Positions 1 to 64,000 of a stretch of DNA of 64,000 bases are shown piece by piece; positions within the stretch are counted from its first letter, which is position 1; each line of letters begins with the position of its first letter. The position numbers were made by a program, and so were the translations under genes. This DNA comes from a virus: positions 19,478 through 83,477 of IMG/VR virus record IMGVR_UViG_3300025785_000013. The stretch is one strand, 5' to 3'. The notes under the pieces are model-generated. The model was not told where the DNA came from and searched no databases. It saw only the letters and a program-made list of their open reading frames with translations.

Positions 1-1
1 C

Positions 2-667
2 CGTAAGGGCAATGAAAACGGTCAACACGACGCATTGAAAGCCCTAGGCCGACCACCAGTGCCCACTGGCCTGAAGCCGAAAGACTTGATTGGCATACCT
101 TGGCGCGTGGCGTTCGCACTTCAGCAAGACGGCTGGTATCTCCGCAGCGACATCATCTGGCACAAGCCCAATCCGATGCCCGAGAGCGTCACCGACCGAC
201 CCACCAAGAGCCACGAGTATCTGTTTCTGCTCACCAAGTCGCCTCGGTATTACTACGACCACGAGGCCATCAAAGAGGATGGCGTTATCCCTGCTGGCAC
301 AAAGGCGGCAAAGGGTTCTGCTGAAAGGCAGGGTCTAAAGGGGGTCAATGCCCGACCACCCGAATACAAGGTCTATGACGGTAAGCGGAATAAGCGTGAC
401 GTATGGACTATCAACACTAAGCCCTTCAAAGGGGCGCACTTTGCGGTGATGCCAGAGGCCCTTGCAGAGCCGTGCATCCTTGCTGGTTCAGCACCCGGCG
501 ACACGGTACTTGACCCGTTTGCTGGAAGTGGAACGGTGGCAGTCGTTGCGCTGCGCCACGGAAGGAACTTTGTTGGTACGGAACTCAACCCTGAGTACAG
601 TGAAATCGCACAAAACCGTATCTACGATGATGCCCCAATGTTCTACCAGATAGAGGTGGTCGAATGA
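2..667 (+). CDS. DNA methyltransferase (N6-adenine/N4-cytosine type), 5'-truncated by window edge
   Basis: IIWHKPNPMPESV, HFAVMP and VLDPFAGSGT (SAM-binding motif I) near C-terminus; frame is open back to position 2. Confidence 0.92.
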   Translation, partial: RKGNENGQHDALKALGRPPVPTGLKPKDLIGIPWRVAFALQQDGWYLRSDIIWHKPNPMPESVTDRPTKSHEYLFLLTKSPRYYYDHEAIKEDGVIPAGTKAAKGSAERQGLKGVNARPPEYKVYDGKRNKRDVWTINTKPFKGAHFAVMPEALAEPCILAGSAPGDTVLDPFAGSGTVAVVALRHGRNFVGTELNPEYSEIAQNRIYDDAPMFYQIEVVE

Positions 668-843
668 CGTTTGACGAATGGCTGGAATTTGGAATTGCTT
701 CGGGTTTCTGTACCCAGCAGTACTGCGCTTTCCACGATTTTCCACCACTGACGGATGCCGAAGAAGCGTTGCTGGATGAAAATGACGAGATTTGCTACGG
801 CGTTGTCCGGCTCGGAAGCCCAAGCGACTGGCTACAGGCGTGA
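664..843 (+). CDS. small acidic hypothetical protein (59 aa, MTFDEWLEFGIASGFC...)
   Basis: Own translation; ATGA overlap with upstream stop and GTGA overlap with next gene. Confidence 0.75.
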   Translation: MTFDEWLEFGIASGFCTQQYCAFHDFPPLTDAEEALLDENDEICYGVVRLGSPSDWLQA

Positions 844-1067
844 AGGCCATCGTTCATATTCACCAACAGAAAATCAAGAAGGGCGAACCAGCCATCATCG
901 TTCGCACCTACAAAGGGGTTGCTCACTACAGTGAAATCCTCATCAACGGCCCGATGCGCCTCGTGCAGAGCGACACCCCGGACAAATGTGGCGCACGGGT
1001 TTGGATTGAAACCGACACCGAGTACATCACCCCAGTGAGCGACTTCATTCTCTTTGGGGAGCAGTAG
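840..1067 (+). CDS. hypothetical phage protein (MKAIVHIHQQKIK...CGARVWIET)
   Basis: GTG start overlapping previous stop; tightly packed. Confidence 0.75.
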   Translation: MKAIVHIHQQKIKKGEPAIIVRTYKGVAHYSEILINGPMRLVQSDTPDKCGARVWIETDTEYITPVSDFILFGEQ

Positions 1068-1252
1068 TGCTGGGCGAAGGTGAAAAACGGCTAGTCAGCC
1101 TTTGGTATGGGAACGGTTTCTACGCCAAGGTCTACGAAGAAGCCGACGGCTCGTTCCACGCATTTTTCACTACGCCCGACTTTGACAACATTGCCGACGC
1201 ACTCCAGTTTGTGGATAGGATTGCCGTCATTCTCCTTGGGGGTTTGGAATAG
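1067..1252 (+). CDS. hypothetical protein
   Basis: ORF track; 1-nt overlaps at both ends. Confidence 0.65.
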   Translation: MLGEGEKRLVSLWYGNGFYAKVYEEADGSFHAFFTTPDFDNIADALQFVDRIAVILLGGLE

Positions 1253-1395
1253 TGGATTGTCCGCACGAATGGCAACTCATCGCAGTAGGAAGCAAGGTGT
1301 GGGTGAACTGCAAGAACTGCACGAAGCGGTTCCCGTTCACCACCGAGTTCAATGGAACGCCCTACAAGGGGCCTATTCCCGAAAGGTACCGATGA
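1252..1395 (+). CDS. small Cys/His zinc-ribbon-like protein (MDCPHEW...CKNC)
   Basis: Own translation, 47 aa; CxH...CxxC; translationally coupled on both sides. Confidence 0.6.
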   Translation: MDCPHEWQLIAVGSKVWVNCKNCTKRFPFTTEFNGTPYKGPIPERYR

Positions 1396-1676
1396 GGAAG
1401 AAAGAACTGAAGGCGTTGGTGGAAACCACCCGAAGGGATTTGGAAACCTGCCACCAGTTGCTCTACAAGTACGCCGAAGACATTGACAAGTTGATTCAGC
1501 ACACCGTCACAACGGACAACAAGATTGCCGAAATCGAAAAGGAGAAAGACGTACTTCGCTACGCTTTTCACCTCGCCACTGGTCGGCTCGCAGCGCATCA
1601 AGGCATTGACTTCGACAACATCTCGGCCTTTGCCGACGCACTCATCTCCGAGGCAGAGCAAGACGCTCAGGATTGA
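1392..1676 (+). CDS. coiled-coil hypothetical protein
   Basis: ATG at 1392 (MRKKELKALVE...) within ORF 1107..1676. Confidence 0.7.
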   Translation: MRKKELKALVETTRRDLETCHQLLYKYAEDIDKLIQHTVTTDNKIAEIEKEKDVLRYAFHLATGRLAAHQGIDFDNISAFADALISEAEQDAQD

Positions 1677-1679
1677 ATT

Positions 1680-1912
1680 GCAGTTGGCTGGCCAAGCCTT
1701 GGTAATCAGGGGACTGCTACTCCCATACCTATCTGTATATGCCAAAATCACCATCCGATAGGCAATGGTTCTTTTTATACGGCTTCCAACCTTGTCACCC
1801 AAGGTAGGAAATTTTGGATGGTGACTTCCAAAGAACCGTAAGTGGCAACCTGTCTTCTGACAACGCTCGTGGCTTAATGCCCTTTTTACCGTCGCCACGC
1901 CGACGTGCTTCC
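1680..1912 (-). ncRNA. candidate structured ncRNA
   Basis: Lies downstream of a consensus leftward promoter; no convincing ORF; several complementary segments. Confidence 0.4.
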
Positions 1913-1918
1913 AAACAC

Positions 1919-1947
1919 AGTATACCAACCCCACTACAGGGTGTCAA
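1919..1947 (-). promoter_or_regulatory. sigma70/SigA-type promoter
   Basis: TTGACA-17 nt-TATACT on minus strand. Confidence 0.8.
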
Positions 1948-1954
1948 GAGAAAT

Positions 1955-1987
1955 GACGAAGCGGCCCGTTGGAGAGGCCGCCTCGTC
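1955..1987 (-). terminator. GC-rich hairpin, probable terminator
   Basis: GACGAAGCGGCC...GGCCGCCTCGTC inverted repeat, followed by ATTTCTC on minus strand. Confidence 0.5.
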
Positions 1988-2127
1988 GGTACTTCTGGTG
2001 TTGGTTAACGCAGCATTGCAGTACTTCGGGTTAGGGCTTGGCAGACTGTCTGCCAACCGAAGCCCCGTTATCGTATCCACTTCAGCAGAGGTTTGCAACA
2101 ACACACTCAACCCTGTACGGTAGTGAA

Positions 2128-2520
2128 ATGCGAACGAAACCGAACACGCCACCCCGTCGTAAAGACGCAGAGATTCTTCGCTACATCGCTTGGCACTGTA
2201 GGGAGATGGGGTTTTCACCATCCATCCGAAGTATCTGCACTGCGACAGGAATTCGGAGTACATCAACGGTTCAGCAGATGCTGGTCAGAATGGAAGTCGA
2301 AGGCCGGATTCGCCGTGACGGGTACAAGCGCACCGTCATCACTGTCCAAGATGTTGACCCGGAGTTCTGCCAGCACGACTGGCGCATCACCAACAAAGAT
2401 TGCATTGCCCTCGGAGAGGCGTTGGTGGAATGTCTGCACTGCCATCGGAGTACAGCCGTTGAGTTCCACCCGGATTGGAACGACTTAGAAACTTGCCCAC
2501 GCTACACGGGTCAAGTGTAG
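2128..2520 (+). CDS. LexA-like winged-helix DNA-binding protein with C-terminal Cys cluster
   Basis: ILRYI...GFSPSIRSICTATGIRSTSTVQQML...EGRIRR matches the LexA N-terminal domain pattern; CQHDW...CLHC; no peptidase domain. Confidence 0.8.
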   Translation: MRTKPNTPPRRKDAEILRYIAWHCREMGFSPSIRSICTATGIRSTSTVQQMLVRMEVEGRIRRDGYKRTVITVQDVDPEFCQHDWRITNKDCIALGEALVECLHCHRSTAVEFHPDWNDLETCPRYTGQV

Positions 2521-2575
2521 GCAAACTAAATATCTGTGCTAACCTATGTGCAGCAACCCTAGTAGGGAGTTGAGG

Positions 2576-2809
2576 ATGAGTTCACTGAACGAATTGGCCG
2601 AGAGGATTGCCAAGGAAATGACCCTTGGTACGCCGAACGACGAAGACTTGCACAACCTTGTCCAAAAGGCACTGACCCAGCAGGATGCCCTTGCGCGGCT
2701 GGCCAGTGAAAACGAAGCACTGACCAAGCAGGTGGCCGACCTCACTGCTCGCTTGGAATCCATTGAGCCGTTCACCCACCTCGTGCAGTACGCAGAGGGT
2801 TCTGCCTGA
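2576..2809 (+). CDS. coiled-coil hypothetical protein
   Basis: ORF with GGGAG/GAGG upstream; heptad pattern. Confidence 0.7.
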   Translation: MSSLNELAERIAKEMTLGTPNDEDLHNLVQKALTQQDALARLASENEALTKQVADLTARLESIEPFTHLVQYAEGSA

Positions 2810-3066
2810 TGTGGCCGTTCACCAAGTCCCGGCTTGTGTGGAAGAAGGGCGAGTTCAACGAATTTGAAGCAGTAGACGAGCCGTATCGCTACGTCGTTTG
2901 GTCGGGGAATGGAATCACCGAACTGCGCCTCATCCAGCGTGAGCAGTTCAACGGCATTGGTATGCCGTTCCAAGATTTCAGCATCTACACCCGTGACATT
3001 GACGCTGCGTTCGCTTTGGCCGAAGAAGTCAACAAGTTGATTCGTAAGGCTCGCCGGTACAAGTAA
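2809..3066 (+). CDS. hypothetical protein
   Basis: ORF track; TGATG coupling. Confidence 0.7.
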   Translation: MWPFTKSRLVWKKGEFNEFEAVDEPYRYVVWSGNGITELRLIQREQFNGIGMPFQDFSIYTRDIDAAFALAEEVNKLIRKARRYK

Positions 3067-3096
3067 ACGTCACACCGTTCTGCTATGGTGGAACGT

Positions 3097-3894
3097 ATGT
3101 CCTCAACCCCTGTTTATCTCGGTGAGAAGCCCGACGGAGTATCACCAAGTCGGGTAAGCCAATTCAAAAACTGCCCTCGCCAGTACCAGTACGTCTCGGT
3201 GGAGAGACTGCCAGAGAAGAAGGGTGAGGCTGCATACCGGGGAACTATCTTCCACGCCGTGCTGGAAAACCTGTTCCGTGACGAAGCCCCCGAAGACCGG
3301 ACAGTGGACAATGCGATGAAGCACTTCCGTTCGCTCTATCGGGAATATATGACCCCCGAAGCGATTGAAGAACTTGGCTTCGATGAAATCCGTGTGCAGA
3401 AGTACGCTGCCGAAATCACCAAGTTGATTCGCACCTACTTCACGATGGAAGACCCCAGTTCGATTGACGTGGTTTCCACCGAAATCCGTTTGGACTTGGA
3501 TATGGGCGACTTTGGCCTGCGAGGAATCATTGACCGGCTAGACCGGCTCCCAGATGGCACACTCGCCATCCGTGACTACAAGACCGGCAAGGTTCCAAAG
3601 CCCCGGTACGAATCCAAGGCATTGGAAGCGTGTCAGGTGTACGCCTACCTGTGCGAAAAGGTTTACGGTGAACGGCCCAGCGTGATGAGCCTTATCTACG
3701 TCAAGGATGCAGTCACCATCGAAAAAACCGTGACGGACATTGACATCCGGGATGCTGAAACTCGTGTGCGTTCCGTGTGGGCAGCCATTGAGCGAGCCTA
3801 CGAGACTTCCAATTTTCCAGCACAGCCATCCATCCTGTGCAACTGGTGTTCGTTCCAACAACGCTGCCAAGAGGACAACTACTCCGTCTTCTAG
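3097..3894 (+). CDS. RecB-like PD-(D/E)XK exonuclease (Cas4/AddB-like)
   Basis: SPS...CPRQY, GTIFH, GIIDRLD, IRDYKTG, QxxxY-like CQVYAY, C-terminal CNWCSFQQRC. Confidence 0.9.
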   Translation: MSSTPVYLGEKPDGVSPSRVSQFKNCPRQYQYVSVERLPEKKGEAAYRGTIFHAVLENLFRDEAPEDRTVDNAMKHFRSLYREYMTPEAIEELGFDEIRVQKYAAEITKLIRTYFTMEDPSSIDVVSTEIRLDLDMGDFGLRGIIDRLDRLPDGTLAIRDYKTGKVPKPRYESKALEACQVYAYLCEKVYGERPSVMSLIYVKDAVTIEKTVTDIDIRDAETRVRSVWAAIERAYETSNFPAQPSILCNWCSFQQRCQEDNYSVF

Positions 3895-3925
3895 GCCCTC
3901 GGCAAGCGCAATATCGCGCTATTGC

Positions 3926-3953
3926 TTGACACTTCCAAAAAGTCTTCTACGAT
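3926..3953 (+). promoter_or_regulatory. promoter upstream of head operon
   Basis: TTGACA-16 nt-TACGAT. Confidence 0.55.
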
Positions 3954-3999
3954 TTCAGTAGTCAAGCCCTAGATGGGCAATGAATCGTTAGGAGATGGC

Positions 4000-4776
4000 G
4001 TGGCTCGTAAGTTAGTCCGTCTGAACATCAAGGAGACTTCGGGCGTTGACCGCCCGGCGCACCTCCACGATGGCTGGGTAGTGATGAAGTCTGCCAATCC
4101 TTCTGACGTTGCTGCGGTTCTTGACGAAGTTCGCCCCGAAGACACTGAAATCGAATTGGCAGATGATGCCAACGACGAAGTGGAAGTCGAAGCGAACAAG
4201 GCAGTAATCCCCACCCTCGTTTCCAAGGAGGAAACTATGTCTTTCACCCCAGAGGTGTCAACCCCAGAGGTTGTCATCATCCCTGAGGCTGCGAGCGAGG
4301 CTGACATCATTAAGGCGATGCCTGCGGCTATCCGCAAGATGCTGGATGACGCTTCGGCTAACGCCGAGGCTGCACTCCGCAAGGCTGCTGCCTCAGAGCA
4401 GGCTCTTTTGGCCGAGCGTGACGCTCGTGCTGACGAGGCTGCCGTGATGAAGGCTGCTCAGTGGTCGCACCTGAACATTGACCCCACGATTGTCGGCCCT
4501 GCGCTTCGTCGCTTGGCTGAAAACGATGGCACCCTCGCGAACGAGGTTGTCAAGGCACTTGACAGTGCCAACGCTTTGCTTGAAACCAACGTGGTTTTCA
4601 CTGAGGTTGGTTCCGACGCTCCTGTTGCGAGCGACGATTCCTACTCCAAGATGGAGAACCTCGCGAAGGCTGCTGTTGCTTCCGGCACGGCCCCGTCCTT
4701 TGAGGCTGCTCTGCTGGCTGTTGCCCAGTCGAACCCAGACCTCTACACCCAGTACCTCGCTGAAAAGGCTCGATAA
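4000..4776 (+). CDS. capsid scaffold protein with N-terminal prohead-protease (XkdF-like) segment
   Basis: GTG after AGGAGA; N-terminal LNIKETSGVDRPAH resembles the protease E-x-S-x-VD-x-PAN strand; Ala/Glu-rich helical body; directly upstream of decoration and capsid genes. Confidence 0.7.
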   Translation: MARKLVRLNIKETSGVDRPAHLHDGWVVMKSANPSDVAAVLDEVRPEDTEIELADDANDEVEVEANKAVIPTLVSKEETMSFTPEVSTPEVVIIPEAASEADIIKAMPAAIRKMLDDASANAEAALRKAAASEQALLAERDARADEAAVMKAAQWSHLNIDPTIVGPALRRLAENDGTLANEVVKALDSANALLETNVVFTEVGSDAPVASDDSYSKMENLAKAAVASGTAPSFEAALLAVAQSNPDLYTQYLAEKAR

Positions 4777-4778
4777 AT

Positions 4779-5540
4779 ATGGCTTGGGAACAAAATCCAT
4801 ACACCGTCAAGGTTTCGCTGGTTGCCGATTCGTCGCTTTCGACGCAGGTTAACTCGGCTGGAACCCCGGTCTTCACCCCGCAGTTCCGCTTCGTTTCCCT
4901 TGGTTCGACCAGTGCGACCATCACTGCGAACGTGACCGCTGGTAGCAACTCGGTGTCGGTGACCGGTACCACGGCGACCCCAGCAGCATTTGCTGGAATC
5001 GTCCCCGGTGCGCTCGTCACCGCGCCAGCCGGTCTTGCTGGTGCAACGGTTGTCGGCATCAACATTGCTGCTGGCTCGTTCACCATCTCGCAGGCTGCTC
5101 CCGGTACCACCGCAAGCGCTTCGATTACCCTCACGGTTCAGGGTCAGCCTGCTAGCCAACCTGTTGCCACGGCGATTGTTGCCGGACAGACTGCTCCCGG
5201 CACGACTGCCGTGAACGCTGGTGGAACCGGCCCCAAGGCCATCGGTATTCTTCAGAACCAGCCGGTGTACCGCACTGCTGCTGGCGGCAACCTTGAAGCC
5301 CTCGCTGAGGCTGAGGTCACCCTTTCGGGTATCTCCAAGGTTGTTTGTGGTCTTGCTGTGACCGTCGGTCAGGCTCTGACGATTGACACCTCTGGCGCAG
5401 TTGTCCCTGTCACCTACCCAACGACTGGTTCTTACGCCAGCCCTACCTCGTGGGTTTACGGTACTGCGCTTTCCAGCGGTGCTCAGGGTGACCTCATTGC
5501 GATGGCTGTCACGGCTTCGGCCCCGTCTCGCAACGCATAG
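4779..5540 (+). CDS. capsid decoration/cement protein with inserted beta module
   Basis: AIGILQN...AEVTLSGISKVVCG...GQALT...G.AL..GAQGDLI pattern; position between scaffold and capsid. Confidence 0.7.
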   Translation: MAWEQNPYTVKVSLVADSSLSTQVNSAGTPVFTPQFRFVSLGSTSATITANVTAGSNSVSVTGTTATPAAFAGIVPGALVTAPAGLAGATVVGINIAAGSFTISQAAPGTTASASITLTVQGQPASQPVATAIVAGQTAPGTTAVNAGGTGPKAIGILQNQPVYRTAAGGNLEALAEAEVTLSGISKVVCGLAVTVGQALTIDTSGAVVPVTYPTTGSYASPTSWVYGTALSSGAQGDLIAMAVTASAPSRNA

Positions 5541-5561
5541 GTTTAGAAAGGAACCTGAACA

Positions 5562-6641
5562 ATGCCCCAACCAAACGTTCAAAATGTTCACATTGACGCG
5601 ATTCTGACCAACATTTCAGTCGCGTACTTGCAGAACACCGACAACTTCATCGCTGACAAGGTTTTCCCTGTCATCCCGGTGGACAAGAAGTCCAACCTGT
5701 ACTTCAAGTACACGAAGGATGACTGGTTCCGTGACGAGGCTCAGCGTCGTGCTGATGGCACCGTCTCCGCTGGTTCTGGCTACGGCCTCACCACGGACAC
5801 CTATATGGCCGACGTGTGGGCTTTCCACAAGGACATTGGTGACCAGACCCGTGCCAACTCCGACAACCCCCTCAACCCCGATATGGAGGCGACGCAGTTC
5901 ATCACCCAGCGTCTTCTTCTCCGTCGTGAGGTTCAGTGGGCCAGCGACTACTTCCAAGCCGGTGTCTGGGCCTTGGGTGTCAATGGTCAGCCCGCTACCG
6001 GTTCTACCGCGGCTGTTAACGCTGGTACTGCCGTGTGGCAGTGGGATGACTACGTTGGTGCGACGGGTACCTCGTCGTACACCAACGGTGGAACCTACTA
6101 CTCCAACCCGATTGCGGACGTGGAACTCGCCAAGGCTGCCATCTTGCAGACCACGGGCTACGAGCCGAACACCCTCGTGCTTGGCTACCGTGTCTTCCAA
6201 GTGCTGAAGAACCACCCGCTTCTCGTTGACCGCTACAAGTTCACTCAGGCCGGTGCCATCGTCACCGAAGACCTGCTCGCCCAACTCTTTGGAGTTGACC
6301 GAGTGCTGGTCGCCAAGGCTGTCGTGAACACGGCGAACGAGACGGCGAGCGACCTGCTCGGTGTTGGTGTTGCTTCCAGCAACTACAAGTTCACCGTCGG
6401 CAACAACGCCCTGCTTGCCTACACCGCCCCGAACCCCGGTGTGATGACCCCCTCCGCTGGCTACACGTTTATGTGGACTGGCGTGTCGGGTGGCCTCGGT
6501 ACCACGGTTGGTGTGAGCCGCTTCCGTATGGAGGAACTGAAGGCAGACCGAGTTGAAGGTGAAATCGCCTTTGACAACAAGGTTGTCGCAGCCGACCTCG
6601 GCTACTTCTTCAGCAACATCATCGGTGGCACGGCCATCTAG
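5562..6641 (+). CDS. major capsid protein (HK97 fold)
   Basis: IDAILTNISVAY...FIADKVFPVIPVDK, PNTLVLG..VF..LKNHP, PSAGYTF; strong RBS AGAAAGGA; biased codons. Confidence 0.9.
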   Translation: MPQPNVQNVHIDAILTNISVAYLQNTDNFIADKVFPVIPVDKKSNLYFKYTKDDWFRDEAQRRADGTVSAGSGYGLTTDTYMADVWAFHKDIGDQTRANSDNPLNPDMEATQFITQRLLLRREVQWASDYFQAGVWALGVNGQPATGSTAAVNAGTAVWQWDDYVGATGTSSYTNGGTYYSNPIADVELAKAAILQTTGYEPNTLVLGYRVFQVLKNHPLLVDRYKFTQAGAIVTEDLLAQLFGVDRVLVAKAVVNTANETASDLLGVGVASSNYKFTVGNNALLAYTAPNPGVMTPSAGYTFMWTGVSGGLGTTVGVSRFRMEELKADRVEGEIAFDNKVVAADLGYFFSNIIGGTAI

Positions 6642-6660
6642 CCTCTAGTAGGCTAGGGGT

Positions 6661-7017
6661 ATGAACCCCGAACCACGCTTCACACACAGAATCGCCAAAG
6701 TGTACCCAGCCGGTGCCTTTGGCGATTCTGTGTTTGGGCCGAACAATCTCGTCTCCACTGAAACGTGGACACGACGAGGATTTGACCACATCGAACTGTA
6801 CGGATGGGCAAGGCCCTTGACCCCGTATGAATTGGAACACCTTGACGAGGAACTGGCTGCTGCCGGGTGGGTTTGGCCCCCCGTGGAAGCCGAGCCTGAG
6901 GTGGAAACCGTTGTTGAGCCTGAGGCTGTAGACGAGCCTGTTGTGACCAAGGCTCCGGCCAAGAAGCCAGCAGCGAAGACGGTGAAAAAGGCAGTCAAGA
7001 AGCCAGCCACCGAGTAG
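6661..7017 (+). CDS. hypothetical protein with acidic/Pro and Lys-Ala-rich tail
   Basis: ORF track; follows capsid gene. Confidence 0.7.
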   Translation: MNPEPRFTHRIAKVYPAGAFGDSVFGPNNLVSTETWTRRGFDHIELYGWARPLTPYELEHLDEELAAAGWVWPPVEAEPEVETVVEPEAVDEPVVTKAPAKKPAAKTVKKAVKKPATE

Positions 7018-7054
7018 CCACAGTTTACGGCAATACTGGTGATACGATTTCCGT

Positions 7055-7315
7055 ATGTCGCTGCGAGATGCTGAAAAGCGTATTGAGCAATCATCCACCT
7101 GTCGCTTCGCAGACTTCCTGAAGTCGTTAGACAAGGATGACACTGCCACGCTGAAATCGTGGATTGAACTCCAAAAGCCTGCTGGCTGGATTGCCAGAGT
7201 GGTCACTGCCGACGGCAAGAAACTCAACGAGAAGACCCTGAAGCGTCACCTTGACGGCCAGTGTCAATGCCCTGCTGAATCCACCCACAAGGGGGCGTAT
7301 CGTGTCGCTAAGTGA
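7055..7315 (+). CDS. small helix-turn-helix-like protein with terminal RH...CxC
   Basis: ORF track; precedes phosphoesterase. Confidence 0.7.
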   Translation: MSLRDAEKRIEQSSTCRFADFLKSLDKDDTATLKSWIELQKPAGWIARVVTADGKKLNEKTLKRHLDGQCQCPAESTHKGAYRVAK

Positions 7316-8543
7316 CGCAGCATCGTCATTGCCACAGCGTCACGTCAACACCATTCCAAAAGGAACTGAGCCATCGTTCCAATGGAATGGCAACGAGGGC
7401 TACATCACCTCACCGCTTCTCCCCAATGAGCCAGACCCGGCGTTTTGGGAAGTCCTTATGCAGGACTGGGGGCTTTCACCAGACACTACGGAAGTCGTAG
7501 ACGGCTCCGTCAATATCCGTGGCTGGGATGCCAATATGGGCCGAGATGCAGACGGTCACCCAACCGTGCATCGAATGAAGTACTACCGAGCGCAGATTCG
7601 CCGTCGCCAAGGTGGTGAACGCTCCATCAACGTGGACACGTTGTGCGAGAAGATTCTGAAGCGCAAGCCACTGAAGTCCGCCCCAAGTGTAAACAGCAAC
7701 CGTGCATTGGTAGTCACTTTTTCCGATTGGCAGACAGGAAAAGGGGAAGGGGGTGGCCCAGATGCAATGACCGAGCGCATCTGCCTCGCCCAAGACCGTG
7801 TGGTGGAACGGGTCAAGGAACTGCGTAAGGCTGGTCGTGCGCCTAGCCATATCTACATTGCTGGAATGGGCGACCTCGTGGAGCAGTGCGACGGTCACTA
7901 CGATATGCAGACTTTCCAAACCGTCCTCACTCGTCGCCAACAGAAGGACTTGGTGGTCTACCTCATTGACCGGATGGTGGAATTGTTGGTAGACAATTTC
8001 CCCGATATCCAAATCATCCTCACTGCCGTTCCGGGCAATCACGGTGAAAACCGCAAGAACGGCAAGGCGTTCACGGACTGGTTGGACAACGACGATTTGG
8101 ATGTTTTCACCTCAACGTACCGTTGTTATCTGAAGAACCCAGAACGCTACGTCAATGTTTCGATGCCCCAGTTCGACGGCCTCGTTCAGGAAGACTTGAC
8201 TATCACCTTGGACATCTGTGGTGTGCCAGTGACGTTCGCTCACGGCCACCAATTTGGAAAGGGCAACGGTGGAGGCACGGTTGCCAAGATTGAGGCGTGG
8301 TGGAAAGGCCAAGTAATGGGTCGCACTCCGGCTGCGGACAGCGCAATCCTCATCTCTGGCCATTATCACCACTTCGTCGCATCTGAAGGCACTGGTCGCC
8401 AAGTGTTCCAATGCCCAGCGATGGATGGTGGTTCTAAGTGGTTTACAAGCCAGACGGGTGCAAACTCCCCTGCTGGAATGTTGACGGTTGGTATCGGACT
8501 TGACTACGGCTCTCGTGGCTGGGGAGATTTACTGATTATCTGA
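7302..8543 (+). CDS. calcineurin-like metallophosphoesterase
   Basis: SDWQ, GDLVE, GNHGE, HGH, GHYHH motifs. Confidence 0.88.
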   Translation: MSLSDAASSLPQRHVNTIPKGTEPSFQWNGNEGYITSPLLPNEPDPAFWEVLMQDWGLSPDTTEVVDGSVNIRGWDANMGRDADGHPTVHRMKYYRAQIRRRQGGERSINVDTLCEKILKRKPLKSAPSVNSNRALVVTFSDWQTGKGEGGGPDAMTERICLAQDRVVERVKELRKAGRAPSHIYIAGMGDLVEQCDGHYDMQTFQTVLTRRQQKDLVVYLIDRMVELLVDNFPDIQIILTAVPGNHGENRKNGKAFTDWLDNDDLDVFTSTYRCYLKNPERYVNVSMPQFDGLVQEDLTITLDICGVPVTFAHGHQFGKGNGGGTVAKIEAWWKGQVMGRTPAADSAILISGHYHHFVASEGTGRQVFQCPAMDGGSKWFTSQTGANSPAGMLTVGIGLDYGSRGWGDLLII

Positions 8544-8923
8544 TGGCGTATTACTTGTGCGGCCCGATGCGGGGTCTGCCCCACTCCAACTTCCCTGCCT
8601 TTGAAGAAGCGCGGGAACACCTCAGAAGCCTCGGATTCGACGCTCTTTGCCCCGTAGAGGCTGCCAAAGAGCGATTGGGTGCTGATATCCAAGCCGACGA
8701 TTCTAACTACTACGACCAAATGTGGCACTGCTTCGATATGGTGCAGCGTTGCGATGGTGTAATCGTGCTGCCGGGTTGGGCGAAGTCTGAAGGCGCAAAG
8801 GCAGAAGTACTGGTTGCCGTGAACACTGGCAAGCCGGTTTACGCCTACCACAAGCACCGCCCCCACGTTTTGGAAGAACTGGTCGGCGTGAAAATCACCA
8901 CACGGGCAGAAATGTTGTCGTAA
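8543..8923 (+). CDS. DUF4406 / nucleoside deoxyribosyltransferase-like protein
   Basis: YLCGPMRGLPHSNFPAF...CDGVIVLPGWAKSEGAKAE. Confidence 0.8.
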   Translation: MAYYLCGPMRGLPHSNFPAFEEAREHLRSLGFDALCPVEAAKERLGADIQADDSNYYDQMWHCFDMVQRCDGVIVLPGWAKSEGAKAEVLVAVNTGKPVYAYHKHRPHVLEELVGVKITTRAEMLS

Positions 8924-9435
8924 TGGGAATCGGCGTACCCCCACCGTGGATTGACGGTACCGAAGAAGACGATTGGGAAGATTGGTACGACCCACGCAAT
9001 CCTTGGACACCACTCCCCGGCGTTCGTACAGGAGCAGAACTCACTCGTGGTGAAAAAGCAGCCGACGCTATGCGAAACAAAATGGGTTCGTGGGCGTTCG
9101 TTGGTTGGTTCGTCGTGTTTATGGCGAGTTGGGCAGTCCTGAATAGTTTTGCCTTGAACAACAATGGCTTTGACCCGTACCCGTACATCTTGCTGAATCT
9201 GTTCTTGTCAATGCTCGCCGGTCTTCAGGGGGCCATCTTGCTGATTGCCGCCAAGCGAGCCGATGCCATCGCAGCAGAGCAGGCCCTATCCCACTTGACA
9301 ATCTCTAAAGCAAGTAGTGAAATCATTGCTGCGGTCAAAAAGGACTTGGCTTCCAATACTCACTTGACGCACGAGATTCACGCAGCACTGAAGGACATCC
9401 AGCACTACATTGCCGAAAGGGAGAACAATGACTGA
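8923..9435 (+). CDS. DUF1003-like membrane protein
   Basis: MGSWAFV...FDPYPYILLNLFLSMLAGLQGAILLIA. Confidence 0.85.
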   Translation: MGIGVPPPWIDGTEEDDWEDWYDPRNPWTPLPGVRTGAELTRGEKAADAMRNKMGSWAFVGWFVVFMASWAVLNSFALNNNGFDPYPYILLNLFLSMLAGLQGAILLIAAKRADAIAAEQALSHLTISKASSEIIAAVKKDLASNTHLTHEIHAALKDIQHYIAERENND

Positions 9436-9976
9436 CATCAACCGTGTTTCACCACACCCACGCCGTTCGATGGAGGAAATCAACCAATTCCTCGCACAGG
9501 AGAACGAGAACATCCTGAACTGGAAAGGTACGAACACGGCTGGCAGTGCTATTCAGGCACCCTTGAAGTCAACGATGACCAAGCGTCTCGTCACGGCTGG
9601 TGGTGGCCGTCGAAGGGCTGGCTCCGGGTACCAATTCGCTTCATCACCGGTTGAGCCAGAGTTCCCCGAAGGTGGCGACCCACGCTTCCGTGCAGTCCTG
9701 TCCGAGATGCTGAAATTGCATATCTCTAAGAGCAACGACTACGGCACGAACCGTGACCCCTATGCCAACTACCGGGCTGCCGAACAAATCGGCGTTTCAG
9801 CGTGGAAGTCCTGCTTCATCCGAGGTTTGGAAAAGGTGCAGCGCATCGCTAACGCAGCATCGGGCAAGCGTCTGAACCACGAGAGTGCTGAAAACTCGTT
9901 CCTCGACCTTGCCAATCACATTGTCATCGCCAAGGTTCTCTACGACGAGGAACAGGACAACAAACGCCAAATCTGA
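9428..9976 (+). CDS. nucleotide-modification-associated (DUF1599/Nmad1-like) protein
   Basis: KSNDYG...K..RI.N....NHES..NSFLDLANH helical motif. Confidence 0.65.
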   Translation: MTDINRVSPHPRRSMEEINQFLAQENENILNWKGTNTAGSAIQAPLKSTMTKRLVTAGGGRRRAGSGYQFASSPVEPEFPEGGDPRFRAVLSEMLKLHISKSNDYGTNRDPYANYRAAEQIGVSAWKSCFIRGLEKVQRIANAASGKRLNHESAENSFLDLANHIVIAKVLYDEEQDNKRQI

Positions 9977-10030
9977 AATTGTGTGGCAAAATGGGGGGGC
10001 AACTACGCTTACCCATAGGAGTTTTACCAG

Positions 10031-10813
10031 ATGGCTCTTGCTGCTCAGGCATTTCCAAACGAAGGTCTTGACCTTATTTTTAGCCAGTTGGCCATCTACT
10101 CCGGTGGTGTGACTACCCCGCAGACAACGGGCCTCAACCCTTACTACATCGGTCTTTTCACCTCATCCAGTGGCCTTGGAACGCAGGTTCCTTACGGTGC
10201 AGCCACTCTCGCTGTCGTTGATTCAGCCACGGGCTACACGGGAACCTACACGACGAACGGTGGTGGAACCGGTACTGGTGTCACTTTCCGTGAACTGGGA
10301 ACTGCTAATTCGACTGCTGCCGGGTACGCACGAGTGAGTGCGACGTACAGCCTGAGTTCGACTGCTGCTGCGACTGGTGCGACGAGTGGTACCTTGACGG
10401 CACTTTCAGCAACCGCTACTTGGACGCTCACGGTTAGTGCAACTGCCGGTCTTGCCGTTGGTATGAACATCACGGTCACCGATTCCTTGTCGGCGCAGGA
10501 GACACGAGTTATCACCAACATCCCAACGGGTAGTTCCATTGTGGTTCTCTCGGCTGCGCTCTCTGCGACCTGCAACTCTGGCGCAGCGTGGACTGCTGGA
10601 GATGCTGTAAACGGTCAGAAGTCAACTGCCCCAGCCGTCACGTTCACGGCCCAAGGCGTTTGGCCTGCCGTGTGTGGCTACTTCATCACCAACGTTGCAA
10701 GCGGTACGTCGGGCAAGATTGTCTACATTGCAAACTTTGCCGACACCTCAACGCCTATTCTCAACCCCAACGATTCACTGACGGTCACGCCTACTTGGTT
10801 GATGAGCAACTAG
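10031..10813 (+). CDS. virion structural / fibre-associated protein
   Basis: YIGLFT...GYARVS...VTFTA.G.W..V.GYFI...GKIVY...NDSLTVTP; Thr/Ala/Gly-rich. Confidence 0.7.
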   Translation: MALAAQAFPNEGLDLIFSQLAIYSGGVTTPQTTGLNPYYIGLFTSSSGLGTQVPYGAATLAVVDSATGYTGTYTTNGGGTGTGVTFRELGTANSTAAGYARVSATYSLSSTAAATGATSGTLTALSATATWTLTVSATAGLAVGMNITVTDSLSAQETRVITNIPTGSSIVVLSAALSATCNSGAAWTAGDAVNGQKSTAPAVTFTAQGVWPAVCGYFITNVASGTSGKIVYIANFADTSTPILNPNDSLTVTPTWLMSN

Positions 10814-10841
10814 GGAGGTGAAATCCCCTAGGGGATAGACG

Positions 10842-13800
10842 ATGGCTCGCACCCCTTATACACAGAACTCATACGTCGGTGGAGCATACGCTGCCACGCT
10901 GACGGGGAGCATCAACAGTTCTACGTCAACGATTTCACTGACGTTTTCCGGGACGCAGTACTCATCGTGGACTGGCCTCGGCATCGCCACTTCACCAAGT
11001 GGAGCGACGGCCAACGCTGGTTTCTTCCTGTCCATTGACTACAACTCGGCCTCTGAAGAAAAGGTCTGGGTTCCAGCGCAGACGATTTCGTGGACTACTT
11101 CTCCTATCACGCTCACTGGGGTTGTCCGTGGTCAAGACGGGACATCAGCAGTAAGCCACCTTGCTACGGCTGCCGTCATCCCTGTTCTGACAGCCTCTGA
11201 CATTTCAGAAGGCAACTACACGGTAAGCCAGACCGTTGGCCAAGTTCAGGCAGTCGGAGACATCCTCTACGGTTCAACGGCTCAGGCGTTCAGCAGGCTT
11301 CCAATTGGTTCTGCCGGGCAGGTTTTGGTTGCAGGCACGACTGGGCCGTTCTGGTCAACAACGAACACCAATGCCCACTCATCAGTGATTGTGGCTGACT
11401 TTGGTACCGGGGCAGCAGTCCTTGTCGGCACCAATGCTTCGTACACAGCCGGTACTACCGATGCCAGTGGTGGTTTGGGTATCGGCGCAAGAATCACGGG
11501 AAACAGCACGGGAACGCTGACAATTGACGGGGTGGGTCTGACTGGTTCCTACGCTAACTCCCGTGTGTTGATTGCTGGAAACACCAGCACGCAATCTAAG
11601 TACAACGGCATTTACACGCTCACTACCGTTGGAAATACCACCACTCCCTACGTCCTCACCCGTGCAACTGACTACAACGACAGCATTGCTGGCGAGGTTG
11701 CTCCCGGTGACTACGTTCTTACGATTCAAGGAAGTTCCTACGCAGGCCGAACGTTTGTAATGAACGCCACTGGCTCCGGTGCTAGTGGAATCACCATTAT
11801 TGGAACCGACCCCATCACTTGGGTGCAATCCGGTGGTGTCGGCCCGACAGGGCCTACTGGCCCTACCGGTGCTGGTGGCACACTAGGCTACTACGGTTCA
11901 TTTTACGACACCACCACGCAGTCAGTAGGTTCTGCCAACACGCCTACGGCAATGACCTTCAACACCACGGCGGAGAACAACGGTGTCTCCATCACCAGCA
12001 GCAGCCACATTTTGTTTGCCAACGCCGGAACCTACAACGTGCAGTTCTCGGCGCAACTCACGCAGACCGATAACAGCATTGACCAAGTGCAGATTTGGCT
12101 CCGCAAGAACGGCAGCGACCTCACAGAGACCAACACCACGGTCACGATGGACAAGCAGAACAGCGACAAAGTTGCCTCGTGGAACTTTGTGCTTACCGTC
12201 GCAGCCAACGATTACTTGCAACTTATGTGGGAATCTAATTCCACGAGTGTGACGTTACTGGCTCAATCTGCGGGTAGCAATTACCCTGCTACGCCTTCCA
12301 TCATCTTGACCGTACAGCAAGTGATGTACACCCAGATTGGCCCTACAGGGGCCACAGGTGCCACTGGAGCCACTGGAGCCACCGGCCCGACTGGTGCTGG
12401 CTACTCAGGTGTCACTTCAACCTCTACGGTCAACCTCGGCACGGGAAGCGCAGTTTTTTCCGGTATCACCTCAACCGGGGCGTTCCAAATTGGACAGCGC
12501 GCTCGTGCCATCTCTACGGCGAACACGAGCCAATACGTTGAAGGCACCATCACGGCGTTGACGGCCAATACGTCAATCACCATCAACGTAGATACGTTCG
12601 CTGGTTCGGGCAGCCCGTCATCGTGGTCTATTGCCGTTGCTGGAAACGTTGGCAACACCGGGGCAACCGGGGCAACTGGAGCAACAGGTGCAACTGGAGC
12701 AACCGGGGCAACTGGTGCTACAGGAGCAACGGGTGCGACGGGTGCAAGTGGTTCGTTTGGAACAGCAAACGCTCCACTCTCCCTCTCTGGCACGACGCTT
12801 TCCATTTCCAATGCTACGACGGGTGCAAGTGGTGTAATCACGCTCGGCGGCGACCTCAACGCAACGGGTTCGACGGCAGGAACTCCCCGTGTCGGTTCGT
12901 GGCAAGGACAAGCCTTCACCACCGGAACAACGGCTGGTCAAGTTTACATCTTCAGTGGCACAACTTGGGCAGCCACTTCCCTTTCTGGCGACGTAACGGT
13001 TTCGGCTGCTGGAACTGCCACCCTTGCCACAACCGGCCCCGGCGCAGGCACTTACGGCTCATCGGGTTCGACTATCTCCCACGCCATTATTTCACTAGAC
13101 GCAAAGGGTCGGGTCACAGGTGCAACATCAAGTCCTGCAAGTCTCGTCGCAGGTGTTCTAAACGCAACAAGCGCAACAACTTGGACTGCCTCGGCATCTG
13201 ATAACGGACAGTTCGTTCGCTTCAGCAGCACAGTCGTTGTGACCCTTCCGGCAACGGCTCCTTCAGCCCCTTGGCTTGCCACCTATTACGGCTCAGGCTC
13301 GCTCACGATTACACCAAGTTCGCCAGCGACGCTCAACGGTTTGTCATCGTCGTATTACCTATCGTCGGGTATTCCAGCACTGGTTTGGACAGACGGAACC
13401 AACTACTTCGTGCAGCCATCTATTTCAACAGGAAACTGGACCGCTACTTCCTATCTGAACGCAACTCAATACATCACTGCTGCGAATACACTTCTCACCC
13501 TCGGCAACAAGGCGGTCTATAACGGAACCGTATCAACGGCACTGACCCTCAACTCTGCTTCAACAAACAACTACATTCCGCAAATCCTCGTCAATGGCTC
13601 TACCCAGACGGTTTACCTCTTGCCGAATGGACAGGTGACGGGTTCACCAAGCATCCTCAACGCTTACGGCACGACCTATGCGGGCTATGTCGTTGGGGTT
13701 GGCGGCATTTCCACCAACGGAACCATTTGGACAGTCACGACTGGAACAACCCACAACTTCTTGACCGGGCAGACAGTTTACCTTGGTGGCATTTCTGCCG

Positions 13801-15047
13801 GTGGCTCTACTGCCTACAACGGTTCGTTTACGATTGCCTCTACAGGTGCAACCAACACTTTCACCATCGCAAATACGGCTCAACCCGGTGCAGTCACTTT
13901 CGCTGGCACTGCAACCGTGCAACCCTTCCCCCTTCCAGCAGGAGGGGCAGTTTCGTATCAAGGCATCAGCGGTTCAACTAATGCAGTCTGGCTCACTGGT
14001 TCCAATCCGCAAACGCTCTCTGGTGATGTGACGGTTGGCAATACAGGAGCAGCCACGGTCAACAAGGTTCAGGGTGTAGCAATCAGCGGAACGCCTTCTG
14101 CTGGTCAAGTTCTGACGGCTTCAGCAACAAACGCTGCATCGTGGTCGGCACAGTCAAGTGTCACGGTCCTTTCCACCACGGGAGGAACGGGAACTGCTGG
14201 CACGACAGGAACCTACACGGTGCCTTCTTGGGCTACCAACCTTCACGTCATCTGCGTTGGTGGTGGAGGTGGGGGTGCAGGTGGTGGATACTTTGCAGGG
14301 ACAACCGGCTACGCCAGTGGGGGCGTTGGCGGGAATGGTGGAAATGCCACAATTATTGACATTCCTGTCACCGCGTCCCTTATCTCTTCGGGTATTCCTT
14401 ACGGCATCGGTGGTGGTGGAACTGGAGGGACTTGTGCCTCATCAACGACAACTTCTGGTGCTGCTGGGGGAACGGGAGCGACTACCTACTTCGGCTCAAC
14501 AAACGCTGCGACCAACTCCTACTGCTACGCCAGTGGTGGGGTGGGTGGTTCGACTGGTGGAAAGTTCAATACTTCATCATTCATCTACAACTTCCAAGGT
14601 GTGGTCACCAACGCTCAGACTTCGGGAAACGTTCTCTACGGTGGCGTTGGGGGCTATGGGGGAACTGGAGGAACTGCTGGTGTTGCTGGAACCAATGCTC
14701 AGCAGGGAACCCTTGGTGGCTTCACTGGAGGCGGTGGAGGCGGTGGAGGATGCAGTTTCAACACTGGCAACTCCAACGGTGGGGCTGGTGGAAAGCCAGA
14801 CATCTCGCCCGGTATGTCCACCGTTGGTGCTGGTGGTGTTGTTTCTGGTTCGGCAGCCACGAGTGGAAGCACCTTTGGATACGCTTCGCCGGGTGCCGGT
14901 GGTGGAAACGGCAACAACACTCCAACTCCAGCAGGAGCCAACGGAGTTTACGGTGGAGGTGGAGGTGGAGGCGGTGCTGCTGCCAACACAACAACTGGCG
15001 TTGGTGGAAATGGTGGCGCAGGCTACATCGTTGTTATTGCGACCTAA
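10842..15047 (+). CDS. long fibre protein with collagen-like repeats and glycine-rich C-terminus
   Basis: (GAT)n/(GPT)n triplets; LTRATDY motif; C-terminal GGGGGG...GGNGGAGYIVV domain. Confidence 0.85.
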   Translation: MARTPYTQNSYVGGAYAATLTGSINSSTSTISLTFSGTQYSSWTGLGIATSPSGATANAGFFLSIDYNSASEEKVWVPAQTISWTTSPITLTGVVRGQDGTSAVSHLATAAVIPVLTASDISEGNYTVSQTVGQVQAVGDILYGSTAQAFSRLPIGSAGQVLVAGTTGPFWSTTNTNAHSSVIVADFGTGAAVLVGTNASYTAGTTDASGGLGIGARITGNSTGTLTIDGVGLTGSYANSRVLIAGNTSTQSKYNGIYTLTTVGNTTTPYVLTRATDYNDSIAGEVAPGDYVLTIQGSSYAGRTFVMNATGSGASGITIIGTDPITWVQSGGVGPTGPTGPTGAGGTLGYYGSFYDTTTQSVGSANTPTAMTFNTTAENNGVSITSSSHILFANAGTYNVQFSAQLTQTDNSIDQVQIWLRKNGSDLTETNTTVTMDKQNSDKVASWNFVLTVAANDYLQLMWESNSTSVTLLAQSAGSNYPATPSIILTVQQVMYTQIGPTGATGATGATGATGPTGAGYSGVTSTSTVNLGTGSAVFSGITSTGAFQIGQRARAISTANTSQYVEGTITALTANTSITINVDTFAGSGSPSSWSIAVAGNVGNTGATGATGATGATGATGATGATGATGATGASGSFGTANAPLSLSGTTLSISNATTGASGVITLGGDLNATGSTAGTPRVGSWQGQAFTTGTTAGQVYIFSGTTWAATSLSGDVTVSAAGTATLATTGPGAGTYGSSGSTISHAIISLDAKGRVTGATSSPASLVAGVLNATSATTWTASASDNGQFVRFSSTVVVTLPATAPSAPWLATYYGSGSLTITPSSPATLNGLSSSYYLSSGIPALVWTDGTNYFVQPSISTGNWTATSYLNATQYITAANTLLTLGNKAVYNGTVSTALTLNSASTNNYIPQILVNGSTQTVYLLPNGQVTGSPSILNAYGTTYAGYVVGVGGISTNGTIWTVTTGTTHNFLTGQTVYLGGISAGGSTAYNGSFTIASTGATNTFTIANTAQPGAVTFAGTATVQPFPLPAGGAVSYQGISGSTNAVWLTGSNPQTLSGDVTVGNTGAATVNKVQGVAISGTPSAGQVLTASATNAASWSAQSSVTVLSTTGGTGTAGTTGTYTVPSWATNLHVICVGGGGGGAGGGYFAGTTGYASGGVGGNGGNATIIDIPVTASLISSGIPYGIGGGGTGGTCASSTTTSGAAGGTGATTYFGSTNAATNSYCYASGGVGGSTGGKFNTSSFIYNFQGVVTNAQTSGNVLYGGVGGYGGTGGTAGVAGTNAQQGTLGGFTGGGGGGGGCSFNTGNSNGGAGGKPDISPGMSTVGAGGVVSGSAATSGSTFGYASPGAGGGNGNNTPTPAGANGVYGGGGGGGGAAANTTTGVGGNGGAGYIVVIAT
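12659..12750 (+). repeat. collagen-like 9-bp coding repeat (Gly-Ala-Thr)n
   Basis: About 10 tandem GGNGCAACN units. Confidence 0.85.
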
Positions 15048-15055
15048 GGGTTTAG

Positions 15056-16546
15056 ATGCCTCTTGCTAACGAGCAAATTGGACAGACTTTCCTTGGTGGT
15101 GCCGAGTTCTTCTTCAGTGGGCGCACCATCGGGGAAGTCGCCGTCTCCAGTGAAATCGAAATAGCCGAAGCCGTTGACAGCCACAAGTACAACAAAGTTT
15201 CTGAAGTTCCTGCTTTGGAAAACAGCACGGGCGAAACTTCGGTCATCCACGCTCGTTCAAGTTCCAACGCTTTGGTGGAAACCGATGAGGGAACGACATC
15301 GCACACTTCCAAAACTGTCTCATCTGTTGCAGAAACAGCAACAGCCACCGACGGCAACAAATCTGCACGAAAGTCTGCTTCCAGCATTGTGGAACAAGAC
15401 GGAACGGCCATTGCCGAAGACGCGACCAGCCGGACAAAAAATAGTTTGGCCAGTGAAATCCAAAACTCGCAAGCAGTTGACATCCGCACACGGAACCCTG
15501 TTAGCGCAGTGTTTGAAGTGGAAACCACTGCTGCTCCAAAGGTCTACGGCAGGAACGTCGTTTCAAAAGCGAGTGTTATTGAATCCAGCACCAACAACAA
15601 GCAGTACGCCCGGAACCTTGTCAGCCACGTCGAACTTCGCAATACCCGTGAGCAACACAAGAAGAACAGCATCCTTGGCCTTGGCGCACTTGGGGCTGGC
15701 TACCTTGGGTACTGGATGGCTGGCTTCCTTCCAAAACAGACCGTTCCAGCAGCCGATGGTGCGATTCGTGGAAAAGTAAGCGACGCATCTCTGGTGGAAT
15801 CCCAAACAAGCCAGCGAATCGCTGCGTTCGTCAATAACGGCACGACAACGGAGACGTTCACCACTGATGGCGTAGATTCCCGGACTGTTCCCCGTACTGG
15901 TTCGATATCTGAAACGTTTGCAGCCGAGGCAACTGGTGGAAAAATCCGCAATGCCCTTTCTTCGTCGGCCCTGTTCCAAAGTAGTTCTGCCGTCAAGAAG
16001 CAAAACTTGCCACGCCTTTCAACAGTTGCCGAAGTGCTGGTCAGTGCAGCCACGGGCCAAAACGTTCGTCGGCCCATTTCGGCAGTGGTGGAATCCTCGC
16101 AGCAAACCAATACCAAGAGCCACGGATTTGGCCGACTTTCTTCTGCGTTCCAAACGTTCGTTGCGGCTGCAACAACCGGGCGTACCCGAACCGAAGTTGG
16201 TGAAACGGCCTTCGTACAGGCCGAAGCAGGCGTTCGCTCTACGATTCACAGGGAAACTGGAGCAGCAAAACTCGTAGAGGCCAAGACCGAAGCCAAGAAG
16301 ACTTCCTACCTGACCAATTCAGCAGCATCTCTGGTGCAAGCCGTATCTAGTAGCCGTTCGTTGCAAGCAATTGTTAACGGTGCTGGAATCCTCGTTCAGG
16401 TCGCTTCGTGCTTCAGTTTTGCTCGCATCATCACCAACCCCCTGCCCGAAACGTATATCGAAAAAACGGCTGCTGGGGTGTATGGTGAAATGTCCCAAAT
16501 TCTTTTTGAAGACGGTGGAGTAGGCTCTTACAAGGACGGCCCATAA
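15056..16546 (+). CDS. Ser/Thr/Ala-rich repetitive virion protein
   Basis: Quasi-periodic ~17-aa segments; lies between fibre and neck genes. Confidence 0.6.
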   Translation: MPLANEQIGQTFLGGAEFFFSGRTIGEVAVSSEIEIAEAVDSHKYNKVSEVPALENSTGETSVIHARSSSNALVETDEGTTSHTSKTVSSVAETATATDGNKSARKSASSIVEQDGTAIAEDATSRTKNSLASEIQNSQAVDIRTRNPVSAVFEVETTAAPKVYGRNVVSKASVIESSTNNKQYARNLVSHVELRNTREQHKKNSILGLGALGAGYLGYWMAGFLPKQTVPAADGAIRGKVSDASLVESQTSQRIAAFVNNGTTTETFTTDGVDSRTVPRTGSISETFAAEATGGKIRNALSSSALFQSSSAVKKQNLPRLSTVAEVLVSAATGQNVRRPISAVVESSQQTNTKSHGFGRLSSAFQTFVAAATTGRTRTEVGETAFVQAEAGVRSTIHRETGAAKLVEAKTEAKKTSYLTNSAASLVQAVSSSRSLQAIVNGAGILVQVASCFSFARIITNPLPETYIEKTAAGVYGEMSQILFEDGGVGSYKDGP

Positions 16547-16548
16547 AA

Positions 16549-16881
16549 ATGACGATTAACTACCCAACTCCAGCAGCCAGTCTCCCAGAACTGGAATTTA
16601 CTTGGGAAGATGCCGTGGGGAACGTCATAGATTTCAGCATCCCGGACTGGTCGTTCCAATTGAAGATTGGACGTTTCCCCAGTCCAGCCGTTTTGACCAA
16701 GACCAGTGGGATTCAAGGCTTTGCCGTCGCCCCAAATCTCATTGTCAATTGGAACCCCGGTGACCTCAACAAGTTGACCCCCGGTGTGTGGTACTTGCAA
16801 GTGACAGCAACCTACGGCCCAACGGCGCAGCAGCGTGTGTTGACCGGCTCTATCCGTATTGACCAACCAGTGATGTCGTAG
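16549..16881 (+). CDS. small virion protein (BppU N-terminal-like Ig fold)
   Basis: LEFTWEDAVGNVIDFS...GVWYLQV...GSIRI. Confidence 0.55.
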   Translation: MTINYPTPAASLPELEFTWEDAVGNVIDFSIPDWSFQLKIGRFPSPAVLTKTSGIQGFAVAPNLIVNWNPGDLNKLTPGVWYLQVTATYGPTAQQRVLTGSIRIDQPVMS

Positions 16882-16889
16882 GTGAAAAG

Positions 16890-17408
16890 ATGACGTGGAC
16901 ATACACGCAAGACCCAACCAGTTCCGTCAAGGATGCCGTGCGCTTCCTCATCGGAGACACCAACGAAGGTGACCCGCTTCTCCAAGACGAGGAAATCTAC
17001 TTCAACCTCTCTGAGGTGAATATGGATGTCTACCGTGCTGCATCGAACAGTTGCTACAACTTGGCTGCCAAGTTCACCCAGCAGGCAACCAACGTCTCCA
17101 AGAGCGTCGGTGGCCTCTCCCTGAGCCAAGGCTACGGTGACCGAGCGCAGCGTTTTGAGCGTCTGGCCAAGGACTTGCTGATTCGCAGCCGTCGTGTCAA
17201 TCCCCCGATTGCCAACGTTGACCCCCACGCACTCTGGGCAGAACTCAAAGTTGGTGGCCTTGACCCGTACATCCTCACTGAAAACACTTGGCCGACGAAC
17301 TCAGAACTCGGCACAACGACTTCCTACGGGATGGGCTACAACCCCGGTGGTGGTGAAAACAACTCCGATGCCAACGGCGATGAATACAACGGCAACGATG
17401 TACCGTGA
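16890..17408 (+). CDS. head-tail adaptor
   Basis: WTY..DP....KDAVRFLIGDT....PLLQDEEI. Confidence 0.8.
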   Translation: MTWTYTQDPTSSVKDAVRFLIGDTNEGDPLLQDEEIYFNLSEVNMDVYRAASNSCYNLAAKFTQQATNVSKSVGGLSLSQGYGDRAQRFERLAKDLLIRSRRVNPPIANVDPHALWAELKVGGLDPYILTENTWPTNSELGTTTSYGMGYNPGGGENNSDANGDEYNGNDVP

Positions 17409-17815
17409 GTATTGACCCAGAACTTCTGGCGATAATGACCCAGACCATTATCGTCCAAAACCCGATTGCAGCAAAAAGCCCCGGTGGTGGCCCACCGGTT
17501 TTGGATGGCTACGGGAGACACTACGTCAACAGCAGTGGGCAAAGTGGTTCGACGGTGGAATACGGCCCACCAGTGACCTACAAGTGTCGCTTGGAGTACA
17601 AAATGAAGGTGCTGGCCACTGAAAATGGCCGTGACCGGATGAGTTCTGGCCGTGCCTACCTCAACGGTTTCTACCCCAACCTCACTACTGAGTGTCTGGT
17701 CGTTGTCCCAAACCAGACGCAGGAATCCTTGAAGTACCCAGTGGTGATGTATGTAGAGAACAACTTCGATGAGACTGGCCTGACGGGGTACAACACCGTT
17801 CTGCACTTTGAATAG
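17405..17815 (+). CDS. head closure protein
   Basis: DGYG...YG..VTYKCRLE...GR...S...Y; synteny. Confidence 0.7.
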   Translation: MSIDPELLAIMTQTIIVQNPIAAKSPGGGPPVLDGYGRHYVNSSGQSGSTVEYGPPVTYKCRLEYKMKVLATENGRDRMSSGRAYLNGFYPNLTTECLVVVPNQTQESLKYPVVMYVENNFDETGLTGYNTVLHFE

Positions 17816-17826
17816 GGGGCAGTGAA

Positions 17827-18216
17827 ATGGCCGAAGAACTTACTGCCGAAGTCTCGCTCCACCTGTTCAATATGATGAACGCTCCAAAGCGTGTTTTGGA
17901 GGAAATGGTTGATGCCTATAACGAATATCTGCACTTCGTTTTTCAACTGAGCCAAGAGTTAGTCCCAGTGGACACTGGTGATTTGATGATGAGTGGCCAA
18001 GTTGACGATGCCGTGCTCCGTGACGAAAACACGGTTGGTGGGTCAATCACCTACGGCGACAATTTGGTGGATTACGCAGTGATTGTCCACGAAGATTTGG
18101 ATGCTTACCACGAGTATCCAACGCAGGCGAAGTACCTTGAACAACCGTTTACCGACAATTTCCCCGACCTCGTAGAAGACGTAAAGCGTAGAATCCGAAA
18201 GGCGTTGAAAGAATAA
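17827..18216 (+). CDS. neck protein (HK97 gp10-like)
   Basis: SQELVPVDTGDL, YAVIVHE, QAKYLEQP. Confidence 0.85.
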   Translation: MAEELTAEVSLHLFNMMNAPKRVLEEMVDAYNEYLHFVFQLSQELVPVDTGDLMMSGQVDDAVLRDENTVGGSITYGDNLVDYAVIVHEDLDAYHEYPTQAKYLEQPFTDNFPDLVEDVKRRIRKALKE

Positions 18217-18650
18217 TGGCACTCCTTGATTCGATGGGCCAGTATCTCCAAGACCAGACAGCCAGTCTCCCTAGCAATCAGCAGTTGACCCTCGGTGGGA
18301 ACCTGTTCCTTGGTCGCTTCCCGGCAGAAGCCCCGAACGCTGCCGTCCTCATCCAACAATACGGTGGTGGAACTCCGACGATGACGATGGGTTCAGCACC
18401 GGCGGTCATTGAGAATCCAAAACTCCAGTTGCTCGTTCGTGGTGAGCGAGAGGACTACCCGGATGCCTACCAGTTGGCCTACATCCTTTGGACAATTTTG
18501 TCCTCAGTGGTCACAAACGTCACCATTGACGGCACCAACATTCTCCGTATCGCTCCTATGGGGATGCCGAACTACATCGGCTACGACGATACTGACCGAC
18601 CTAAGTTCACCATCAACTTCACAGCGATGGTCGCTACGCCCTCGTCGTGA
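18216..18650 (+). CDS. tail terminator protein
   Basis: LFLGRFP..PN...YGG...PKLQLLVRG...IGYDDTDRPKFTINF. Confidence 0.8.
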   Translation: MALLDSMGQYLQDQTASLPSNQQLTLGGNLFLGRFPAEAPNAAVLIQQYGGGTPTMTMGSAPAVIENPKLQLLVRGEREDYPDAYQLAYILWTILSSVVTNVTIDGTNILRIAPMGMPNYIGYDDTDRPKFTINFTAMVATPSS

Positions 18651-18883
18651 GCGAACTCAACCTTGTACTGAAATCCATTGAGGCTGCCAAGGCAGCCAAC
18701 CTCGCAGCCATCCGTGCTTTGGAAGCCGTCGAACAGATGTTGGGTGGTTCTGCCCCTGAGCCTGAGCCAGAGACGGAGCCGGAACAGCAGCCTGAGGGAT
18801 GCCAACACACCGATGCCGTGAAGGTTCCTACGGTCAACGGCTCGTTCCTCGTCTGCCCCTGCGGGCATCAGCAAGAAATCTAA
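18647..18883 (+). CDS. small protein with C-terminal CxH...CPCG
   Basis: ORF track; coupled to upstream gene. Confidence 0.65.
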   Translation: MSELNLVLKSIEAAKAANLAAIRALEAVEQMLGGSAPEPEPETEPEQQPEGCQHTDAVKVPTVNGSFLVCPCGHQQEI

Positions 18884-18892
18884 AATCCTGAC

Positions 18893-18921
18893 TTGACTTT
18901 GTTCTAACCCTAATGTAAACT
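18893..18921 (+). promoter_or_regulatory. promoter with leaderless start
   Basis: TTGACT-17 nt-TAAACT, then 6 nt to ATG at 18928. Confidence 0.75.
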
Positions 18922-18927
18922 TAGGGT

Positions 18928-19074
18928 ATGAGCAACCTCACAGAAGAACAGCAAGCAGCGATGAACAGATTCGCTCAGGACTTTGCAGCAGTGCTTTTTC
19001 CCATTGTGCGTAGGAAGTACGAGCAAGACCTGAGCAACGGAGCCACCGAAGCCCAGACGATAGGAGAGCAATGA
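18928..19074 (+). CDS. small hypothetical protein (48 aa, MSNLTEEQQAAM...)
   Basis: Own translation; leaderless ATG; ATGA overlap with next gene. Confidence 0.65.
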   Translation: MSNLTEEQQAAMNRFAQDFAAVLFPIVRRKYEQDLSNGATEAQTIGEQ

Positions 19075-19364
19075 ACACCATCACCCCTCTGTTCCCCCTT
19101 GGGAACGTGGTCATCACGACCAACGCCCTGAACACCCTCACCGAGGCCAACCCTGAGGCTTCCTACGAGATGGTCAAAATCCTTGGCCGTCACCAGTCTG
19201 GCGACTGGGGAATCGTTGACAACGAGGACAAGAGTTCCAACGACGATGCCGTGAAGAACGGAAGCCGTATCCTGTCGGCCTACGAAATCGAAGGCATCAA
19301 GGTGTGGGTCATCACCGAGTATGACCGGAGCATCACCACCATTTTGCTCCCTGAGGACTACTAA
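19071..19364 (+). CDS. conserved mobile-element small protein
   Basis: RHQSGDWG...N..A...GSRILSAY...VWVITEYDRSITTILLPEDY pattern. Confidence 0.75.
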   Translation: MNTITPLFPLGNVVITTNALNTLTEANPEASYEMVKILGRHQSGDWGIVDNEDKSSNDDAVKNGSRILSAYEIEGIKVWVITEYDRSITTILLPEDY

Positions 19365-19417
19365 GCAGCCAATCCAAGGTTGTGTAGAATCCCCTAGGGA
19401 AATACACAGGAGACAAA

Positions 19418-19690
19418 ATGGCAGCGCGGAAAACGCAAGGCGTGGCAGACCTCGCTCTCACCTACGAATGGGAGAACGTTGAGGAATGGGATGGCCTCGT
19501 CAAGGGTGACCTCGTACTCGTCAAGGGCGAGCGTGGTGATTGGCGTTTCCAATGGGCTAAGGTCAAAGATGGCGAAGTCACTGAGGTGACTGTCCACGGT
19601 GGCCCCAATGGTCACGGCTCGTTCCGAACGTTCTTACCGAACCGGGTCAGCAAGCCAAAGGTCAGGAATCGCAGGCCTGCCAAGGCGTAG
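19418..19690 (+). CDS. small beta-rich (SH3-like) protein, paralog of 41324..41611
   Basis: EW.G..KG.LV.V.G...RF......DGEV.EVTVHGG..GH.S.RTF shared with 41324..41611. Confidence 0.75.
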   Translation: MAARKTQGVADLALTYEWENVEEWDGLVKGDLVLVKGERGDWRFQWAKVKDGEVTEVTVHGGPNGHGSFRTFLPNRVSKPKVRNRRPAKA

Positions 19691-19771
19691 TACGGTGTTG
19701 TAGTCAAATCCATTTCGGACTTTCGGTGGTAATCTTGCGGGGTAAGTACCCTCGCTCACCGGAAGGGCCAG

Positions 19772-19987
19772 ATGGCTAAGGCTGCACCGAAGTCCTACCA
19801 AGTCACCGACAAGTCGCCCCTTACCTACAACGGTAAGCGGGCTATGCCCAGTGACGTGGTGACGGATATCCCCGGCGAGGACATTTCGTGGCTTCTTGAA
19901 GGTGGCTACATCGTTCCTGTCGAATCAGCACCTGAGCCAGACGTGGATGCTAGCGAGCCTGCCCCTGCGACTACCGAGGCCAACTAA
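19772..19987 (+). CDS. small protein preceding tail tube genes
   Basis: ORF track; WLLEGGYI motif; coupled to next gene. Confidence 0.7.
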   Translation: MAKAAPKSYQVTDKSPLTYNGKRAMPSDVVTDIPGEDISWLLEGGYIVPVESAPEPDVDASEPAPATTEAN

Positions 19988-20988
19988 TGCCGATTTTCCA
20001 GCACGGTAAGAATACTCGCACCATCCTCACGGTTCCAAATTCGACGGCAGGCACGTTCACTGGCACGGCCACCAACAGCAGTTATTACTTGACTGGCGTA
20101 GTCACCTCGTTCGGCTTGACGGTTGGAATGGTCATCACGTCTCCCTCAGACCTGTCGTGGTCGGCAGTCATCACCTCAATCGGTTCCAACTCCGTAATGC
20201 TTAACGCCACGCCGAGTTCGGGTGTCTACAGCGCAACGGCCCCACAGGTTTTCACTGTGCTTCTGCCCCAAGTTTCGGCTGGAGTGACCGGAATTGGCTA
20301 CGACCTCTCCCAATTTCTGAACGATGCCAGCATCAGCCAGATGATTGACGCTACTGAAACCACCACGTTCCAAACCGGTGGCAGTAAGTCCTACATTCAA
20401 GGGTTGAAGGAAGGCACCGTCAGTCTGTCCGGCTTCTATGACGGAACACCAGCCGGTATTGACCCAATTATGTACAGGACTGCCAACCTCGCAGCCAACA
20501 AGTCCGTTCTTATCTTCCTTGATGGTGGAAACAACGCTACCCCGGCAGTTTGCTATATGGCCAACGGTGTCCAAACTAAGTACGACTTGAAGTCGCCAGT
20601 TGCCGGTGTTGTTAGTGCTGATATGGAACTTCAGGCCGATGGTGGCGTGTGGCGTGGATACGGCCAGTACATCACTTCGGGAACCACCAGCCTCATTGCA
20701 GCAGCCACGGTCAACAACAACTTTTCCACCTCAAAGGGTGGGCTGTTGATTATGGGCGTTTCGTCGGCCAACGGCAACTCCGGTTCTTCGTTGCTGGAAT
20801 TCCAAACCTCGCCAACCGGCTCAGTGTGGACAACGGTGGAAACGCTGACTGTTGACGCTTCAACCTCTTACGGGATTGGTGCAGTCGCCATCAACCTCGT
20901 TGGAACCATCCCGCAGTACACCCGCCTGTACTACTCCGTCGGAAGCGGAGTGACAGCCAACATCTACTACGGGTTCGCCCGCTTCTAG
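19987..20988 (+). CDS. tail tube-like protein, paralog 1
   Basis: MPIFQHGKN...DATETTTF...KSYIQGLK.GT.SLSGFYD...TKYDLKSPV.GVV. Confidence 0.75.
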   Translation: MPIFQHGKNTRTILTVPNSTAGTFTGTATNSSYYLTGVVTSFGLTVGMVITSPSDLSWSAVITSIGSNSVMLNATPSSGVYSATAPQVFTVLLPQVSAGVTGIGYDLSQFLNDASISQMIDATETTTFQTGGSKSYIQGLKEGTVSLSGFYDGTPAGIDPIMYRTANLAANKSVLIFLDGGNNATPAVCYMANGVQTKYDLKSPVAGVVSADMELQADGGVWRGYGQYITSGTTSLIAAATVNNNFSTSKGGLLIMGVSSANGNSGSSLLEFQTSPTGSVWTTVETLTVDASTSYGIGAVAINLVGTIPQYTRLYYSVGSGVTANIYYGFARF

Positions 20989-21000
20989 AAGGAGATAGCA

Positions 21001-21771
21001 ATGCCCATTTTCAATCACGGTAAGAACGCGTTTCTGGCCCTCGGATACGAGTTGTCCGGTTCCACCTACGCAACCTGCACCCTGACCAGTTCCTCGTCGC
21101 TCTCCAGCGTTTTAGTGCCTGCTGGCACCCTGCTCGCTGGTGGTGCCGGTGCTTACGGCAGCCCGTCAATGCTCGCTGGTTCGACGGCCACCTATGGTGT
21201 GTTCGCTGGTGGAATCCCCGGCTACACGACCACCCAAATCACGAGCAGCAGCACGAGCGTCACGCTGGCTGAATCGGCAATTGGTGGAACCGGTGTCCTG
21301 CCTGCCGTTGGTACGGCTGGCGTTCCGCTTCTGCCGATGGTGAACATCTCGCCATTTATCAACGACGCTGGACTTCCGGTTGCCATTGACGCAAGCGAAA
21401 CCACGACGTTCAGCCAAGCCGGTGTGAAGACCTACATTCAGGGTCTGAAGGGCTACTCGCTTACGTTTGCTGGTATGTACGACCAGACTGCTGCTGGTGC
21501 AACCTCGGCTGCCGATGGCGTTGCTGGTGGAATTGACTACATCGTTTACTGTATGGAGAACTGGCAGAACATTGCTGGAAACTTCGTTCAGTTCGTGTAC
21601 GGCCCGTCTGACCCCGGCCAGTTCGTTCTTGGTTCGGCTGGTGTGCCATCCATCAAGTACTTCGGCCAAGGCGTTTTCACCAAGTACGACCTGAAGTCAT
21701 CGGTCAACGGCGTTGTGACGTTCGACGGTGAAATCCAAGTGACAGGCCCCGTGTATCGGACTATCCTCTAG
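21001..21771 (+). CDS. major tail tube protein, paralog 2
   Basis: MPIFNHGKN...DASETTTF...KTYIQGLK...YGP...TKYDLKSSVNGVVTFDGEIQVTG; directly upstream of chaperone. Confidence 0.8.
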   Translation: MPIFNHGKNAFLALGYELSGSTYATCTLTSSSSLSSVLVPAGTLLAGGAGAYGSPSMLAGSTATYGVFAGGIPGYTTTQITSSSTSVTLAESAIGGTGVLPAVGTAGVPLLPMVNISPFINDAGLPVAIDASETTTFSQAGVKTYIQGLKGYSLTFAGMYDQTAAGATSAADGVAGGIDYIVYCMENWQNIAGNFVQFVYGPSDPGQFVLGSAGVPSIKYFGQGVFTKYDLKSSVNGVVTFDGEIQVTGPVYRTIL

Positions 21772-21793
21772 GTAACCCTAGTAAGGAGCAGGA

Positions 21794-22147
21794 ATGTCAA
21801 ATCTCGCACAGCAAATTTTTGCCGTAGACGATATCGAAAGCGAACTTTTGGAAATCGCGCAGTGGAATGTCACCGTGCTGGTCAAGTCAATGACGGCCAA
21901 GGACCGCGCCCGGATGATTGGTCGCTCGGTTCAGGCCAACGGCAACTTCGACTTGGAAGAAGTCCTGCCCGACTTGGTGATTCACTGCACTTTCGACCCA
22001 GAGACGGGCGAGCGTGTGTTCACGCCAGCCGACCGCGAGATGCTGATGTCCAAGGCTGCCTCGGCCATCGAACTCATCGCCACGGTTGCAATGCGCTTGT
22101 CCGGTATGGACGAGGATGCAATTGAGAGGGCGGGAAAAGGCTTGTAG
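21794..22147 (+). CDS. tail assembly chaperone (G-like)
   Basis: Between tail tube and tape measure; slippery site near 3' end. Confidence 0.85.
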   Translation: MSNLAQQIFAVDDIESELLEIAQWNVTVLVKSMTAKDRARMIGRSVQANGNFDLEEVLPDLVIHCTFDPETGERVFTPADREMLMSKAASAIELIATVAMRLSGMDEDAIERAGKGL

Positions 22148-22323
22148 ATGACCCGGAAAGGAGATTTCTCTTTGAGTTGGCTGAAAAGTTAGGCCGAACC
22201 GTAGAGGAACTTCTTGACGGGTCACCGTCACACAAACCAATTTCCGCTTACGAAGTGACTGAGTGGCACGCATTGTGGCGACTGAGGAACTACGAACACG
22301 AACAGGCCACAAAGGGCTACTAG
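22132..22323 (+). other. programmed -1 frameshift (G GGA AAA) and GT-type extension frame
   Basis: GGGAAAA at 22132-22138; -1 frame reads RLVDDPERRFLFELAEKLGRTVEELL...EW.A to TAG at 22321-22323. Confidence 0.85.
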
Positions 22324-22341
22324 CGGAAAGGGGGTAGTGAA

Positions 22342-25263
22342 ATGACGATGGACACCGGTGGCGACAACCTAATCGCCAATGCCATCCGTATCGCTATCCT
22401 TGGTGACAACAAGCAATTCAAGAGCGTTGTCGGTGACAGCGTTGAATCAGCAAAGGCCGCAGCAGACGGCATCAAAGGTGCTTTTGCCGACGTAGGTGGG
22501 TTCCTTTCCAAGGCAGTTGGCTTCTTCGGTGTCGCTGCGATGGTTGACAAATCAGCAGAAGCCGCTTCCAAACTGACCGGTCAACAAAATCTTCAGGCAA
22601 CGATTCTGAAGAACCAGTTGTCCCCAGAACTGGTGAAGCAGTTCGGCATCACTAAGGGAATCGAGGGTAATTACTCCAAGATTCTTGCCAATGCTGCGAT
22701 GATTCAGTCAACTTCAACCGGTATGAGCGTCACCCAGATAACGCAGGCCCAGACGATGTTCCTTACCAACAAGGAACTGGCCAATATGTTTGCCACCGGT
22801 CAGAAGATTACTTCTGGGCCACTGACCGGTATGAACGTTCAGTTGGAAAACGCAATGAACGCTGCTGCAAACTTGGCAGGAACGATGGGTGGCAACGTCT
22901 ACGCCGCGTCTCGTCTGCTGAACCGAGTATTGGAAGACCCGGCAAAGCGTGTGACAGCACTTCGCCGTTCTTCGTTGCAGTTGAGTACCGACCAAATCAA
23001 CTCCATTAAGCAGATTGAGGCTTCACAGGGCAAAATCGCTGCCCGATACGCCACTTTGCAATTGGTGAACTCAGAACTCGGTGGTGCTGCTCAGGCAGTG
23101 GCCAACCCGATGGAGAAGTTGCAGAACGACTTCCAAAACCTCACCATCGAACTTGGTGAGGTTTTTCTCCCGTTAATTAACGCATTTTCTGATGTAATTG
23201 CTAATTTGGTTGGTTCAATTGCTCCGATGATGCAGCAATTGGCAAACGTTATTAAGCCAACAATGATGGCTATTGGAACTGCAATCGGTGATGTTTTTAC
23301 GATTGTTGAACCAATCTTGAACACCATTACCACAAGAATATTGCCAGACCTTATGATGGTTCTTCAACCAATTATTGACGCATTTGGTAAAATGGCAAAC
23401 GCTTTTGCAAATTCTGCTGCTCTAAAAGACTTCTTGACCATCATAGGAAAGTTGTTTGACAACTTGTCTTTGAAACTTCTCAAATTGCTTCTTCCGTTAT
23501 TCACCAATTTGCAAAAGACATTTGACAAAATGTCCAAAAACGGTCAATTGGACAAGTTGTTCAAAAATCTTGCCAACGTGTTCGCCACACTGCTGCCGAT
23601 TCTTCCCCAACTCATCCAGTTCGCCATCACACTGGTGGAAGCGTTGTTCCCCCTGTTTCTCCAGTTCTTCCCCATCCTCATTCAATTTATGCAGTGGGGT
23701 GCTGATTTTCTTGCGTGGTGCATCAAGGTTGTCCCTGCCGTAGCACAAGTTGTCGAAAAAATCCTAAAGTGGGCAGACGGGCTTCCCATCATCAAGCAAC
23801 TGTCGCACCACACTGGCGTTCTGAAGGACATCATCCTTGGCTTGGTCGCAGTCTGGTTCACCAGAGGGATGTTCCTCGCTCCGTTGAAACTCATCATCGG
23901 CACTATTGACAAGATGCGGGACAGCATCAAGTTGGCCCAGAAGGGCTTCAAGGACTTGAAGGGAGGTGGCTTTGGTAAGGGCCTGAGGCAAATCCTCGGC
24001 CTTGGTGGGGCTGCTGAAAAAGACGCACAAGTTGTTGCTGTAGAAGCGAACACGGTTGCCCTCGGTGAAAACACGGCTGCCCTTGGTGGCAACGCATTAA
24101 GCAACGAAGTTGGCGGTGGCGGTGGCGCAGGCAAAGACGCAAAGGAAGCCGAAGGATTCTTCAAGAAGTTTATGAAGTTCGCCAAGAACCCAGTGAAAAC
24201 TTTCAAGGAGATGGCCGGAGGCGCACTGGGCAAGTTGAAGAACTTGTTTGGTCGTGGTGCTGGAAAAACTGCTGCTGGTGATGCAGCATCCACTGGCGAG
24301 GCTGCTGCTGGTGAAGCAGCATCCACTGGCGAGGCTGCTGCTGGTGATGCAGCATCCACTGGCGAGGCTGCCCTTGCTAGTGGTGGAGCAGAGGCTGCTG
24401 CTGCCACTGGTGGTGAAGCACTTGCCGGTGCTGGTGTTGCTGCTGCTGGCACCGGTGCAGCCGAAGGTGGAATCTTGGCTGCCGGTCTTGCCAGTGCGCC
24501 AGAAACCCTTGGTGTTGGTTTGGCCGTTGCCGCAGTTGCTGCTGGCGTAGTCGCTTTTCACAAGCAGATTGGTCACGCCATTAGCAAGACGGCAAAGTTC
24601 CTGTACCACGGCGCACAAGATGTAGCAAAATGGGGTTCCAAGGAGTTTGGACACGTCGAAAACGGAGTGAAAAACGTCGCCAAGTTTGTCGGTCACGTCG
24701 GACACGCTGCTATGGGTGTGGTGACTGGTGGGCTTCACGCTGCTGGAACCATTGCTCACGGAATCGGTTCGGCCATTGGAGGCTTCTTTGGTGGCCTGTT
24801 CGGTGGTGGTGGAAGTTCCAGTTCTTCTTCCACCACCACTGGAAGTAGCAATGCGATGATTGGCTGGCTCATCAGGATTGCCCACAACACCTCAGCCACG
24901 GCCATTCTGCTGGACAAGGGTGGCAAGCCTCAGGAAATCGCCCGAATGATGAAGCACCCTGCGATGAAGAAGATGGTTGCTGCCCACTCCCACGAAATGA
25001 TGAGCCAAGCAATAGCCAAGATGTTCGGTGCTGGCTCGTTGGTTGGGTCACTGTTCAGCAACGGAAGTCCAGCAAATGCTGGAAAGGCACTGGCCGGGTC
25101 AACTCGCACATCCGGGCCAACGCACAACGTCACTATTTCACCAAACGCCTTTGTCGTGAACGTGACCGGTGGGGCAGACCCCAAGGTTGCCAAGCAAGTC
25201 GAAGCGGCAATCCAAAAGCACTTCAAGGAAATGCTCCGAACTACCAACGCAATGAGGGCATAG
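22342..25263 (+). CDS. tape measure protein
   Basis: 973 aa, helical amphipathic repeats, Ala/Gly-rich; follows chaperone. Confidence 0.9.
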   Translation: MTMDTGGDNLIANAIRIAILGDNKQFKSVVGDSVESAKAAADGIKGAFADVGGFLSKAVGFFGVAAMVDKSAEAASKLTGQQNLQATILKNQLSPELVKQFGITKGIEGNYSKILANAAMIQSTSTGMSVTQITQAQTMFLTNKELANMFATGQKITSGPLTGMNVQLENAMNAAANLAGTMGGNVYAASRLLNRVLEDPAKRVTALRRSSLQLSTDQINSIKQIEASQGKIAARYATLQLVNSELGGAAQAVANPMEKLQNDFQNLTIELGEVFLPLINAFSDVIANLVGSIAPMMQQLANVIKPTMMAIGTAIGDVFTIVEPILNTITTRILPDLMMVLQPIIDAFGKMANAFANSAALKDFLTIIGKLFDNLSLKLLKLLLPLFTNLQKTFDKMSKNGQLDKLFKNLANVFATLLPILPQLIQFAITLVEALFPLFLQFFPILIQFMQWGADFLAWCIKVVPAVAQVVEKILKWADGLPIIKQLSHHTGVLKDIILGLVAVWFTRGMFLAPLKLIIGTIDKMRDSIKLAQKGFKDLKGGGFGKGLRQILGLGGAAEKDAQVVAVEANTVALGENTAALGGNALSNEVGGGGGAGKDAKEAEGFFKKFMKFAKNPVKTFKEMAGGALGKLKNLFGRGAGKTAAGDAASTGEAAAGEAASTGEAAAGDAASTGEAALASGGAEAAAATGGEALAGAGVAAAGTGAAEGGILAAGLASAPETLGVGLAVAAVAAGVVAFHKQIGHAISKTAKFLYHGAQDVAKWGSKEFGHVENGVKNVAKFVGHVGHAAMGVVTGGLHAAGTIAHGIGSAIGGFFGGLFGGGGSSSSSSTTTGSSNAMIGWLIRIAHNTSATAILLDKGGKPQEIARMMKHPAMKKMVAAHSHEMMSQAIAKMFGAGSLVGSLFSNGSPANAGKALAGSTRTSGPTHNVTISPNAFVVNVTGGADPKVAKQVEAAIQKHFKEMLRTTNAMRA
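24271..24370 (+). repeat. three near-perfect 33-bp tandem repeats within tape measure
   Basis: (GCT)GCTGCTGGTGA[TA]GCAGCATCCACTGGCGAG x3, encoding AAAG[DE]AASTGE. Confidence 0.9.
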
Positions 25264-25301
25264 CATATTCAGTGAAATAGGGTAGAGTATTCGGGAGGGC
25301 T

Positions 25302-28300
25302 ATGAATAACTACGTTGCCAACCCAAACTACTCAGACGCTGCTGGCTCGCCCTACTGGACTGTTGTGGTTCCGGGGGCGCAGACGCTTTCACCCGATGAG
25401 GCCGTAGCCGACATTACCCAACTCGCCGTTGGTACCGTGATGGATAACGGCTACTACCGTGCTGCCCAAGTCCAAGACGTCTCTAAGTTGGGAGTTGCTG
25501 GAACTTCGCTGTCTGTCACAACCGGCGGGCAATATGGGAACACGAACCCGTCACCGTTCTTCGACAGGGGCGATTCGTTCGCTTACGTCAACAGCGTGGC
25601 AGGAATCAGCACTGGCCTGCGTATAGCAATTTTGGAAGGTTTGCAGACCGACGCTTCACCATACACGGCTGGCTCAATGTCCACCGATGCCTTTACGAGC
25701 GAGTGGATGACGGCTCGTGCAGTTGGACAGATTCCAGCAGTTGCGAACAACCAGAACTACCAATCGTTCCAAAGTGGGAGCCTGACTTCTTCCTACTGCG
25801 CCTACTTGATGACCAACGGCAATGCGTTCGGTGCAGCCGGATTCCTCACCCCGATTAGTTCGTTCAGCACGAGGTTCAGTGGTGCGACTTCGTACTGGCT
25901 GACCCCGGCTTCAGCAGCAGCGACATCCCCGTACTTCTTCATCTCAGCATCTTCTGACCCTCAGGCGATGGCAAACTTCATTAGCGAGTTTGCCTCGGAT
26001 TTCACTGCAACGGGTACGGCCATCAACTCAATTCTGGTCGGCTCTAGCCGGAGCATCGTCAACTGCGTCGTTGACCCCTCGGTAAACGGATTTACTACCG
26101 GTCAGTACCTTTCGTTCGTTGACATTGGAACGAACACCATCCTTTCGCCAGCGTCGTACCAGAACCAAAGCACCACCGGTTGGTACGTTGGCCAAGTCAC
26201 GGGGATGAACTCATTCACCATTCTCGCTACGACTACCACTGGTGGCTCTAGTGCAACGGTCACTTTCAACCCAACCACAGAAGACCACACCGGCGTTCTC
26301 CCCGGAATGATTGTTGCTGGAACAGGGATTCCTTCCGGTGCGACGGTTGTTTCCGTGGGGGCCAGTTCGTTCACGATTTCAGCAGGGGCAACGATTGCTA
26401 CGACTGGCGTGACTTTGACAATTTCCAAAGGTGCCACCAACTCGTACTTCCTCGTCTGTGACCGCAGCACCAACTACGGGCAGCCCATCCCCGGAACTTG
26501 GAACCAACTGATTTTGACAACTTCTGCCATCAGCAGTACAACTTTGACGATTTCAGCAATTGCTACTTCGTCTGGCTCCACTGCTGGCTACGGATACGGA
26601 ACGGTTCTTGCCGGGGGTTCCACCTACGCATCTGGCGTTTCAACTGGATTGTTCTCTAACAGTGGCCCATTCTCCATCGCCGTGGGCAGCACGATTCCTA
26701 TTGCCACTCACTACGGTTCCACTTCGGCTGGCACAACTGCGACCCTCGGCTACGTCTCTGCTCCGAGCAATGTCGTGTCGTTCATCGCTTCCGGCACTTC
26801 CGGCACCAACACAATCACCATCACAAGTTCTCTCTACATCCTCGGCAATGGAATGTTGGCTGTTGGTCAGTCCATTAGTGGCACTGGCATCCCCAGCAAT
26901 TCGTACATCACGGCCATCTCTGGCAACACGCTGACGATTTCAGCAAACTTGACTGCAAACCTGAACGGCACCACAAGCATTGCCACGACATCGTGTTCGG
27001 GAATGATTTACGGCACTTCGTTCCCTGCTGGAAACACCATCGTCCTCAACAACAACGACAACACTTACGTCTTTGATTTCGGCGTTCCTTACTTCGCTCC
27101 GTACTTGACGAACACTGGTGGAGGTTCAATCCCGCCCGGCGAGACACCAACTGCCGGTGTCGGTGGCTCGCACTACGGCTGCGATTTCTACCTGCCGGTC
27201 ACGCTGACCAACATCATTGGCACCCCGTTGGCCAACTTCCAAAGCGCAGCAGTCACTGGGTCTAGTAGCGCAATCTATGTAGATACCACCACCAACTTCT
27301 ACGTCGGACAAAAAATCACATTCGGCAGTTTTGGAAACTTGACAATCACGTCTGTTCCGTCATCCACTGAAATCATCGTTAGTGGCACGGCTGCTGGGGC
27401 TGCGACCTACAACACGGTCAACTACTCCAACGGGTCTTCACCAAACGACATTTGGAACTACGACGATTACTTGCTCTCCGGGGCTGTGTTTGACACGGTG
27501 ACTGGTACCACTTCTGGTACCGGTGCCATTGGCTTCGACGGCACATTCATTACTGGATTCCACCAGACCGGCACTTACGTCTTGGCGTACCAAGATGGGC
27601 CTCGGTACATCGGCTCATCATCAGTTGGAGACTTGGAGCAGATTGTTCCAACAACGATTGGCTCAACGGTTGGTGGAACCCTTTACCAACCAGTCGCTGC
27701 TGGCTCCACGACATTCGCCGTGAATCCAAACCCAAACACCGTTCCCGGCACCACGACATTTGGAATCAACCAGTACCAGAACTATACCTACGGTGGGTTT
27801 GTCCCCCTCATCAACAACGGTGTGACCAACAACTTCGTTGGCAACATCACCACCGGAAGTACGGTCATCACTGGCGTTGCTTCCCAGTACTCATTTGGAC
27901 TTTCGGTTGGACAAACTGTTGACATTGCAAGCACGGCCCACTTCCCAAGTGGTACTGAAATCGTAACCGTCGGTAAGGGGACTGTCACGGTTTCCAATGC
28001 TGCGACAACATCAGCAAGCGCGACAAGCCTCACTGCGACTTCCAATGCCATCTACACCCTCGTCGTGGGTCAAGGCTCCACGCAGGAAATGGTGGCAGTT
28101 ATTTCACCAAGCAACTCAACTTCTCTCGGCTCCACTGGGTCGAACCCAATTGGCCTTCCCTTTACGCCCGGTGAAACCCTTGACGGCTCCGGCAACATCA
28201 ACAGCCCAATGCTTTGGACACTGGCAGACGGTCAGACGTTCCAATTTGACCACGACGCTGGTGACATCGTTGTCACGCCGAACGTGGTCTACTCGGTTGG

Positions 28301-31300
28301 TGGAAGCACGATTTCCCACGCTCAGCAAACTCCGTTCTTAGGTGACCCCAACGTTGGAACGGTCTACTCCATTAGTGGTGGAACCGATTACGCCCAGACG
28401 AACGCTCTCATCGCCACGAACCCGACGAGCGAACTCATCATCAACGCTGCTGCGAACTTCAACCTGACAAACCCGTGGTTGGATTCTGGCGTTGGTGGCT
28501 TCCCCAACATCAGCACGAGCCTCGCTGCGACGGCCTCGGCTGGAGACACCACCATCACGGTGGCCGACAACGCTGGATTTCCACAAACCGTGCAGACGGT
28601 TTTCCAAAACGGAATCACCATCCAGCCCTCGACTGTTGGAACTCTGGTGGGCAGTCTCGCTGCCAATGCAACATCCCTCACCATCATTCCAAAAGCCGAA
28701 GTCCCTCAGACCACGCCGTTCTTCATCAACATCTCTGGGCTTTCGGGTACTGAAACCCTTGAAATTGGCTCGGTGTACTACAACAGCGCACTGAACCTCG
28801 CCACTCTGCAACTCTCCAACTTCCAAGTCCAAGGAATGGTCGCTACTGGCAGCACCTCGGTCTGGCTTGGCGCAGCAGCAATCACCAACGTTGCACCCGG
28901 ACAGGTCATTACGGACACGCTTGGCTACATCCCTGCTGGAACCACGGTTGTCAGTGTTTCTACGACCAGCATCACGATTTCCAATCCTGCCACCAACGGT
29001 GCAACGGAGAACTTGCAGTTTTACACCTCGTCAACGACGCTCTCCTACGCCGACCTCACGCCTGTTCTGCTGGACAGTTTCCCGACAGACACTCAGTATC
29101 ACACCCTTGAAGTACCATCGTTCTACCTGACTACGGCCCTGAACCTCGGTGCAACGGTCACGTCACTTTCCACCACCCCGTTGCCTGTGACCGTGCCTTC
29201 CGGCACGACGCTCTACATCAACAACGGCATCTTTTACGATTCGTTCGTCACTTCAGCAACGGCAAATGCCGGTGCGACTGGTGTTTCCATCAACTCGTAC
29301 ACGCCACACTTTCCTTTTCCGGCTTCGTCGGGGAGCAGTGGAGTTTTCACCACTTACGGTTCGATTGTGTCCGTTGGCCTTGCATCTCCCTTGCAGCCGA
29401 ACCAAACCATCTTCCTCAACTGCCCCGGTGCCATTGGTAGCCTTGGCAACCCATCTTTTGGAATCACGGTTAAGGAATACACGCCTCAGAACGCTTTCAC
29501 CATCCCGGTTCTGCCATTCATCTCACCTTACGCCTTCGATACCACGACTACCGAAGTGGACTTCACGGGTTCGGTGACCAACGGCTCCAACGCCATCACC
29601 TCGGTAAGCAGCACGGCAGGGCTTTCGGTAGGCCAACAAGTCTTCACCAGCCAAGACGGGCTTTCTACGACCCAGCCTGCGTTCATTGCTGAAATCAGTG
29701 GCTCTACGGTCTACCTGACCACTCCTTCAGTCACGGCAGCAACCGGGGCGACGAGCCAGTACTTCAACGTCTACCCGACGCAGTTCTTGTCACCATCGCC
29801 CGTGACGCTGGATGCCGACCCGTTGCAAGAGGTCGTGTACCCAATTTCAGTGCCAGTCCCGAACGCCATCAACCCAAACGCTTGGGATGTCAACTTGGCT
29901 CTGTCTCTGGCCTACGACCACGACTTTGGTGCTGAAGTCTTTTACTACGCTTACCCGACCAACTTCCACGTCAATGATGTGACCTACCGGCCAGACTTGG
30001 GCATCTTCCAAACGTGGGATGGCAGCCAGTGGCGCACGACGAGGGTGAACGCAGTTCAGGCCCTTCTGTCCATTCTTGGCTCCTTTGGTGGAAAAGACAC
30101 AACCAACGTCACGCTCATTGACCCAAACACTGGGGCAAACACGCCACCTGACGTATTCGCCAACACGCTTTCGACGGCCTTCACTGCCTACTTTGGTGGA
30201 AACCGTTCCAAAGACCCGAACGGCGACGAGTGGACTGGCGATGCCCTTAACAACATTCTGCTGAACATCTCTGTTCAAGTTCCCCAAAACCAAACGGTGG
30301 CCTACCGAAGCCTCGGCCTCATCGCCCAGTACAAGTCGGAGCCACTGGCCGAGAGCATCTACATTTCACCATCGGACAACTGCGTCATCAACGAGGATGC
30401 TGTCACCTCGGTCAACTGGACATACAGCGACCTTGACAACGACCAACAAACCGGTTGGTCAGTGAAAATCTTCAGTCAGGCTTCCGTCTATCTGCCAAAC
30501 TTCAGCCCCGACACGACAACCCCTGTCTGGCAGAAGTCGGCTTACAACGCTTCCACCTCTGTGACGTTCGACACCGACAGTGGCTTCGTCAACGGTCAGA
30601 AGTACTACGCCTATGTCAAGGTTTCCAAGACATTCCACCAAAAGGACTGGTGGGGTGCGTGGAACTCTTGCCCATTTACGGTCATTATCAACGCTCCGCA
30701 GGCACCGATGGTTGCCGTGTACGCCGACGATGACAACGCTGTCAACACCATCACCATTCAAAGCACGGACAACTTGCTCGGCCCAGACAACGGCAGTTTC
30801 ACCAACTCGCTCGGTGGCTGGACACGAGGAAAAAACGACACCGTTGGCACTTCGCTGGAAGTCGCATCTACCGGTATCGCCCTTCGCACCCCACTAACGG
30901 CAGGAACGGTTTACACCTCACTGAACGTCGGAGCAATTGGCTATATCGCTTCCGGCTCAACTATTGCTTCGTCTGGCAAGGGTACGTTCAAGGTTTCCAG
31001 CACTTATCCAAAGAACACTGACGCACTGGGCTTCCCAGTTTCCGGTGAGTTTTGGGTCACTATCGGTGGTGAAAACATCCTCGTGACCAACAAGGTTGAC
31101 GGCAACAACTCCGGCGACACTTTTGTCATCCAGCAGCGCAACTACACCGTCGCTGGGGTTCCAAGCACTCAAAGCGCACACGCAGCAGGCGCAACGGTGA
31201 CTTTTGGATTGCAGGAGCCAATCTTCGTTGATTCCGAACTGCAACTGCATTTCACTGAAGTTATTGAACAGAAGTGGGTGGACAAGCAAAAAATTCTCGT

Positions 31301-34300
31301 TCGCACCATCCCCGGAACGCCCGGATGGTCAAGCACGAACACCACCGGATTCCAAATCATCAGCAACGGTCAAGGCAACCAAGTCCACGTCGTTGACCCC
31401 GGCAACGTTCTCTCTAACGGGTGGGCAGGTAGAACCGTCTACATCAACCACAAAGAAAGTATGGGTTGGACAACAGCGCAAGCGTCGCAGACGGTCAAGA
31501 GAGTTCTCGGCTCCCTCATCGGCAACGCAATCAACTACAACGTTTCCAAACTGGAGCCAGCAGTCATTCAGTCGGTCAAGGCTGTTTCCACCATCCCATC
31601 ACGAACCACGACCCTTGCAGTTGTCAGCACTGATACCCAATTCCCCAAGGGCAACGGTCTATACATCCCAGTGACCCCCAAGGGTGGGTACCCGCTTCTT
31701 TCGCTTCCGGCAGGGACAGTTCTCAACATTAGTAATGGACAAATTATTGGTGTCAATGTCTTTCAAGGTGGGAAGATAGACTGGACACACTACAACGCCA
31801 TCAACACCGTGACCCTCACCGCGCCGTATCGAATTGGCGACAGTGGGATGCACGTTGCTGGAATCACCAACGGTTTTGGAAGCAACGTCAAGGCTAAGGA
31901 TATAACCCTTGGGTTCCTACCAAGGGGAGCAGTCATCACCTATGTCGCTCCGAGCCTCTACACCGAAAAGGTTGTGACATTCACCAAGCCTTACGGCAAG
32001 CAGGCTCCCTATACCGGTATCGGCGTTTCGATTGGCGACACTCTTGACCTTTCGGTCACGACGTACTACGCAGGAACCAGTGCTGTAAACGTCTACGGCT
32101 ACAAGTACACCAACAAAGTCGGTGGCCCCGGACACACCAAACTCGTACCGTTGGAGCAAAAGGTCATTTCGGATTTCACTGTTCCGTCATTCTCGGCTAC
32201 AGGAACGGTTGGAACGCTCGTCGGAACGACGTTTACACCACTAACAACCGGAGCGAGCGTCGCAAACCTCACGGCGACGTGGAGTATCTACGGCAACACG
32301 ATTACAGCAGCCAGTACTGCTGGCCTCGCAGTTGGACAACTCGTATCCGGCTACGGCATCCAGTCCAACTCGTACATCACCAACATCAGTGGCAGCAGTG
32401 TCACGCTTTCCAACCCAACCAACGTTGCTACCGGTTCCAGCATCGGGTTGTTGGCGTATCCGACATTCAACGCCATCCAATTGTCCACCAACCCGTTCGG
32501 TTCCACCTCGCCGGTTGGCGATGCAGTCACCGGTGCCGGTATCTCCCCGGCAACGGTTGTTAATGCAGTCGGTTCCACCTACTCAGTGGTGGGTCTTTCG
32601 GCAACCGGTGTCGTACAGTTCCAAAGCGTCAGCGCAACGGCTCCGTACAACCCAATTAAACCTGTGGTGCAAATCCCAGTGACGTTTAACGGGGCTGCCA
32701 ACTTCAAGATTCCAGCAGGCTCCACGGTCATCAAAACCAAGCCGTTTGTTGCTCATTCTTCGTTTCCCTTCGGAACAGCAGTCAAGATTAACTACCCGGC
32801 TCTGTACTCTGACCACACCTTCACTATCGTTCCAAACGGTGGGTCTGGGACTGGAACGGACATTGCTGAAATCGGCCTGCTCCACACATCTGGGTCAAAC
32901 TACACCGGTAAGTTCACCCCAACCAATTCCATTCCAATCATCGCTGGCCTCACCTATGGAATCGTTGGCTTCACTCGCCTGATGACCACTCCACGCACGA
33001 GTGGTGGAATCCCCACGATGAGCGTGTTCGTTGACATCTACGATGCCAGTGGGAACTGGATTGGAACGGAGAACAGCAGCAACCCTGCCTACCAAGCCGT
33101 CCTTTCCAGCAGCACTGGTCAATGGGGTTCGGGATGGGTTCCAGTCGCCTATTCATTCGTCGCCCCCACCAACGCAGCCTACGCAGTGCCTCGCTTCCAA
33201 TGGAAGAACGTATCTTCGGTGGATGCCTACGGTCTTTCCGGCTTGATGTTCAAGGCAATCAACCTTCCGGCGTTCGACCTCAACCACAACATCGTGAATA
33301 TCACCTCGCAGATTGGCACTTCCAGCCAACTGATGCGCTTGGAGACGAGCCTTTACCCACAGGGAACGAGCAGCAACGACAACACGCAGGTTGCCAACGC
33401 GATTTCACTGCCCCAATCTTCTTCCGAATCCTACGCATCTCTTGGTGGGTACGACAGCCTGTACGTCTTCGACCCCTACAACACTTCCGGCGTGTACGAA
33501 ATTCAGCAGGGTGGCTCGGACAACGAGTTGTTCACGACCCTTACGGCAGCAGTGACCGTTGGAGTTCCCGTTGGTGGAATCACCTACTTGCCTCTCGCCA
33601 GTACAAAGGGTATTGCAGTCGGCACCACGCTCTACGTTGACTACGGAAACGCCAACACCTACGAAAATGTCATTGTTGACCCCAGTTGGGATGGTTCCAC
33701 CAACGTGGCCGTACAAACCAACACGGGCAATGGCTACAGCACGGCAAACGGTTTTGCTAGAAACCACTCCCTCGGCGCACGAGTGTACGTCGTGACGATT
33801 GGACTTGCTGGAACGGTTAACTACACCCACGTTGCAGGAGCCACTGCCAGCCAAGGCGTGGCCATCTTCAACTGGAACAGTGACGGATTCGTCAATCAGC
33901 CCAACGACACTTACGAGTACCTTGTTCAAAAGTCCGTTGACGGCGGAGCGACGTGGACACCGATTCGCAACGGAAACAACGTCAAGGCAACTGGAACCGG
34001 TTGGGCAACCATCACCGACTACGAGGCAGTCCCCGGACAAGCGACGCTGTACCAAGCCATTCCAAAGTTCGTCAGCAAGGCTGGCACAGTCACGAAGCGT
34101 GGGCCGAAATCAGCACCAATCGCCCCTGAGAACACGATGACTACTTCGACGTGGTGGATTGCCGACAGTTCCAACCCGACCAACCGATTCCCCATCTTGG
34201 TGCAAAACCAGTACACGGACAAAACGAAACACCCCTCAGGTATCTTCTATCCTCTCGGCTCTGCACGGCCTTTCACCATCTCTGGCGTGACCCAAGGGCG

Positions 34301-34547
34301 AGACGCTGACATCAAGGTCATCTGGGAAGATTTGGACAACTGGCCTAACTTCTTGAAGTTGCTCAACTCAGGAAACATCCTCATCCTGACCAATCCGGTG
34401 GAAAGTAGTCGCACTTACATCTTCATCAGCGATGATGTGCAAACGACCTATAACGCTGCTACAAGCCCGTGGTTTGAGGTGGAAATCAACTACGTTGAGG
34501 CTGCTCCCCCCGGATACGGTTTCACCTACGGCAGTAATCTGAGTTAG
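25302..34547 (+). CDS. giant (3081 aa) tail protein, distal-tail-like C-terminus with many beta modules
   Basis: Follows tape measure; repeated GxGIP modules; C-terminal TITDYEA.PG...WW...YVEAAPP. Confidence 0.75.
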   Translation: MNNYVANPNYSDAAGSPYWTVVVPGAQTLSPDEAVADITQLAVGTVMDNGYYRAAQVQDVSKLGVAGTSLSVTTGGQYGNTNPSPFFDRGDSFAYVNSVAGISTGLRIAILEGLQTDASPYTAGSMSTDAFTSEWMTARAVGQIPAVANNQNYQSFQSGSLTSSYCAYLMTNGNAFGAAGFLTPISSFSTRFSGATSYWLTPASAAATSPYFFISASSDPQAMANFISEFASDFTATGTAINSILVGSSRSIVNCVVDPSVNGFTTGQYLSFVDIGTNTILSPASYQNQSTTGWYVGQVTGMNSFTILATTTTGGSSATVTFNPTTEDHTGVLPGMIVAGTGIPSGATVVSVGASSFTISAGATIATTGVTLTISKGATNSYFLVCDRSTNYGQPIPGTWNQLILTTSAISSTTLTISAIATSSGSTAGYGYGTVLAGGSTYASGVSTGLFSNSGPFSIAVGSTIPIATHYGSTSAGTTATLGYVSAPSNVVSFIASGTSGTNTITITSSLYILGNGMLAVGQSISGTGIPSNSYITAISGNTLTISANLTANLNGTTSIATTSCSGMIYGTSFPAGNTIVLNNNDNTYVFDFGVPYFAPYLTNTGGGSIPPGETPTAGVGGSHYGCDFYLPVTLTNIIGTPLANFQSAAVTGSSSAIYVDTTTNFYVGQKITFGSFGNLTITSVPSSTEIIVSGTAAGAATYNTVNYSNGSSPNDIWNYDDYLLSGAVFDTVTGTTSGTGAIGFDGTFITGFHQTGTYVLAYQDGPRYIGSSSVGDLEQIVPTTIGSTVGGTLYQPVAAGSTTFAVNPNPNTVPGTTTFGINQYQNYTYGGFVPLINNGVTNNFVGNITTGSTVITGVASQYSFGLSVGQTVDIASTAHFPSGTEIVTVGKGTVTVSNAATTSASATSLTATSNAIYTLVVGQGSTQEMVAVISPSNSTSLGSTGSNPIGLPFTPGETLDGSGNINSPMLWTLADGQTFQFDHDAGDIVVTPNVVYSVGGSTISHAQQTPFLGDPNVGTVYSISGGTDYAQTNALIATNPTSELIINAAANFNLTNPWLDSGVGGFPNISTSLAATASAGDTTITVADNAGFPQTVQTVFQNGITIQPSTVGTLVGSLAANATSLTIIPKAEVPQTTPFFINISGLSGTETLEIGSVYYNSALNLATLQLSNFQVQGMVATGSTSVWLGAAAITNVAPGQVITDTLGYIPAGTTVVSVSTTSITISNPATNGATENLQFYTSSTTLSYADLTPVLLDSFPTDTQYHTLEVPSFYLTTALNLGATVTSLSTTPLPVTVPSGTTLYINNGIFYDSFVTSATANAGATGVSINSYTPHFPFPASSGSSGVFTTYGSIVSVGLASPLQPNQTIFLNCPGAIGSLGNPSFGITVKEYTPQNAFTIPVLPFISPYAFDTTTTEVDFTGSVTNGSNAITSVSSTAGLSVGQQVFTSQDGLSTTQPAFIAEISGSTVYLTTPSVTAATGATSQYFNVYPTQFLSPSPVTLDADPLQEVVYPISVPVPNAINPNAWDVNLALSLAYDHDFGAEVFYYAYPTNFHVNDVTYRPDLGIFQTWDGSQWRTTRVNAVQALLSILGSFGGKDTTNVTLIDPNTGANTPPDVFANTLSTAFTAYFGGNRSKDPNGDEWTGDALNNILLNISVQVPQNQTVAYRSLGLIAQYKSEPLAESIYISPSDNCVINEDAVTSVNWTYSDLDNDQQTGWSVKIFSQASVYLPNFSPDTTTPVWQKSAYNASTSVTFDTDSGFVNGQKYYAYVKVSKTFHQKDWWGAWNSCPFTVIINAPQAPMVAVYADDDNAVNTITIQSTDNLLGPDNGSFTNSLGGWTRGKNDTVGTSLEVASTGIALRTPLTAGTVYTSLNVGAIGYIASGSTIASSGKGTFKVSSTYPKNTDALGFPVSGEFWVTIGGENILVTNKVDGNNSGDTFVIQQRNYTVAGVPSTQSAHAAGATVTFGLQEPIFVDSELQLHFTEVIEQKWVDKQKILVRTIPGTPGWSSTNTTGFQIISNGQGNQVHVVDPGNVLSNGWAGRTVYINHKESMGWTTAQASQTVKRVLGSLIGNAINYNVSKLEPAVIQSVKAVSTIPSRTTTLAVVSTDTQFPKGNGLYIPVTPKGGYPLLSLPAGTVLNISNGQIIGVNVFQGGKIDWTHYNAINTVTLTAPYRIGDSGMHVAGITNGFGSNVKAKDITLGFLPRGAVITYVAPSLYTEKVVTFTKPYGKQAPYTGIGVSIGDTLDLSVTTYYAGTSAVNVYGYKYTNKVGGPGHTKLVPLEQKVISDFTVPSFSATGTVGTLVGTTFTPLTTGASVANLTATWSIYGNTITAASTAGLAVGQLVSGYGIQSNSYITNISGSSVTLSNPTNVATGSSIGLLAYPTFNAIQLSTNPFGSTSPVGDAVTGAGISPATVVNAVGSTYSVVGLSATGVVQFQSVSATAPYNPIKPVVQIPVTFNGAANFKIPAGSTVIKTKPFVAHSSFPFGTAVKINYPALYSDHTFTIVPNGGSGTGTDIAEIGLLHTSGSNYTGKFTPTNSIPIIAGLTYGIVGFTRLMTTPRTSGGIPTMSVFVDIYDASGNWIGTENSSNPAYQAVLSSSTGQWGSGWVPVAYSFVAPTNAAYAVPRFQWKNVSSVDAYGLSGLMFKAINLPAFDLNHNIVNITSQIGTSSQLMRLETSLYPQGTSSNDNTQVANAISLPQSSSESYASLGGYDSLYVFDPYNTSGVYEIQQGGSDNELFTTLTAAVTVGVPVGGITYLPLASTKGIAVGTTLYVDYGNANTYENVIVDPSWDGSTNVAVQTNTGNGYSTANGFARNHSLGARVYVVTIGLAGTVNYTHVAGATASQGVAIFNWNSDGFVNQPNDTYEYLVQKSVDGGATWTPIRNGNNVKATGTGWATITDYEAVPGQATLYQAIPKFVSKAGTVTKRGPKSAPIAPENTMTTSTWWIADSSNPTNRFPILVQNQYTDKTKHPSGIFYPLGSARPFTISGVTQGRDADIKVIWEDLDNWPNFLKLLNSGNILILTNPVESSRTYIFISDDVQTTYNAATSPWFEVEINYVEAAPPGYGFTYGSNLS

Positions 34548-34549
34548 TT

Positions 34550-36256
34550 ATGTACCCAGCCAGCCCTGAATTCTTTGAGGCCATCAAAAGCCCTCATCGG
34601 GTAATGATTATCGTAAAAGCCCTGTCCATTGACGGGACTTGGTACACGCTGCCCGTTGTAGACGGTTCGGTGAAAATTGACCAGACCAGTGCCGACGTTC
34701 GACGCACCATCAACTTGACCATCAACGACCCGTTGTACGTTCCAAAGAAGTCAACCGACGCACTCTCCATCTACGGGAATCACCTCTACGCATACCGAGG
34801 CGTTGTATGGGACTTGGCCAACGTTGGTACTGAAATCATTGACGCAAAGCCGCCCCTCGGCCCAGACTTGCTGCGCCCCGAGAACAAGGCTTACGAGTTG
34901 GTTCCAATTGGCGTGTTCCGCATTACGGATACCAGCATTGAAGAAGACAACGACGGCAACGTGACCATCACGGTCAACGGCTCCGATATGGCCCTGAACA
35001 TTAAGCAGAACTCGTGGACATCACCAGTCACGGTTTGGAAAACGCCATACACGCCCCCTGTTGTGGACACGAACGCTGCCGGTTTCACCCCATACACGAC
35101 CCAAGAGCAGAACTTGGTGGCCAACACCTATTTGGAAGCCGTGAAACTGCTCATCAACAACCGTTGGCCTGCCTACGCCTACGGAGTGTTCGGCCCACCG
35201 GTCTTTGAGTTTGCTGGAATCGTAGATGCCGAGTTGAACCAACCCTTGATTATGGGTTCAGTGTCTATGTCGGTCACTGGCGCTGGCTCACCGTGGACAG
35301 ATATCACCGGAATCGCAGCCGGAGTGAACGGACTTCTCTACATTGACGTTGAAGGTCGCTTCTGCGTTCAGCCCCAGCCTGACCCTGCGTCAATACCCCC
35401 GGTGTGGAGTTATGTTGATGGCGATGGTGGAATGTTAACAAAGGTCACTCGGAAGTTGGACAGTTCCAAAGCCGTGAACTACGTCATTGCCACTGGTGAA
35501 AACTCCATTGTCGGTATGCCGTACCGTGCGCTGGCATACGATTCCGACCCCAATTCACCTACCTATTACCTCGGCCCCTTTGGTCGGGTGGTTGGCCGTG
35601 AACCGGGCCGTAAACGACTGATTTCACAGAAGCAGACGCAGGCAGCAGCCAACCTCTACCTCAACTGGTTTGTCGGTGGCGATGAAACGACCACCATTGA
35701 AGGAATTTGCAATCCTGCTTTGGATACTGGCGATGTAGTGCTGGTGCGACGCAAGAATGTCGGCATTTATCAAGATGGTGGAATCATCACGGACTTGACC
35801 ACGGACTTTCCTGCTGGCTCAGACCTCACTCCATCAACCGTTGTGCCAATCACCACTGACTACGGCAACTACGCAGACGTGCAGCCCCCGGCGAAGACTG
35901 GGGTTTACACCATCTCGGAATTAAAAGTCAATCCCACCTATGTGGCTCTCGCTAAGGGCCAAGAAATCATCATTTACACCAACGTGGCGACCAATATCGT
36001 CAAAGTCACTGAACACTGCCCGGTTGGGTCAACAATTATCCCCGTGGAAAGTTTTCACCCCGACATCCAATACTTGAAGGGTACGATGATTCTTGACCCG
36101 GCGTTCACGGAAAACGGTGGAGCCGTGAACTACTTCATTGACCAAATCACCATCCCACTGAACATCACCGATGCTGCCGAACTGGTCGCTCGTGAGCGCA
36201 GGGTTGGAACCAAGGAAGACGCTGCTCGTATTGCAGAATTCACGATGGGGTACTAA
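34550..36256 (+). CDS. minor tail / baseplate hub protein (DUF5047-like)
   Basis: LPVVDGSVKID....VRRT, VPIGVFRI, DPNSPTYYLGPFGRV, NPALDTGDVV. Confidence 0.8.
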   Translation: MYPASPEFFEAIKSPHRVMIIVKALSIDGTWYTLPVVDGSVKIDQTSADVRRTINLTINDPLYVPKKSTDALSIYGNHLYAYRGVVWDLANVGTEIIDAKPPLGPDLLRPENKAYELVPIGVFRITDTSIEEDNDGNVTITVNGSDMALNIKQNSWTSPVTVWKTPYTPPVVDTNAAGFTPYTTQEQNLVANTYLEAVKLLINNRWPAYAYGVFGPPVFEFAGIVDAELNQPLIMGSVSMSVTGAGSPWTDITGIAAGVNGLLYIDVEGRFCVQPQPDPASIPPVWSYVDGDGGMLTKVTRKLDSSKAVNYVIATGENSIVGMPYRALAYDSDPNSPTYYLGPFGRVVGREPGRKRLISQKQTQAAANLYLNWFVGGDETTTIEGICNPALDTGDVVLVRRKNVGIYQDGGIITDLTTDFPAGSDLTPSTVVPITTDYGNYADVQPPAKTGVYTISELKVNPTYVALAKGQEIIIYTNVATNIVKVTEHCPVGSTIIPVESFHPDIQYLKGTMILDPAFTENGGAVNYFIDQITIPLNITDAAELVARERRVGTKEDAARIAEFTMGY

Positions 36257-37851
36257 TGGCTGAATTCGACTTTCGACCACTGGTCAACGCCCTTATTGCC
36301 AACAACCAATTTCACTTGCCCCCAACGGACACCATCCGTATGGGCATTGTCGTTGGCTACGACCCCGGTTTTACACCACCTGAACCGGCAACTGGCGCAG
36401 CGTTTTACTCGTTCCCTGTAGTCAGTGTGCAGTTGGCTGGCGATGACCACCCCACGCACGGAATTCGGTTCTTGGAATCCTACGTTCCAAATATTGGTGA
36501 CACCGTGTGGATTATGGCTACTGGCCACGACGAGTGGGTTGTGGGTTCCCTTGCTGGAAGCAACAAGTCCACGATTGGAACTGTCCGTTCACCAATGTCG
36601 CTTCTTGGCCATACCGGGGCAACGTCGGGGCAAACCATCACGACTACGACCACGCCACAACCGATTTCAGCGACCAAGATTACGACTTCGTATCTTCCAA
36701 ACCGTATCTACCGAGCCGAAGCCACAGTGACCTTTGAAGTCACGGGTACTACGCCATATTTCAGTGGAACGGCCAGCAGCACTTACACGGGTTCTGCGAC
36801 AGTTTCCAACACCGGAACGTACTCGGCCTATGCGTCGCTCAGTGGTGGAAACGCTTGGGCATTAGCCACAATGATTGGCTACATCCGAGGCACAACTGGT
36901 GGAAGCCCGACGATGACCGTTCGACAGGGAAGTGGGACAACTTACACCGTCAACACTGGTCAGTTGCTCCAAAACTTGACGGGTGACGTGACCGGTCTTA
37001 ACACCCTGCTCTCCCAATCGGGCAACTCGTACGTCACGGGCTTTGGACTTCCAGCAAACGCTGACCTTTTGTACGACGCTGTTTTTCAATCAACGGCAAC
37101 GACGCAGACCGTTGGTGGAAACACCTACTACTTCAACTTCTCTGGTGGTGGCCTCACGCCCAACCCACCATTCGTGATTTTGAATTCCAGTAGTGCGTTC
37201 GTCGGCAATAACGCCTCAGGAGCCACGGAGTATCCAATCACCACACGAGGCAGCATCGCAGGAGAGGCTGCCTTCGCCGGTAGCCCATTCTCTGGCACGG
37301 CACGAGGCACTGGTTCTACCACCAACCTCACAACGGTTGTCAATGGTTCAACTTCCGATGTCTATTGGACTACCGACAGCAGCAACAATAACAACGAAAA
37401 CCTGATTCATAACCTGCAATTCACCTTCGTGAACTACGGTGCCGTGTCCGTCACGCCACCAAGCCCTTCTGTCACTGTCACCCTTCCAAACCTTTCTACG
37501 AGCATCACGGATTCATCAACGCCTACCCTGATTTCACTGGGCGTTATTGCCCCGTCGCCGTGGGCCGGAACAACCGGCTCGCAATCACCAGCGAACTACC
37601 AAGAGATGGAAGTCATCAACGTCACCGGAGTGTCGAATAAGGTCTACACCGTTCACTGCTCTACGACGTTCTGGGATTCACCAACCCAAGCCATTAAGAC
37701 TGGCCAGTGGCAACCGACTTACGATTGGTACCTAGGGATGAAGCAAATTGGTTCCAATTCAGCAACCATCGCTTTCGATAGCGTGACCATCCAAAAGTTT
37801 GTGGTCTACGACTGTGGTGTAAACGACGCTCCACCGGGGTCAATTGCCTAG
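36256..37851 (+). CDS. tail tip / minor tail protein
   Basis: N-terminal LESYVPNIGDTVW...WVVGSL OB-like domain; Thr/Ser-rich body. Confidence 0.7.
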   Translation: MAEFDFRPLVNALIANNQFHLPPTDTIRMGIVVGYDPGFTPPEPATGAAFYSFPVVSVQLAGDDHPTHGIRFLESYVPNIGDTVWIMATGHDEWVVGSLAGSNKSTIGTVRSPMSLLGHTGATSGQTITTTTTPQPISATKITTSYLPNRIYRAEATVTFEVTGTTPYFSGTASSTYTGSATVSNTGTYSAYASLSGGNAWALATMIGYIRGTTGGSPTMTVRQGSGTTYTVNTGQLLQNLTGDVTGLNTLLSQSGNSYVTGFGLPANADLLYDAVFQSTATTQTVGGNTYYFNFSGGGLTPNPPFVILNSSSAFVGNNASGATEYPITTRGSIAGEAAFAGSPFSGTARGTGSTTNLTTVVNGSTSDVYWTTDSSNNNNENLIHNLQFTFVNYGAVSVTPPSPSVTVTLPNLSTSITDSSTPTLISLGVIAPSPWAGTTGSQSPANYQEMEVINVTGVSNKVYTVHCSTTFWDSPTQAIKTGQWQPTYDWYLGMKQIGSNSATIAFDSVTIQKFVVYDCGVNDAPPGSIA

Positions 37852-37886
37852 CACGGTATTTCCAAATCTTGTTCTAAACTTGCGCT

Positions 37887-38273
37887 ATGGCAGCCACGTC
37901 TCAACCCTATGTCTTGGCAGCCATTATCTCAGCGATTCCAGCGACTTTGGCAGCCAGTTCTGCGTGGTATTCGGCCCACCGTGGCCGTAAGGAGAACCAC
38001 ACCGACAACCAAGGGCTAGCCGACCAATTCGACGGAGTGAACACCCAATTTGGAACCGTGGCTGAACACATCGCCCGGATGGACACCAAATTTGAAAAGA
38101 TTGAACTAGGATTTCAGCGTATGGACATTCGCTTTGACGGCATTGAGGATAAGGTGGAGCGTCACCTCGGTTGGCATCGTGCCGAAGCCGAGGGCGACCT
38201 CACCCAAGCCCTCTCAAAGGAGAGTAAAAATGACCACCCAACCAACCAACACAGCATCACCAGCCGCGACTAA
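37887..38273 (+). CDS. membrane-anchored coiled-coil protein (lysis-module type)
   Basis: N-terminal hydrophobic helix, coiled coil, HLGWH; leaderless after TAAACT. Confidence 0.65.
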   Translation: MAATSQPYVLAAIISAIPATLAASSAWYSAHRGRKENHTDNQGLADQFDGVNTQFGTVAEHIARMDTKFEKIELGFQRMDIRFDGIEDKVERHLGWHRAEAEGDLTQALSKESKNDHPTNQHSITSRD

Positions 38274-38517
38274 GCCAGCCGTTGACCCCAAGGCTCTCGG
38301 AGCCACGGTCATCCGCTACGTTGTCCCGGCCATCGTCGGTGTGCTGATTTCGCTCGCTGCCAAGGTCGGCTTCAAGTTGACCCCGACGCAGGCCTACGCC
38401 TACGTTGCCCCGGCAGTCGCTACGGCCTACAGCACGGCCATCCACTTCGCTGAGGCCAAGGTTCCGGCACTCGGCATCCTTATGGGCGCAAAGCGTCCGG
38501 CCAGCATCACCAAGTAG
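38230..38517 (+). CDS. putative holin
   Basis: IRYVVPAIVGVLISL and a second hydrophobic helix; ends LGILMGAKRP; GGAGAG RBS. Confidence 0.65.
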   Translation: MTTQPTNTASPAATKPAVDPKALGATVIRYVVPAIVGVLISLAAKVGFKLTPTQAYAYVAPAVATAYSTAIHFAEAKVPALGILMGAKRPASITK

Positions 38518-38529
38518 CCAAGCACTCAG

Positions 38530-38566
38530 GCCGGTGGGTCTGTGGGAATTTCCCACGCCCACCGGC
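38530..38566. terminator. hairpin between convergent operons
   Basis: GCCGGTGGG..GTGGGAA/TTCCCAC..CCCACCGGC. Confidence 0.7.
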
Positions 38567-38572
38567 TCGTGC

Positions 38573-38800
38573 TTACTGCTCTACTGGCACCGTGACAATC
38601 TTGGCGAGGCTCGTGTGGCCACTCGGCAAGTGGCGCACCGGCACCTTCGTCAAACCGGGGTTGAAACTCACTTCGCCCATCAGCACATAGTCGTTGCGGA
38701 TGAGCCAACTGACCGGCTCGGTTGTGTCGGGCAGAACAGCACCGAAGATGTTATCGAACCAGACAACCTTTACTGCGTCTTGCTTGCCACCCATTGTCAC
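38573..38800 (-). CDS. hypothetical protein
   Basis: Last ORF of leftward operon; overlaps upstream stop. Confidence 0.55.
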   Translation of the reverse strand: MTMGGKQDAVKVVWFDNIFGAVLPDTTEPVSWLIRNDYVLMGEVSFNPGLTKVPVRHLPSGHTSLAKIVTVPVEQ

Positions 38801-39234
38801 CACCAACTCGTGTAGTAGATGTCGTAGCCGTCGGCAATGTAGTCTCGTGCCGTACGGATGAACACCAAGTCGTTGTCTTTGCGCTCAGGCGTTGACCTGC
38901 CAAAGAAGAACCCCGACGTTTCGGGAAGTTCATCACGGTTCACCGCGGTCTCCAGTTGCTCCAAGTCGGTGAGGCTTAGTCGCACCGGCTCGCAGTTGAA
39001 TCCCAAGTCCCCAGCGAACATCCCATCCTCGGATGGCTGAGGTGGGTCACCAGCGAGGGTGCGCTTCGTCACCCAAAGGTTCTCCATCCAGCCCTGCAAG
39101 TCGCTGTGCTTTCGCCACTGGGCGATTTTGAACACCTTGCTGTCGTAGTCTTGGTCGTGCGCTTCCCACGCCCACCCGAATTCGATGTTGTCGCTGTGGG
39201 GGCGAACAGCGTAGGCGTATTGGTCAAGTCCCAT
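38797..39234 (-). CDS. conserved phage hypothetical protein (MGLDQYAY...WRKH..LQGWME...YTSWW)
   Basis: Recognisable motif pattern; GGAGAG RBS. Confidence 0.8.
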   Translation of the reverse strand: MGLDQYAYAVRPHSDNIEFGWAWEAHDQDYDSKVFKIAQWRKHSDLQGWMENLWVTKRTLAGDPPQPSEDGMFAGDLGFNCEPVRLSLTDLEQLETAVNRDELPETSGFFFGRSTPERKDNDLVFIRTARDYIADGYDIYYTSWW

Positions 39235-39581
39235 CAGTTGCTCTCCTTCGGTTCGACAAGTGCAGGCCACGCCGTAGCCCAAGCCTGCAACACTGCTTCC
39301 GAGCCATCACCACTGGCGATTGCATCCCTTACGTACTCCCGGCCATCGGGGGTCAACGCCGTGAAGATGAGCGCATCGCACGAATCGCAGTGAACCGGAG
39401 TGTCGGTTTCGTTGTGGTAGGAGATTGGCTCCCAGTCATCACCAACAAGTGCTGCCCCAGCCCGGTCACCGTTATCGGCGCAGTCGCGACATTGCGCTAC
39501 GCCGATAACGTCACCACCGGTCACGATGTAGTAGCCGTTCGGGTTGAACGGACTGGCGTGGTCGTAGATGTTGATGGTCAC
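39234..39581 (-). CDS. hypothetical protein with two CxxC motifs
   Basis: CRDC and CDSC. Confidence 0.7.
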   Translation of the reverse strand: MTINIYDHASPFNPNGYYIVTGGDVIGVAQCRDCADNGDRAGAALVGDDWEPISYHNETDTPVHCDSCDALIFTALTPDGREYVRDAIASGDGSEAVLQAWATAWPALVEPKESN

Positions 39582-39582
39582 C

Positions 39583-40152
39583 TCAGCCAGCCACCTTCAC
39601 GCTGACTGAGATGCCACCCTCGGTGTGTTGGAGGCCATCCACCACTGCGCCGGTGAGAGGGTCAACCACGCTGTCACCAGCGAAGTCCACGACCTTCTTC
39701 AGCGTCGCAACATCGGCCTCACGCTTCGTGCGAATCCACTCAGGGTGGTTCACCTCAGCCCAAGCGAGGAACGCATCGGCATCGGTCACGGCCACCTTCG
39801 GGGGAGTGACACGAGAGGTCACGGCACCGTCGGGGAAGTCCAAGGACTTGCGACCATCAGCACTGTCCTCGCGGACACGGATGAGGAAGTCCGACAACGC
39901 CAACTCAAAGAACTCCACCGTTGGCTTGTGGGTGGCAACGTTGGTTTCGACCCAACGCTCAATGCGGTCAATCTCAACTTGCGCCTGACGCTTCACCTCG
40001 TCAATGCGACGCTGCGCCTGAGCGAGGCGACGCATCGCCCACAGTGCCTCGTCTTCATTGTTGATGGTGAACTCAGTCGTGGTGTCCACGAATCGCTCTG
40101 GCTGTCCCTCGCTAGCGAGAAACTCGGACAGGTCTTGCACTGCTGCTTCCAT
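39583..40152 (-). CDS. Mu Gam-like host-nuclease inhibitor
   Basis: FTI...EALWAMRRL, coiled coil, KSLDFPDG.V..R, WIRTKRE.D...LKK. Confidence 0.78.
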   Translation of the reverse strand: MEAAVQDLSEFLASEGQPERFVDTTTEFTINNEDEALWAMRRLAQAQRRIDEVKRQAQVEIDRIERWVETNVATHKPTVEFFELALSDFLIRVREDSADGRKSLDFPDGAVTSRVTPPKVAVTDADAFLAWAEVNHPEWIRTKREADVATLKKVVDFAGDSVVDPLTGAVVDGLQHTEGGISVSVKVAG

Positions 40153-40190
40153 TGCTTCCTTCTTTCTACTGGTCTGAACTACTAAACTGG

Positions 40191-40219
40191 AGTTTAGCAG
40201 ATGGGTGTCACACTGTCAA
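40191..40219 (-). promoter_or_regulatory. promoter
   Basis: TTGACA-17 nt (contains TGTGACA)-TAAACT. Confidence 0.7.
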
Positions 40220-40515
40220 TTCTCAATCTTGTTCATCGCTGCTCGGAGAATCGGGAACGCTCGGTTCATCTCGCTGGCGAACTCCATCCAGTCGTTCTCC
40301 AACGTGTCCTCGTCATCGTTCAGCGACCAGAAGTTGTCCTTGGCCATCGCTCGCAAGTCTGTGAAGTTGCAGTAGAACTCGTCAAGGGTGCCTTCCCATT
40401 CGACATCATCGAACGCTGCGAACGCTGCGAACGCAACCTTTGCAACAGGCACTGGGTCACCCCAACTGTTGAAGAAGATGTTGGTGGTGCGCTGTGGCTT
40501 GGTGGTGGTGTTCAT
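40216..40515 (-). CDS. acidic hypothetical protein
   Basis: ORF track; GAGG RBS. Confidence 0.7.
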   Translation of the reverse strand: MNTTTKPQRTTNIFFNSWGDPVPVAKVAFAAFAAFDDVEWEGTLDEFYCNFTDLRAMAKDNFWSLNDDEDTLENDWMEFASEMNRAFPILRAAMNKIEN

Positions 40516-40721
40516 CGTGCTACCTCAGTTTCTGTCTCAATGCCTTGAAAGGCAAGTTCGGCCATTGCTTCCTTGTCACTCCACACTTGGAAGTGGTGTT
40601 CGTTGGCCTGCTCAAACGAGGCCACGATTCCGGCTGCGATAATGTCAGCCTTGATGAGGTCACCCTTGGCGATTGCCTCACGGATGTTGTGTGCTGCTTC
40701 GATTACCTGAAGTTCCGTCAT
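40512..40721 (-). CDS. hypothetical protein (MTELQVIEAAH...)
   Basis: ATG at 40721 coupled to upstream stop; AAAGGA RBS. Confidence 0.7.
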   Translation of the reverse strand: MTELQVIEAAHNIREAIAKGDLIKADIIAAGIVASFEQANEHHFQVWSDKEAMAELAFQGIETETEVAR

Positions 40722-40879
40722 CAGATGTTCCTTTCTTCCCAAGCGTTGACTGCCATTTCCTCAGCCAACCACTCTGCGTCTTCGTCGGTCATCGCTGCGA
40801 ACAATGCTGCTTCGGCTGCGAATTCCGCTTCGACCTGCTCCTTGATTTCCTGCATCTCTGCTGCTGTGAGTTGTTCCAT
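40721..40879 (-). CDS. small highly acidic protein (52 aa, MEQLTAAEMQEIKEQ...)
   Basis: Own translation; leaderless ATG after promoter. Confidence 0.7.
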   Translation of the reverse strand: MEQLTAAEMQEIKEQVEAEFAAEAALFAAMTDEDAEWLAEEMAVNAWEERNI

Positions 40880-40885
40880 AACCTA

Positions 40886-40914
40886 AGTCTGCCTGAGGGT
40901 TGTCACAAAGTCAA
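40886..40914 (-). promoter_or_regulatory. promoter with leaderless start
   Basis: TTGACT-17 nt (TTGTGACA...)-CAGACT, then 6 nt to ATG. Confidence 0.7.
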
Positions 40915-41324
40915 GACCTAATCGGAATTTTTTTAAACTTGTTCCAACGCTCTGGGCGAGCCGGGTCTAGAACAACGCCGCGCTTGGCGTTCTTGCTATC
41001 AGCACCAGCCCGACGGCACGGAGCGCAAATGCACTTGGCTTTGTGTCCCGTGGTCGTGCCGTGTCGCTCGTCGTTGACGGTGAGCCTGCATCGTGTGTTG
41101 CCACACTTGCATCGTTCACCACTGCGCTCGTGCTTCAAGGGGTCGCCCCCGTGTGCGTCACGGCGAGCGTTGTAGTCGCGGAGGTAAAGCCGGTTGGCTT
41201 CCAAGCACGGCTCACAGCGACAGCCGTTGACCGTGTACCCAGAACGCTTGCCGTGTAAGGGTGAGAACACACTCAGTCCACACCGCTTACCCCGGCAAGC
41301 GCACTTGATGAATGGCACCAGCAT
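40911..41324 (-). CDS. Cys/His-rich protein with two HG...CxCxxC zinc-binding repeats
   Basis: HGKRSGY..GCRCEPC and HGTTTGH..KCICAPC. Confidence 0.7.
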   Translation of the reverse strand: MLVPFIKCACRGKRCGLSVFSPLHGKRSGYTVNGCRCEPCLEANRLYLRDYNARRDAHGGDPLKHERSGERCKCGNTRCRLTVNDERHGTTTGHKAKCICAPCRRAGADSKNAKRGVVLDPARPERWNKFKKIPIRS

Positions 41325-41611
41325 TACGCCCGAACCATCTCGCTCCGCGTCCTGCGACGCTTCGCTGCCGTTGGCTTCACCACGCGGCCTGCTGCGAACG
41401 TGCGGTACGAGGCGTGGCCTCGGTCACCACCGTGAACGGTCACTTCGACAACTTCACCGTCACGCTCGTGAGCGTACATAAAGCGAAACTCACAACCGTG
41501 AGTACCAGTGACGTGAACGAGTTCGCCTTTCTCAAAGCCGTTCCATTCCGTCACCTCTGTCCACTGCCGGTCATACTGCACCGGTGCGTCAGAAGAATTG
41601 CGTCGAATCAT
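41324..41611 (-). CDS. small beta-rich protein, paralog of 19418..19690
   Basis: Shared motif; GGGAG RBS. Confidence 0.75.
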   Translation of the reverse strand: MIRRNSSDAPVQYDRQWTEVTEWNGFEKGELVHVTGTHGCEFRFMYAHERDGEVVEVTVHGGDRGHASYRTFAAGRVVKPTAAKRRRTRSEMVRA

Positions 41612-41681
41612 CTTCGCTCCCTGTTTCGGTTGTCAATGAACTGTGCCGGGTTTGCGCCCCACCCGGCAAGGGCCTACCTGA

Positions 41682-41781
41682 AGTATACACTAATCCTAAC
41701 TAAAGTCAAGGGGCAATTTCTCCAGTCACCAAAAAATATTTTCAAATTGGGTCTTGACTTTTCCAAAACCTCAGGCATACT
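41682..41781. promoter_or_regulatory. divergent promoter pair around AT-rich core
   Basis: Minus: TTGACT-16-TATACT (41709..41682); plus: TTGACT-16-CATACT (41754..41781). Confidence 0.65.
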
Positions 41782-41845
41782 AAAGGTGCAGTACACGCTG
41801 GCTCGCCAGCACGTTCATTGACAACCTACCCAAGGGAGCAAGCAA

Positions 41846-42214
41846 ATGGCCAACGCCATTCGCAGTACCCGTCAGGCTGCTACGGCAGCACCGTACGACA
41901 CGGCAGAGTTCGTGTTGCCAGAGGAAATCTGGGCGTTCTACAAGGGAGCCGGGCTGCTGGAGTACCCAGTCAGCGAATCGGACAACTTCGATGGAACGTT
42001 CACCGTCACCTTGAACGGCATAGATGCCGGGAAGATGTTGGTGGAGACAGATGCCATCCGATACCGAGAGGCGTTCTGGCTCGATGTCCCCGAAGGCTTG
42101 GAGCGACAGGCCGGAGAGACGTTTGAGATGCTGATGGCCAACGGTGTGAGCGATGCCCACGTCTTGATGTACCAAGACGATGTTGAGCGTCGCTTCCCCC
42201 GGCAGCCTGAGTAG
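41846..42214 (+). CDS. acidic hypothetical protein
   Basis: AAGGGAG RBS; first gene after rightward promoter. Confidence 0.75.
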   Translation: MANAIRSTRQAATAAPYDTAEFVLPEEIWAFYKGAGLLEYPVSESDNFDGTFTVTLNGIDAGKMLVETDAIRYREAFWLDVPEGLERQAGETFEMLMANGVSDAHVLMYQDDVERRFPRQPE

Positions 42215-42232
42215 ACGGGCGAAGCAGGGCAA

Positions 42233-42263
42233 CGCTACCCCACCCCCAGCAGGGTGGGGTAGT
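42233..42263 (+). terminator. hairpin
   Basis: CTACCCCACCC...GGGTGGGGTAG. Confidence 0.55.
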
Positions 42264-42366
42264 AGCCCATCGCTACTTGACACGGGTTGAGTAAATCTGT
42301 GGTAGAATCAACGCACCGATACCAATACCAGTGCCGCGTGCATTGACTACAGAAAGGCAGGGAACC

Positions 42367-43299
42367 GTGAGTTCACTGTTCACCAAAGCGACCAAGGCTG
42401 AGGCTAAGGCTCGCATCGCAGTTACCGGGCCATCGGGTTCGGGCAAGACCTACTCGTCGCTTCTTTGGGCAGAGGTTCTTGCAGACGGTGGGAAGATTGC
42501 CGTCATTGACACCGAGCGTGATTCAGCAAAGTTGTACGCTGACCGCTTCGACTTCGACGCTCTTTCGATGAGCGCGCCCTACCACCCAGACCGTCTCATT
42601 GAGGCGTTGAAGGTTGCCGAGAACGAAGGCTACGCGGTTGTCGTGATTGACAGCCTCACGCACTTTTGGAACGGCCAAGGTGGAATCTTGGAAATCGTTG
42701 ACCAAGCCGGTGCAGCAGCCAAGGGCAACAACTTCGCCGGTTGGAAGGTAGCGACCCCTATCCAGCAACGGATGGTGGATGCCATCCTCGCGTTCGACGG
42801 ACACATCATCACCACGATGCGCTCCAAGACCGAGTACTCACTGGAGAAGAACGAGTACGGCAAAATCAGCCCGAAGAAGGTTGGCCTCGCTCCGCAGCAG
42901 CGTGACGGAATCGAATACGAGTACACGCTGGTGCTGGAAATGGACACCGACCACCGAACCATCGTGGGCAAGACCCGATGCGAGGTGCTGGCCGACCAAG
43001 TGTTCAACGCTGGCAAGGCCAAGGAGGGTGCCGAGACGTTCCTGTCGTGGCTCCGAGCCGGTGACCCCATCGTGGACAGCAACGAGCGTGACCTGCTGGA
43101 TGGGCGCATCCGTGCGCTCTCCCCGGAAAGCCGTCGCACCCTGAAGGCCGTGTGGTCAGACAAGGGACTGCCCAAGGTGGCAGCGATGCCCAAGTCCCGC
43201 TTCGATGAGGCGATGGACTTGGTGAACGACGTGGCCGAGGCAGCAATCGAACTGGCCGCGCTGACGAGCGAAGCGTCTTCCGAGGAAGACGAGGGCTAG
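42367..43299 (+). CDS. AAA ATPase (AAA_24/Sak4-like recombination protein)
   Basis: GPSGSGKT Walker A, IDTE, VVIDSLTH, MRSK, QRDGIEYE, KTRC. Confidence 0.88.
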   Translation: MSSLFTKATKAEAKARIAVTGPSGSGKTYSSLLWAEVLADGGKIAVIDTERDSAKLYADRFDFDALSMSAPYHPDRLIEALKVAENEGYAVVVIDSLTHFWNGQGGILEIVDQAGAAAKGNNFAGWKVATPIQQRMVDAILAFDGHIITTMRSKTEYSLEKNEYGKISPKKVGLAPQQRDGIEYEYTLVLEMDTDHRTIVGKTRCEVLADQVFNAGKAKEGAETFLSWLRAGDPIVDSNERDLLDGRIRALSPESRRTLKAVWSDKGLPKVAAMPKSRFDEAMDLVNDVAEAAIELAALTSEASSEEDEG

Positions 43300-43467
43300 C
43301 CGTAGCCCTGTAGGGCTTCACCAGACCCGGCTAATTTGCCCCGTGTGGCGTTCAAAGTGTCGGGGGGTAGGAATTCCTGTCCCCGGCACCGAGAACGCTC
43401 ACGGGGCTTCTCTGCACAGAGCGCAAAAAGACGGTATGTTCTTCGCCCCACCCGATTGGAGAACCAA

Positions 43468-44250
43468 ATGATTCGTCGGACAGCCAACCCCACCGAGAAC
43501 TTCACCATCGTGACCAACGCGGCTATCTGTGATGCCGACCTGAGTTGGTCAGCCCGCGGCCTGCTCATCTACCTGCTCTCCAAGCCAGCGCACTGGTCAG
43601 TCCACGCTCGCCAACTGGCGAAAGAAAGTCCCAACGCCAAGAGGGACAAGATTTACAACCTGCTTGCCGAACTGAAATCTGCTGGGTACGTCAAGACAAC
43701 GCAGGTGCGCCAAGAGGATGGCACCCTTGGTGAATTCGACTACGAGGTCTACGACATCCCCTTTGGTTGGGAAAATGACTTGACCGGTTCCGGGTTTACC
43801 GGATACGGAGAAACCGGTAACCGGTATTTCCGACAAGAAGAAAGGATATATAGAGAGAAAGAACTGAAGATAGAAAAAGATATTGTTCATTCCAGTGAAA
43901 TCCTTGAAAAATCAAGGAAAAAGCGGGAACGGCACCCCTACAGCCCAGAGTTTTTAGCAATCTGGCTCGTCTACCCGCGAAAAACAAACAAAACCACTGC
44001 TGGCAAGCAGTACGAAGCACGAATTCGCGAGGGGATTTCACCGAGCGAACTCTTGACCGCAGCCGAAAACTACGCGCTCCTTCGCCGCAACGCTGACCCG
44101 CAGTTCACGATGATGCTTTCCACCTTCCTTGGGCCGAACGAGCGTTGGCGGGATTACCTTCCGGGTGGCGCGGGATTGGCCGAGGGGCGACCCGGCAGTG
44201 GTGGAACCATCAACATCCTGCAACGATTCTTGGACGGAGAAGACCATTGA
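43468..44250 (+). CDS. replication initiator-like HTH protein
   Basis: NFTIVTN....DLSWSARGLLIYLLSKP..W...ELKSAGYV; C-terminal FLAIWLVYPRK...STFLGP. Confidence 0.8.
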   Translation: MIRRTANPTENFTIVTNAAICDADLSWSARGLLIYLLSKPAHWSVHARQLAKESPNAKRDKIYNLLAELKSAGYVKTTQVRQEDGTLGEFDYEVYDIPFGWENDLTGSGFTGYGETGNRYFRQEERIYREKELKIEKDIVHSSEILEKSRKKRERHPYSPEFLAIWLVYPRKTNKTTAGKQYEARIREGISPSELLTAAENYALLRRNADPQFTMMLSTFLGPNERWRDYLPGGAGLAEGRPGSGGTINILQRFLDGEDH

Positions 44251-44744
44251 CGAAACTAGAACTCGCCCAAGTGCTGGCCGTGCTTTCAGCAGCGTACCCA
44301 AAGTGGCAAATCACAGAAGAACTCCCAAAGGTGTACTACGAACTCCTTGGGGACATTGACGGTGAAATCGTGCAGCGAGCCACGAAGCAGTGGGCGATGA
44401 CCGAGAAGTGGCCCCCGACCATTGCCGAACTCCGTTCGACGTGCGCTGAAATCTGCGGGATGCTGGCCCCAAGCCCGGAGATGGCGTGGGCTGAAGTCGC
44501 AGATGCGATTCGGACAAAAAATTGCAACTGGTCGCACCCGGCCATTGCGAGCGCAGTGAAAACCGTTGGGTGGTGGGACATCTGCCACAACGAGAACGTG
44601 ACAGCGACACGAGCGCAGTTCTTCAAGATTTACGGCGAGTATCAGCAGCAGGGCGACAAGAAAGTGGTACTCTCCACAGGCTTGTCTTCCGGCATCGCAC
44701 AACTTTCCACTAACGAGCGAGCAGAACTAGCAACTGGCACTTGA
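44247..44744 (+). CDS. helicase loader/inhibitor (G39P-like) protein
   Basis: LSAAYP...ELLGDI...KWPPTIAELR...AWAEV...RAQFFKIY; follows initiator. Confidence 0.72.
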   Translation: MTKLELAQVLAVLSAAYPKWQITEELPKVYYELLGDIDGEIVQRATKQWAMTEKWPPTIAELRSTCAEICGMLAPSPEMAWAEVADAIRTKNCNWSHPAIASAVKTVGWWDICHNENVTATRAQFFKIYGEYQQQGDKKVVLSTGLSSGIAQLSTNERAELATGT

Positions 44745-44769
44745 CACTGATGCTCAACCCTTGTATCGT
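44741..44769 (+). promoter_or_regulatory. promoter
   Basis: TTGACA-17 nt-TATCGT. Confidence 0.6.
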
Positions 44770-44809
44770 GTCCTTTTGCAACGCCTAACGGCCAAACCAA
44801 GGAGCAGCA

Positions 44810-45400
44810 ATGACCAGCCAAGACCAAAACCCATCCCCGAACGAATCCCCAACCGGAGCGTTCACCTACATCCCTGCGCCCCCTGCGAAGAAGTCGAACA
44901 ACACCATCAAGATTGTCGGCATCGTGGCAGCAGTCATCGTGATTCTCGCCATCATCGGCGCAGCATCCGGTGGTGGAAAGTCCAACAACGGTGGGAGCAG
45001 CAGTTCTAACTCCAACAGTGGAGCGACCAGCAACACGCAGTCCTACTCGTCGTGGAAGGCTGGCTTCTCCCCGGTGTGGAGCCAAGTGCAGGCCGACTGG
45101 AACAGCACCTCAACCGCCCTCGGCAACAACGACCAACTGACCGCTTCCAACGGTTTCTCGTCGCTCGGACAGGATGCAGCGCAGATTGCTCAGTACGAGA
45201 ACTCGCCTGACCCCACGCTCAACGCCGACATTCAAACCTTGTCGGATGACCTGCAAACCGTCGCAGCCGATGGTGAAACTGCTTTGAGCAGCAACAGCAG
45301 TTCCGACTTCAATACCTTCGGGAACGACTGCACGACCTTCAAGGCTGACGAAGCGACGGTGGCGAACCAAATCACCACCGACAACAGTTCGCTCGCTTGA
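44810..45400 (+). CDS. single-pass membrane protein with extracytoplasmic helical domain
   Basis: KK then IVGIVAAVIVILAIIGAA TM, Ser/Asn linker; AAGGAG RBS. Confidence 0.8.
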   Translation: MTSQDQNPSPNESPTGAFTYIPAPPAKKSNNTIKIVGIVAAVIVILAIIGAASGGGKSNNGGSSSSNSNSGATSNTQSYSSWKAGFSPVWSQVQADWNSTSTALGNNDQLTASNGFSSLGQDAAQIAQYENSPDPTLNADIQTLSDDLQTVAADGETALSSNSSSDFNTFGNDCTTFKADEATVANQITTDNSSLA

Positions 45401-45509
45401 CGTGTTCAACTAGAACGCCTACCCAAATGGGTAGGAATAGTCGGGGCGAGGTGGTCACTTCGCCGTCTCCCCCTCGCCCTGACGCTCCCTTTCACCATAG
45501 AGGACAACA

Positions 45510-45704
45510 ATGACTGATTGGACGCAAGTAGAAACCGACCACCCAGTTTGGATTGAAGGTGAAACCAAGGGCAAGTTCTTCTTCCGTGCCGTCGAAAAGG
45601 ATGGCCGACTGCGAATCACTGGTGGAAACAACATTTTCCGCACCCGGAGCGTTGACCCTGCGCTCGTCACCTTGCGCACGAGCCACCTGCGCCCCAAGAA
45701 GTGA
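45510..45704 (+). CDS. small beta-rich protein
   Basis: GAGGA RBS; weak resemblance to 19418/41324 family. Confidence 0.65.
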   Translation: MTDWTQVETDHPVWIEGETKGKFFFRAVEKDGRLRITGGNNIFRTRSVDPALVTLRTSHLRPKK

Positions 45705-46201
45705 GCGACAAGAAGCGTTGCCGTAAGTGCAACGAGTGGAAGCCCCTGAGCGACTTCACGGAGCGCAGAGACAGGCCGGGAGCCTATTCACCAGCCTGTA
45801 GAGCCTGCGACGGAGCCAAGAAGCGCAGCCAAGCAAATCGGTGGCAGGCAACCCAGCGAGAATCAGCAGTCAAGGCTTCCAAAGTGATGAAGCGCACACC
45901 ACTGAAGCCAGTGAGCGACCATCGCCGTGAGGTCAACGTCGAACGCAAGAAGCGAATGGTGGAAAAGTTTGGCGACCCCCGGACTTGGGAGTGTCGGTTC
46001 TTTGAGTACGCTCCACCGAACGCTGGACTTCCAAAATGCTTCGGTGAAATCCACGGCCACGAACTTCTGAGCCGGGCCAAGGCAGGGCGCACCGACGAGA
46101 ACATCTTGAATATGGAGAACGTCATCACCTTGTGTGACTTCCACAACGGATGGGTCGAAGACAACCCCTTGCTCGCCAAGCAGTACGGCCTAAAACTTTA
46201 G
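45701..46201 (+). CDS. HNH-like nuclease with N-terminal zinc finger
   Basis: KRCRKC..WKPLSDF...CRAC; C...HGHE...R...N...LCDFHN. Confidence 0.7.
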   Translation: MSDKKRCRKCNEWKPLSDFTERRDRPGAYSPACRACDGAKKRSQANRWQATQRESAVKASKVMKRTPLKPVSDHRREVNVERKKRMVEKFGDPRTWECRFFEYAPPNAGLPKCFGEIHGHELLSRAKAGRTDENILNMENVITLCDFHNGWVEDNPLLAKQYGLKL

Positions 46202-46237
46202 GCTTCCAACATCACCAAAAAAAGTTTTGGAAATGAC

Positions 46238-46266
46238 TTGACTTTGTGACACCGGTACTGTACACT
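46238..46266 (+). promoter_or_regulatory. promoter of candidate ncRNA
   Basis: TTGACT-17 nt (TTGTGACA...)-TACACT. Confidence 0.8.
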
Positions 46267-46272
46267 GGTTTA

Positions 46273-46765
46273 TGTAGGGCGAAGTTGGTTCTACGGAGTT
46301 CCTTGAAAACCGATTTGTAGTTTCTAGGGGGTGTGCGGTAGGCCTTGTTGCTTCGGCTAGCACAAACCCAACGTTTGCTTACTCGCACCTCGCCTAGAGA
46401 TTACAAGTCACCATTCGATGGGTGTGGAGAACCACTTTGGGCAACGGGCTTCTAAGGCACCGTTGTGAGGTGGGGCTACCGCTTAGAACGGGAAATCCCA
46501 ATTTGAGTTCTACGCCAAAGAGTGACGAGCGCGAGCAGGCTGGCAGGCTGGGCTTACCCTTCCACTTGGACGCGTGTGGGCGAGCAGGGTGGTTCTGCCA
46601 GACTTATCGAATGAAACCGAGAACTGCGGTGCCATTATCCGGTGCTGTCATACGGGGCGAACCAGCAACATCGGGGAGAACTAAGCAGGCAGACTAAACC
46701 TTCGGGGCTGGGTAGTGAGAGCAGTAAAGCGACGAGCCTCACCTTTGGGTGGGGCTTTCGCCATT
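46273..46765 (+). ncRNA. candidate large structured ncRNA (~490 nt)
   Basis: Between consensus promoter and terminator-like hairpin (46735-46756); long G-U-containing stems; no credible ORF. Confidence 0.65.
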
Positions 46766-46792
46766 TTCCAAACTCGGCTGTAGCATTTTGGT

Positions 46793-47353
46793 GTGACTTC
46801 CATTCCCTGCTCCATCAACCTGCATCCCAGTGAAATCCGAGTGGGGGACACGGGCTACGCCAAGACCAACGGGCAAGTAGGTCGGCTCATCCGCATTGGC
46901 GAGCGCATCAAGTTCCACCACACCACCTACAACCACGTCTTTACGGTGGTCAAGGCTGGCGACACCTACGACAGCATCCTCGTTGTCCAAGCCACTCCAG
47001 TCCACGGCATCATCCTGTCCCGGTTCAGTGAAATCTCCGATGCTGCCGAACTGGTCACGGTGCTGCACCCACCTGTCAACTGCGACCCGACCAAGGTGGC
47101 CGAGTTTGCCAACGACCAACTGGGTGACCCCTATGGCTTGCTCACCATCGCTTGCATTGCGATTGACGTGCTGACCCCTGAGTGGTTTGTGGCGTTCCGT
47201 CGCCCCGGCTCGTGGATTTGTTCAGCACTCGGTGGCGAGGCACTGCGCTTCGGTGGCTTCTACATTGACTTGGGAGATATCTACACCGTCACGCCACAAC
47301 AGTTGTTCGATGCCCATTCAGCAGCACTTGAAAATGTCACACCCCTAAGGTAG
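46793..47353 (+). CDS. permuted papain-like (NlpC/P60, YaeF/YiiX-like) hydrolase
   Basis: GD...YNHV...LGDPYG...WICSAL...VTPQQL (His before Cys). Confidence 0.78.
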   Translation: MTSIPCSINLHPSEIRVGDTGYAKTNGQVGRLIRIGERIKFHHTTYNHVFTVVKAGDTYDSILVVQATPVHGIILSRFSEISDAAELVTVLHPPVNCDPTKVAEFANDQLGDPYGLLTIACIAIDVLTPEWFVAFRRPGSWICSALGGEALRFGGFYIDLGDIYTVTPQQLFDAHSAALENVTPLR

Positions 47354-47362
47354 GATTAGATT

Positions 47363-47986
47363 ATGAACACCAACCCATTCCATCCCGACAACCTTGACCC
47401 CATTGGTAAGGCGTTTACCGCTATCAAGAAGGGCGACCTGCCCGGCCACGAATTTCACGGAAACCAGTGGACAAAGGAAGAGACGGGCGGTACAGCCCCT
47501 AAGCCACTCAACCCCTATTTCCCCAATCTTCCCGACTTTCACGTAGAGCCGGGGAGAAACGGTTCCACCTTCCTCGTGAGGCGAGGGGGAGCAGAAGATG
47601 GCCTTCCCTTCTGGATTAGCAACGGTGAAATCGAAGTTGAACACAACGGAGAGATAAGTTTTCACGCTCAAGGCTCGGACGATGGCAACCACATTGACAC
47701 CACGCTGCGTGCGTCGCCCCAAAAGGTGTTGACGTACACCGATGACTTGAGTACGGACAGAAGGGATTTTCCCGGTCTGAGTTTCTCCACCACTGGCAAA
47801 GAAGAAGCAGATGGAACGCCACACTCCTTGAGTGACCCTATCTACGAGTTGGGAACCGGCAAGCAGGTAGGAACCTACAAGGATGCTGTCGCTAATCTTT
47901 TCGCCGCCAACGGCACTGGCTCGGACCTTGATGCCGACATTGCGAACGGTCATCAAGAGCCCGACTGGTCCTACTACGGCGACTGA
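47363..47986 (+). CDS. GHxFxGNQ-tag protein, acidic cargo of unknown function
   Basis: MNTNPFHPDNL...IKKGDLPGHEFHGNQW; leaderless after TAGGAT. Confidence 0.8.
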   Translation: MNTNPFHPDNLDPIGKAFTAIKKGDLPGHEFHGNQWTKEETGGTAPKPLNPYFPNLPDFHVEPGRNGSTFLVRRGGAEDGLPFWISNGEIEVEHNGEISFHAQGSDDGNHIDTTLRASPQKVLTYTDDLSTDRRDFPGLSFSTTGKEEADGTPHSLSDPIYELGTGKQVGTYKDAVANLFAANGTGSDLDADIANGHQEPDWSYYGD

Positions 47987-47997
47987 GTATCGAAGTA

Positions 47998-48189
47998 ATG
48001 GCTGGGCGCAAGAAGGCCACCCCAACCCCGGTTGGAAATCACGCAATCACCATCGAAGCCACCAAGAGCCAGATGATGAACCGTGAGTTGTTCCAGCCGT
48101 TCTGCACTTGTGGCTGGACAACCCCGAAGTGGGGAAGTTACGGGCAAGCGTTTGTGGCAGGTGGAAAGCACACAGCCGAACAGAACTGA
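47998..48189 (+). CDS. small zinc-binding protein (H...CTCGW...H)
   Basis: ORF track; motif. Confidence 0.65.
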   Translation: MAGRKKATPTPVGNHAITIEATKSQMMNRELFQPFCTCGWTTPKWGSYGQAFVAGGKHTAEQN

Positions 48190-48308
48190 GTGCGCCGTCG
48201 AAAACGACGGACACCGTAGTAGGTATGACCATTACTACGATTTGTGCCATCATCAACACCATCCTCGGCCTCGCGGTCTTCCATCGCAACCGGAAGTAGG
48301 CTTGTCCT

Positions 48309-48806
48309 ATGACGGTAATCTGCGGTTGGAGTGATGGTGAAAACGCAGTCATCGGCGGCGATTCAGGAGCCTTTGACGAAGGCTCGGCAATCACTACGAC
48401 TAACCAGAAGGTTTGGAAGTCAGTAGAACACCACACGCTCGTCGGAGTGTCCGGCTCGTTTCGCATTATGGAACTCGTTCACCAAAGCGGTCTGGGCGAA
48501 CCTCGGCAACTCCGGGACTACCTCATCACTCAAAGCGAGAAGTCGGGCTTCCCAATATCACCAGACTGGGGCGTACTCGTCGTTGGATTGGAAGGGGTCT
48601 GGGAAATCGGCTCGGACTTCTCTTTAGTGAAATCCTCGGAACGCTACAACGCCATCGGTTCCGGCGGTCTTGCTGCTCTCGCAGCCCTGCACGTTTTGGA
48701 AACAATGGATGACCTATCACCACAGAGCCGCATAAAGTTGTCCCTGTCGGCAGCGATGTACCACACCACCTACGTTCGCAAACCGTTTAAGGTCATTGCA
48801 TTATGA
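48309..48806 (+). CDS. Ntn-hydrolase, HslV/proteasome-beta-like peptidase
   Basis: N-terminal MT, GGDS, K, GVSGS, AIGSGG..ALAAL. Confidence 0.8.
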   Translation: MTVICGWSDGENAVIGGDSGAFDEGSAITTTNQKVWKSVEHHTLVGVSGSFRIMELVHQSGLGEPRQLRDYLITQSEKSGFPISPDWGVLVVGLEGVWEIGSDFSLVKSSERYNAIGSGGLAALAALHVLETMDDLSPQSRIKLSLSAAMYHTTYVRKPFKVIAL

Positions 48807-49162
48807 GTTGGACGCTGGAATACCCTGAACGCCCTTGGACGCTCAACAAGGAACGAACGCTCCACCATATGCAGCGAGCCAAGTTGGTGAAAGAGTGGCG
48901 ACAGGCCTTTTGCGAACTGGCCCAAGAATTTATGGTTCCACATTTGGAACAAATAGAAGTGGTGGCCCAGCCCTACGTTTTGAACGCTCGGTACCGGCAG
49001 GATGTTGGCAACTGTTTTCCAGCAGTGAAGGCAGCCGTTGACGGCCTCGTTGATGCCGGAGTTTTGCTGGATGACAACGCAAACGTGGTACTGAAATTGA
49101 CGTTTCTGGTGCCGAAGTTCGGCAAGGATGCTTTAGAAATAACAATTTCCGAAGTATCATAG
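48803..49162 (+). CDS. rusA: RusA-like Holliday junction resolvase
   Basis: DVGNCFPAVKAAVDGLVDAGVLLDDN. Confidence 0.8.
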   Translation: MSWTLEYPERPWTLNKERTLHHMQRAKLVKEWRQAFCELAQEFMVPHLEQIEVVAQPYVLNARYRQDVGNCFPAVKAAVDGLVDAGVLLDDNANVVLKLTFLVPKFGKDALEITISEVS

Positions 49163-49169
49163 GGAGGCT

Positions 49170-50414
49170 ATGAACTTCCCGACCTACGAGAATCCGACGA
49201 ACTACCCAGCGCAGTCGGTTGTAGATTCGACTGATTTCGCAGCGATTACGGCAGGTTCAGCACTTACCGGTGTCATCTCCGGGTGCGCCGTGACCCCAAG
49301 TTCAGGGATGACCGTCGGGATTGCGAGTGGTGTAATCGCCATCGCAGGTTCTTCCTACTCGGCCAACTCCGGCACGGTAGTGGTTTCAGCAGCCAGTACC
49401 GGTGACCGACGAGACATCGTGTACGCCACTTGGAGTGGCTCGGCAGTTGTCTACAACTATCTTGCTGGAAACGCCTCAACCACGGCGAATTGGCAGTTCA
49501 CGAACGATTCGGCAGCCCCGATTAAGCCGAACCTGCCTGCCAACGCAGTGCTGCTCGCTGAAATCTACGTCGAAGGCACGAACGCCACGCCCACGACAAG
49601 CATCACCACCAACGAGATTTTGGATAAGCGAGTTATTGTCAGCCTCGCCGTGACCGGGCAGACCGACATCTTTACTGGAACGCTGCCACCGGGCAACACG
49701 TTGATGCTCTGGCTCAACACGGCTGCTGCTGGAAACGGAACTCAGGGGCCAACAGGCCCGGCTCCGACTGCAACAATTGGAACCGTCACCGGTACTGGCC
49801 CAACGGGAAGTCCGTCAGTCTCCGTCTCCCAGACCGGCAACACGTTTGCGCTGAGTTTTGTACTTCAGCAAGGAGCCACAGGCTCAACCGGAGCAACTGG
49901 AGCAACCGGCCCAACGGGAGCGACTGGCCCGACAGGAGCAAGCGGAACTAGCCCGACGTGGATGGGTGCAGTGTTTTCAGTAAGTGGCGCAACTGCTGGC
50001 GCAACGCAAACTGCCGGTTTGAATGGCACGACGCTTTCTTGGCTCACTGGTTCCACCACTGCATACAACTACACGGGAACCATTTCTGTTGATGGGACTG
50101 GAACGGTCTTCACCGTGAATACAACTGGCATCTACAGAATTTCCACCTATTGGGTTGCAACTGGACAGGTCAATACCAACTTCAACGCCAAAGTTATTGG
50201 GAGTAATGGCCCAAACCTCGCTTCTACCCTCGTTACCAACTCTGGCTACACGACAACGCAATCAGATTCCTACACGCAGAAGTTGACTGCTGGAAACACC
50301 TTTTCCGTCACTTACGTTGTCGGCAACACGGCACTGAAATTGTCTACTGCTGGTGGTGTCGCGTTTATCAACGGTTCGCAAATATTGTTTGAATACCTGA
50401 GCGCAAACATCTAG
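49170..50414 (+). CDS. fibre/structural protein with collagen-like segment
   Basis: [16 protein letters not shown]...RRDIV...LLAEIYV...I.DKR N-terminal domain; GPT/GAT triplets. Confidence 0.75.
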
Positions 50415-50421
50415 GCCCAGA

Positions 50422-51195
50422 ATGACCCAACTCGCTTACTTTTCACTAGCAGCAACCGTGACGACAGGCAACCCGACAGGACTTGTCGTGCCGGTCAGCA
50501 GCACATCAGGTCTTGCTATTTCGATGTCGGTCATTGCTTCTGGGGTCAACACGACAATTTCCAGCATTGGAACTGGCACCATCACGGTTGGCAGTACGTC
50601 GAACATCACCAACGGCTTGTCGCTAACGATTGGAACGTGGGTCACAGCAGTTGTCGGAGCGCAGGGTGCGACTGGGGCTACTGGGCCTCAGGGGGCAACT
50701 GGTTCCACCGGCCCTCAGGGTTCTGTCGGCCCAGCAGCGACGTTTTCAATTGGAACAGTTTTCAGCACCGGCCCGACAGGAACTCCAAGCGTAGGCATCA
50801 CTGGTACATCTGGTTCTTACGCCTTCAACTTCACGCTTCAGCAAGGCCCACAAGGGGCAACTGGGGCATCTGGTGGCCCAATCGGGCCAACCGGCCCAGC
50901 AGGGCCACCGGCAACGACATCTTCGGCAGCAACTCCGGCAGGTTCCACCATTGTCTCGTACAACGCTGGTTCTGGCGTAACGGTGCTATCTACCAACGTC
51001 AATAGGAAGCAATTCACGGCCACCAACATTGACCCCTCCAACACAATTTGGTTAGCCCTTGGTTCTACGGCAGCCACAGGAAGCGGAATACAATTGTATC
51101 CCGGACAGTCGTGGAACACCTACATCTATGGTGGAACTATCTCGGCCATCACGCTCAGTGGTTCAACTGCGATGTTGACGTTCGTGGAGGTCTAA
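50422..51195 (+). CDS. collagen-like fibre protein with shared C-terminal domain
   Basis: [13 protein letters not shown] repeats; C-terminal NRKQ...N...IWL..G...GIQLYPG. Confidence 0.75.
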
Positions 51196-51473
51196 TGGCT
51201 GCGATTTCAGTATTGTTCCCGACCTACCAATCAGTTCTTGTCGTTCCTGCAAACTCCAGTCGAAAGCAATTGGTTCTGCAAAACGTCAGCACCACGGGAA
51301 ACGTCATTTACTTGGGTTACGGTGCAAGCGGTTCGACTGCTCCTGCAACTTTACGCCAAGGGGTGCGCCTTAATCCAAATGGTGGAATCTTCGTGACTGC
51401 CGCGACGGGTTGGTTCACGGCAGTTTCGACCACTGCTCCCGGCAATGGACTTCTTGTGGGTTGGGAACTATGA
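51195..51473 (+). CDS. small stand-alone paralog of the shared C-terminal domain
   Basis: MAAISVLF...NSSRKQLVLQN...IYLGYG...GVRLNPNGG. Confidence 0.72.
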   Translation: MAAISVLFPTYQSVLVVPANSSRKQLVLQNVSTTGNVIYLGYGASGSTAPATLRQGVRLNPNGGIFVTAATGWFTAVSTTAPGNGLLVGWEL

Positions 51474-53149
51474 GCGTCACCCTTACAGGCCTCACGCACG
51501 ACTACTACCAAAACGCCATCCTGTCTACGGGAACTTCAGCACCGACTGGCTCTACGGCAACCGGCACGGGCTGGTCGCCAAACGCATTAACGAACGCAAT
51601 GGATGGTGGGTTCAACAATTCCACCAACGACCTTATCGCTCACTGGTCGCTCGGTGACATTTCGACAACGGCAGTCAATTCCAGCACTTACGGTTCGCTT
51701 CTCAACGGAACTTACAATTCAACATACGCAGTAACCTACCAACCCAGTATTCTTCCGGGCAGGCCAAACGACCACTCGGTTTTTGTAACTGCTGGTTCGA
51801 CGGTCTACAACGCTGGTGGTGGAATCGTTGTCGGCAACACAACGACCCTCAGTCGTTATTCTGCTAGCAACCTCGCCATCAACGCTTGGATTCAAGTCAC
51901 AGCATCGCCAACGCCGTACTTCTGTCAGGGAAAAAATGCGACGTTCAGCACCACTGGGGGCGTAACTACTGCTGCCGTTTCAACTTCCGACCTTGGTGGT
52001 GGAAACACCGGTTCGGGTTTTGGAGTTGGGAAGTTGTACAACTACGTCAACAACTACTCCCCTACTCAACCGACGAACTGGGTTCAAATTACTGGTGCTG
52101 GAATCCCACCCGGAACTGGCATTTCTAATGTCTCCGTATCCGGTTCGACCACTTACCTCACTCTTACCAACGTTGTCAACGTGTCAAGTTCCAGTGTGGA
52201 CGTGTCCGTCGCAGACCGTTCGCTTTCATTTGGTCGAATCCTCAACAAGGGCGGCGAGTACGAAGTAATTTTCCAAAACACCAACACTCAGAATTACTTG
52301 GTGCAGGTTTTTTCGCAAATTCTTGACCCGTCAAATTTCTTTTCTTCGCTCAACGATTCGGTGTCGCAGAACGACACCTATATGGTCACGGTCAACGTAA
52401 ATGTGATTTTCCCAAGTGGGCAAGCCGAATTGACGGTCTGGGCTAACGGAGTTCAGATTTATTCATATGTTGGCACGTTGGCGAGCGAAGCCGGTCACCA
52501 ATCAACAAACCTGTCGCTTTTCACTGCGCCGACGAACAACCCGACGAACAATCTTTTCAACATCTTTGCAGGATATTTGCAACACGTTAGTTTGGGAATG
52601 TCGCAGACCCCTTACGCCACCGGCCTCAACCAAACATACATTCAGCACCTCTACGTTTTAGGCACTCAGGGGGATTTGTACTACGACCCCAGCAACCCTC
52701 AATACCGCTTCCCGGCCATCGTTGATGGCTCCAACAATTACATTTCAGCACCGAAAAGTGCGTATGCCTACCCGTGGGAAACGACACTTTGTCCGGCAAA
52801 TCCAAAGCGCAGAAACATCACCATCGTCAACGACAGCCCAGTCAACGTGTTCTTGGGCCTCTGCTACACCGACTGCACAATTGCTGGCTTGGAAAGTGGG
52901 AACACAAATCCCCTTCGGATTTCACTGGCGATTGGAAATGATGGCAACACCTACAACTACCGACCTCAAATTGGAAACGGTGGGTTTAATGCTGGTGGAA
53001 ATTTGCCCAGAATTTACGGCTCCGGTATTTACTTGGCTCCAAATGGGGGGAGTTGGTCAAGTGCCTATTATCAAGGCCCGATTTCGGCCATCACCGACCA
53101 GTACGCTGGTTACTACAACTTGACGATTATGGAAGACGTGTCTTCATAA
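51470..53149 (+). CDS. LamG/concanavalin-like adhesin with shared C-terminal domain
   Basis: LIAHWSLGD...A.NSS...NGTY...INAWI...ILNKG...VWANG...IQHLY. Confidence 0.7.
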   Translation: MSVTLTGLTHDYYQNAILSTGTSAPTGSTATGTGWSPNALTNAMDGGFNNSTNDLIAHWSLGDISTTAVNSSTYGSLLNGTYNSTYAVTYQPSILPGRPNDHSVFVTAGSTVYNAGGGIVVGNTTTLSRYSASNLAINAWIQVTASPTPYFCQGKNATFSTTGGVTTAAVSTSDLGGGNTGSGFGVGKLYNYVNNYSPTQPTNWVQITGAGIPPGTGISNVSVSGSTTYLTLTNVVNVSSSSVDVSVADRSLSFGRILNKGGEYEVIFQNTNTQNYLVQVFSQILDPSNFFSSLNDSVSQNDTYMVTVNVNVIFPSGQAELTVWANGVQIYSYVGTLASEAGHQSTNLSLFTAPTNNPTNNLFNIFAGYLQHVSLGMSQTPYATGLNQTYIQHLYVLGTQGDLYYDPSNPQYRFPAIVDGSNNYISAPKSAYAYPWETTLCPANPKRRNITIVNDSPVNVFLGLCYTDCTIAGLESGNTNPLRISLAIGNDGNTYNYRPQIGNGGFNAGGNLPRIYGSGIYLAPNGGSWSSAYYQGPISAITDQYAGYYNLTIMEDVSS

Positions 53150-55476
53150 TGCAGATGATTGGCGTTTTGACAACCGGTGCGACGAACAGCACCATTACGC
53201 TTACCGGTAGTCCTTTATCCCCGTGGGTGTTCAATGGTTCCACCACGCCACTGAGCGCAGACCAGATGGCCTTGGTTCAGGTGTTTGGATTTACCCAAAA
53301 CGGTTCTGGTTCTGGGGCAACGTACACCCAAGTCATCAGCACCGTCGCCAGCAACGAATCTGTGGCATCGTCCACCATTGCTAATCTTGCCAGCGTCAAT
53401 TCTGCGTACTCGTTTTCAGTGACGGGTCAATGGCCAGCAGGCGCAAGTATTGGAACAGTAACGACGCAAGTGCAAATCGTGCTTTCAGCACCATTGTGGG
53501 ATATGGCTGGGACTATGAACCCCGGCAGTAATTCGGGGCCGCCCTATGCTTCGACGGCAAGCCCAATTTGGTACAACTCTGCTGGAAAGCCCCCGTACAA
53601 GTTGCCGAATACGTCAACGAACAAGGCAGCCTTGACATTGACGGGGATTTCTGCAAGTGGCACGTCGTTTTCGCTGACGAGGCTCGCCGGGGCATCTGCT
53701 CAATACTCATCAGGTTTTGGTTTTGCTGTAGGACAACCAGTTTTTGGTGGAAACGCCCTTAACGGGACAGCCATTCCTTTCCTTTCGGATGGAAGCAGTG
53801 GAGCAAGCACGAGTACTGCGCCACCAACGGTTATTACAAGCGTCAATCAGGCAGCGCAAACTTTCACCACGAATTGGAACGGCTACTACCAAGGGACGTT
53901 GCAATCAACACCAACGCTGTACTTCAATGTCCAAAGCCATAACGTCGGAGCCGGGTGGTACGGTGCTGACGGTGGAGTGACGATGGACTTAGGGCCGATG
54001 GGAGTTCCTAACGCCACCATTTACCTTTGGAAAGACACTGACTGGTCTTCGTACCCAGCAACAGACATCAACCCATCTAGGAATCAGCAGGCAAACTACG
54101 TTCACTCAACGCTGACATTGCAAACCGGTTCTTACGACCCGAACTATGCAGCGTCGCAAGAATTTGGTGGAAACTCCAACTACCAATTCGGCTTTTACGC
54201 CCGTGAGGGTCGGGACACTTCTGCTCCTTCTGAATACATTCCACCACACTTGTCAGGAACGTTTACGACCCCAGACGGCCCGTACGTTGTCGCTGGCGAT
54301 TACATCTACATCGGAGGTGGAGCAAAGTTTATGGATTGCGCCACTGCAAACCGTGGCCAACTAATGCAGGTGTCGAACGTCATCAACACAAGTGGTTTCA
54401 CCACAATTGGAACGGCAACCTGTACGTTGACTGCCGGGAGCAGGACTGTTCAAGTTTCCAACCCGTCGCTTCTTGGAAGCACCATCCAAAAGAACTACCG
54501 TATCTACGGCACCGGAATCACCTACTCAACCATTGTTGACGTTCTCAACGTCACTGCATCTCCCATTGCTGCTGCTGGAACCTTTCAAATGAATCTTCCA
54601 GCCACAACGAGTACGACAACGACGCTGACGTTCTACACGGCAGCGTTGAACCATCCAAGAGATTGGATTTGGACAACACTCCAAGAGCCATCGAACTATT
54701 TCACCAACCAACTCCTTGCTCCTGATGTGAGCAATATGCAATTTTTTGTTGCAGCAGGATTGGGAAGTGTTACTGCCAGCCCGGAACGCCTTGGTGGGTT
54801 CTCTTTCTACAGCAACCCGAACAACACTTGGGTGAACGGCAGTGGCCAAACGTGTTGTGGTGATGGCTACGTCTATGGGTTGTACGGCCAGTACTGGACA
54901 CGAATTCCCTATACAGACCTTTTCACTGCAAATCCTTTTGGAAATGTTGAGTACTACCTTGGGCCAAACGCGGGAACGTGGACTGGAACACCAGCCAACT
55001 CGTTCGTGTACGTCAACAACGGTTCCACCACAAAGCCGCAAACTTCGGGATGGGTGCATCAAGACGTTGTTCAGAGTGGCGACCAGCAACTGTTCACCCT
55101 GATGTATCCAGTTGGGCCATTCGGTTCTTTTTACGGTGGTGGGGATATGTATTTCACCCAACGCACCCAAGATGGAACTTACGTCGCCATTTCAATGCTG
55201 TCGGCTGGAAGAATTGTCCATATTTCAACTGCACCAAGCCTTATGGGGCCGTGGACTTCGTTCTCCAACGCAAAAATGTGCGCCTACGACTATATGTACC
55301 CTGACACCACAGTGAACTACCGGTACGGTTCGGTCTTCCACAGAGAACTGACGTGGCCGGGGCAGGGTCAAGATGACGTGGTGATTCACTACACGAGGTT
55401 CTGTGGGGCATCGGGGGGTTCAACCAACGACCCAACGGTGTACTGGCCTGTGTTTTGGATTGTCAGTGGCCTATGA
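53149..55476 (+). CDS. large putative receptor-binding protein with beta-propeller-like (DUF4185/DUF5005-like) elements
   Basis: WYGADGG...YLWKDT; DGYVYG; ISTAPSLMGPWT; YWPVF. Confidence 0.55.
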   Translation: MQMIGVLTTGATNSTITLTGSPLSPWVFNGSTTPLSADQMALVQVFGFTQNGSGSGATYTQVISTVASNESVASSTIANLASVNSAYSFSVTGQWPAGASIGTVTTQVQIVLSAPLWDMAGTMNPGSNSGPPYASTASPIWYNSAGKPPYKLPNTSTNKAALTLTGISASGTSFSLTRLAGASAQYSSGFGFAVGQPVFGGNALNGTAIPFLSDGSSGASTSTAPPTVITSVNQAAQTFTTNWNGYYQGTLQSTPTLYFNVQSHNVGAGWYGADGGVTMDLGPMGVPNATIYLWKDTDWSSYPATDINPSRNQQANYVHSTLTLQTGSYDPNYAASQEFGGNSNYQFGFYAREGRDTSAPSEYIPPHLSGTFTTPDGPYVVAGDYIYIGGGAKFMDCATANRGQLMQVSNVINTSGFTTIGTATCTLTAGSRTVQVSNPSLLGSTIQKNYRIYGTGITYSTIVDVLNVTASPIAAAGTFQMNLPATTSTTTTLTFYTAALNHPRDWIWTTLQEPSNYFTNQLLAPDVSNMQFFVAAGLGSVTASPERLGGFSFYSNPNNTWVNGSGQTCCGDGYVYGLYGQYWTRIPYTDLFTANPFGNVEYYLGPNAGTWTGTPANSFVYVNNGSTTKPQTSGWVHQDVVQSGDQQLFTLMYPVGPFGSFYGGGDMYFTQRTQDGTYVAISMLSAGRIVHISTAPSLMGPWTSFSNAKMCAYDYMYPDTTVNYRYGSVFHRELTWPGQGQDDVVIHYTRFCGASGGSTNDPTVYWPVFWIVSGL

Positions 55477-55533
55477 GGTGAAATCCACTACCCCTGTGAC
55501 TGAACCGGTATTCGTGTAGTAGGGTTTCCAAAT

Positions 55534-55677
55534 GTGGAAGAAGTTGATGACCCTACCGACGAGAACGGCTACTGCCCCGTCTGTGGCCCACGCCATTTCT
55601 TTTTGTCCGGCCCTTGGTTTCACCAGCAACACATAGAAGAAGCCAAGAAGCGACATCCATCCAATCCCCAGCAGTGA
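55534..55677 (+). CDS. small CxxC protein (47 aa)
   Basis: Own translation: MEEVDDPTDENGYCPVCGPRHF... Confidence 0.5.
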   Translation: MEEVDDPTDENGYCPVCGPRHFFLSGPWFHQQHIEEAKKRHPSNPQQ

Positions 55678-55702
55678 AATCCCTTTACCCCCTAGGAGAA
55701 CA

Positions 55703-55966
55703 ATGACTGAACCCGTGACCCCACTCCCCGAACGCCAGCCGATGGATGAAGGCTTTTCAGCAGAGGTCGCTGCACTTCTGAGCCACATCAAGGATGTCTG
55801 CAAGCAGATGCGTGAACACGAGAAGGCAGTTATTTCACTGGGCGTAGAGCGTCGCCAGACCGTCACCCGTCTCCGCGAACACGGCGTGACGTGGCGCAAG
55901 ATTGCTGAATGGGCAGGCACGACTGACCAAGCCCTGTACAAGCACCACAACCGGGAAACTAAGTAA
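55703..55966 (+). CDS. helix-turn-helix DNA-binding protein
   Basis: RLREHGVTWRKIAEWAGTTDQALYK; AGGAG RBS. Confidence 0.8.
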   Translation: MTEPVTPLPERQPMDEGFSAEVAALLSHIKDVCKQMREHEKAVISLGVERRQTVTRLREHGVTWRKIAEWAGTTDQALYKHHNRETK

Positions 55967-56004
55967 TACTTGTAGTTGTCACAACCCTATGCTAAAGTGG
56001 GGTT

Positions 56005-58956
56005 ATGCCGACAAGTGAGTTGCTAGCCAAGGCTGTCCAGTATCTCGCTGCCAACTGCGATGGTGCGGTTCAGCAAGATGCCAAGGGGTTCAATGGCCCC
56101 GACAGTCGGTTCGGTAAGGCACTCGCAGCAATCTCCCCTGAAGCGTGGAGCGAAGGTTCCCAGCGTGAAGCGTGGGAGATGCTTTCCAAGTACCGAGGCC
56201 AACTTGCTAGTGGTGGAATTGACTACGACGCTATTCCTGAGCCGTCAAAGGTCAAGGGCCAGAAGTTTGTCCGTGCCGTTGACGTAAAGGCTGGCAAGAT
56301 TCTCGTCTTCCTGCCGTATGGTGATTCGGCGTATCCCAAGGGTGCGCTCAACGCTATGTGGAACCGTGAACTGCGAGGTTGGCAGGTTTCGGTCAGCAAG
56401 TACGGCTCGGTGCTGGACTGGGCGAAGCAGAACAACGTCCCGGTCACGGAGCGAGCCAAGGCGTTGCTGGAAAGTGCGCCCAAGCCAGAACACCCCGACT
56501 ACATCGGTAAGGCAGTATTCCGCAACGGCGAAATCGTGATGGCGTTTGACTACAACCCATCGCTCGTAGATGCTGTGCGCTCAATTCCGGGTCGTAGGTG
56601 GAATGGCGTAGACAAGACGTGGGTTGTCCCCAAGGAGACGGTCAGCATCGTTCGCAAACTGGCGAGCGACTACAACATTGAACTGTCCAAGGGCGTGTTG
56701 GAACTGCCTGAGGTAGAAATCACCACCGGGCCAAAGATTTCGGTTCAAGGCCGGGACTTCGCTATCTCGTTCACCTACGACGCTCAACTGCTCAGCGCAG
56801 TGCGCCAGATGCCGGGTTCGTCGTGGTCACCAGCATTACGGACTTGGGTTGTCCCCATCGAATCCGTAGACGAAGTGCTGAAATTCTCCAAGGAGTTTAA
56901 CGCTGCAATGTCCCCTGAGGCAGTGCGCCTCGTTGACGAAGCCAGCATCGTACAAGAAATCATTGAAGCCTCGGCTGCCAAAGATGCCCAAATCACCATC
57001 AAGGGATTCGGCAGTGAAACACTGCAACTGTTTCCGTTCCAACGTGCCGGGGTTGCCTATGCACTGCGAGCAATGGGATGGGAACACACCAGCGAAGGCG
57101 TGTGGGAGCGCACGAAGAACACCGGTGAAGGTGGGGTCATCGTTGGTGATGAAATGGGCCTCGGCAAGACCTGTCAGGGCCTTGGAATTTTGCAAGCCAC
57201 CCAATCGTTTCCAGCAGTCATTATCTGCCCGGCAAGCCTGAAATTCAACTGGGAGCGTGAAGCCCACAACTGGTTAGGAGAGGCCGGAACCGTCATCCTT
57301 GAAGGAACCACGAAGCCTAATCTCCGCCTGAGCCTGCCTCGCTCGGTCTTTCTTGATGAGCAAGTAAGGTTCCAACTTTTCAGAAAGATACAAGACATCA
57401 AGTTGACGAGCGACGACCCAACCGTATTGAGTTCGCTTCGTAGGGAAGCGCGGCTCCTTGACGAACGTGCGAACATAACTGCGACCACCAAAACTGGAAA
57501 GCCAGTCCATCAAACCCTTGTCAGTGTTGTAAACGACAATAGTCCAAGCCTTGCCGGATTTGGAAATGCTTCCCTCGCCATCAACGATTCCAGCGATGTA
57601 TCCGAGTTGGGCAATATCGTCCGGCAGGTTCAGGGTGCGACCCTCAAATCGCCTATTTCTCGGCTTGGGGTTGGCGAAGTTGTCCAGTCGCTTTTGGAAA
57701 GCAGCGACATTGTGGACGTATCCGGGGAAGTCCTTGACGATTTCGTTGATGTTGTCGCCTCGTTCTCGTCTGGCGACGGCGTTGGCGAGTTCATCAGTGC
57801 TGTATCTAATGCTCATCCCATCATTATAATCTGCAACTACGACATTCTGACCCACTGGGTAGAGCGTTTCACCTCAGTGAAGGGCATCGTGCTAGACGAG
57901 AGCCACTACGTCAAGAACGGCGCAGCCCAGCGTTCCAAGGCAGCCATCAAGTTGTCCGACAAAGTGGTGGAAAACGGCGTTCGTGTTTGCCTGTCCGGTA
58001 CGCCTATCGTCAACCAGCCGTTGGAACTGATGACCCAACTTCGCATCGTTCACCGACTGGATGACTTTGGTGGTGCATCGTCATTCCGCAACGTCTACGG
58101 CAGAGCCAGTGCGAAAAGCCTCGCATCCCTCAATCGCAAACTGCGCTCAATGTGTTATGTCCGGCGCAGGAAGGCTGACGTGCTGACCGAACTGCCACCA
58201 AAGCGTTGGAGCAGCGTGGTGGTGGAAGGCGACGCAGCCGTGATGAAGGAATACAAAAAGGCAGAAGCCGATATTGTGAAATACCTTTCACAACTTGCAA
58301 TGCAGTTTGCCTTGGAATCCGGGGCAAGTTCAGAGGAAGCCCGCAAAGAGGCGTGGATGAAGGCACTCCGAGCCAGAGCAGCAGAGCAACTGGTCGCAAT
58401 CAGCACCCTGAAGCAACTGGCAGCGAAGGCCAAGATGAAGGTCGCCAAGCAGTGGGTAGAAGACTTTCTCGCCAACGACAAGAAACTCGTGGTGTTCGGA
58501 TGGCATCGCACTGTGGTGGATGACATTGCCGTCAACTTCGCCAATGGGGTCAAGATTCAAGGTGGAATCTCGTCAGAGAAGCGTCAAGAAGCCGTTGACC
58601 TTTTCCAAAACTCCGACGAACAAAAAGTCATCGCTTGCAACATCAAAGCAGCCGGAGTGGGACTGACCCTCACGGCAGCGAGCGACGTGCTGTTCATCGA
58701 ACAGGGGTGGACACCGAGCGATATGGAGCAGGGCGCAGACCGTTGCCACCGTATCGGCCAGAAGGACAGCGTGACCGCTTGGCTAATGCTCACGGCAGAC
58801 ACGATTGACGAAGACATCGCAGCCCTGATTCAGCACAAACGCTCCATCGTGGACAGGGCTATTGACGGCACCGACGAAGATGAAGACGAGGAAGGCTCAA
58901 TCGTTGGTGATTTGCTTGTCAGCCTCGCAGAGCGTGGGTTGCAACAGACTAGTTAA
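56005..58956 (+). CDS. SNF2-family (HARP/SMARCAL1-like) helicase with ~165-aa in-frame insertion
   Basis: GDEMGLGKT, PASLKFNW, LDESH, LSGTPIVN, GVGLTLT, QGADRCHRIGQ; repeated IPGRRWN/MPGSSWS HARP-like N-terminal domains. Confidence 0.92.
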   Translation: MPTSELLAKAVQYLAANCDGAVQQDAKGFNGPDSRFGKALAAISPEAWSEGSQREAWEMLSKYRGQLASGGIDYDAIPEPSKVKGQKFVRAVDVKAGKILVFLPYGDSAYPKGALNAMWNRELRGWQVSVSKYGSVLDWAKQNNVPVTERAKALLESAPKPEHPDYIGKAVFRNGEIVMAFDYNPSLVDAVRSIPGRRWNGVDKTWVVPKETVSIVRKLASDYNIELSKGVLELPEVEITTGPKISVQGRDFAISFTYDAQLLSAVRQMPGSSWSPALRTWVVPIESVDEVLKFSKEFNAAMSPEAVRLVDEASIVQEIIEASAAKDAQITIKGFGSETLQLFPFQRAGVAYALRAMGWEHTSEGVWERTKNTGEGGVIVGDEMGLGKTCQGLGILQATQSFPAVIICPASLKFNWEREAHNWLGEAGTVILEGTTKPNLRLSLPRSVFLDEQVRFQLFRKIQDIKLTSDDPTVLSSLRREARLLDERANITATTKTGKPVHQTLVSVVNDNSPSLAGFGNASLAINDSSDVSELGNIVRQVQGATLKSPISRLGVGEVVQSLLESSDIVDVSGEVLDDFVDVVASFSSGDGVGEFISAVSNAHPIIIICNYDILTHWVERFTSVKGIVLDESHYVKNGAAQRSKAAIKLSDKVVENGVRVCLSGTPIVNQPLELMTQLRIVHRLDDFGGASSFRNVYGRASAKSLASLNRKLRSMCYVRRRKADVLTELPPKRWSSVVVEGDAAVMKEYKKAEADIVKYLSQLAMQFALESGASSEEARKEAWMKALRARAAEQLVAISTLKQLAAKAKMKVAKQWVEDFLANDKKLVVFGWHRTVVDDIAVNFANGVKIQGGISSEKRQEAVDLFQNSDEQKVIACNIKAAGVGLTLTAASDVLFIEQGWTPSDMEQGADRCHRIGQKDSVTAWLMLTADTIDEDIAALIQHKRSIVDRAIDGTDEDEDEEGSIVGDLLVSLAERGLQQTS
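57274..57816 (-). mobile_element. LAGLIDADG homing endonuclease gene nested antisense within the helicase
   Basis: LGYIAGIVDGEGSI, VYNTD..LM.WL...GG, Y.W, L.PYL.IKK.RA; TATAAT 6 nt upstream of ATG 57816. Confidence 0.85.
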
Positions 58957-59207
58957 ATCATTTCTGCTTCAGCAGACAGGTTCTTTGCCTTGGCCGAAGC
59001 GTCGTGGGCCTGCTTGTACAGAACCTTGGCGTTAGCCTCATCACCACTGGCGTAGGCGTGTGCAGCACGTTGCCAGAGTTGGCCAGCCTGAATGTGAGCC
59101 TGAGCAGCCTTTTGGAATCGCTCGCTTGCGAGGTCGCGACCACTCCAGCGGTCGGCCTTGGCGACCCAACGAATCAGGGTATCGCTAGTGAAATCAGACG
59201 CATCCAT
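58953..59207 (-). CDS. small Ala/His-rich helical protein with degenerate tag
   Basis: MDASDFTSDTLIRWVAKA; AAQAH/AAHAY/QAHDA repeats. Confidence 0.7.
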   Translation of the reverse strand: MDASDFTSDTLIRWVAKADRWSGRDLASERFQKAAQAHIQAGQLWQRAAHAYASGDEANAKVLYKQAHDASAKAKNLSAEAEMI

Positions 59208-59239
59208 AGATACCAGAGTATCGCAGGGTGCTGGAATTC

Positions 59240-59926
59240 CTACTTGTTCTCGTCGCTACCAAGAACGGCCTGAGCAGCGCGCCACAGGGCTTCTTCGTAC
59301 TTCAACTGGTCGGGCTTCATCTTTGCCTTGGCAGCGTCACGAATTGCCTTTTCATCAGCACTCTTGGTCACGTTCTTCAACTCCATTATGTGGTAGTCGG
59401 GGGTGCCAAACTTTTCGTAGTCCCAGTCGCTGGGAGCGTACTCCTTGTTGAACGGCATCACCTCGGTATCTCTAAACCCCAGTTTACCATAGACTTGGGG
59501 GAGATGCTCACCGAAACACTCAACGTAGTTCACCCCGTGGTTCTTAATGGCATCGTGCAGCATTGCAGCACCACTGCCACTCACGCCCTTGGAGAACAAA
59601 GCCGTGGCTTCGATTCGACCATCACCGTGGTCGTGGATGAGGCAGCCGGTTCGACCATCCGGGGACAGAAGCGGGGTCATCTTCTCGGCCTTAATTTGGG
59701 CGAGGGTGTAGTGATTCACGAACGCAGAGTAGGGATTTCCCTTGAACGCACTGCTGAAAGCCGACAGGAATTCCTTGGGGCTAGTCACTTTGGCGTTTGG
59801 AAACCCACCTTCACCAGTCCGGTATTGGTTCCCACGAAACGGGTGGCCGTCGAAATCGCCCTTGGAAACCGGGTAGGCAGAAAGAGATTTCAGCAGTGAT
59901 GCAGTTGTGAATTCGTCGCCACGCAT
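59240..59926 (-). CDS. GHxFxGNQ-tag protein with GNAT-like domain
   Basis: FTTASLLKSLSAYPVSKGDFDGHPFRGNQY; ALFSKGVSGSGAAML...VECF...LPQVYGKLGF. Confidence 0.8.
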   Translation of the reverse strand: MRGDEFTTASLLKSLSAYPVSKGDFDGHPFRGNQYRTGEGGFPNAKVTSPKEFLSAFSSAFKGNPYSAFVNHYTLAQIKAEKMTPLLSPDGRTGCLIHDHGDGRIEATALFSKGVSGSGAAMLHDAIKNHGVNYVECFGEHLPQVYGKLGFRDTEVMPFNKEYAPSDWDYEKFGTPDYHIMELKNVTKSADEKAIRDAAKAKMKPDQLKYEEALWRAAQAVLGSDENK

Positions 59927-59958
59927 ACTGCCAAGATTACTTTAGTTTTGTAAATGCC

Positions 59959-60105
59959 TTACTTCGGTTCAGCAGTAAGGGAGCCGACATCATCCAAGTC
60001 GCAGGCAACGGCCTTGTTCTTGTGCCGGAAATGGTTTGGAGTGGTGGAACCGGGGACAATGCGCTCAATGCTTGCCCCGCAATTTCGACAACGCAGTTCA
60101 GTCAT
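59959..60105 (-). CDS. small zinc-finger protein (MTELRCRNCG...FRH...C)
   Basis: Own translation, 48 aa. Confidence 0.6.
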   Translation of the reverse strand: MTELRCRNCGASIERIVPGSTTPNHFRHKNKAVACDLDDVGSLTAEPK

Positions 60106-60143
60106 TTCTTCACTCTACCTCAGTCAGTGAAATGTGTCTAGGG

Positions 60144-61736
60144 TCAATCGTCTTGTGGCTCAGCAGCGATGTTCTGGGCTGCCTCGGTTGCTTCGTCTGC
60201 CTTTTGGGAAGCATCAGCAGCAGCAGTAGAGGCGTAGCGACAGTTCCCCATCGAATGGTGAGTGGATGGGGTTGCACCTTCCACCTTCGTGTTGGCAAAC
60301 GCAGCAGCATCGTTGATTCGACCAGCCGTGTAGTGCGCTTGCATTGCATCTCGGTGTGCAACGGAAGCCTGCATCCACGCACGAGTGGCAGCGTTGTCAA
60401 CATTGCCGTTTTCACCACGCAGTTTGTACGCCAACGATTGGAGTTGGTCGGCCATATCTTGATGTCTAATTCCGTATCCAAGGTGGAATCCACCCATCGC
60501 CCGGAAATCTACAGGTGGGGTGTCGAACTTCGCCAGCATCTCTTTAGCGTGAGGGCCGTAGTAGTCGGTTTCCACCATCTTCGTCACAGGCATTGCCTTT
60601 TGGTTGATGGTTGCTTGGAGCGCAGCATTGGAAGCCCGTGCAGCCATTCCAGCAAAAGCGTGAGCCTTATCCCCGGTCAGAGCATTGGAAGCAATAGAGC
60701 CACCCTCAACGGGTCGGATAGCGTCAATCTCGTCAGCAGCCTCGGTGTGGGCAGTTGCAGCGTCACGATGCTTCTGAGCAGCATCACCAGTCAGTTGTGA
60801 TGCCAGAGCCGAGTGTTCAGCAGCCAATTTCCGGTGGGCAGCAGCCGAGCCGGACAGGTCGCCATCGGTGGAAACCCGAAGTGAGTTTGCCTTTTCTGAC
60901 AGCAGCGAAGACTTGTTGCTCGCCGGGTTGTTGCCAACTTTGGAAACGGGGTAGTTGCTCAGGGGTCGCAGTAATGCCTCAACAGTGAAATCCTCAGCCT
61001 TGATAATGGTTGGCTTGGGATTTGGAAGGGCTGCGATTTTGGCTGCGCTTTCTGCTGAAAATCCCTCTAACCCACGGTCATTAAGCCTTTTAATGCCTAA
61101 CATTTCGTGATAGGGATGGCTGTCGGCTGTCGTTTGGTAGGTCATCGTCAACCCCTTATCGGCTGCCATCTGAATCGCCTGCTCCATTAGTGCCGTTGCA
61201 GCACCGGGCATCTTCCCGGTTGAGCCGAGGTAGCCAATGCTGGCTGATGGAAGTATCGGGCCGCTACCGTCGCCCAAGCGTATGTCGGGAGAGTGAATGG
61301 CAACATTTACAGCAGCCACTATTTCGTTGTTTTTGTTGCGAGCAACAAACAAGTGCGATGAAACGATTTGGTTGGGGTTGATTTCACTATTTGCAGCCCT
61401 GAAGTTGGCGTGGGCATACATTGCTGCTTCCCCTAGAAAGCGGATGCCTTGCTGATGGCGAGCGTCCATTGCCTTGTATTCTGGCGTTTCTCGCATTTCT
61501 AGGAATGTGTGGTAAAGGTCACTTATCTTGTTTTCGTTGTCTACGCGCTCAATTTTTCCACCAGCGTCGTAGAACTCTTTGAGGTTCCTTTGGAACGCAG
61601 CGATGTTGGCAGGCATCTCTCCACCCTGACCACCAGTCCACTGATTCCCGTGGAAAACGTGGCCCTGAACGTCGCCTTTCACCACTGGGTAGCGAGCAAG
61701 CCCTTGAAGTAAGGCGTTTGTAGTGAAATCAAGCAC
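60144..61736 (-). CDS. GHxFxGNQ-tag multi-domain protein: GNAT-like plus Ala/His helical repeats, internal second tag
   Basis: FTTNALLQGLARYPVVKGDVQGHVFHGNQW; IGYLGSTGKMPGAATALM...PYHEMLG; internal EDFTVEALLRPLSNYPVSK. Confidence 0.82.
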   Translation of the reverse strand: MLDFTTNALLQGLARYPVVKGDVQGHVFHGNQWTGGQGGEMPANIAAFQRNLKEFYDAGGKIERVDNENKISDLYHTFLEMRETPEYKAMDARHQQGIRFLGEAAMYAHANFRAANSEINPNQIVSSHLFVARNKNNEIVAAVNVAIHSPDIRLGDGSGPILPSASIGYLGSTGKMPGAATALMEQAIQMAADKGLTMTYQTTADSHPYHEMLGIKRLNDRGLEGFSAESAAKIAALPNPKPTIIKAEDFTVEALLRPLSNYPVSKVGNNPASNKSSLLSEKANSLRVSTDGDLSGSAAAHRKLAAEHSALASQLTGDAAQKHRDAATAHTEAADEIDAIRPVEGGSIASNALTGDKAHAFAGMAARASNAALQATINQKAMPVTKMVETDYYGPHAKEMLAKFDTPPVDFRAMGGFHLGYGIRHQDMADQLQSLAYKLRGENGNVDNAATRAWMQASVAHRDAMQAHYTAGRINDAAAFANTKVEGATPSTHHSMGNCRYASTAAADASQKADEATEAAQNIAAEPQDD

Positions 61737-62355
61737 GGGCAGCCTCGCCTAGAAGTTTGACAACATTCTTCACCTCGTCAGGACTCCACGAGTAAGTCAG
61801 TTCGTTGTCGGCAACGTGCGCCCCAAGCGCACCCCAGAAGTCAGCGCCTTCGCCAGTAGCATCAAGTTCAACGCTGTTCCCTTTCTCGGCGGCAACTTGA
61901 AATGCCGTGTGCGCTAAAGCGGTTGCAGCCCCACGGGTTTCACCTGTTGTGCCAATGAAATGGAAATAAGAAATCTTTTGTGCGTCAGTGGCGCTAAGTG
62001 CGCCTACTGGCTTCCCATCACCATCTCTGGCGATGTAAACGTGGTCGCCCCCCACCTGAAGTGCTTCAAGCATCATTCCAGCACCGTCGTGATAATCGTG
62101 AGCAACCGAAAAGGCTTTGATTTCTTGCGTTGCTTGCGCTATTTCGCTAGGTGTGGCATCAGTGATTGACCCGCCATTTGTGTAAAAATGGTTGAGCGAT
62201 GCGCCAAAGCGTGCAACATTTTCTTGGTCAAGCACGCCACCGTAACCCTCAACCCATTGATTGCCGTGAAATGGGTGTCCTTCGTGGTCGCCCTTCACCA
62301 CTGGGTAGCGAGACGCACACTTCAAAAGTTCGGAAGTGAGGAACGGGTTCGCCAT
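61729..62355 (-). CDS. GHxFxGNQ-tag protein with GNAT-like domain
   Basis: NPFLTSELLKCASRYPVVKGDHEGHPFHGNQW; YIARDGDGKPVGAL...FIGTTGETRGAATAL...ADFWGALG. Confidence 0.82.
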   Translation of the reverse strand: MANPFLTSELLKCASRYPVVKGDHEGHPFHGNQWVEGYGGVLDQENVARFGASLNHFYTNGGSITDATPSEIAQATQEIKAFSVAHDYHDGAGMMLEALQVGGDHVYIARDGDGKPVGALSATDAQKISYFHFIGTTGETRGAATALAHTAFQVAAEKGNSVELDATGEGADFWGALGAHVADNELTYSWSPDEVKNVVKLLGEAARA

Positions 62356-62402
62356 AAATCCCATCCTATCCTTGGCTTAGTGAAATCTTGTAGGCTTACG
62401 CT

Positions 62403-63608
62403 ATGACCATCAACGTCAGTTCCGAAAATGTGGCTATTGACAGCATCAGCGTTCATCCGGCCAATCCTCGCCTCGGAGATGTGGCAGCCATCGCAGAATC
62501 ACTGGAGGTCAACGGCCAGTATTCACCAATCGTGGTTTGGAATGACACCATCATCGCCGGAACGCACACTTGGAAAGCAGCCAAGTCGTTAGGGTGGAAA
62601 ACCATCGCCATTACACGCTTCGACGGCAGCGAAGATGACGCACTTCGCATCCTCATCACCGACAATCGCACCAGCGACATCGCTTCTTACGACAATAGTT
62701 TGTTGCTAGATATGCTGAAATCACTGCCTGACCTTGAAGGAACGGGCTTTGAGTTGGCAGATTTGGATGAACTTGACGGCCTGCACAACTCCGAAGGTGG
62801 GGGTGTTTCACCAACGCTCCTAGACGAAGACCCGACAGACAACCTGAACCCACCAGTCAAAATCCAACTTGGTGATTTCTACGGGCAACTTGACCCCACG
62901 CTCCACGACCTTTGGCTCGCCAGCGTGAAAGATGAGGTGGGCGACAAGAAAGCATCCATCAACCGGGAACTTAAAAACCGACTTGACCTGCCAGAGGTTC
63001 CAAAAGTCCGAGTGGTGAAAGAGAAGAATTCTGCCGTCGAAGATGAGCAGAAGGTCACGATGGTGGAAACCGAACTCGTGCCACTGTCCGAACTCCGTCG
63101 CTTCCCCGGCAACCCACGAGAAGGGGACATCGGGGCCATCAGCGAAAGTTTGCGCGTCCTCGGCCAGTACCGGCCCATCGTGGTGAACCGGCGCACCAAC
63201 CAAATCCTGAAGGGCAACCACACGGCAGCCGCAGCATCAGCACTCGGTTGGAAGGAAATCGCCGTGGTGTGGGTGGACGTAAATGAAGTTGCAGCAACCA
63301 AAATCGTCGTGGCTGACAACAGAATATCCGACAAGGCAACCTACGACAACGACCTGCTAGTGAAATCGCTGGCGAAGTTGGACAGTTTGGAAGGTTCCGG
63401 CTTCGACCAAGAAGATGTTGCCGAACTTCGTGCAGGCAAGGATTCCACCAACCCAAAGGAATCCAAATCGAAGTTCAAGATTGGCGACTACGGATTTTCT
63501 GTCCCGGAGAGCATTTACCAATCGTGGGCATCAGACACCCTCGTGCCAGACGAAGCCCTGCACCGTCTCGGACTGCCGTTAACAGCACTGCTACGAGAGG
63601 CAAATTAA
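62403..63608 (+). CDS. protein with two tandem ParB/Srx-like N-terminal domains
   Basis: HPANPRLGDVAAIAESL..GQY.PIVV...IAGTHT..AA..LGW...DNR..D.A.YD occurs twice. Confidence 0.85.
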   Translation: MTINVSSENVAIDSISVHPANPRLGDVAAIAESLEVNGQYSPIVVWNDTIIAGTHTWKAAKSLGWKTIAITRFDGSEDDALRILITDNRTSDIASYDNSLLLDMLKSLPDLEGTGFELADLDELDGLHNSEGGGVSPTLLDEDPTDNLNPPVKIQLGDFYGQLDPTLHDLWLASVKDEVGDKKASINRELKNRLDLPEVPKVRVVKEKNSAVEDEQKVTMVETELVPLSELRRFPGNPREGDIGAISESLRVLGQYRPIVVNRRTNQILKGNHTAAAASALGWKEIAVVWVDVNEVAATKIVVADNRISDKATYDNDLLVKSLAKLDSLEGSGFDQEDVAELRAGKDSTNPKESKSKFKIGDYGFSVPESIYQSWASDTLVPDEALHRLGLPLTALLREAN

Positions 63609-63644
63609 GCAACCCGTAGTAGCATCTCCGCAGGAGGTTCCCCT

Positions 63645-64000
63645 GTGTCTACCAATCCTTTTCATTCCGAAGAATTGCTGAAATCTGTTAGCAACTACCC
63701 TGTGTCCAAGGGTGATGAAGCAGGACACCCTTTTCGCGGGAATCAGTACACGAGTGGCGAAGCATCAGATTTTGCTCGTGACCACACGCAAACCGGTGAC
63801 TTTGCTGCCGATAAGGGCGGGAATGAAAACTACTCCATTGCTGAAAAGCATTACGCTGCTGCAAGGGCTTGGCAAGACGTTGCAAACGGTAAGGGCAACG
63901 AAGCCGACGCTATCGCTGCATCCAAGGCTGCGAATGAACTTAGCAATGGACGTTTAGGTGTCACCGCAGGGCCTGAAGAAGAAACGCCAAGTTCTCCAAA
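63645..64000 (+). CDS. GHxFxGNQ-tag protein, 3'-truncated by window edge
   Basis: Not in ORF track; AGGAGG then GTG: MSTNPFHSEELLKSVSNYPVSKGDEAGHPFRGNQY..., open to window end. Confidence 0.82.
   Translation, partial: MSTNPFHSEELLKSVSNYPVSKGDEAGHPFRGNQYTSGEASDFARDHTQTGDFAADKGGNENYSIAEKHYAAARAWQDVANGKGNEADAIAASKAANELSNGRLGVTAGPEEETPSSP

Follow-up and report, generated by a model that had tools for sequence, protein, structure and literature searches.

Phages encode numerous structured RNAs, almost none of which, to our knowledge, has a known function. Among them, GOLLD and ROOL are large ornate RNAs that are often carried by phages. In lambdoid modules, nut sites are placed upstream of tR1 and tR2, and the 6S transcript from PR' ends at tR'. 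Closest to the locus studied here are the cluster A mycobacteriophages, in which the early promoter Pleft drives an abundant and stable non-coding transcript of about 500 nt; about 90% of transcripts are reported to stop there, the rest continuing into the early genes (PMC5712189). On a larger scale, mining of IMG/VR has yielded 8,495 models of candidate structured RNAs (DNAVirus_N), described as conserved intergenic phage RNAs of 29-151 nt (PMC10690425).

Here we describe a locus in a freshwater phage, a viral record from IMG/VR (IMGVR_UViG_3300025785_000013), of which a stretch of 64,000 nucleotides, hereafter the window, was analysed. A gap of 591 nt (46202-46792) separates a gene for an HNH-like endonuclease from a gene for a 186-aa protein. 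An initial annotation had placed in this gap a multibranched RNA with its own promoter and terminator and had compared it with GOLLD and ROOL. All the sequence features that it listed were found where it had put them; of its interpretation, the plus-strand RNA-level element, the promoter and the terminal hairpin stand, while the ornate part as the essence of the RNA and the likeness to GOLLD and ROOL do not. We consider it very probable that the element is real and selected at the RNA level. Our description of 46232-46769 as a modular plus-strand non-coding RNA cassette, in which a constant core is combined with an accessory domain, is more tentative (Table 1). The family is narrow, with seven variants found in freshwater phage contigs and falling into five architectures (types A to E).

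Table 1. Features of the cassette and its neighbouring genes (positions in the window).
Feature	Position	Strand	Details
HNH-like endonuclease gene, 166 aa	45701..46201	+	PHROG endonuclease VII 9.9e-9, HNH 1.2e-3
Promoter: extended motif 46232-46253, -35 TTGACT 46238-43, -10 TACACT 46261-66	46232..46266	+	
5'-terminal hairpin GUAGGGC/GUUCUAC	46274..46294	+	MFE, z -3.29
Pyrimidine-rich, 'boxA-like' stretch GTTCCTTGAAAAC	46298..46310	+	Kept in types A-C, absent from D and E
Optional expansion of ~300 nt: long stem and multibranched domain	46314..46614	+	Absent from L008, L025, L014, L028, L029
Long irregular G-U-rich stem	46312..46409	+	MFE; z -5.61
Multibranched domain, two closing stems, four inner branches	46412..46613	+	-92 kcal/mol, z -5.39
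Conserved core of ~105 nt with helices P1-P3	46621..46725	+	Alignments A2, A3
P1	46623-27/46721-25	+	
P2	46633-43/46707-17	+	11 bp, 5 G-U
P3	46645-49/46688-92	+	
Inner core, 63 nt, nearly invariant	46644..46706	+	Three CGGGG runs, little predicted pairing
3' hairpin (46729-46761) with short U-rich tail	46729..46769	+	Kept in types A-D
Gene for 186-aa protein	46793..47353	+	Heads co-oriented gene run

The best reading of the cassette, which we put forward with some reserve, is a stable non-coding RNA, expressed early, whose end would lie at a leaky hairpin, in the manner of the Pleft RNAs. More specifically, an untranslated RNA of about 490 nt would start at about 46273 with the 5' hairpin and finish with the strong hairpin 46729-61 and its weak U tail, and it would be produced alongside the other genes that use the same promoter type. 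Most transcripts would end at the hairpin and accumulate as stable RNA; those reading through would act as mRNA from the 186-aa gene onward. P1-P3 would hold a G-rich and mostly unpaired segment of 63 nt. Through this invariant core, its working surface, the RNA would bind a partner that is itself conserved, be it another RNA or a protein of the host or the phage. The analysis shows the promoter family, the helices with their compensatory changes, the pattern of conservation, the missing coding signal and the optional nature of the domain; from these we infer transcription, the efficiency of termination, the stability of the product and the existence of such a partner. That the RNA is stable, acts in trans and ends at a leaky terminator is, in our view, slightly less likely than not.

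Like the Pleft RNAs of L5, D29 and StarStuff (PMC5712189), the present RNA would be driven by an early actinobacteriophage promoter; both span about 500 nt in which no ORF is credible, both have co-oriented genes behind them, and the site at their end stops most but not all polymerases (here presumably). The likeness is one of architecture only, as a blastn search with the gap (46202-46792) gave no match among 50,697 phage records. Furthermore, the Pleft RNAs are placed at the genome end in that account, whereas the present cassette lies inside a replication and recombination region. Unlike them, the present RNA combines an invariant core with an optional domain, and it is known from sequence alone. 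Should the analogy be true, stable early non-coding RNAs with leaky terminators would be general in actinobacteriophage early expression, beyond one cluster. The DNAVirus_N candidates come from the same data source and are the same kind of object as the present RNA (PMC10690425).

The promoter proposed in the initial annotation, TTGACT-17-TACACT at 46238-46266, agrees with the consensus at 9 of 12 positions. A scan of 3 kb listed two promoter-like sites where 0.8 are expected; the other one, at 47328-56, is weaker and precedes the next gene (47363). The extended motif has five copies in the 83-kb genome, and five of six motif matches look like promoters. At two of the copies an ATG ORF begins exactly 7 nt past the -10 hexamer (18928 on the plus strand, 40879 on the minus strand), that is, leaderless. 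Judged by sequence criteria only, the hexamers, the 17-nt spacer and the genes starting behind motif copies are those of a sigma-70-type (sigma-A-type) promoter, and by its motif it belongs to the phage's own five-copy promoter family. Transcription would start at 46273/46274. The element has no separate promoter in types D (L018) and E (L019).

The structure model is the minimum free energy (MFE) fold of 46270-46770, with z-scores derived from dinucleotide shuffles. On the plus strand the whole RNA has a z of -3.67 and none of 100 shuffles folds as well, compared to a z of -1.42 and 11 of 100 shuffles on the minus strand; together with the five G-U pairs of P2, this agrees with the earlier claim of RNA-level structure on the plus strand. 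At the position of the 5' hairpin, L008 and L022 carry GUAAG/CUUAC, in which one pair is changed on both sides. The pyrimidine-rich stretch doubles as the 5' strand of a further hairpin, P0, through CUUG (46302-05) pairing with CGAG (46618-21), and the P0 loop carries the optional domain. The putative boxA likeness of 46298-46310 refers to the E. coli consensus; a literature look-up found no actinobacterial boxA consensus. ORF 46422..46697 is without coding signal: it shows 5 synonymous and 10 non-synonymous codon changes, distributed 4/5/6 over the codon positions, and has no Pfam or PHROG match, and a coding role was rejected for it. Short frames over the core are unlikely to be coding.

The evolutionarily conserved part is 46615-46728, which the initial annotation had left undescribed; the constant part of the RNA consists of the core 46621-46725 and the hairpin. 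All 21 pairs of P1-P3 are kept in all six sequences, with seven pairs varying on one side and one on both. In L018, P2 keeps 11/11 pairs despite 3+3 substitutions (chance 0.002). With only seven variants, a shuffle control for covariation reached the observed paired share in 113 of 500 cases and the double-change count in 131 of 500, and by this control the covariation is not significant. The inner core is identical at 62/63 positions to L008 and at 62/63 to L018 (98%), while the flanking genes are 74-82% identical (HNH gene 403/489; 186-aa gene 421/542 and 396/533) and the P1/P2 strands have diverged (18/23 and 15/19 identical). Because the block of identity stops at helices that are diverged and compensated, selection is favoured over recent transfer. 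Folded alone, the core has a z of +0.65. Type E retains only the inner 62 nt and the 3' strands. Compared by eye with SRP RNA, CRISPR repeats, the tetraloop receptor, kink-turns and G-quadruplexes, the core gave no convincing fit. A core this short and nearly invariant can be made and probed in vitro, natural variants exist with and without the domain as well as with deletions or truncations, and both the promoter and the 3' hairpin are defined, making the element a suitable test case.

The ornate part described in the initial annotation folds as it had been drawn. Its irregular stem of about 30 bp is seen in the MFE structure as 46312-28/46393-409, 46329-31/46389-91, 46333-37/46384-88 and 46338-43/46377-82; the long-range stems correspond to 46412-23/46602-13 and 46428-39/46585-96, and the inner hairpins to 46441-47/46460-66 and 46484-89/46507-12. 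Of the 17 pairs at the base of the long stem, 16 survive in L022, where there are 4+5 substitutions and three pairs are changed on both sides (chance 0.0013). A different sequence of 171 bases takes the place of the apex (46319-46388) in L007/L022, as it does in one contig of run X14. Relative to L022, the multibranched domain has 14 substitutions, of which 11 fall at paired positions; eight of these keep the pair and three break it, and the pair 46537/46567 is changed on both sides.

The multibranched part is not what defines the RNA: relatives of the L008/L025 type do without 46314-46614, so that about 190 nt suffices, and the ornate part is present in only two of the five architectures. As judged from these comparisons, it is an accessory expansion in a hairpin loop. 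Without it there is no thermodynamic signal, the 195 nt of L008 having a z of -0.29 on the plus and -0.07 on the minus strand. The lesson for annotation is that an eye-catching ornate domain need not be the conserved part. The insertion sits between two ACCGA words, which are adjacent to each other in L008; it has neither terminal inverted repeats nor a target duplication, and with the words already adjacent in L008 a transposon was rejected. Group I introns follow a 5' exon that ends in U and themselves end in G. Here, judged against L008, the insert is preceded by A or G and its last base is A, and Rfam gave no match, so a group I intron was discarded as well. GOLLD and ROOL share with the present RNA a length of several hundred nt, a multibranched fold and a phage carrier, but the likeness is confined to size and phage origin, with no covariance-model match; unlike in these RNAs, the ornate part is dispensable here, and no tRNA genes lie nearby.

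The terminal hairpin of the initial annotation is recovered as 46734-43/46748-57, extended by 46729-32/46758-61 (-23.6 kcal/mol, z -4.92). It is not listed by the terminator scan because only four U are found in the 8 nt behind it. Actinobacterial terminators often have no U tracts, and we regard the hairpin as a putative leaky terminator. Lambdoid leader/terminator modules are similar in their order of promoter, short terminated transcript and operon, and the site of the cassette resembles the nin region. Their RNA signals, unlike the present core, are either tiny (nut) or unconserved (6S leader), and no N- or Q-like gene was identified in the present phage.

The cassette is placed after replication genes (an initiator and a G39P-like loader) and before a RusA gene. 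The upstream HNH-like gene has no match in a Pfam search; across relatives its product keeps an N-terminal zinc-ribbon part, and its nuclease part is of two types (alignment A4). A link between this gene and the RNA had been raised as speculative: the HNH gene does precede the element in all four architectures with upstream DNA, but HNH homologs free of the RNA also occur (L013, L015-L017). As the carriers are syntenic relatives and such homologs exist, the link stays unproven. In L013, a close relative, the counterpart of 46771-46791 comes almost directly after the HNH stop codon, which shows that the cassette is dispensable. HEARO, the omega RNA of IscB, is likewise a structured RNA beside a gene with an HNH motif. 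The present element differs from it in having no Rfam match, a protein of 166 aa without a RuvC part, an RNA downstream rather than upstream of the gene, and no variable guide segment.

Several other explanations were weighed against a stable RNA of the Pleft kind. A cis-acting leader, in which the 46238 promoter drives the downstream operon and the core and hairpin form a regulated attenuator, a processive-antitermination site (nut/put/EAR style) or a riboswitch, strikes us as rather unlikely. No copy of the extended motif is found on the plus strand after 46232, and there is no promoter between the hairpin and the gene at 46793, for which no promoter of its own was found; the element and the following gene are co-oriented in all five architectures, types D and E lie within an operon, the pyrimidine-rich stretch is kept in types A-C, and a hairpin with a weak U tail is compatible with a partial stop. 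Against a leader, core and hairpin are separated by 4 nt in types A-C but by about 130 nt in D and by about 50 nt in E, where the hairpin itself differs, and hence there is no conserved expression platform. Furthermore, only 5 bp of alternative pairing with the 5' strand of the hairpin was found, the downstream genes differ (186, 163 and 108 aa), and an accessory domain of 300-470 nt would be unusual in an attenuator. A riboswitch was rejected on the spacing, the 5-bp pairing and the differing downstream genes, its conserved core notwithstanding. A further rival, which we think improbable, takes the invariant core for a novel RNA that is catalytic (a self-cleaving ribozyme) or binds a ligand (an aptamer), with flanking helices that do no more than preserve its shape. 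The 63 practically invariant nucleotides clamped by covarying helices would suit such a role, as would a candidate pseudoknot between CGGGG (46653-57) and CUUCG (46700-04) and the Pistol ribozyme behind another promoter of the same phage; known ribozyme and riboswitch models, however, give no match, and the pseudoknot never covaries, its first pair being broken in the L012 type. Framed more broadly, a new class of RNA might have its active centre in the core clamped by P1-P3, either self-cleaving or ligand-sensing or a partner of the small HNH nuclease, with the ornate domain as a peripheral scaffold added by some lineages; this too we hold to be distinctly unlikely.

Conservation at the DNA level, through a replication origin, a protein-binding array or a gene-conversion patch around an HNH homing endonuclease, is very improbable in our view. 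The adjoining replication and HNH genes, the three CGGGG words about 20 and 30 bp apart, and the indels throughout the region, which is partly duplicated in L018 and truncated in L019, are in line with it. Compensating changes in P2 on either side of the core are not predicted by DNA binding, though, and G-U pairs function on one strand only. An origin with iterons was rejected because the window and L019 have the same core but initiators with different N-terminal DNA-binding parts; HNH genes beside identical cores share only 34-41% identity, which speaks against any co-conversion tract. That the core encodes a short Cys-rich peptide, in a frame ending with TAA at 46682-84, is hardly credible. 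This frame is open in all variants. In L008 it starts with an ATG and yields 28 aa, and in L018 (type D) it forms the tail of a 56-aa zinc-ribbon ORF that overlaps the 5' half of the core; this ORF weakly matches an HNH zinc ribbon (6.2e-4). Four of nine substitutions in the 5' part of the frame are silent. Yet the window has no start codon at the homologous place, the three of nine substitutions at third positions equal the chance share, third positions are all invariant over about 15 codons, invariance extends 22 nt beyond the stop, and changes 3' of the stop compensate changes within the frame.

The element is outside all described RNA families tested (Rfam 15), in agreement with the initial annotation, which could not assign a family. 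The families include GOLLD, ROOL, HEARO, raiA, OLE, group I intron, 6S, tmRNA and the known riboswitches and ribozymes. At gathering thresholds, only a Pistol ribozyme at 1844-1905, right after another promoter, was found in the whole window. Positions 46000-47000 at E<=10 gave two chance-level matches (15.2 bits against 114; 10.9 against 40), and L008, L018, L019 and L022 at E<=5 again gave two chance-level matches only. ARAGORN found no tRNA or tmRNA genes in the 64 kb. For an antisense role, no complementary match of at least 12 nt was found in the phage genome outside the locus, and the most stable duplex between core and genome had an energy of -51.1, compared to -51.6 to -54.8 for four shuffled cores.

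Pattern scans recovered 8 viral contigs and 7 metagenome contigs, the latter partly the same DNA, and none in 185,579 species genomes; in further scans L032 was dismissed on reading as a chance match, and the other matches were known contigs. A scan for a word of the optional domain returned four contigs, all already known. An HNH-protein profile search added no new carrier, L042 and L043 having no RNA match, and a search of the species genomes with the major head protein found no prophage. Among 23 runs, no RNA run is listed as carrying the element, and contigs from four DNA runs confirmed the known variants and none beyond. The phage is tailed, and its host is probably an actinobacterium: besides the leaderless starts, the genome encodes an Rpf-type transglycosylase domain (PF06737, 48.8 bits), which among 14 control genomes was matched only in Corynebacterium.

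The element lies in a 591-nt intergenic gap of a tailed phage, whose 83.5-kb IMG/VR virus record (the window covers its bases 19478-83477) is estimated to be 69% complete and encodes structural proteins (major head protein, tape measure and major tail protein) as well as proteins of replication and recombination (a Sak4-like annealing protein, a replication initiator, a G39P-like helicase loader, RusA and a helicase). The HNH-like gene upstream has no Pfam match, and the gene run 3' of the terminal hairpin is co-oriented with the element. All sequence features named in the initial annotation, which proposed a multibranched non-coding RNA of about 490 nt with its own promoter and terminator, are present. 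We conclude that this is a genuine, modular phage RNA element that, within the reach of Rfam and our searches, had not been described before.

Features of the element and its surroundings (window positions, except G000:C1, the record coordinates used outside the window)
Feature	Position	Strand	Basis or remark
Promoter family, five members	18893-18927; 40225; 40920; 46232; G000:C1:18975	+; -; -; +; -	
Leaderless ORF behind promoter copy	18928..19074	+	
Leaderless ORF behind promoter copy	40721..40879	-	
HNH-like gene	45701-46201		upstream of element; PHROG: endonuclease VII 9.9e-9, HNH 1.2e-3
5' hairpin	46274-80/46288-94	+	minimum-energy fold; z -3.29 vs shuffles
Long irregular stem	46312-46409	+	minimum-energy fold; z -5.61 vs shuffles
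Closing stems of multibranched domain	46412-23/46602-13 and 46428-39/46585-96	+	minimum-energy fold
P1	46623-27/46721-25		consensus fold
P2	46633-43/46707-17		consensus fold; 11 bp, 5 G-U pairs
P3	46645-49/46688-92		consensus fold
Inner core, 63 nt between P2 strands	46644-46706		62/63 identical to each of L008 and L018
3' hairpin	46729-61	+	-23.6 kcal/mol; z -4.92 vs shuffles
186-aa gene	46793-47353		downstream of element

The consensus promoter claimed earlier was recovered by a promoter scan as TTGACT-17-TACACT at 46238-46266 (9/12 positions matched). The 22-nt word around its -35 has six matches in the genome at up to six mismatches, five of which carry TTGAC(T/A) and a -10-like hexamer 17 nt further, with the extended -35 region CTTGACTTTGTGACA(C/A)C in common. 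At two copies, an ATG ORF starts exactly 7 nt past the -10, and the messages from these two ORFs are leaderless; the fifth copy, just outside the window, drives a gene of the usual kind, preceded by a ribosome-binding site. The element's promoter is real in kind, and the -10-to-ATG spacing of the leaderless ORFs puts the expected RNA start at 46273/46274, right at the beginning of the 5' hairpin. No promoter was found between the 3' hairpin and the gene at 46793. The only other promoter-like site listed by the scan (47328-56) is weaker and lies before the next gene, and a motif search found no plus-strand copy of the extended motif after 46232. The extended -35 region contains a short palindrome, TGT-N-ACA, which could be an operator.

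Leaderless starts, together with an Rpf-type transglycosylase domain (PF06737, 48.8 bits) in a 197-aa open frame outside the window (L033, G000:C1:17569-17772, minus strand), point to an actinobacterial host; when 14 control genomes were searched for PF06737, Corynebacterium alone gave a match.

The minimum-energy fold computed for 46270-46770 reproduced the long stem, the multibranched domain with its inner hairpins and the 3' hairpin as originally described. Plus-strand folds of the RNA and its parts are far better than chance, with a z-score against shuffles of -5.39 for the multibranched domain and, for the whole RNA, -3.67 on the plus strand versus -1.42 on the minus strand, which bears out the proposed plus-strand RNA structure. 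At the site of the proposed terminator there is a strong hairpin; it is missing from the terminator scan list because only four U follow it. By itself, the core (46621-46725) does not outdo its shuffles in folding (z +0.65), and neither does the whole RNA of the shorter type C relatives (z -0.29 plus, -0.07 minus). The optional part is the source of the thermodynamic signal first noticed. The initial annotation was partly right, in that it proposed an RNA that has a promoter and a hairpin; the ornate part on which it focused is dispensable, being absent in type C.

Relatives were sought by protein-anchored scans and pattern scans. These scans recovered the element in one small clade only, made up of contigs from freshwater phages, namely eight IMG/VR contigs besides the window's record and seven JGI contigs, partly the same DNA, and none was found in 185,579 species genomes. 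The 26 core-bearing loci collapse to seven distinct sequences in five architectures. Type A, which comprises the window together with the L012 group, is about 490 nt long; type B (L007/L022) is similar except that the 70-nt apex of the long stem is swapped for 171 other bases, and both apex forms are present in contigs of one DNA run. Type C (L008, L025) shares promoter, 5' hairpin, core and 3' hairpin with these types but, lacking 46314-46614, spans about 190 nt. Type D (L018) is without its own promoter and has a 56-aa zinc-ribbon ORF overlapping the 5' half, while type E (L019) is reduced to the inner 62 nt plus the 3' strands of P2 and P1, with a different hairpin and a different downstream gene. 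Judged by these compared architectures, the ornate part is an optional insertion, since type C relatives do without it; its insertion point lies between two ACCGA words, adjacent in type C, which places it in the loop of a small hairpin. No cassette was found in L013, a locus whose HNH protein is 88% identical and where the sequence preceding the 186-aa gene comes 15 nt past the HNH stop, nor in L015-L017, where the HNH homologs are about 50% identical.

Across the core, the variants align gap-free, and all 21 pairs of P1-P3 are kept in 6/6 sequences, with seven pairs changed on one side and one on both. In L018, P2 carries 3+3 substitutions with 11/11 pairs intact, an outcome that equal random substitutions reach in 0.2% of trials. 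At the base of the long stem, 16 of 17 bp still pair in L022 after 4+5 substitutions (chance 0.13%), and in three of these pairs both bases differ. The multibranched domain differs from L022 by 14 substitutions, 11 at predicted pairs, of which eight preserve the pair and three break it; among the preserved, pair 46537/46567 is changed on both sides. The covariation set is small, essentially one divergent sequence per helix, and in a shuffle control the seven-sequence alignment was not significant (113/500 shuffles reach the paired share and 131/500 the observed number of double changes). Two differences separate the window from the L012 or X15 type: C>T at 46565, which converts a predicted G-C pair to G-U, and C>A at 46653, one of only two variable inner-core positions.

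The inner core, in which CGGGG occurs three times and little pairing is predicted, is far more constant than its surroundings. The HNH gene is identical to that of L008 at 403/489 positions, and the 186-aa gene to those of L008 and L018 at 421/542 and 396/533, respectively; against L018, the 5' strands of P1/P2 match at 18/23 and the 3' strands of P2/P1 at 15/19. Helices that have diverged through compensatory changes flank the identical block at either end; we read this as purifying selection, not recent transfer.

No family could be assigned by eye, and an Rfam search likewise gave nothing credible in the element region or four related loci. ARAGORN found no genes, and blastn against 50,697 phage records gave no match for the element. 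The core may already be in a published IMG/VR RNA motif catalogue (PMC10690425). The claim that the gap holds no credible ORF is borne out for ORF 46422..46697, which has neither a Pfam nor a PHROG match, differs from L022 by 5 synonymous and 10 non-synonymous codons (4/5/6 differences over the codon positions), and is mostly absent from L008-type relatives.

In order, the element consists of a promoter, a hairpin at the 5' terminus, a structured body and a strong hairpin whose U tail is weak, with a co-oriented gene run behind it; this matches the anatomy of the transcript from Pleft, the early promoter of cluster A mycobacteriophages. PMC5712189 describes that transcript as about 500 nt, abundant, stable and non-coding, with about 90% of transcripts ending at the 3' edge and the rest continuing, and its function as unknown. 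On this match we tentatively favor, at a little under even chances, a stable RNA whose invariant core would serve as a working surface for a conserved partner and whose leaky stop at the 3' hairpin would also supply the downstream genes. The likeness is architectural only, because blastn showed no sequence similarity; for the element, transcription, ends and abundance are what we infer, the stretch having been found in no RNA run searched. No target for the core was found within the phage genome.

The main rival, a purely cis-acting leader working by attenuation or antitermination, is favored by types D and E, which sit within operons; we consider it rather unlikely, given that the core-to-hairpin distance varies, no alternative pairing exceeds 5 bp and the downstream genes differ. 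That the core is a new ribozyme or aptamer seems improbable. An element acting at the DNA level is quite improbable in view of the compensatory changes, the strand-specific G-U pairs, and the differing initiator DNA-binding domains and only 34-41% identical HNH genes found beside identical cores. A short Cys-rich peptide as the product is very improbable.

The single Rfam match in the window, far from the element, is a Pistol ribozyme (RF02679, 1905-1844, minus strand; 50.5 bits versus 34.5 gathering). It starts about 7 nt past the inferred start of a promoter, TTGACA-17-TATACT (1947-1919), oriented opposite to the flanking genes within a gap of about 360 nt. This unit (1844-1947) is a second promoter-driven non-coding unit of the same phage.

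In L018, about 130 nt from core to 3' hairpin (L018:3700-3830), read by eye only, resemble a degraded partial copy of core and hairpin before the same 3' hairpin, which suggests tandem duplication. The HNH proteins at window 45701-46201, L018:2992-3471 and L019:7726-8196 (minus strand) have a near-identical N-terminal zinc-ribbon part of about 65 aa and two different nuclease parts (alignment A4), which looks like a domain swap inside one gene slot. A zinc-ribbon ORF (CxxC...F.RPPSQV...YCSxxC), weakly matching the C-terminal part of an HNH family (6.2e-4), lies 3' of the type-2 HNH gene at L018:3484-3654 and L019 ~7655-7720 (minus strand); it extends into the RNA core in L018 and ends at the core in L019, cut after PPSQVK. 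The post-element genes of types D (L018:3885-4376) and E (L019:7159-7485, minus strand) have a common N-terminal motif, D.LLA....YPV.K, and that of type D has a GNQ(H/W)T motif as in the window gene 47363-47986.

Follow-up and report, generated by a model that had tools for sequence, protein, structure and literature searches.

A short conserved peptide heading unrelated protein modules of an uncultured phage: a putative head-protease cut site and cargo header

What is a single short peptide doing at the head of otherwise unrelated proteins of one phage? The DNA analysed here (the window, 64,000 nt) comprises bases 19478–83477 of the 83,477-bp IMG/VR record IMGVR_UViG_3300025785_000013, an uncultured phage of actinobacterial type whose record is 69 % complete. 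One short conserved peptide heads 22 unrelated protein modules in the record, five of them in the window. A first-pass annotation had proposed that this peptide is an N-terminal label that addresses diverse cargo to the prohead and is cut after Lys by an XkdF-like protease. On sequence comparison, that interpretation as a whole appears partly supported; the best reading, to which we assign a probability of roughly 0.6, is that the tag joins a head-protease cut site to a protease-independent cargo header, on proteins carried in the capsid.

The tag and its cargo in the record

All five ORFs, on both strands, begin with the shared peptide where the first-pass annotation had placed it (Table 1). 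The tag consists of a leader (~20 aa; 15–28 aa in all five window genes, ending in φ-x-K, where φ is hydrophobic) followed by GDxxGHxF[HR]GNQ[WY], the fuller invariant core being GDxxGHxF[HR]GNQ[WY]TxGxGG. The back-translated core (GGNCAYNNNTTYNNNGGNAAYCAR) occurs five times in the window against 0.00 expected (maximum 0 in 100 dinucleotide shuffles), and third-base identity at identical conserved tag residues is only 50 %; conservation is on the peptide, not the DNA. The tag is covered by no family in a Pfam search and no description of it was found in the literature searched, so it is apparently undescribed. Across the whole 83.5-kb record, ten of the 22 copies lie near N-termini and 12 are internal, at domain junctions (five in a single 2070-aa ORF); the tag is thus not only an N-terminal leader, as had been supposed.

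Table 1. Tag- and leader-bearing features of the window, with the scaffold-like gene (positions in the window)
Feature	Position	Strand	Details
Scaffold-like acidic helical protein	3973–4776	+	phrog_13547; upstream of scaffold and MCP genes
Tagged stand-alone gene, 207 aa	47363–47986	+	Leader 47363–47428; tag (K..GNQW) 47429–47470
Small gene, 84 aa	58953–59207	−	Degenerate leader D-F-T-S...V-A-K, without core
Tagged gene, 228 aa	59240–59926	−	Tag 59822–59863
Two-module gene, 530 aa	60144–61736	−	Tag 61638–61679
Internal leader-only copy	60939–60995	−	aa 248–266 of 60144–61736; D-F-T-V...Y-P-V-S-K, without GD..GNQ core
Tagged gene, 211 aa	61729–62364	−	Alternative Met 62355; tag 62254–62295
Tagged gene ending at record's edge (incomplete)	63645–64000	+	Tag 63708–63749

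The cargo behind the window tags comprises a putative GNAT-fold enzyme, its distant paralogue (61729–62364), helical His/Ala-rich proteins and two orphans. In the rest of the genome, the tagged modules comprise kinases, ADP-ribosyltransferase-like domains, an alarmone-synthetase-like domain and pentapeptide repeats. The cargo of 47363–47986 is an orphan with no Pfam, PHROG or Atlas match, and that of 59240–59926 belongs to phrog_2563 (function unknown; closest Atlas clusters without a name) and recurs in longer tagged proteins (L087, L109, P0095), where it forms the C-terminal module. The only two-module tagged gene in the window is 60144–61736; each of the other four has a single module, except that 63645 is truncated at the window end. 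Gene 60144–61736 encodes leader, tag and GNAT-fold cargo (aa 41–247), then the leader-only junction that the first pass had recorded as a partial copy, and finally a helical His/Ala-rich domain of the kind also encoded by 63645. The two halves are each found separately in other phages, and the junction that separates them corresponds to the N-terminus of stand-alone homologues (L073, L100, L054, L060), so that leader and core appear, on sequence comparison, to be separable elements. The degenerate leader reported at 59207 is likewise present, followed by a DUF1771-like helical segment (E value 5e-5, under the Pfam cut-off).

In an AF2 model of 60144–61736, aa 41–250 reach a pLDDT of ~93 and aa 1–40 (leader and tag) 42–47, i.e. 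the tag is predicted to be unstructured ahead of a confident cargo domain. Foldseek searches with aa 41–247 returned GNAT acetyltransferases as top matches (9evq, 1vkc, 2q0y and 3gy9; E values 2e-4 to 3e-3, target TM up to 0.68); there was no sequence-level match to GNAT in Pfam. The model thus assigns this cargo a GNAT alpha/beta fold, and we consider it a putative enzyme.

Comparison with sister records revealed movement of whole modules. The tag and cargo of 47363–47986 match, at 99.8 % identity, the second of two modules in a protein of the sister record G042. The cargo of 61729–62364 is missing from this 99 %-identical relative through a tag-to-tag deletion (81174–81763 in the record's own numbering). 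In G042, the 63645 gene continues into a second module with an internal leader and tag at its head. The sister records differ by one tag-to-tag deletion and one duplicated tag-plus-cargo module, and such tag-bounded cassettes, deleted and duplicated between 99 %-identical records, show phages shuffling this arsenal.

The window carries MCP, scaffold and tail genes. The five tagged genes sit outside the head operon among replication and partition genes, three on the opposite strand. No protease, portal or MuF gene was found in this record (69 % complete); a second sister, G043 (99 % identical), encodes Portal_Mu and a 621-aa XkdF protein directly upstream of the position of the record's first tagged gene. 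The first-pass annotation had also pointed to φ-x-K-[GAS] junctions at 4000–4776, and the product of 3973–4776 does contain six such sites against ~1.1 expected per 267 aa (from the genome's long ORFs), a modest and composition-sensitive enrichment. The N-terminus of this product is similar to the strand found after XkdF-type protease domains in other phages (E-I-S-L-V-D-R-P...φ-x-K).

Tag dialects and head proteases in other phages

The K-type pattern matched more than 112 stretches in IMG/VR, and at positions that the pattern left free, the matches carried V/I/L at −7 (224/280) and an aromatic residue at +8 (279/280). A profile search returned 2,363 representative proteins (clusters) at E≤1e-3, with up to nine copies per protein. 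Neighbouring tags are, with one exception, separated by 126 aa or more, and in nearly all ORFs at least 59 aa come after the tag; both lengths are of domain size. In these phages, the first copy is internal and without the leader in about 45 % of cases. Together with the 12/22 internal copies here, this means that the ~20-aa leader, proposed earlier as the address, cannot be the address.

The notion of a modular label on diverse cargo fared better, at least by comparison with other phages, where the tag marks head-module proteins and stands ahead of over 25 Pfam families, with portal, MuF and XkdF head-protease proteins among them. Head-gene families among the tagged ORFs were XkdF (×6), MuF (×4+5), Portal_Mu, Phage_portal and Phage_portal_3 (×6), with ART-PolyVal, Zeta toxin, Acb1, GNAT and kinases among the others. 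In the complete genome G004, the head module reads portal, MuF-tag-..., XkdF-tag-Zeta toxin, and every tag is located between the portal and capsid genes. MuF itself is present in 27/41 tag-bearing records, covering all dialects (see below). Another header, K-[YF]-[DN]-P-x-Q-P-R, was seen in XkdF-carrying proteins (P0007, P0008); it shares the arrangement of φ-x-K, short conserved peptide and cargo and differs in core sequence.

The three residues ahead of the core form lineage 'dialects': φ-x-K, [RK]-x-[LA], x-E-[FL], φ-x-L and φ-x-E. One residue is used throughout at −5 in 104/148 multi-tag proteins (1000 shuffles: mean 30, maximum 41). Across 41 metagenomic records, mostly incomplete and many related, XkdF was found in 13/20 φ-x-K records and 0/21 others (Fisher 4e-6), and DUF2213, which matches PHROGs for head-maturation protease, in 5/8 [RK]-x-[LA] records and 0/33 others (7e-5); these statistics are inflated by shared ancestry among the records. 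With the XkdF gene beside the tagged block in G043, the XkdF link predicted by the first pass is borne out at this comparative level. No protease was found in records of the φ-x-L, x-E-[FL] and φ-x-E groups, and neither S77 nor S78 was found in the 41 records, although the S77 control itself matched nowhere. In structure, an XkdF model came closest to the T4 gp21 protease (Z 6.8, 123 aa) and the VZV protease (Z 5.5); the structural match is middling, and Pfam labels XkdF a 'putative' protease only.

Insertion of tag-plus-cargo cassettes at ...[RK]-L-L↓ and ...K-A-A↓ sites is the only difference between near-identical DUF2213 proteins, and the end of the cassette regenerates a similar site. φ-E-K or φ-x-K is found after XkdF domains. 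That dialects track the protease family and that cassettes sit at native sites suggests that the bond after Lys has the properties of a head-protease site, in agreement with the cut proposed earlier. The core itself does not change between phages whose protease families differ. The tag is real, has a modular nature, is widespread and is under selection as a peptide, and its upstream residues co-vary with protease family.

Proposed role and competing explanations

We propose that each tag marks the start of one head cargo module and has two separable parts. The φ-x-K before the core would most likely be the P3–P1 side of a cut site for an XkdF-type head-maturation protease, which inside the procapsid would cut polyproteins into single modules and remove N-terminal leaders. 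The core would become the new N-terminus after the cut and serve as a universal header with any protease family. Candidates for its reader are the packaged DNA, the ejection path and some conserved part of the procapsid. The cargo would travel inside the capsid and would probably reach the host together with the DNA. Cleavage, packaging and delivery are all steps that we infer by comparison. We rejected the idea that the core is merely the protease's recognition sequence, because it is constant across different protease families. Points against our own reading are that a pure cut site would need no ~17 invariant P′ residues, so that the role of the core is not accounted for, that three dialect groups yielded no protease, and that five tagged genes are located away from the head operon.

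That constancy would be easier to understand with a universal receptor than with a protease site, and it favours the best-placed alternative, which we nonetheless regard as unlikely: the tag may be an uncleaved docking peptide or linker that anchors whole polyproteins in the head via a procapsid component (portal, MuF, scaffold, capsid interior or DNA), with the dialects representing lineage drift or a binding epitope. The occurrence of MuF across dialects is consistent with such docking, as is a model of an XkdF-tag fusion in which the core forms a hairpin (pLDDT 60–70). Left unexplained, however, are the residues from −7 to −5, which do not vary within a protein and track protease family, the cassettes located exactly at sites that sister proteins possess without tags, and the N-terminal leader ending in φ-x-K that stand-alone genes have kept.

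The five window genes are surrounded by replication and partition genes, and three of the five run on the opposite strand, which might indicate that the tag sends proteins elsewhere than the virion (host localization, secretion or a cytoplasmic complex) and that proximity to head genes is incidental. We consider this improbable, given the direct fusion of tag and cargo to portal, MuF and head-protease proteins in many phages and the confinement of all G004 tags to the interval between portal and capsid genes. Slightly more doubtful still is a self-processing core, e.g. Asn/Asp-mediated autoproteolysis at GNQ or GD with no dedicated protease. Its invariant D, H, N and Q residues in a Gly-rich loop and its conservation regardless of protease family are compatible with such chemistry, but it shows no similarity to known autoprocessing modules, no Pfam family covers it, AF2 shows no folded catalytic surroundings, and the upstream dialects point to a trans-acting factor. 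Finally, the tag-to-tag deletion and duplicated module might suggest DNA-level recombination joints without peptide function, but invariant amino acids whose third codon positions agree at 50 % are strong counter-evidence, the peptide is kept across thousands of diverged proteins, and no frame-independent occurrence of the DNA motif was seen, making this explanation scarcely credible.

Returning to the cut-site and header reading, a broader form of it, in which a universal core header, read by a conserved part of the procapsid or ejection path, and a lineage-specific cut site with a genome-readable P1 constitute a general system for loading and releasing head enzymes, is one that we hold tentatively, at a little under even odds. 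Phage proteins that are borne in the capsid and enter the host are usually learned of only through virion proteomics of cultured phages. With a header present in 2,363 protein clusters, such cargo could be recognised directly from metagenomes, including anti-defence candidates (Acb1-like, ADP-ribosyltransferase, kinase, alarmone-synthetase and GNAT modules), and the effectors that thousands of uncultured phages carry and probably inject could be listed from sequence. Head-protease specificity would also become predictable (XkdF after Lys; DUF2213 after Leu/Ala with basic P3); we found no published cleavage specificity for XkdF- and DUF2213-type proteases. The header might further offer a handle to load foreign proteins into phage heads.

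Comparison with known systems

The T4 internal proteins (IPI–III and Alt) carry an N-terminal capsid targeting sequence that is removed by the prohead protease gp21. This peptide is short, ends in a φ-x-(P1) protease motif and is borne by proteins that are otherwise unrelated, travel in the capsid and are injected; gp21 belongs to the S77 family and has L/I-x-E specificity. The rare φ-x-E↓GD dialect (L124, P0059, P0077) matches this rule. The leaders of all five window genes end in φ-x-K, but 12 of the genome's 22 copies are internal. There is no sequence similarity to the T4 targeting sequence, the conserved part lies after the presumed cut rather than before it, P1 is Lys, and the 99 %-identical sister record has XkdF (PF14550), not gp21, as its protease.

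Polyvalent proteins, described by Iyer, Burroughs, Anand, de Souza and Aravind (Iyer 2017; PMC5512222), contain 2 to 15 disparate domains per polypeptide and belong to phages or conjugative elements, where they lie within or next to virion or transfer genes; in the phage type, unrelated enzymatic domains (ART, kinases, peptidases, MuF) are strung together beside head genes. The paper predicts that they are packaged and injected with the DNA, with peptidases processing them (zincin-like and assemblin-like domains are the proposed processors). The 2070-aa ORF (L001:9697–15909; kinase-like, HDxFGH, ART-like, SAS-like [PDB 8vx3, E value 1e-14] and pentapeptide domains) and many tagged proteins elsewhere fit this description, and virion genes are nearby here too, namely the MCP, scaffold and tail genes of the window and the portal and XkdF genes upstream in the sister record. 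Neither 'GNQ' nor 'linker' occurs in that paper's text, and no description of a junction peptide was found in the passages searched. The present header differs in that it also stands on single-module, stand-alone genes and is preceded by residues that track XkdF versus DUF2213.

In MuF polymorphic toxins (Jamet et al. 2017; PMC5576092), the phage head protein MuF (PF04233) forms the N-terminus and a variable toxin domain the C-terminus, with an immunity gene next to them; the paper's text contains no wording on linkers, cleavage or a conserved motif. The MuF-tag-effector fusions among tagged proteins elsewhere and the alarmone-synthetase-like module of this genome are reminiscent of these toxins. 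In contrast, neither the record (69 % complete) nor the tagged ORFs of the window returned a PF04233 match, and the element shared here is the header, not MuF.

Tagged genes and their cargo

The first-pass annotation held that dispersed genes share an N-terminal leader that targets variable cargo to the prohead and is cut after Lys, leaving a GDxxGHxFxGNQ N-terminus. The five genes that it named are all present, each encoding a 15–28-aa leader followed by φ-x-K-G-D-x-x-G-H-x-F-[HR]-G-N-Q-[WY], and the two further copies that it reported, a leader-only copy inside ORF 60144 and a degenerate leader, are real (coordinates are given in the table). Here, the tag is φ-x-K plus the core that begins with G-D, and the cargo is the module behind it. 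The back-translated core occurs five times in the window and in none of 100 shuffles. The tag is only partly an N-terminal feature, however, as 10 of the 22 copies in the whole record lie near N-termini while 12 are internal; 17 of the 22 fall within the record's first 17.3 kb, outside the window. Five internal copies in a 2070-aa ORF mark off kinase-like, HDxFGH, ART-like, alarmone-synthetase-like (match to PDB 8vx3, E value 1e-14) and ART+pentapeptide units. A Lys is found shortly upstream in all 22 copies (at -5 in 18, at -4 in one and, in three K-G-G-x-G-S-G variants, ten residues ahead of G-H). The invariant tag residues are encoded by mixed codons (50% third-base identity), indicating that selection acts on the peptide. 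Five tagged genes are positioned outside the main block; three of these are on the minus strand and diverge from a ParB-like gene. Evidently, the label acts in trans, on genes translated apart from the head operon.

AlphaFold2 modelling of residues 1–250 of the 60144 product (15-row alignment) returned a pLDDT of approximately 93 for residues 41–250 and of 42–47 for the leader and tag, and Foldseek assigned the predicted model of the cargo to the GNAT fold. The motif is thus not part of one ordinary folded domain, the finding that would have spoken against the earlier proposal; rather, it is unstructured ahead of a confidently predicted cargo, suggesting that it is a module header. Cargo modules of the window are also found elsewhere, whether inside polyproteins or as genes of their own, and their boundaries coincide with the tag or leader. 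In four other phages, the equivalent of the second half of the 60144 protein has its own gene, and there the N-terminal leader, ending Y-P-V-x-K, is followed directly by cargo without the core, indicating that leader and core are separable elements and that φ-x-K is the constant feature. In Atlas, the 59240 cargo matched unnamed clusters only, and the 47363 cargo had no match. Helical domains with H-x-x-A-A-x-A-H-type repeats (weak DUF1771 match) stand behind many tags; they are a recurrent non-enzymatic cargo that is also encoded by stand-alone leader-bearing genes in other phages.

Coordinates of features in the window, in the whole record (L001) and in other viral records
Feature	Sequence	Position
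Tagged ORF 47363	Window	47363-47986(+)
Tagged ORF 59240	Window	59240-59926(-)
Tagged ORF 60144	Window	60144-61736(-)
Leader-only copy in 60144 product	Window	aa 248-266
Tagged ORF 61729	Window	61729-62364(-)
Tagged ORF 63645	Window	63645 to end(+)
Degenerate leader	Window	59207(-)
H-x-x-A-A-x-A-H-type helical domains	Window	63790-63998, 60144-60930, 58953-59150
H-x-x-A-A-x-A-H-type helical domains	L001	1-474, 530-1120, 1548-2663
Tag and cargo of ORF 47363	Window	47429-47988
Second module in G042	L263	7782-8341
Segment absent from G042	Record	81174-81763 (listed under window 61174-62286)
Scaffold-like protein, N-terminus	Window	3973-4090
Major capsid protein (MCP)	Window	5562-6641
3081-aa ORF	Window	25302-34547
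HslV-family peptidase	Window	48309-48806
Two collagen-like ORFs	Window	49170-51195
Ser/Thr/Gly-rich proteins	Window	up to 55476
SNF2-type helicase ORF	Window	56005-58956(+)
193-aa LAGLIDADG-like ORF	Window	57274-57855(-)
Secreted protein	L001	17539-18123(-)
WhiB gene of G043	L262	1872-2252
621-aa XkdF protein of G043	L262	4014-5876
Tag behind XkdF hairpin	L123	4467-4580

In IMG/VR, more than 112 stretches, a lower bound, matched a degenerate DNA pattern of the K-type tag. Among the matches listed (280 tag copies in 203 ORFs), several positions that the pattern leaves free are conserved: -7 is V, I or L in 224/280 copies, +8 is aromatic in 279/280, -2 is hydrophobic, and +9, +11 and +13 are T, G and G. 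With one exception, 126 aa or more separate successive tags; at least 59 aa follow the tags in all complete ORFs but three, and the first tag lies 10–39 aa from the start in 82 of 149 complete ORFs. A 38-column tag profile retrieved 2,363 representative proteins among 1.84 billion at E≤1e-3 (92 at E≤1e-30; up to nine copies per protein). The tag itself falls under no Pfam family. More than 25 Pfam families occur on tagged ORFs, among them XkdF (6), MuF (4+5), Portal_Mu, Phage_portal, Phage_portal_3 (6), ART-PolyVal, ADPrib_exo_Tox, Zeta toxin, Acb1, GNAT, PI3/4-kinase-like, InPase, NUDIX and 2'-5' RNA ligase.

Searching 50,697 GenBank phages with the 47-aa tag region (tBLASTn) gave no match at E≤1, and no cultured, annotated carrier was identified there; a word-based homologue search with a tagged protein of 211 aa, or with its N-terminal 50 aa, returned only itself and one 80–91% relative. 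Rhodococcus phage E3 gp205 ('structural protein') is 43% identical to one cargo domain but lacks the tag and therefore says little. We conclude that the tag is a real, widespread cargo header, apparently undescribed. Two other viral proteins ending in an XkdF domain (P0007 and P0008) carry a different header behind φ-x-K (…K-A-F-D-P-N-Q-P-R-D…G-x-W), and there may be several header families with one common cut-site logic.

Dialects, head proteases and head association

In the best 150 of the 2,363 profile matches (564 tags), the core is invariant and the three residues preceding it (-7 to -5) fall into separate types, or dialects: φ-x-K, [RK]-x-[LA], x-E-[FL], φ-x-L, φ-x-E and E-K-H (ahead of a G-A-P-V variant). 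Of 148 multi-tag proteins, 104 have the same residue at -5 in all their tags (1000 shuffles: mean 30, maximum 41), and the non-K types recovered from IMG/VR by separate pattern scans are likewise uniform per contig.

Across 41 tag-bearing records, the dialect follows the protease family: XkdF was detected in 13/20 K-type records, including all three with completeness ≥90%, and in 0/21 non-K records, three of which are ≥92% complete (Fisher 4e-6, inflated by relatedness among records). DUF2213, the carriers of which hit PHROGs with the annotation head maturation protease, was detected in 5/8 [RK]-x-[LA] records and 0/33 others (Fisher 7e-5, similarly inflated). The XkdF-bearing K-type records comprise MCP relatives of this phage (G003, G027, G029 and G038) and unrelated phages (G004, G028, G033, G034 and others). 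Peptidase_S78 gave nothing over the cut-off in the 41 records and S77 gave no match there, though its control had no match anywhere either; with these two families looked for, no protease was identified for the φ-x-L, x-E-[FL] and φ-x-E groups. The best structural match of the XkdF model in a VIA wide search was the T4 gp21 protease (Z 6.8, rmsd 3.9 over 123 residues), followed by the varicella-zoster protease (Z 5.5; background 4.3). Foldseek returned no match to the PDB at E≤0.001, and an hhalign comparison of DUF2213 with XkdF was not significant.

Three near-identical DUF2213 proteins with and without cassettes provide a natural experiment (presumed cuts are marked by a slash). One has a tag and cargo cassette right behind …M-R-L-L/, where the others read …L-K-L-L/A-G-H-S, and the cassette ends in another R-T-L/; a second has its cassette behind …F-K-A-A/, where the others go on G-S-R-H. 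The cassettes therefore occupy sites that are present even where there is no tag, which is what exploitation of native maturation sites would predict. φ-E-K or φ-x-K is found behind XkdF domains, and M-Q-K/S and I-Q-K/S lie ahead of the XkdF domain in G043, a sister record of this phage. The N-terminus of the scaffold-like protein (…V-D-R-P-A-H…V-V-M-K/S) is reminiscent of the E-I-S-L-V-D-R-P…φ-x-K sequence behind XkdF-type domains of other phages; it gives the impression that a protease-scaffold fusion has come apart and that this protein is its scaffold half.

G004, a complete genome of 72 kb, has its ten tags in a single block between the portal and the capsid region, in the order Portal_Mu, MuF (with a tag right behind the MuF domain), three tagged proteins, an XkdF(24–144)-tag(K154)-Zeta toxin protein and another tagged protein. 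MuF is present in 27 of the 41 tag-bearing records. With tag and cargo occurring as fusions with portal, MuF and protease proteins, it is hard to argue for a destination other than the procapsid.

An HslV-family (proteasome-like) peptidase (phrog_1040, E value 2e-13), encoded one small ORF downstream of ORF 47363 and adjoining a RusA resolvase, was dropped as the processing enzyme as nothing ties the gene to the head. Homology of the tag to the XkdF C-terminal hairpin (V-K-K-G-E-Y-x-G-F-S-V-H-G in a MAFFT alignment) was not accepted (hhalign probability 2.6%, E value 0.017). In L123, another viral stretch, the tag L-A-K-G-D-F-E-G-H-P-F-R-G-N-Q resembles V-K-S-G-R-Y-K-G-F-S-V-G-G-S-G, the final hairpin of the immediately preceding XkdF domain; this likeness could be mimicry, duplication or chance.

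The source phage, its sister records and recombination at tags

The source IMG/VR record, of which the window covers bases 19478–83477, is single, linear, 83,477 bp long and 69% complete (CheckV), and lacks a portal, terminase, MuF and protease. Its MCP shares approximately 47% identity with Arthrobacter and Microbacterium phage capsid proteins; the first 30 kb of Arthrobacter phage Laroye contain an MCP relative and no tag. Megablast of positions 44000–64000 against GenBank phages found no near-identical DNA. Two sister records of 99% identity, G043 and G042, partly close this gap. G043 reaches 6.6 kb further upstream, where SSB, WhiB, a Mu-type portal and a 621-aa protein are encoded; this protein has XkdF (Peptidase_S78_2) as its C-terminal domain (aa 480–600), and its middle is a poly-Ser/Asp tract of approximately 70 residues, almost only S and D. 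A 403-aa tagged protein follows directly after the XkdF gene, and the 3′ part of its gene is the record's 5′-open first ORF. In the sister record, portal and XkdF protein are hence followed by approximately 17 kb of tagged genes, with scaffold and MCP further on. Two genes point to an actinobacterial host: one for a secreted protein that has a resuscitation-promoting-factor-like transglycosylase motif and, in the sister record, the WhiB gene.

Elsewhere in the window, no Pfam or PHROG family matches the 3081-aa ORF that lies downstream of the tape-measure gene, and the SNF2-type helicase ORF contains, in antisense, an ORF of 193 aa that has a LAGLIDADG-like motif. The probable tail-fibre genes are two ORFs with repeated collagen-like G-x-T/G-P-x triplets and, after them, the genes of large Ser/Thr/Gly-rich proteins.

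The record's end truncates ORF 63645, which in G042, the other 99% identical sister record, runs on into a second module, with an internal leader between two …V-A-K/G-D sites. The tag and cargo of this module are 99.8% identical to those of ORF 47363, which means that the module is genuinely duplicated or that a repeat interrupted the assembly 127 bp earlier. G042 also lacks approximately 590 bp through a tag-to-tag deletion between two GNAT-type genes, which joins the 61729 leader to the 60144 cargo with the loss of one GNAT-type module and is a tag-mediated recombination event. Together, the deletion and the repeated module indicate that tags also act as joints for module gain, loss and duplication.

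Role of the core and comparison with known systems

Approximately 17 residues behind the presumed cut hardly vary between phages whose protease families differ, which indicates that the core has a function beyond protease recognition. AlphaFold2 predicted the core as a hairpin (strands G-H-P-F and Y-V-K-V, pLDDT 60–70) in a natural XkdF-tag fusion and without structure ahead of the GNAT cargo. On sequence evidence, the tag is best read as a head-protease cut site combined with a universal label. The first-pass interpretation is supported in part, as regards a modular label, head association and the link between XkdF and Lys, but the tag is not N-terminal as such and its core is more than a protease recognition sequence.

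A full-text literature search found nothing relevant on the motif, XkdF cleavage or DUF2213; a junction peptide is unmentioned in the key MuF-toxin paper (PMC5576092) and in the accessible part of the key polyvalent-protein paper (PMC5512222). The tagged proteins are not MuF toxins, since the window's proteins carry no MuF, and the tag is not the T4 capsid-targeting sequence, since neither S77 nor L-x-E was found. In its manner of working, the tagged system is nonetheless reminiscent of all three known systems: the polyvalent-protein strategy, the MuF-toxin strategy and the T4 capsid-targeting sequence.

Follow-up and report, generated by a model that had tools for sequence, protein, structure and literature searches.

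The window analysed here is a 64,000-nucleotide stretch of viral DNA (positions 19,478 to 83,477 of IMG/VR record IMGVR_UViG_3300025785_000013). Within it, a long helicase gene on the plus strand encloses a gene for a homing endonuclease on the minus strand. The features of the locus, in window coordinates, are given below with the evidence for each.

56005..58956, plus strand: SNF2/HARP-type helicase ORF, uninterrupted with the insert included, 983 aa (Pfam, AF2, copies on 15+5+3+1+1 contigs).
57274..57816, minus strand: LAGLIDADG homing endonuclease gene, 180 aa, with its stop at 57274-57276 (homologues, profile, AF2).
57274..57319, no strand assigned: C-terminal tail of the endonuclease (RGSFKDDGSGLS-stop) overlapping helicase-homologous sequence (LGEAGTVILEGTTKP) (alignments).
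57320..57819, plus strand: antisense-derived peptide of ~166 codons between ...LEGTT(KP) and IIIICNYD (alignments, AF2, no Pfam family).
57565..57606, minus strand: LAGLIDADG motif LGYIAGIVDGEGSI, endonuclease residues 71-84 (family alignment, profile).
57673..57798, minus strand: N-terminal three-helix HTH DNA-binding module, endonuclease residues 7-48 (AF2 helices 7-18, 23-28 and 37-48).
57814..57816, minus strand: endonuclease ATG, polymorphic (ATA in contigs L004 and L005, 57814 C>T).
57823..57828, minus strand: TATAAT -10-like hexamer, 6 nt before the ATG, formed by the helicase Ile codons ATT-ATA-ATC.

The host protein matched the Pfam families SNF2-rel_dom (5e-30) and Helicase_C (3e-11). 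It passed a test for SNF2 motifs I-VI, since GLGKT, DESH, SGTP and DRCHRIGQ are all present, and every residue that is invariant across 23 helicases is kept. The AF2 model has two RecA-like lobes, and its core resembles ISW1, CSB and SsoRad54 (Foldseek, E 1e-19 to 1e-20). No close DNA relative of the gene was found in the phage GenBank collection.

A reading made earlier from the sequence alone had noticed about 165 extra residues in the helicase. Alignment with insertion-free homologs agreed, with 166 residues in place of a loop of ~9 (GNLPDADVY in empty alleles), and placed the junctions at GTT-KPNLRL and SNAHP-IIIICNYD. About 30 helicases that are 68-85% identical to that of the window are without the insert; their sequence at this point is GTT-GNLPDADV-YIINYD, that of the window GTT-KPNLRL...(166 aa)...SNAHP-IIIICNYD. 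From Walker A to motif II the window helicase has 246 aa, the empty alleles 84-86 aa. Both an insert-bearing contig (L005) and an insert-free one (L010) were obtained from sample 3300000439. Judged by these alignments, the segment containing the endonuclease is an insertion, with empty alleles in the closest relatives.

The insertion falls in a loop of RecA-like lobe 1 that is flanked on one side by the strand following motif Ia (..V.VL.GT.) and on the other by the strand preceding motif II (..IINYDIL..). Within the insert, AF2 gave a pLDDT of 28-58, versus 80-93 in the flanking RecA-like core, and predicted low-confidence helices without a beta-rich Hint-like fold. The peptide matched no Pfam family at E<=1, one noise match aside, and a word-based protein search with it returned only its own protein. 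The flank at 57274..57319 is atypical compared with the consensus of the relatives, W[IL]Pxx.VKVLxGT[ST]G. MAFFT paired LPRSVFLD of the window with LPRLLWAD of Arthrobacter phage helicases. This pairing was rejected as coincidence because the stretch is the antisense of a conserved C-terminal helix of the endonuclease (IKKDRARQA) and closer relatives do not support it.

The minus-strand ORF spans 57274..57855 and opens at an alternative in-frame start, GTG at 57855; a start at the ATG (57816) yields the protein of 180 aa. The sequence-only reading had described a 180-aa single-motif LAGLIDADG protein on the opposite strand, with codons aligned to those of a stop-free plus frame and a stop lying in helicase-like sequence. 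This description was upheld in each part. Family homologues, profile and AF2 support the protein; positions 56005 and 57274 leave the same remainder (1) on division by three, which puts the codons of the two genes in register, and the 983-aa ORF is uninterrupted; read on the helicase strand, the endonuclease stop (57274-57276) is TTA, the Leu codon of ...NW-L-GEAG. At its C-terminus the endonuclease runs on past the ends of its homologues by 12-15 residues, which lie over helicase-like sequence.

There are 1404 representative homologues of the endonuclease, 152 of them at E<=1e-10. The window protein alone scored 19.1 bits against Pfam LAGLIDADG_3, below the cut-off of 22.5; the same family was matched by 44/71 relatives. 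A profile of the endonuclease family matched I-MsoI (7e-9) and I-CreI (1.5e-7), and the motif aligns to YIAGFLDGDGSI of I-MsoI. Among 71 family members, the motif (IAGIVDGEG in the window) has an invariant D79 and a nearly invariant E81, which satisfied the test for acidic residues; the catalytic acidic residue and the lysine of PYL.IK are conserved in the family. The AF2 model (pLDDT 90.4) has an alpha-beta-beta-alpha-beta-beta-alpha core (H68-81, E82-87, E90-97, H100-107, E112-116, E130-135, H138-151), and Foldseek matched it to I-CreI with a probability of 1.00, E ~1e-5 and a TM score on the target of 0.56-0.58. Family members also matched HTH_23, HTH_7 and HTH_38. We conclude that the minus-strand ORF is a genuine single-motif endonuclease of the I-CreI type with an N-terminal HTH, presumably acting as a homodimer because it has a single motif. 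Cleavage and homing are supported only indirectly, being inferred from the sporadic distribution, the common site in four helicases (below) and the empty nearest relatives. Some searches with the endonuclease gave little: tblastn against the phage GenBank collection produced no match at 1e-3, and a word-based protein search returned only 2 relatives.

The signals that would express the endonuclease are less clear. A TATAAT box 6 nt before the ATG, matching a leaderless layout used elsewhere in the window, had been part of the sequence-only reading. The box is there, and a looser TANNNT ending 5-9 nt before predicted gene starts is enriched (12/71 genes versus a background of 2.1%). The exact TATAAT-N6-ATG layout at 57814-57828 occurs nowhere else in the window, and 26/100 shuffles of the window contained at least one such match, so that it is not significant alone. 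The leaderless promoter is thus only weakly supported. The ATG is lost in L004 and L005 and the start codon is unclear in L196 (described below), so some copies of the endonuclease may be decaying.

An assembly inversion or chimera at the junctions would have undone the earlier interpretation. The 983-aa protein and its variants were found on 25 contigs (15+5+3+1+1) from JGI, ENA and Logan, two of which, L004 and L005, are 99.76% identical over 6.2 kb. Since the insert-bearing protein is present on 25 contigs from several sources, the insert is not an assembly chimera. The insert-bearing variants differ at four amino acids (L505P, D511E, V532I and H604Y), all in the insert. Among the same variants the 817 core residues show 0 amino-acid differences, and the core nucleotide changes (at 56331, 56721, 58275 and 58908) are all third-position synonymous. 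This pattern may reflect purifying selection on the core after insertion, an inference that rests on just four synonymous changes. On that same narrow basis the window helicase gives no sign of being a pseudogene, which was the other ground on which the earlier interpretation could have failed.

No splicing element was recognized. Rfam yielded no intron family between 55500 and 59500 at E<=1, between 57200 and 57900 at E<=10, or in L164 and L196 at E<=1, and at E<=10 the window insert matched no Rfam family of any kind. Pfam detected no Hint/intein domain in the proteins of the window, L164 and L196. The window insert starts K/P and ends ...NAHP followed by Ile, and lacks both a Cys/Ser start and a His-Asn end. 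The residue after the insert is I in the window, V in L164, L in L196 and I in L277, and is never C, S or T. The endonuclease ORF covers 57322-57816 of the insert (57320-57819), leaving no room for a ribozyme core, and it fills the helicase inserts with 0-30 nt to spare. In the cases scanned, the junction residues, the Pfam and Rfam results and this filling bear out the earlier statement that the insert has neither intein ends nor space for a ribozyme, and no recognizable intron or intein element came to light that would refute it. L022, by way of contrast, has a real intein at GLGK|T, ending HN|T.

A search for other antisense LAGLIDADG genes inside open phage genes, which the sequence-only reading had suggested, identified three more SNF2 helicases (L164, L196 and L277) with homologous endonucleases that are antisense, in register and at the same site as in the window. 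The endonucleases are at 32-38% identity. The L164 helicase, the only one of the three for which this was measured, is ~33% identical to the window helicase outside the insert; L193 and L194, which are relatives of L164, are empty. In all four helicases the host frame across the endonuclease is stop-free and the length of the insert is divisible by three. In the window, L164 and L196 nothing interrupts that frame between the start and the stop of the helicase. The L277 helicase has an in-frame TAA inside Walker A, and an open frame opposite the endonuclease can therefore coexist with a possibly broken host gene. The insert peptides read in the host frame are only 21% identical between the window and L164. 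An endonuclease tree (FastTree, 130 columns) was poorly resolved and did not resolve the helicase-resident copies as one clade. A metagenome scan for close relatives of the endonuclease found only the known contig and L196, and a genome scan found only distant relatives, none of which had a long antisense ORF enclosing it at both ends.

Whether the in-register frame opposite the endonuclease (the mirror frame) is open by chance was assessed by computing the expected number of stops, and the probability of finding none, from local codon usage. For a gene of the size and composition of that in the window, in this phage, the probability is 0.04-0.08. Taken alone, the open frame of the window is weak evidence and would not prove selection. 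Local codon usage gives the window a P of 0.04-0.07. In L164, 6.5 stops were expected and 0 seen (P 6e-4); for L196 and L277 the expected numbers were 2.3 (P 0.09) and 7.1 (P 3e-4), again with 0 seen. The joint chance of four open frames is ~1e-9, if the four count as independent. Comparison across the four helicases makes the evidence strong, and mirror-frame stops are strongly depleted. The codons TTA, CTA and TCA, which are stops on the opposite strand, are never used by the window endonuclease and are avoided in all four copies. As a baseline, the mirror frame is open in only 4/80 family members from bacterial and archaeal genomes, and 0/12 co-oriented members among low-GC viral loci are depleted.

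Depletion is also found among relatives in capsid genes, where 29/61 low-GC loci have zero stops and 4-14 are expected. Endonucleases of the same family lie antisense in the capsid-gene insert, with conserved, non-coding-like flanks of ~250-290 nt. No Rfam intron was found in these relatives at E<=0.1 (L114, L120, L123, L151 and L152) or E<=10 (L127). In the capsid-gene element the mirror frame is open and has its own ATG, yet it is not contiguous with both capsid exons. An open mirror frame may therefore be selected for reasons other than the continuity of the host protein.

We propose that a LAGLIDADG gene of the free-standing type entered, by homing, the coding sequence of an SNF2/HARP helicase gene in a phage, on the opposite strand and in register. 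Because the endonuclease uses no TTA, CTA or TCA codon, the helicase would be translated straight through, translation being inferred. It would carry ~160 extra, probably unstructured loop residues and stay functional, an activity that is likewise inferred, and neither RNA nor protein splicing would be involved. Signals of its own, with promoter and start codon both inferred, would drive expression of the endonuclease from the minus strand. In mixed infections, insert-free alleles would be cut next to the conserved NYDIL-coding sequence and the element copied in by repair. Translation through the insert, the activity of the helicase, and the activity and target of the endonuclease are all inferences, and we assign the explanation as a whole a probability of roughly 0.7. 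Splicing-free homing with a tolerated antisense-derived loop had been suggested by the sequence-only reading. Of the readings compared it is the best supported, though only indirectly, by the empty alleles, the recurrence in four helicases, the lack of an intron or intein and the synonymous changes in the core. A search for RNA sequencing runs covering 56800-58300 listed none, which bears on expression in neither direction. As no RNA, protein or biochemical data exist, the support remains indirect and an unknown RNA-level excision is not excluded.

The mirror frame might be kept open for a reason other than a working helicase, the insert-bearing helicase being inactive or dispensable; for example, ribosomes translating ~500 nt of host-sense transcript could avoid Rho-type polarity or mRNA decay. 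The capsid-gene relatives, which keep a mirror ORF with its own ATG unjoined to both capsid parts and show extreme depletion, are in keeping with such a reason, as is L277 with its TAA in Walker A and its mirror frame still open. We nevertheless consider it unlikely for the helicases. The frames of the window, L164 and L196 are continuous, with inserts of a length that leaves the C-terminal half in frame, which protection from polarity alone does not require; moreover, the SNF2 motifs are all intact and the window core has 4 synonymous and 0 non-synonymous changes among insert-bearing variants. Removal of the insert by unrecognized RNA or protein splicing, for instance by a ribozyme overlapping the antisense coding sequence, deserves mention because divergent introns can escape Rfam models and the conserved flanks in the capsid-gene insert could be seen in that light. 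It seems to us very improbable: an intron needs neither a stop-free host frame nor a length that is a multiple of three, and all four helicases have both, the endonuclease ORFs leave almost nothing spare, and the Rfam scans and intein hallmarks were negative as described above.

Chance combined with a filter on arrival would require only that an endonuclease with an open mirror frame landed in frame once or a few times, the open frame not having been maintained since. The probability for the window alone does not rule this out, the mirror frame is open in ~5% of the family's members from cellular genomes, and the near identity of the insert-bearing window variants makes that insertion recent. 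What leaves this reading very little room is that four copies at 32-38% identity are all stop-free, two of them in phages of 41-50% GC where 6.5-7.1 stops are expected; with nearly every codon replaced at that identity, inheritance alone cannot hold the stop count at zero. The helicase might have taken over the antisense-derived peptide as a functional domain, an argument for which is the retention of the peptide in four lineages, always at the same surface position. This we find hardly credible at all, given the low pLDDT and the absence of a Pfam family. The 21% identity of the window and L164 peptides is roughly that to be expected from conservation of the endonuclease encoded opposite them, all four amino-acid changes among near-identical variants fall in the peptide, and the nearest relatives live without it.

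Beyond the window, it is somewhat better than an even bet that two-strand coding has evolved in a LAGLIDADG lineage as a general substitute for introns and inteins. Without TTA, CTA and TCA, its members would sit backwards and in register in essential phage genes, SNF2 helicases and perhaps capsid genes, where they would be translated as harmless loops, with selection maintaining the arrangement across deep divergence. Four deeply diverged copies at one conserved helicase site, with three stop-codon mirrors avoided, are evidence of simultaneous selection on two strands, which no single case could have supplied. If true, homing elements would have a third means of residing inside coding sequence, in addition to RNA splicing and protein splicing. 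Nested endonucleases would then be systematically missed, because annotation programs keep the long host ORF and leave out the gene nested in it. The helicases would allow the constraints of dual-strand coding, and the tolerance of RecA-like ATPase lobes for large loops, to be studied in a clean natural system, and the endonucleases with their conserved helicase target would be directly testable as new meganuclease scaffolds.

Homing endonucleases are usually said to persist in genes only by means of self-splicing introns or inteins, or else between genes. Free-standing phage homing endonucleases such as T4 seg and mob practise intronless homing, and T4 39/60 and Aeh1 nrdA are genes split by endonuclease insertion. 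The window endonuclease resembles these in having inferred expression signals of its own, no splicing element, and a presumed spread by cleaving endonuclease-free alleles and co-conversion; free-standing endonucleases, however, sit between genes or split the host into two ORFs, whereas the host ORF here is single and continuous. It shares its fold and motif with I-CreI, I-MsoI and I-CvuI of group I introns (profile 7e-9 to 1.5e-7, Foldseek 1.00), but has an extra N-terminal HTH, no intron, and an orientation antisense to its host gene. A cyanobacterial dnaX intein with an out-of-frame LAGLIDADG endonuclease (bioRxiv 10.64898/2026.09.14.751524) also has overlapping frames, the endonuclease frame being under purifying selection and the host frame relaxed but open. 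That element, unlike the one in the window, is a true intein that splices out, with its endonuclease on the same strand in the +2 frame. Methylases of cluster F mycobacteriophages contain an in-frame 'lone' LAGLIDADG domain (Gosselin et al. 2023, PMC9957025), again within a phage gene and without a detectable splicing element. There the endonuclease is translated in sense as a folded domain of the host protein, whereas in the window the mirror strand would be translated, as part of the host, into a peptide that is not a domain.

Among published cases the nearest is the 'hidden' HNH endonuclease, on the same strand, of mycobacteriophage DNA methylases, known from the ShiLan domain and the Pacc40 insertion (Arsenault, Gosselin and Gogarten 2025, PMC11855218; Gosselin et al. 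2023, PMC9957025). Like the window, ShiLan has a homing-type endonuclease within a phage gene that is present or absent among relatives, a stop-free host frame, no detectable intron or intein, and a host-frame peptide predicted to be a tolerated loop; leaderless initiation of the endonuclease is discussed in that work as well. The text of the ShiLan paper contains none of the terms 'antisense', 'opposite' and 'reverse strand'. The ShiLan endonuclease is an HNH protein encoded in another frame of the same strand of a methylase gene, whereas that of the window is a LAGLIDADG protein on the opposite strand, in register, in an SNF2 helicase gene, a layout that therefore imposes a different set of codons to avoid. 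ShiLan is one exception to the usual rule, same-strand and out-of-frame, and the window adds an antisense, codon-in-register LAGLIDADG version.

The window makes up the final 64 kb of a virus record in IMG/VR that is 83.5 kb long and has an estimated completeness of 69%. Two ORFs are considered here.

56005..58956, plus strand: helicase ORF, 983 aa, single and uninterrupted
57274..57855, minus strand: endonuclease ORF; an ATG at 57816 gives a 180-aa protein that includes LGYIAGIVDGEGSI

What the sequence-only reading observed at this locus was confirmed. The 180-aa minus-strand LAGLIDADG protein was found, and its codons are exactly in register with those of the helicase, since 56005 and 57274 both leave a remainder of 1 on division by 3. 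The endonuclease also ends inside helicase-like sequence as claimed: its homologues stop near residue 168-170, and the final ~12 residues (SFKDDGSGLS) are run-on into helicase-homologous sequence. The helicase stretch beneath this tail (57274-57319, W-LGEAGTVILEGTTKP) differs from what its relatives share (consensus W[IL]Pxx.VKVLxGT[ST]G), which suggests, on sequence grounds, a co-conversion tract or recoding to fit both strands.

Pfam domains found in the helicase are SNF2-rel_dom (5e-30), Helicase_C and, weakly, HARP. Foldseek with an AF2 model of residues 330-983 retrieved the solved SNF2 ATPases ISW1, CSB, SsoRad54 and Ino80 (E 1e-19 to 1e-20). Judging from alignment, the endonuclease region is an insertion into this protein. 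All of the ~30 helicases retrieved with 68-85% identity (812-829 aa) lack it, as do Arthrobacter phage helicases (~40% identical). Empty relatives read ...VKVLxGT[ST]-GNLPDADV-Y[IV]INYDILTHW, and the window reads ...TVILEGTT-KPNLRL...(166 aa)...SNAHP-IIIICNYDILTHW. The alignment thus bears out the ~165 extra residues reported earlier, at 166 aa. Walker A and motif II are separated by 246 aa in the window and by 84-86 aa in empty alleles. The insertion point is in RecA-like lobe 1, flanked by the strand that follows motif Ia and the strand that precedes motif II.

The insert is not an assembly artefact. Related loci from two other metagenomes, L004 and L005, carry the same insert and share 99.76% identity with the window across 6.2 kb, with a different upstream region. 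Counting four variants, the protein with the insert is recorded on 15+5+3+1+1 contigs drawn from JGI, ENA and Logan. An assembly chimera, named beforehand as a finding that would refute the splicing-free proposal, is ruled out by these loci and contigs. Sample 3300000439 yields both L005 and an insert-free locus, L010.

The minus-strand ORF is, by sequence and model, a real gene of the LAGLIDADG endonuclease family. Alone it scores 19.1 bits against Pfam LAGLIDADG_3, under the 22.5 threshold. When 1.84 billion representatives were scanned in full with HMMER, 1404 homologues reached E<=1e-3 and 152 of them E<=1e-10, aligned to residues 55-168. A 71-sequence family profile matched I-MsoI (7e-9), I-CreI (1.5e-7) and I-CvuI in the PDB; 44/71 members match LAGLIDADG_3, and many of the 71 match HTH families in their N-terminal part. 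In the AF2 model (pLDDT 90.4), residues 7-48 form an N-terminal module of three helices and residues 68-174 an alpha-beta-beta-alpha-beta-beta-alpha core, and Foldseek returned I-CreI entries at probability 1.00. D79, G80, E81, G82, W133 and K155 are invariant or almost so in the family.

A TATAAT box does lie 6 nt upstream of the predicted endonuclease ATG. This precise layout recurs nowhere else in the window, and the match is not significant alone (26/100 shuffles give at least one). A relaxed form, TANNNT with its end 5-9 nt upstream of a predicted start, is enriched (12/71 genes of the 83.5-kb genome versus 2.1% of random positions). SD-like motifs precede only 18/71 predicted genes; together these counts make a leaderless habit plausible. 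They fit a phage with many leaderless mRNAs and an actinobacterial host; the helicase's closest cultured relatives are found in Arthrobacter phages. Downstream of the helicase, minus-strand genes (58953-61736) converge on it, and one of them, an 84-aa ORF (58953..59207), extends over the helicase stop. Transcription continuing past this unit could also reach the endonuclease, which lies 1.1 kb beyond. L004 and L005 have ATA in place of the endonuclease ATG, the related locus L164 has an AGGA-N7-TTG start, and in another, L196, no start stands out; decay of some copies is possible.

The helicase retains every residue invariant across 23 helicases. All four amino acid differences among the insert-bearing variants (L505P, D511E, V532I, H604Y) fall inside the 166-residue insert and none in the 817 core residues, where the four nucleotide differences (56331, 56721, 58275, 58908) are all third-position and synonymous. 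This pattern would be expected from purifying selection on the core after insertion and none on the host-frame insert peptide; the numbers are small. The insert peptide has no Pfam family, and its AF2 pLDDT is 28-58 versus 80-93 for the flanking core.

Stops in the in-register antisense (mirror) frame correspond to endonuclease codons TTA, CTA and TCA, which make up 1.9% of codons in this phage (54% GC). The probability of no mirror stop is 0.03-0.04 for 166-180 codons at phage codon usage, or 0.04-0.07 when the Leu and Ser content of the endonuclease is taken into account, and within genes of the phage itself, 8% of stretches of 166 codons lack all three codons. Judged on the window alone, the open helicase frame barely exceeds what chance would give.

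A search for other antisense LAGLIDADG ORFs inside open phage genes was productive. Among loci fetched with endonuclease profiles are three further SNF2 helicases in which a homologous endonuclease occupies this site, again antisense and in register.

Further helicases with an antisense, in-register endonuclease
L164: GC 0.50; host ORF 819 aa; junctions ...AILGSK / insert / VAILIVNYDIL; mirror stops 6.5 expected, 0 observed, P(0) 6e-4
L196: GC 0.58; host ORF 868 aa; junctions ...GSFRWP / insert / LIILNHDIL; mirror stops 2.3 expected, 0 observed, P(0) 0.09
L277: GC 0.41; host 794-aa open stretch; junctions ...NLNK / insert / IIINYNIL; mirror stops 7.1 expected, 0 observed, P(0) 3e-4
Expectations use local codon usage.

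The helicase-resident endonucleases share 32-38% identity, the L164 and window helicases are 33% identical outside the insert, and two relatives of L164 (L193, L194) are empty. Given this divergence, the four copies would be effectively independent at the codon level, and if they are counted so the joint P is ~1e-9. As a baseline, the mirror frame is open in only 4/80 family members from bacterial or archaeal genomes, and stop depletion was seen in 0/12 low-GC viral members co-oriented with their neighbours. We infer from these codon counts that selection, beyond lucky arrival, is maintaining the open host frame.

Nothing in the sequences supports an intron or intein. No Rfam intron family matched 55500-59500 at E<=1 or 57200-57900 at E<=10, nor L164 and L196, and the endonuclease ORF occupies the whole insert in each case; the claimed lack of intein ends and of room for a ribozyme holds. 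RNA splicing would require neither a stop-free frame nor a length divisible by three. Canonical protein splicing is excluded because the insert starts K/P, ends ...AHP and is followed by Ile (V in L164, L in L196, I in L277). In contrast, a 76% identical helicase (L022:3001-6471, IMGVR_UViG_3300032236_001244) has a textbook 342-aa LAGLIDADG intein in Walker A (GLGK/...THN/T); the helicase thus serves as a target for two or more distinct homing elements, at two sites. At or beside that intein site, L277 has a 9-nt in-frame insertion with a stop (GDEMG-TAA-ATA-GLGKT; L277:3469-3471, minus strand) that divides its helicase into 122-aa and 770-aa ORFs, and may be a repair scar or mark a pseudogene.

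The main rival is that mirror-frame selection may have a cause beyond host-protein continuity, such as a need for ribosomes to stay on the host transcript. The family also occurs in a large capsid-gene element (L127:2766-3576, L151:2806-3541, L123, L152, L114 and ~35 more viral loci), antisense in a ~735-815-nt insert of the phage major capsid gene at or near ...NQDP/VLNE.... The flanks of this insert are conserved and resemble non-coding RNA; Rfam found no intron in the inserts of L114, L120, L123, L151 and L152 (E<=0.1) or of L127 (E<=10). Mirror stops are absent from 29/61 low-GC loci where 4-14 are expected, and depletion goes with antisense placement (34/41 depleted loci). In genomes of 34-48% GC the capsid-element mirror ORFs are stop-free, with individual P down to 3e-7 (six tested), yet they often have their own ATG and are not always joined to both capsid parts, which leaves such a cause possible. 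For the helicases, the comparative evidence supports a splicing-free reading, with the RNA and protein levels inferred only. We put our confidence in the overall explanation, an antisense homing endonuclease gene translated through without splicing by a helicase that stays functional, at about 0.7.

Literature searches found no published antisense, in-register endonuclease arrangement. The closest precedent in print is the ShiLan domain, an HNH in mycobacteriophage methylases across which the host is read through in frame, with no intron or intein (PMC11855218). The same line of work describes a lone LAGLIDADG domain in the sense frame (PMC9957025), and a 2026 preprint reports a dnaX intein with a +2-frame LAGLIDADG (bioRxiv 10.64898/2026.09.14.751524). 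The ShiLan HNH lies on the same strand as its host and out of frame (PMC11855218), whereas the LAGLIDADG gene of the window is antisense and in register.
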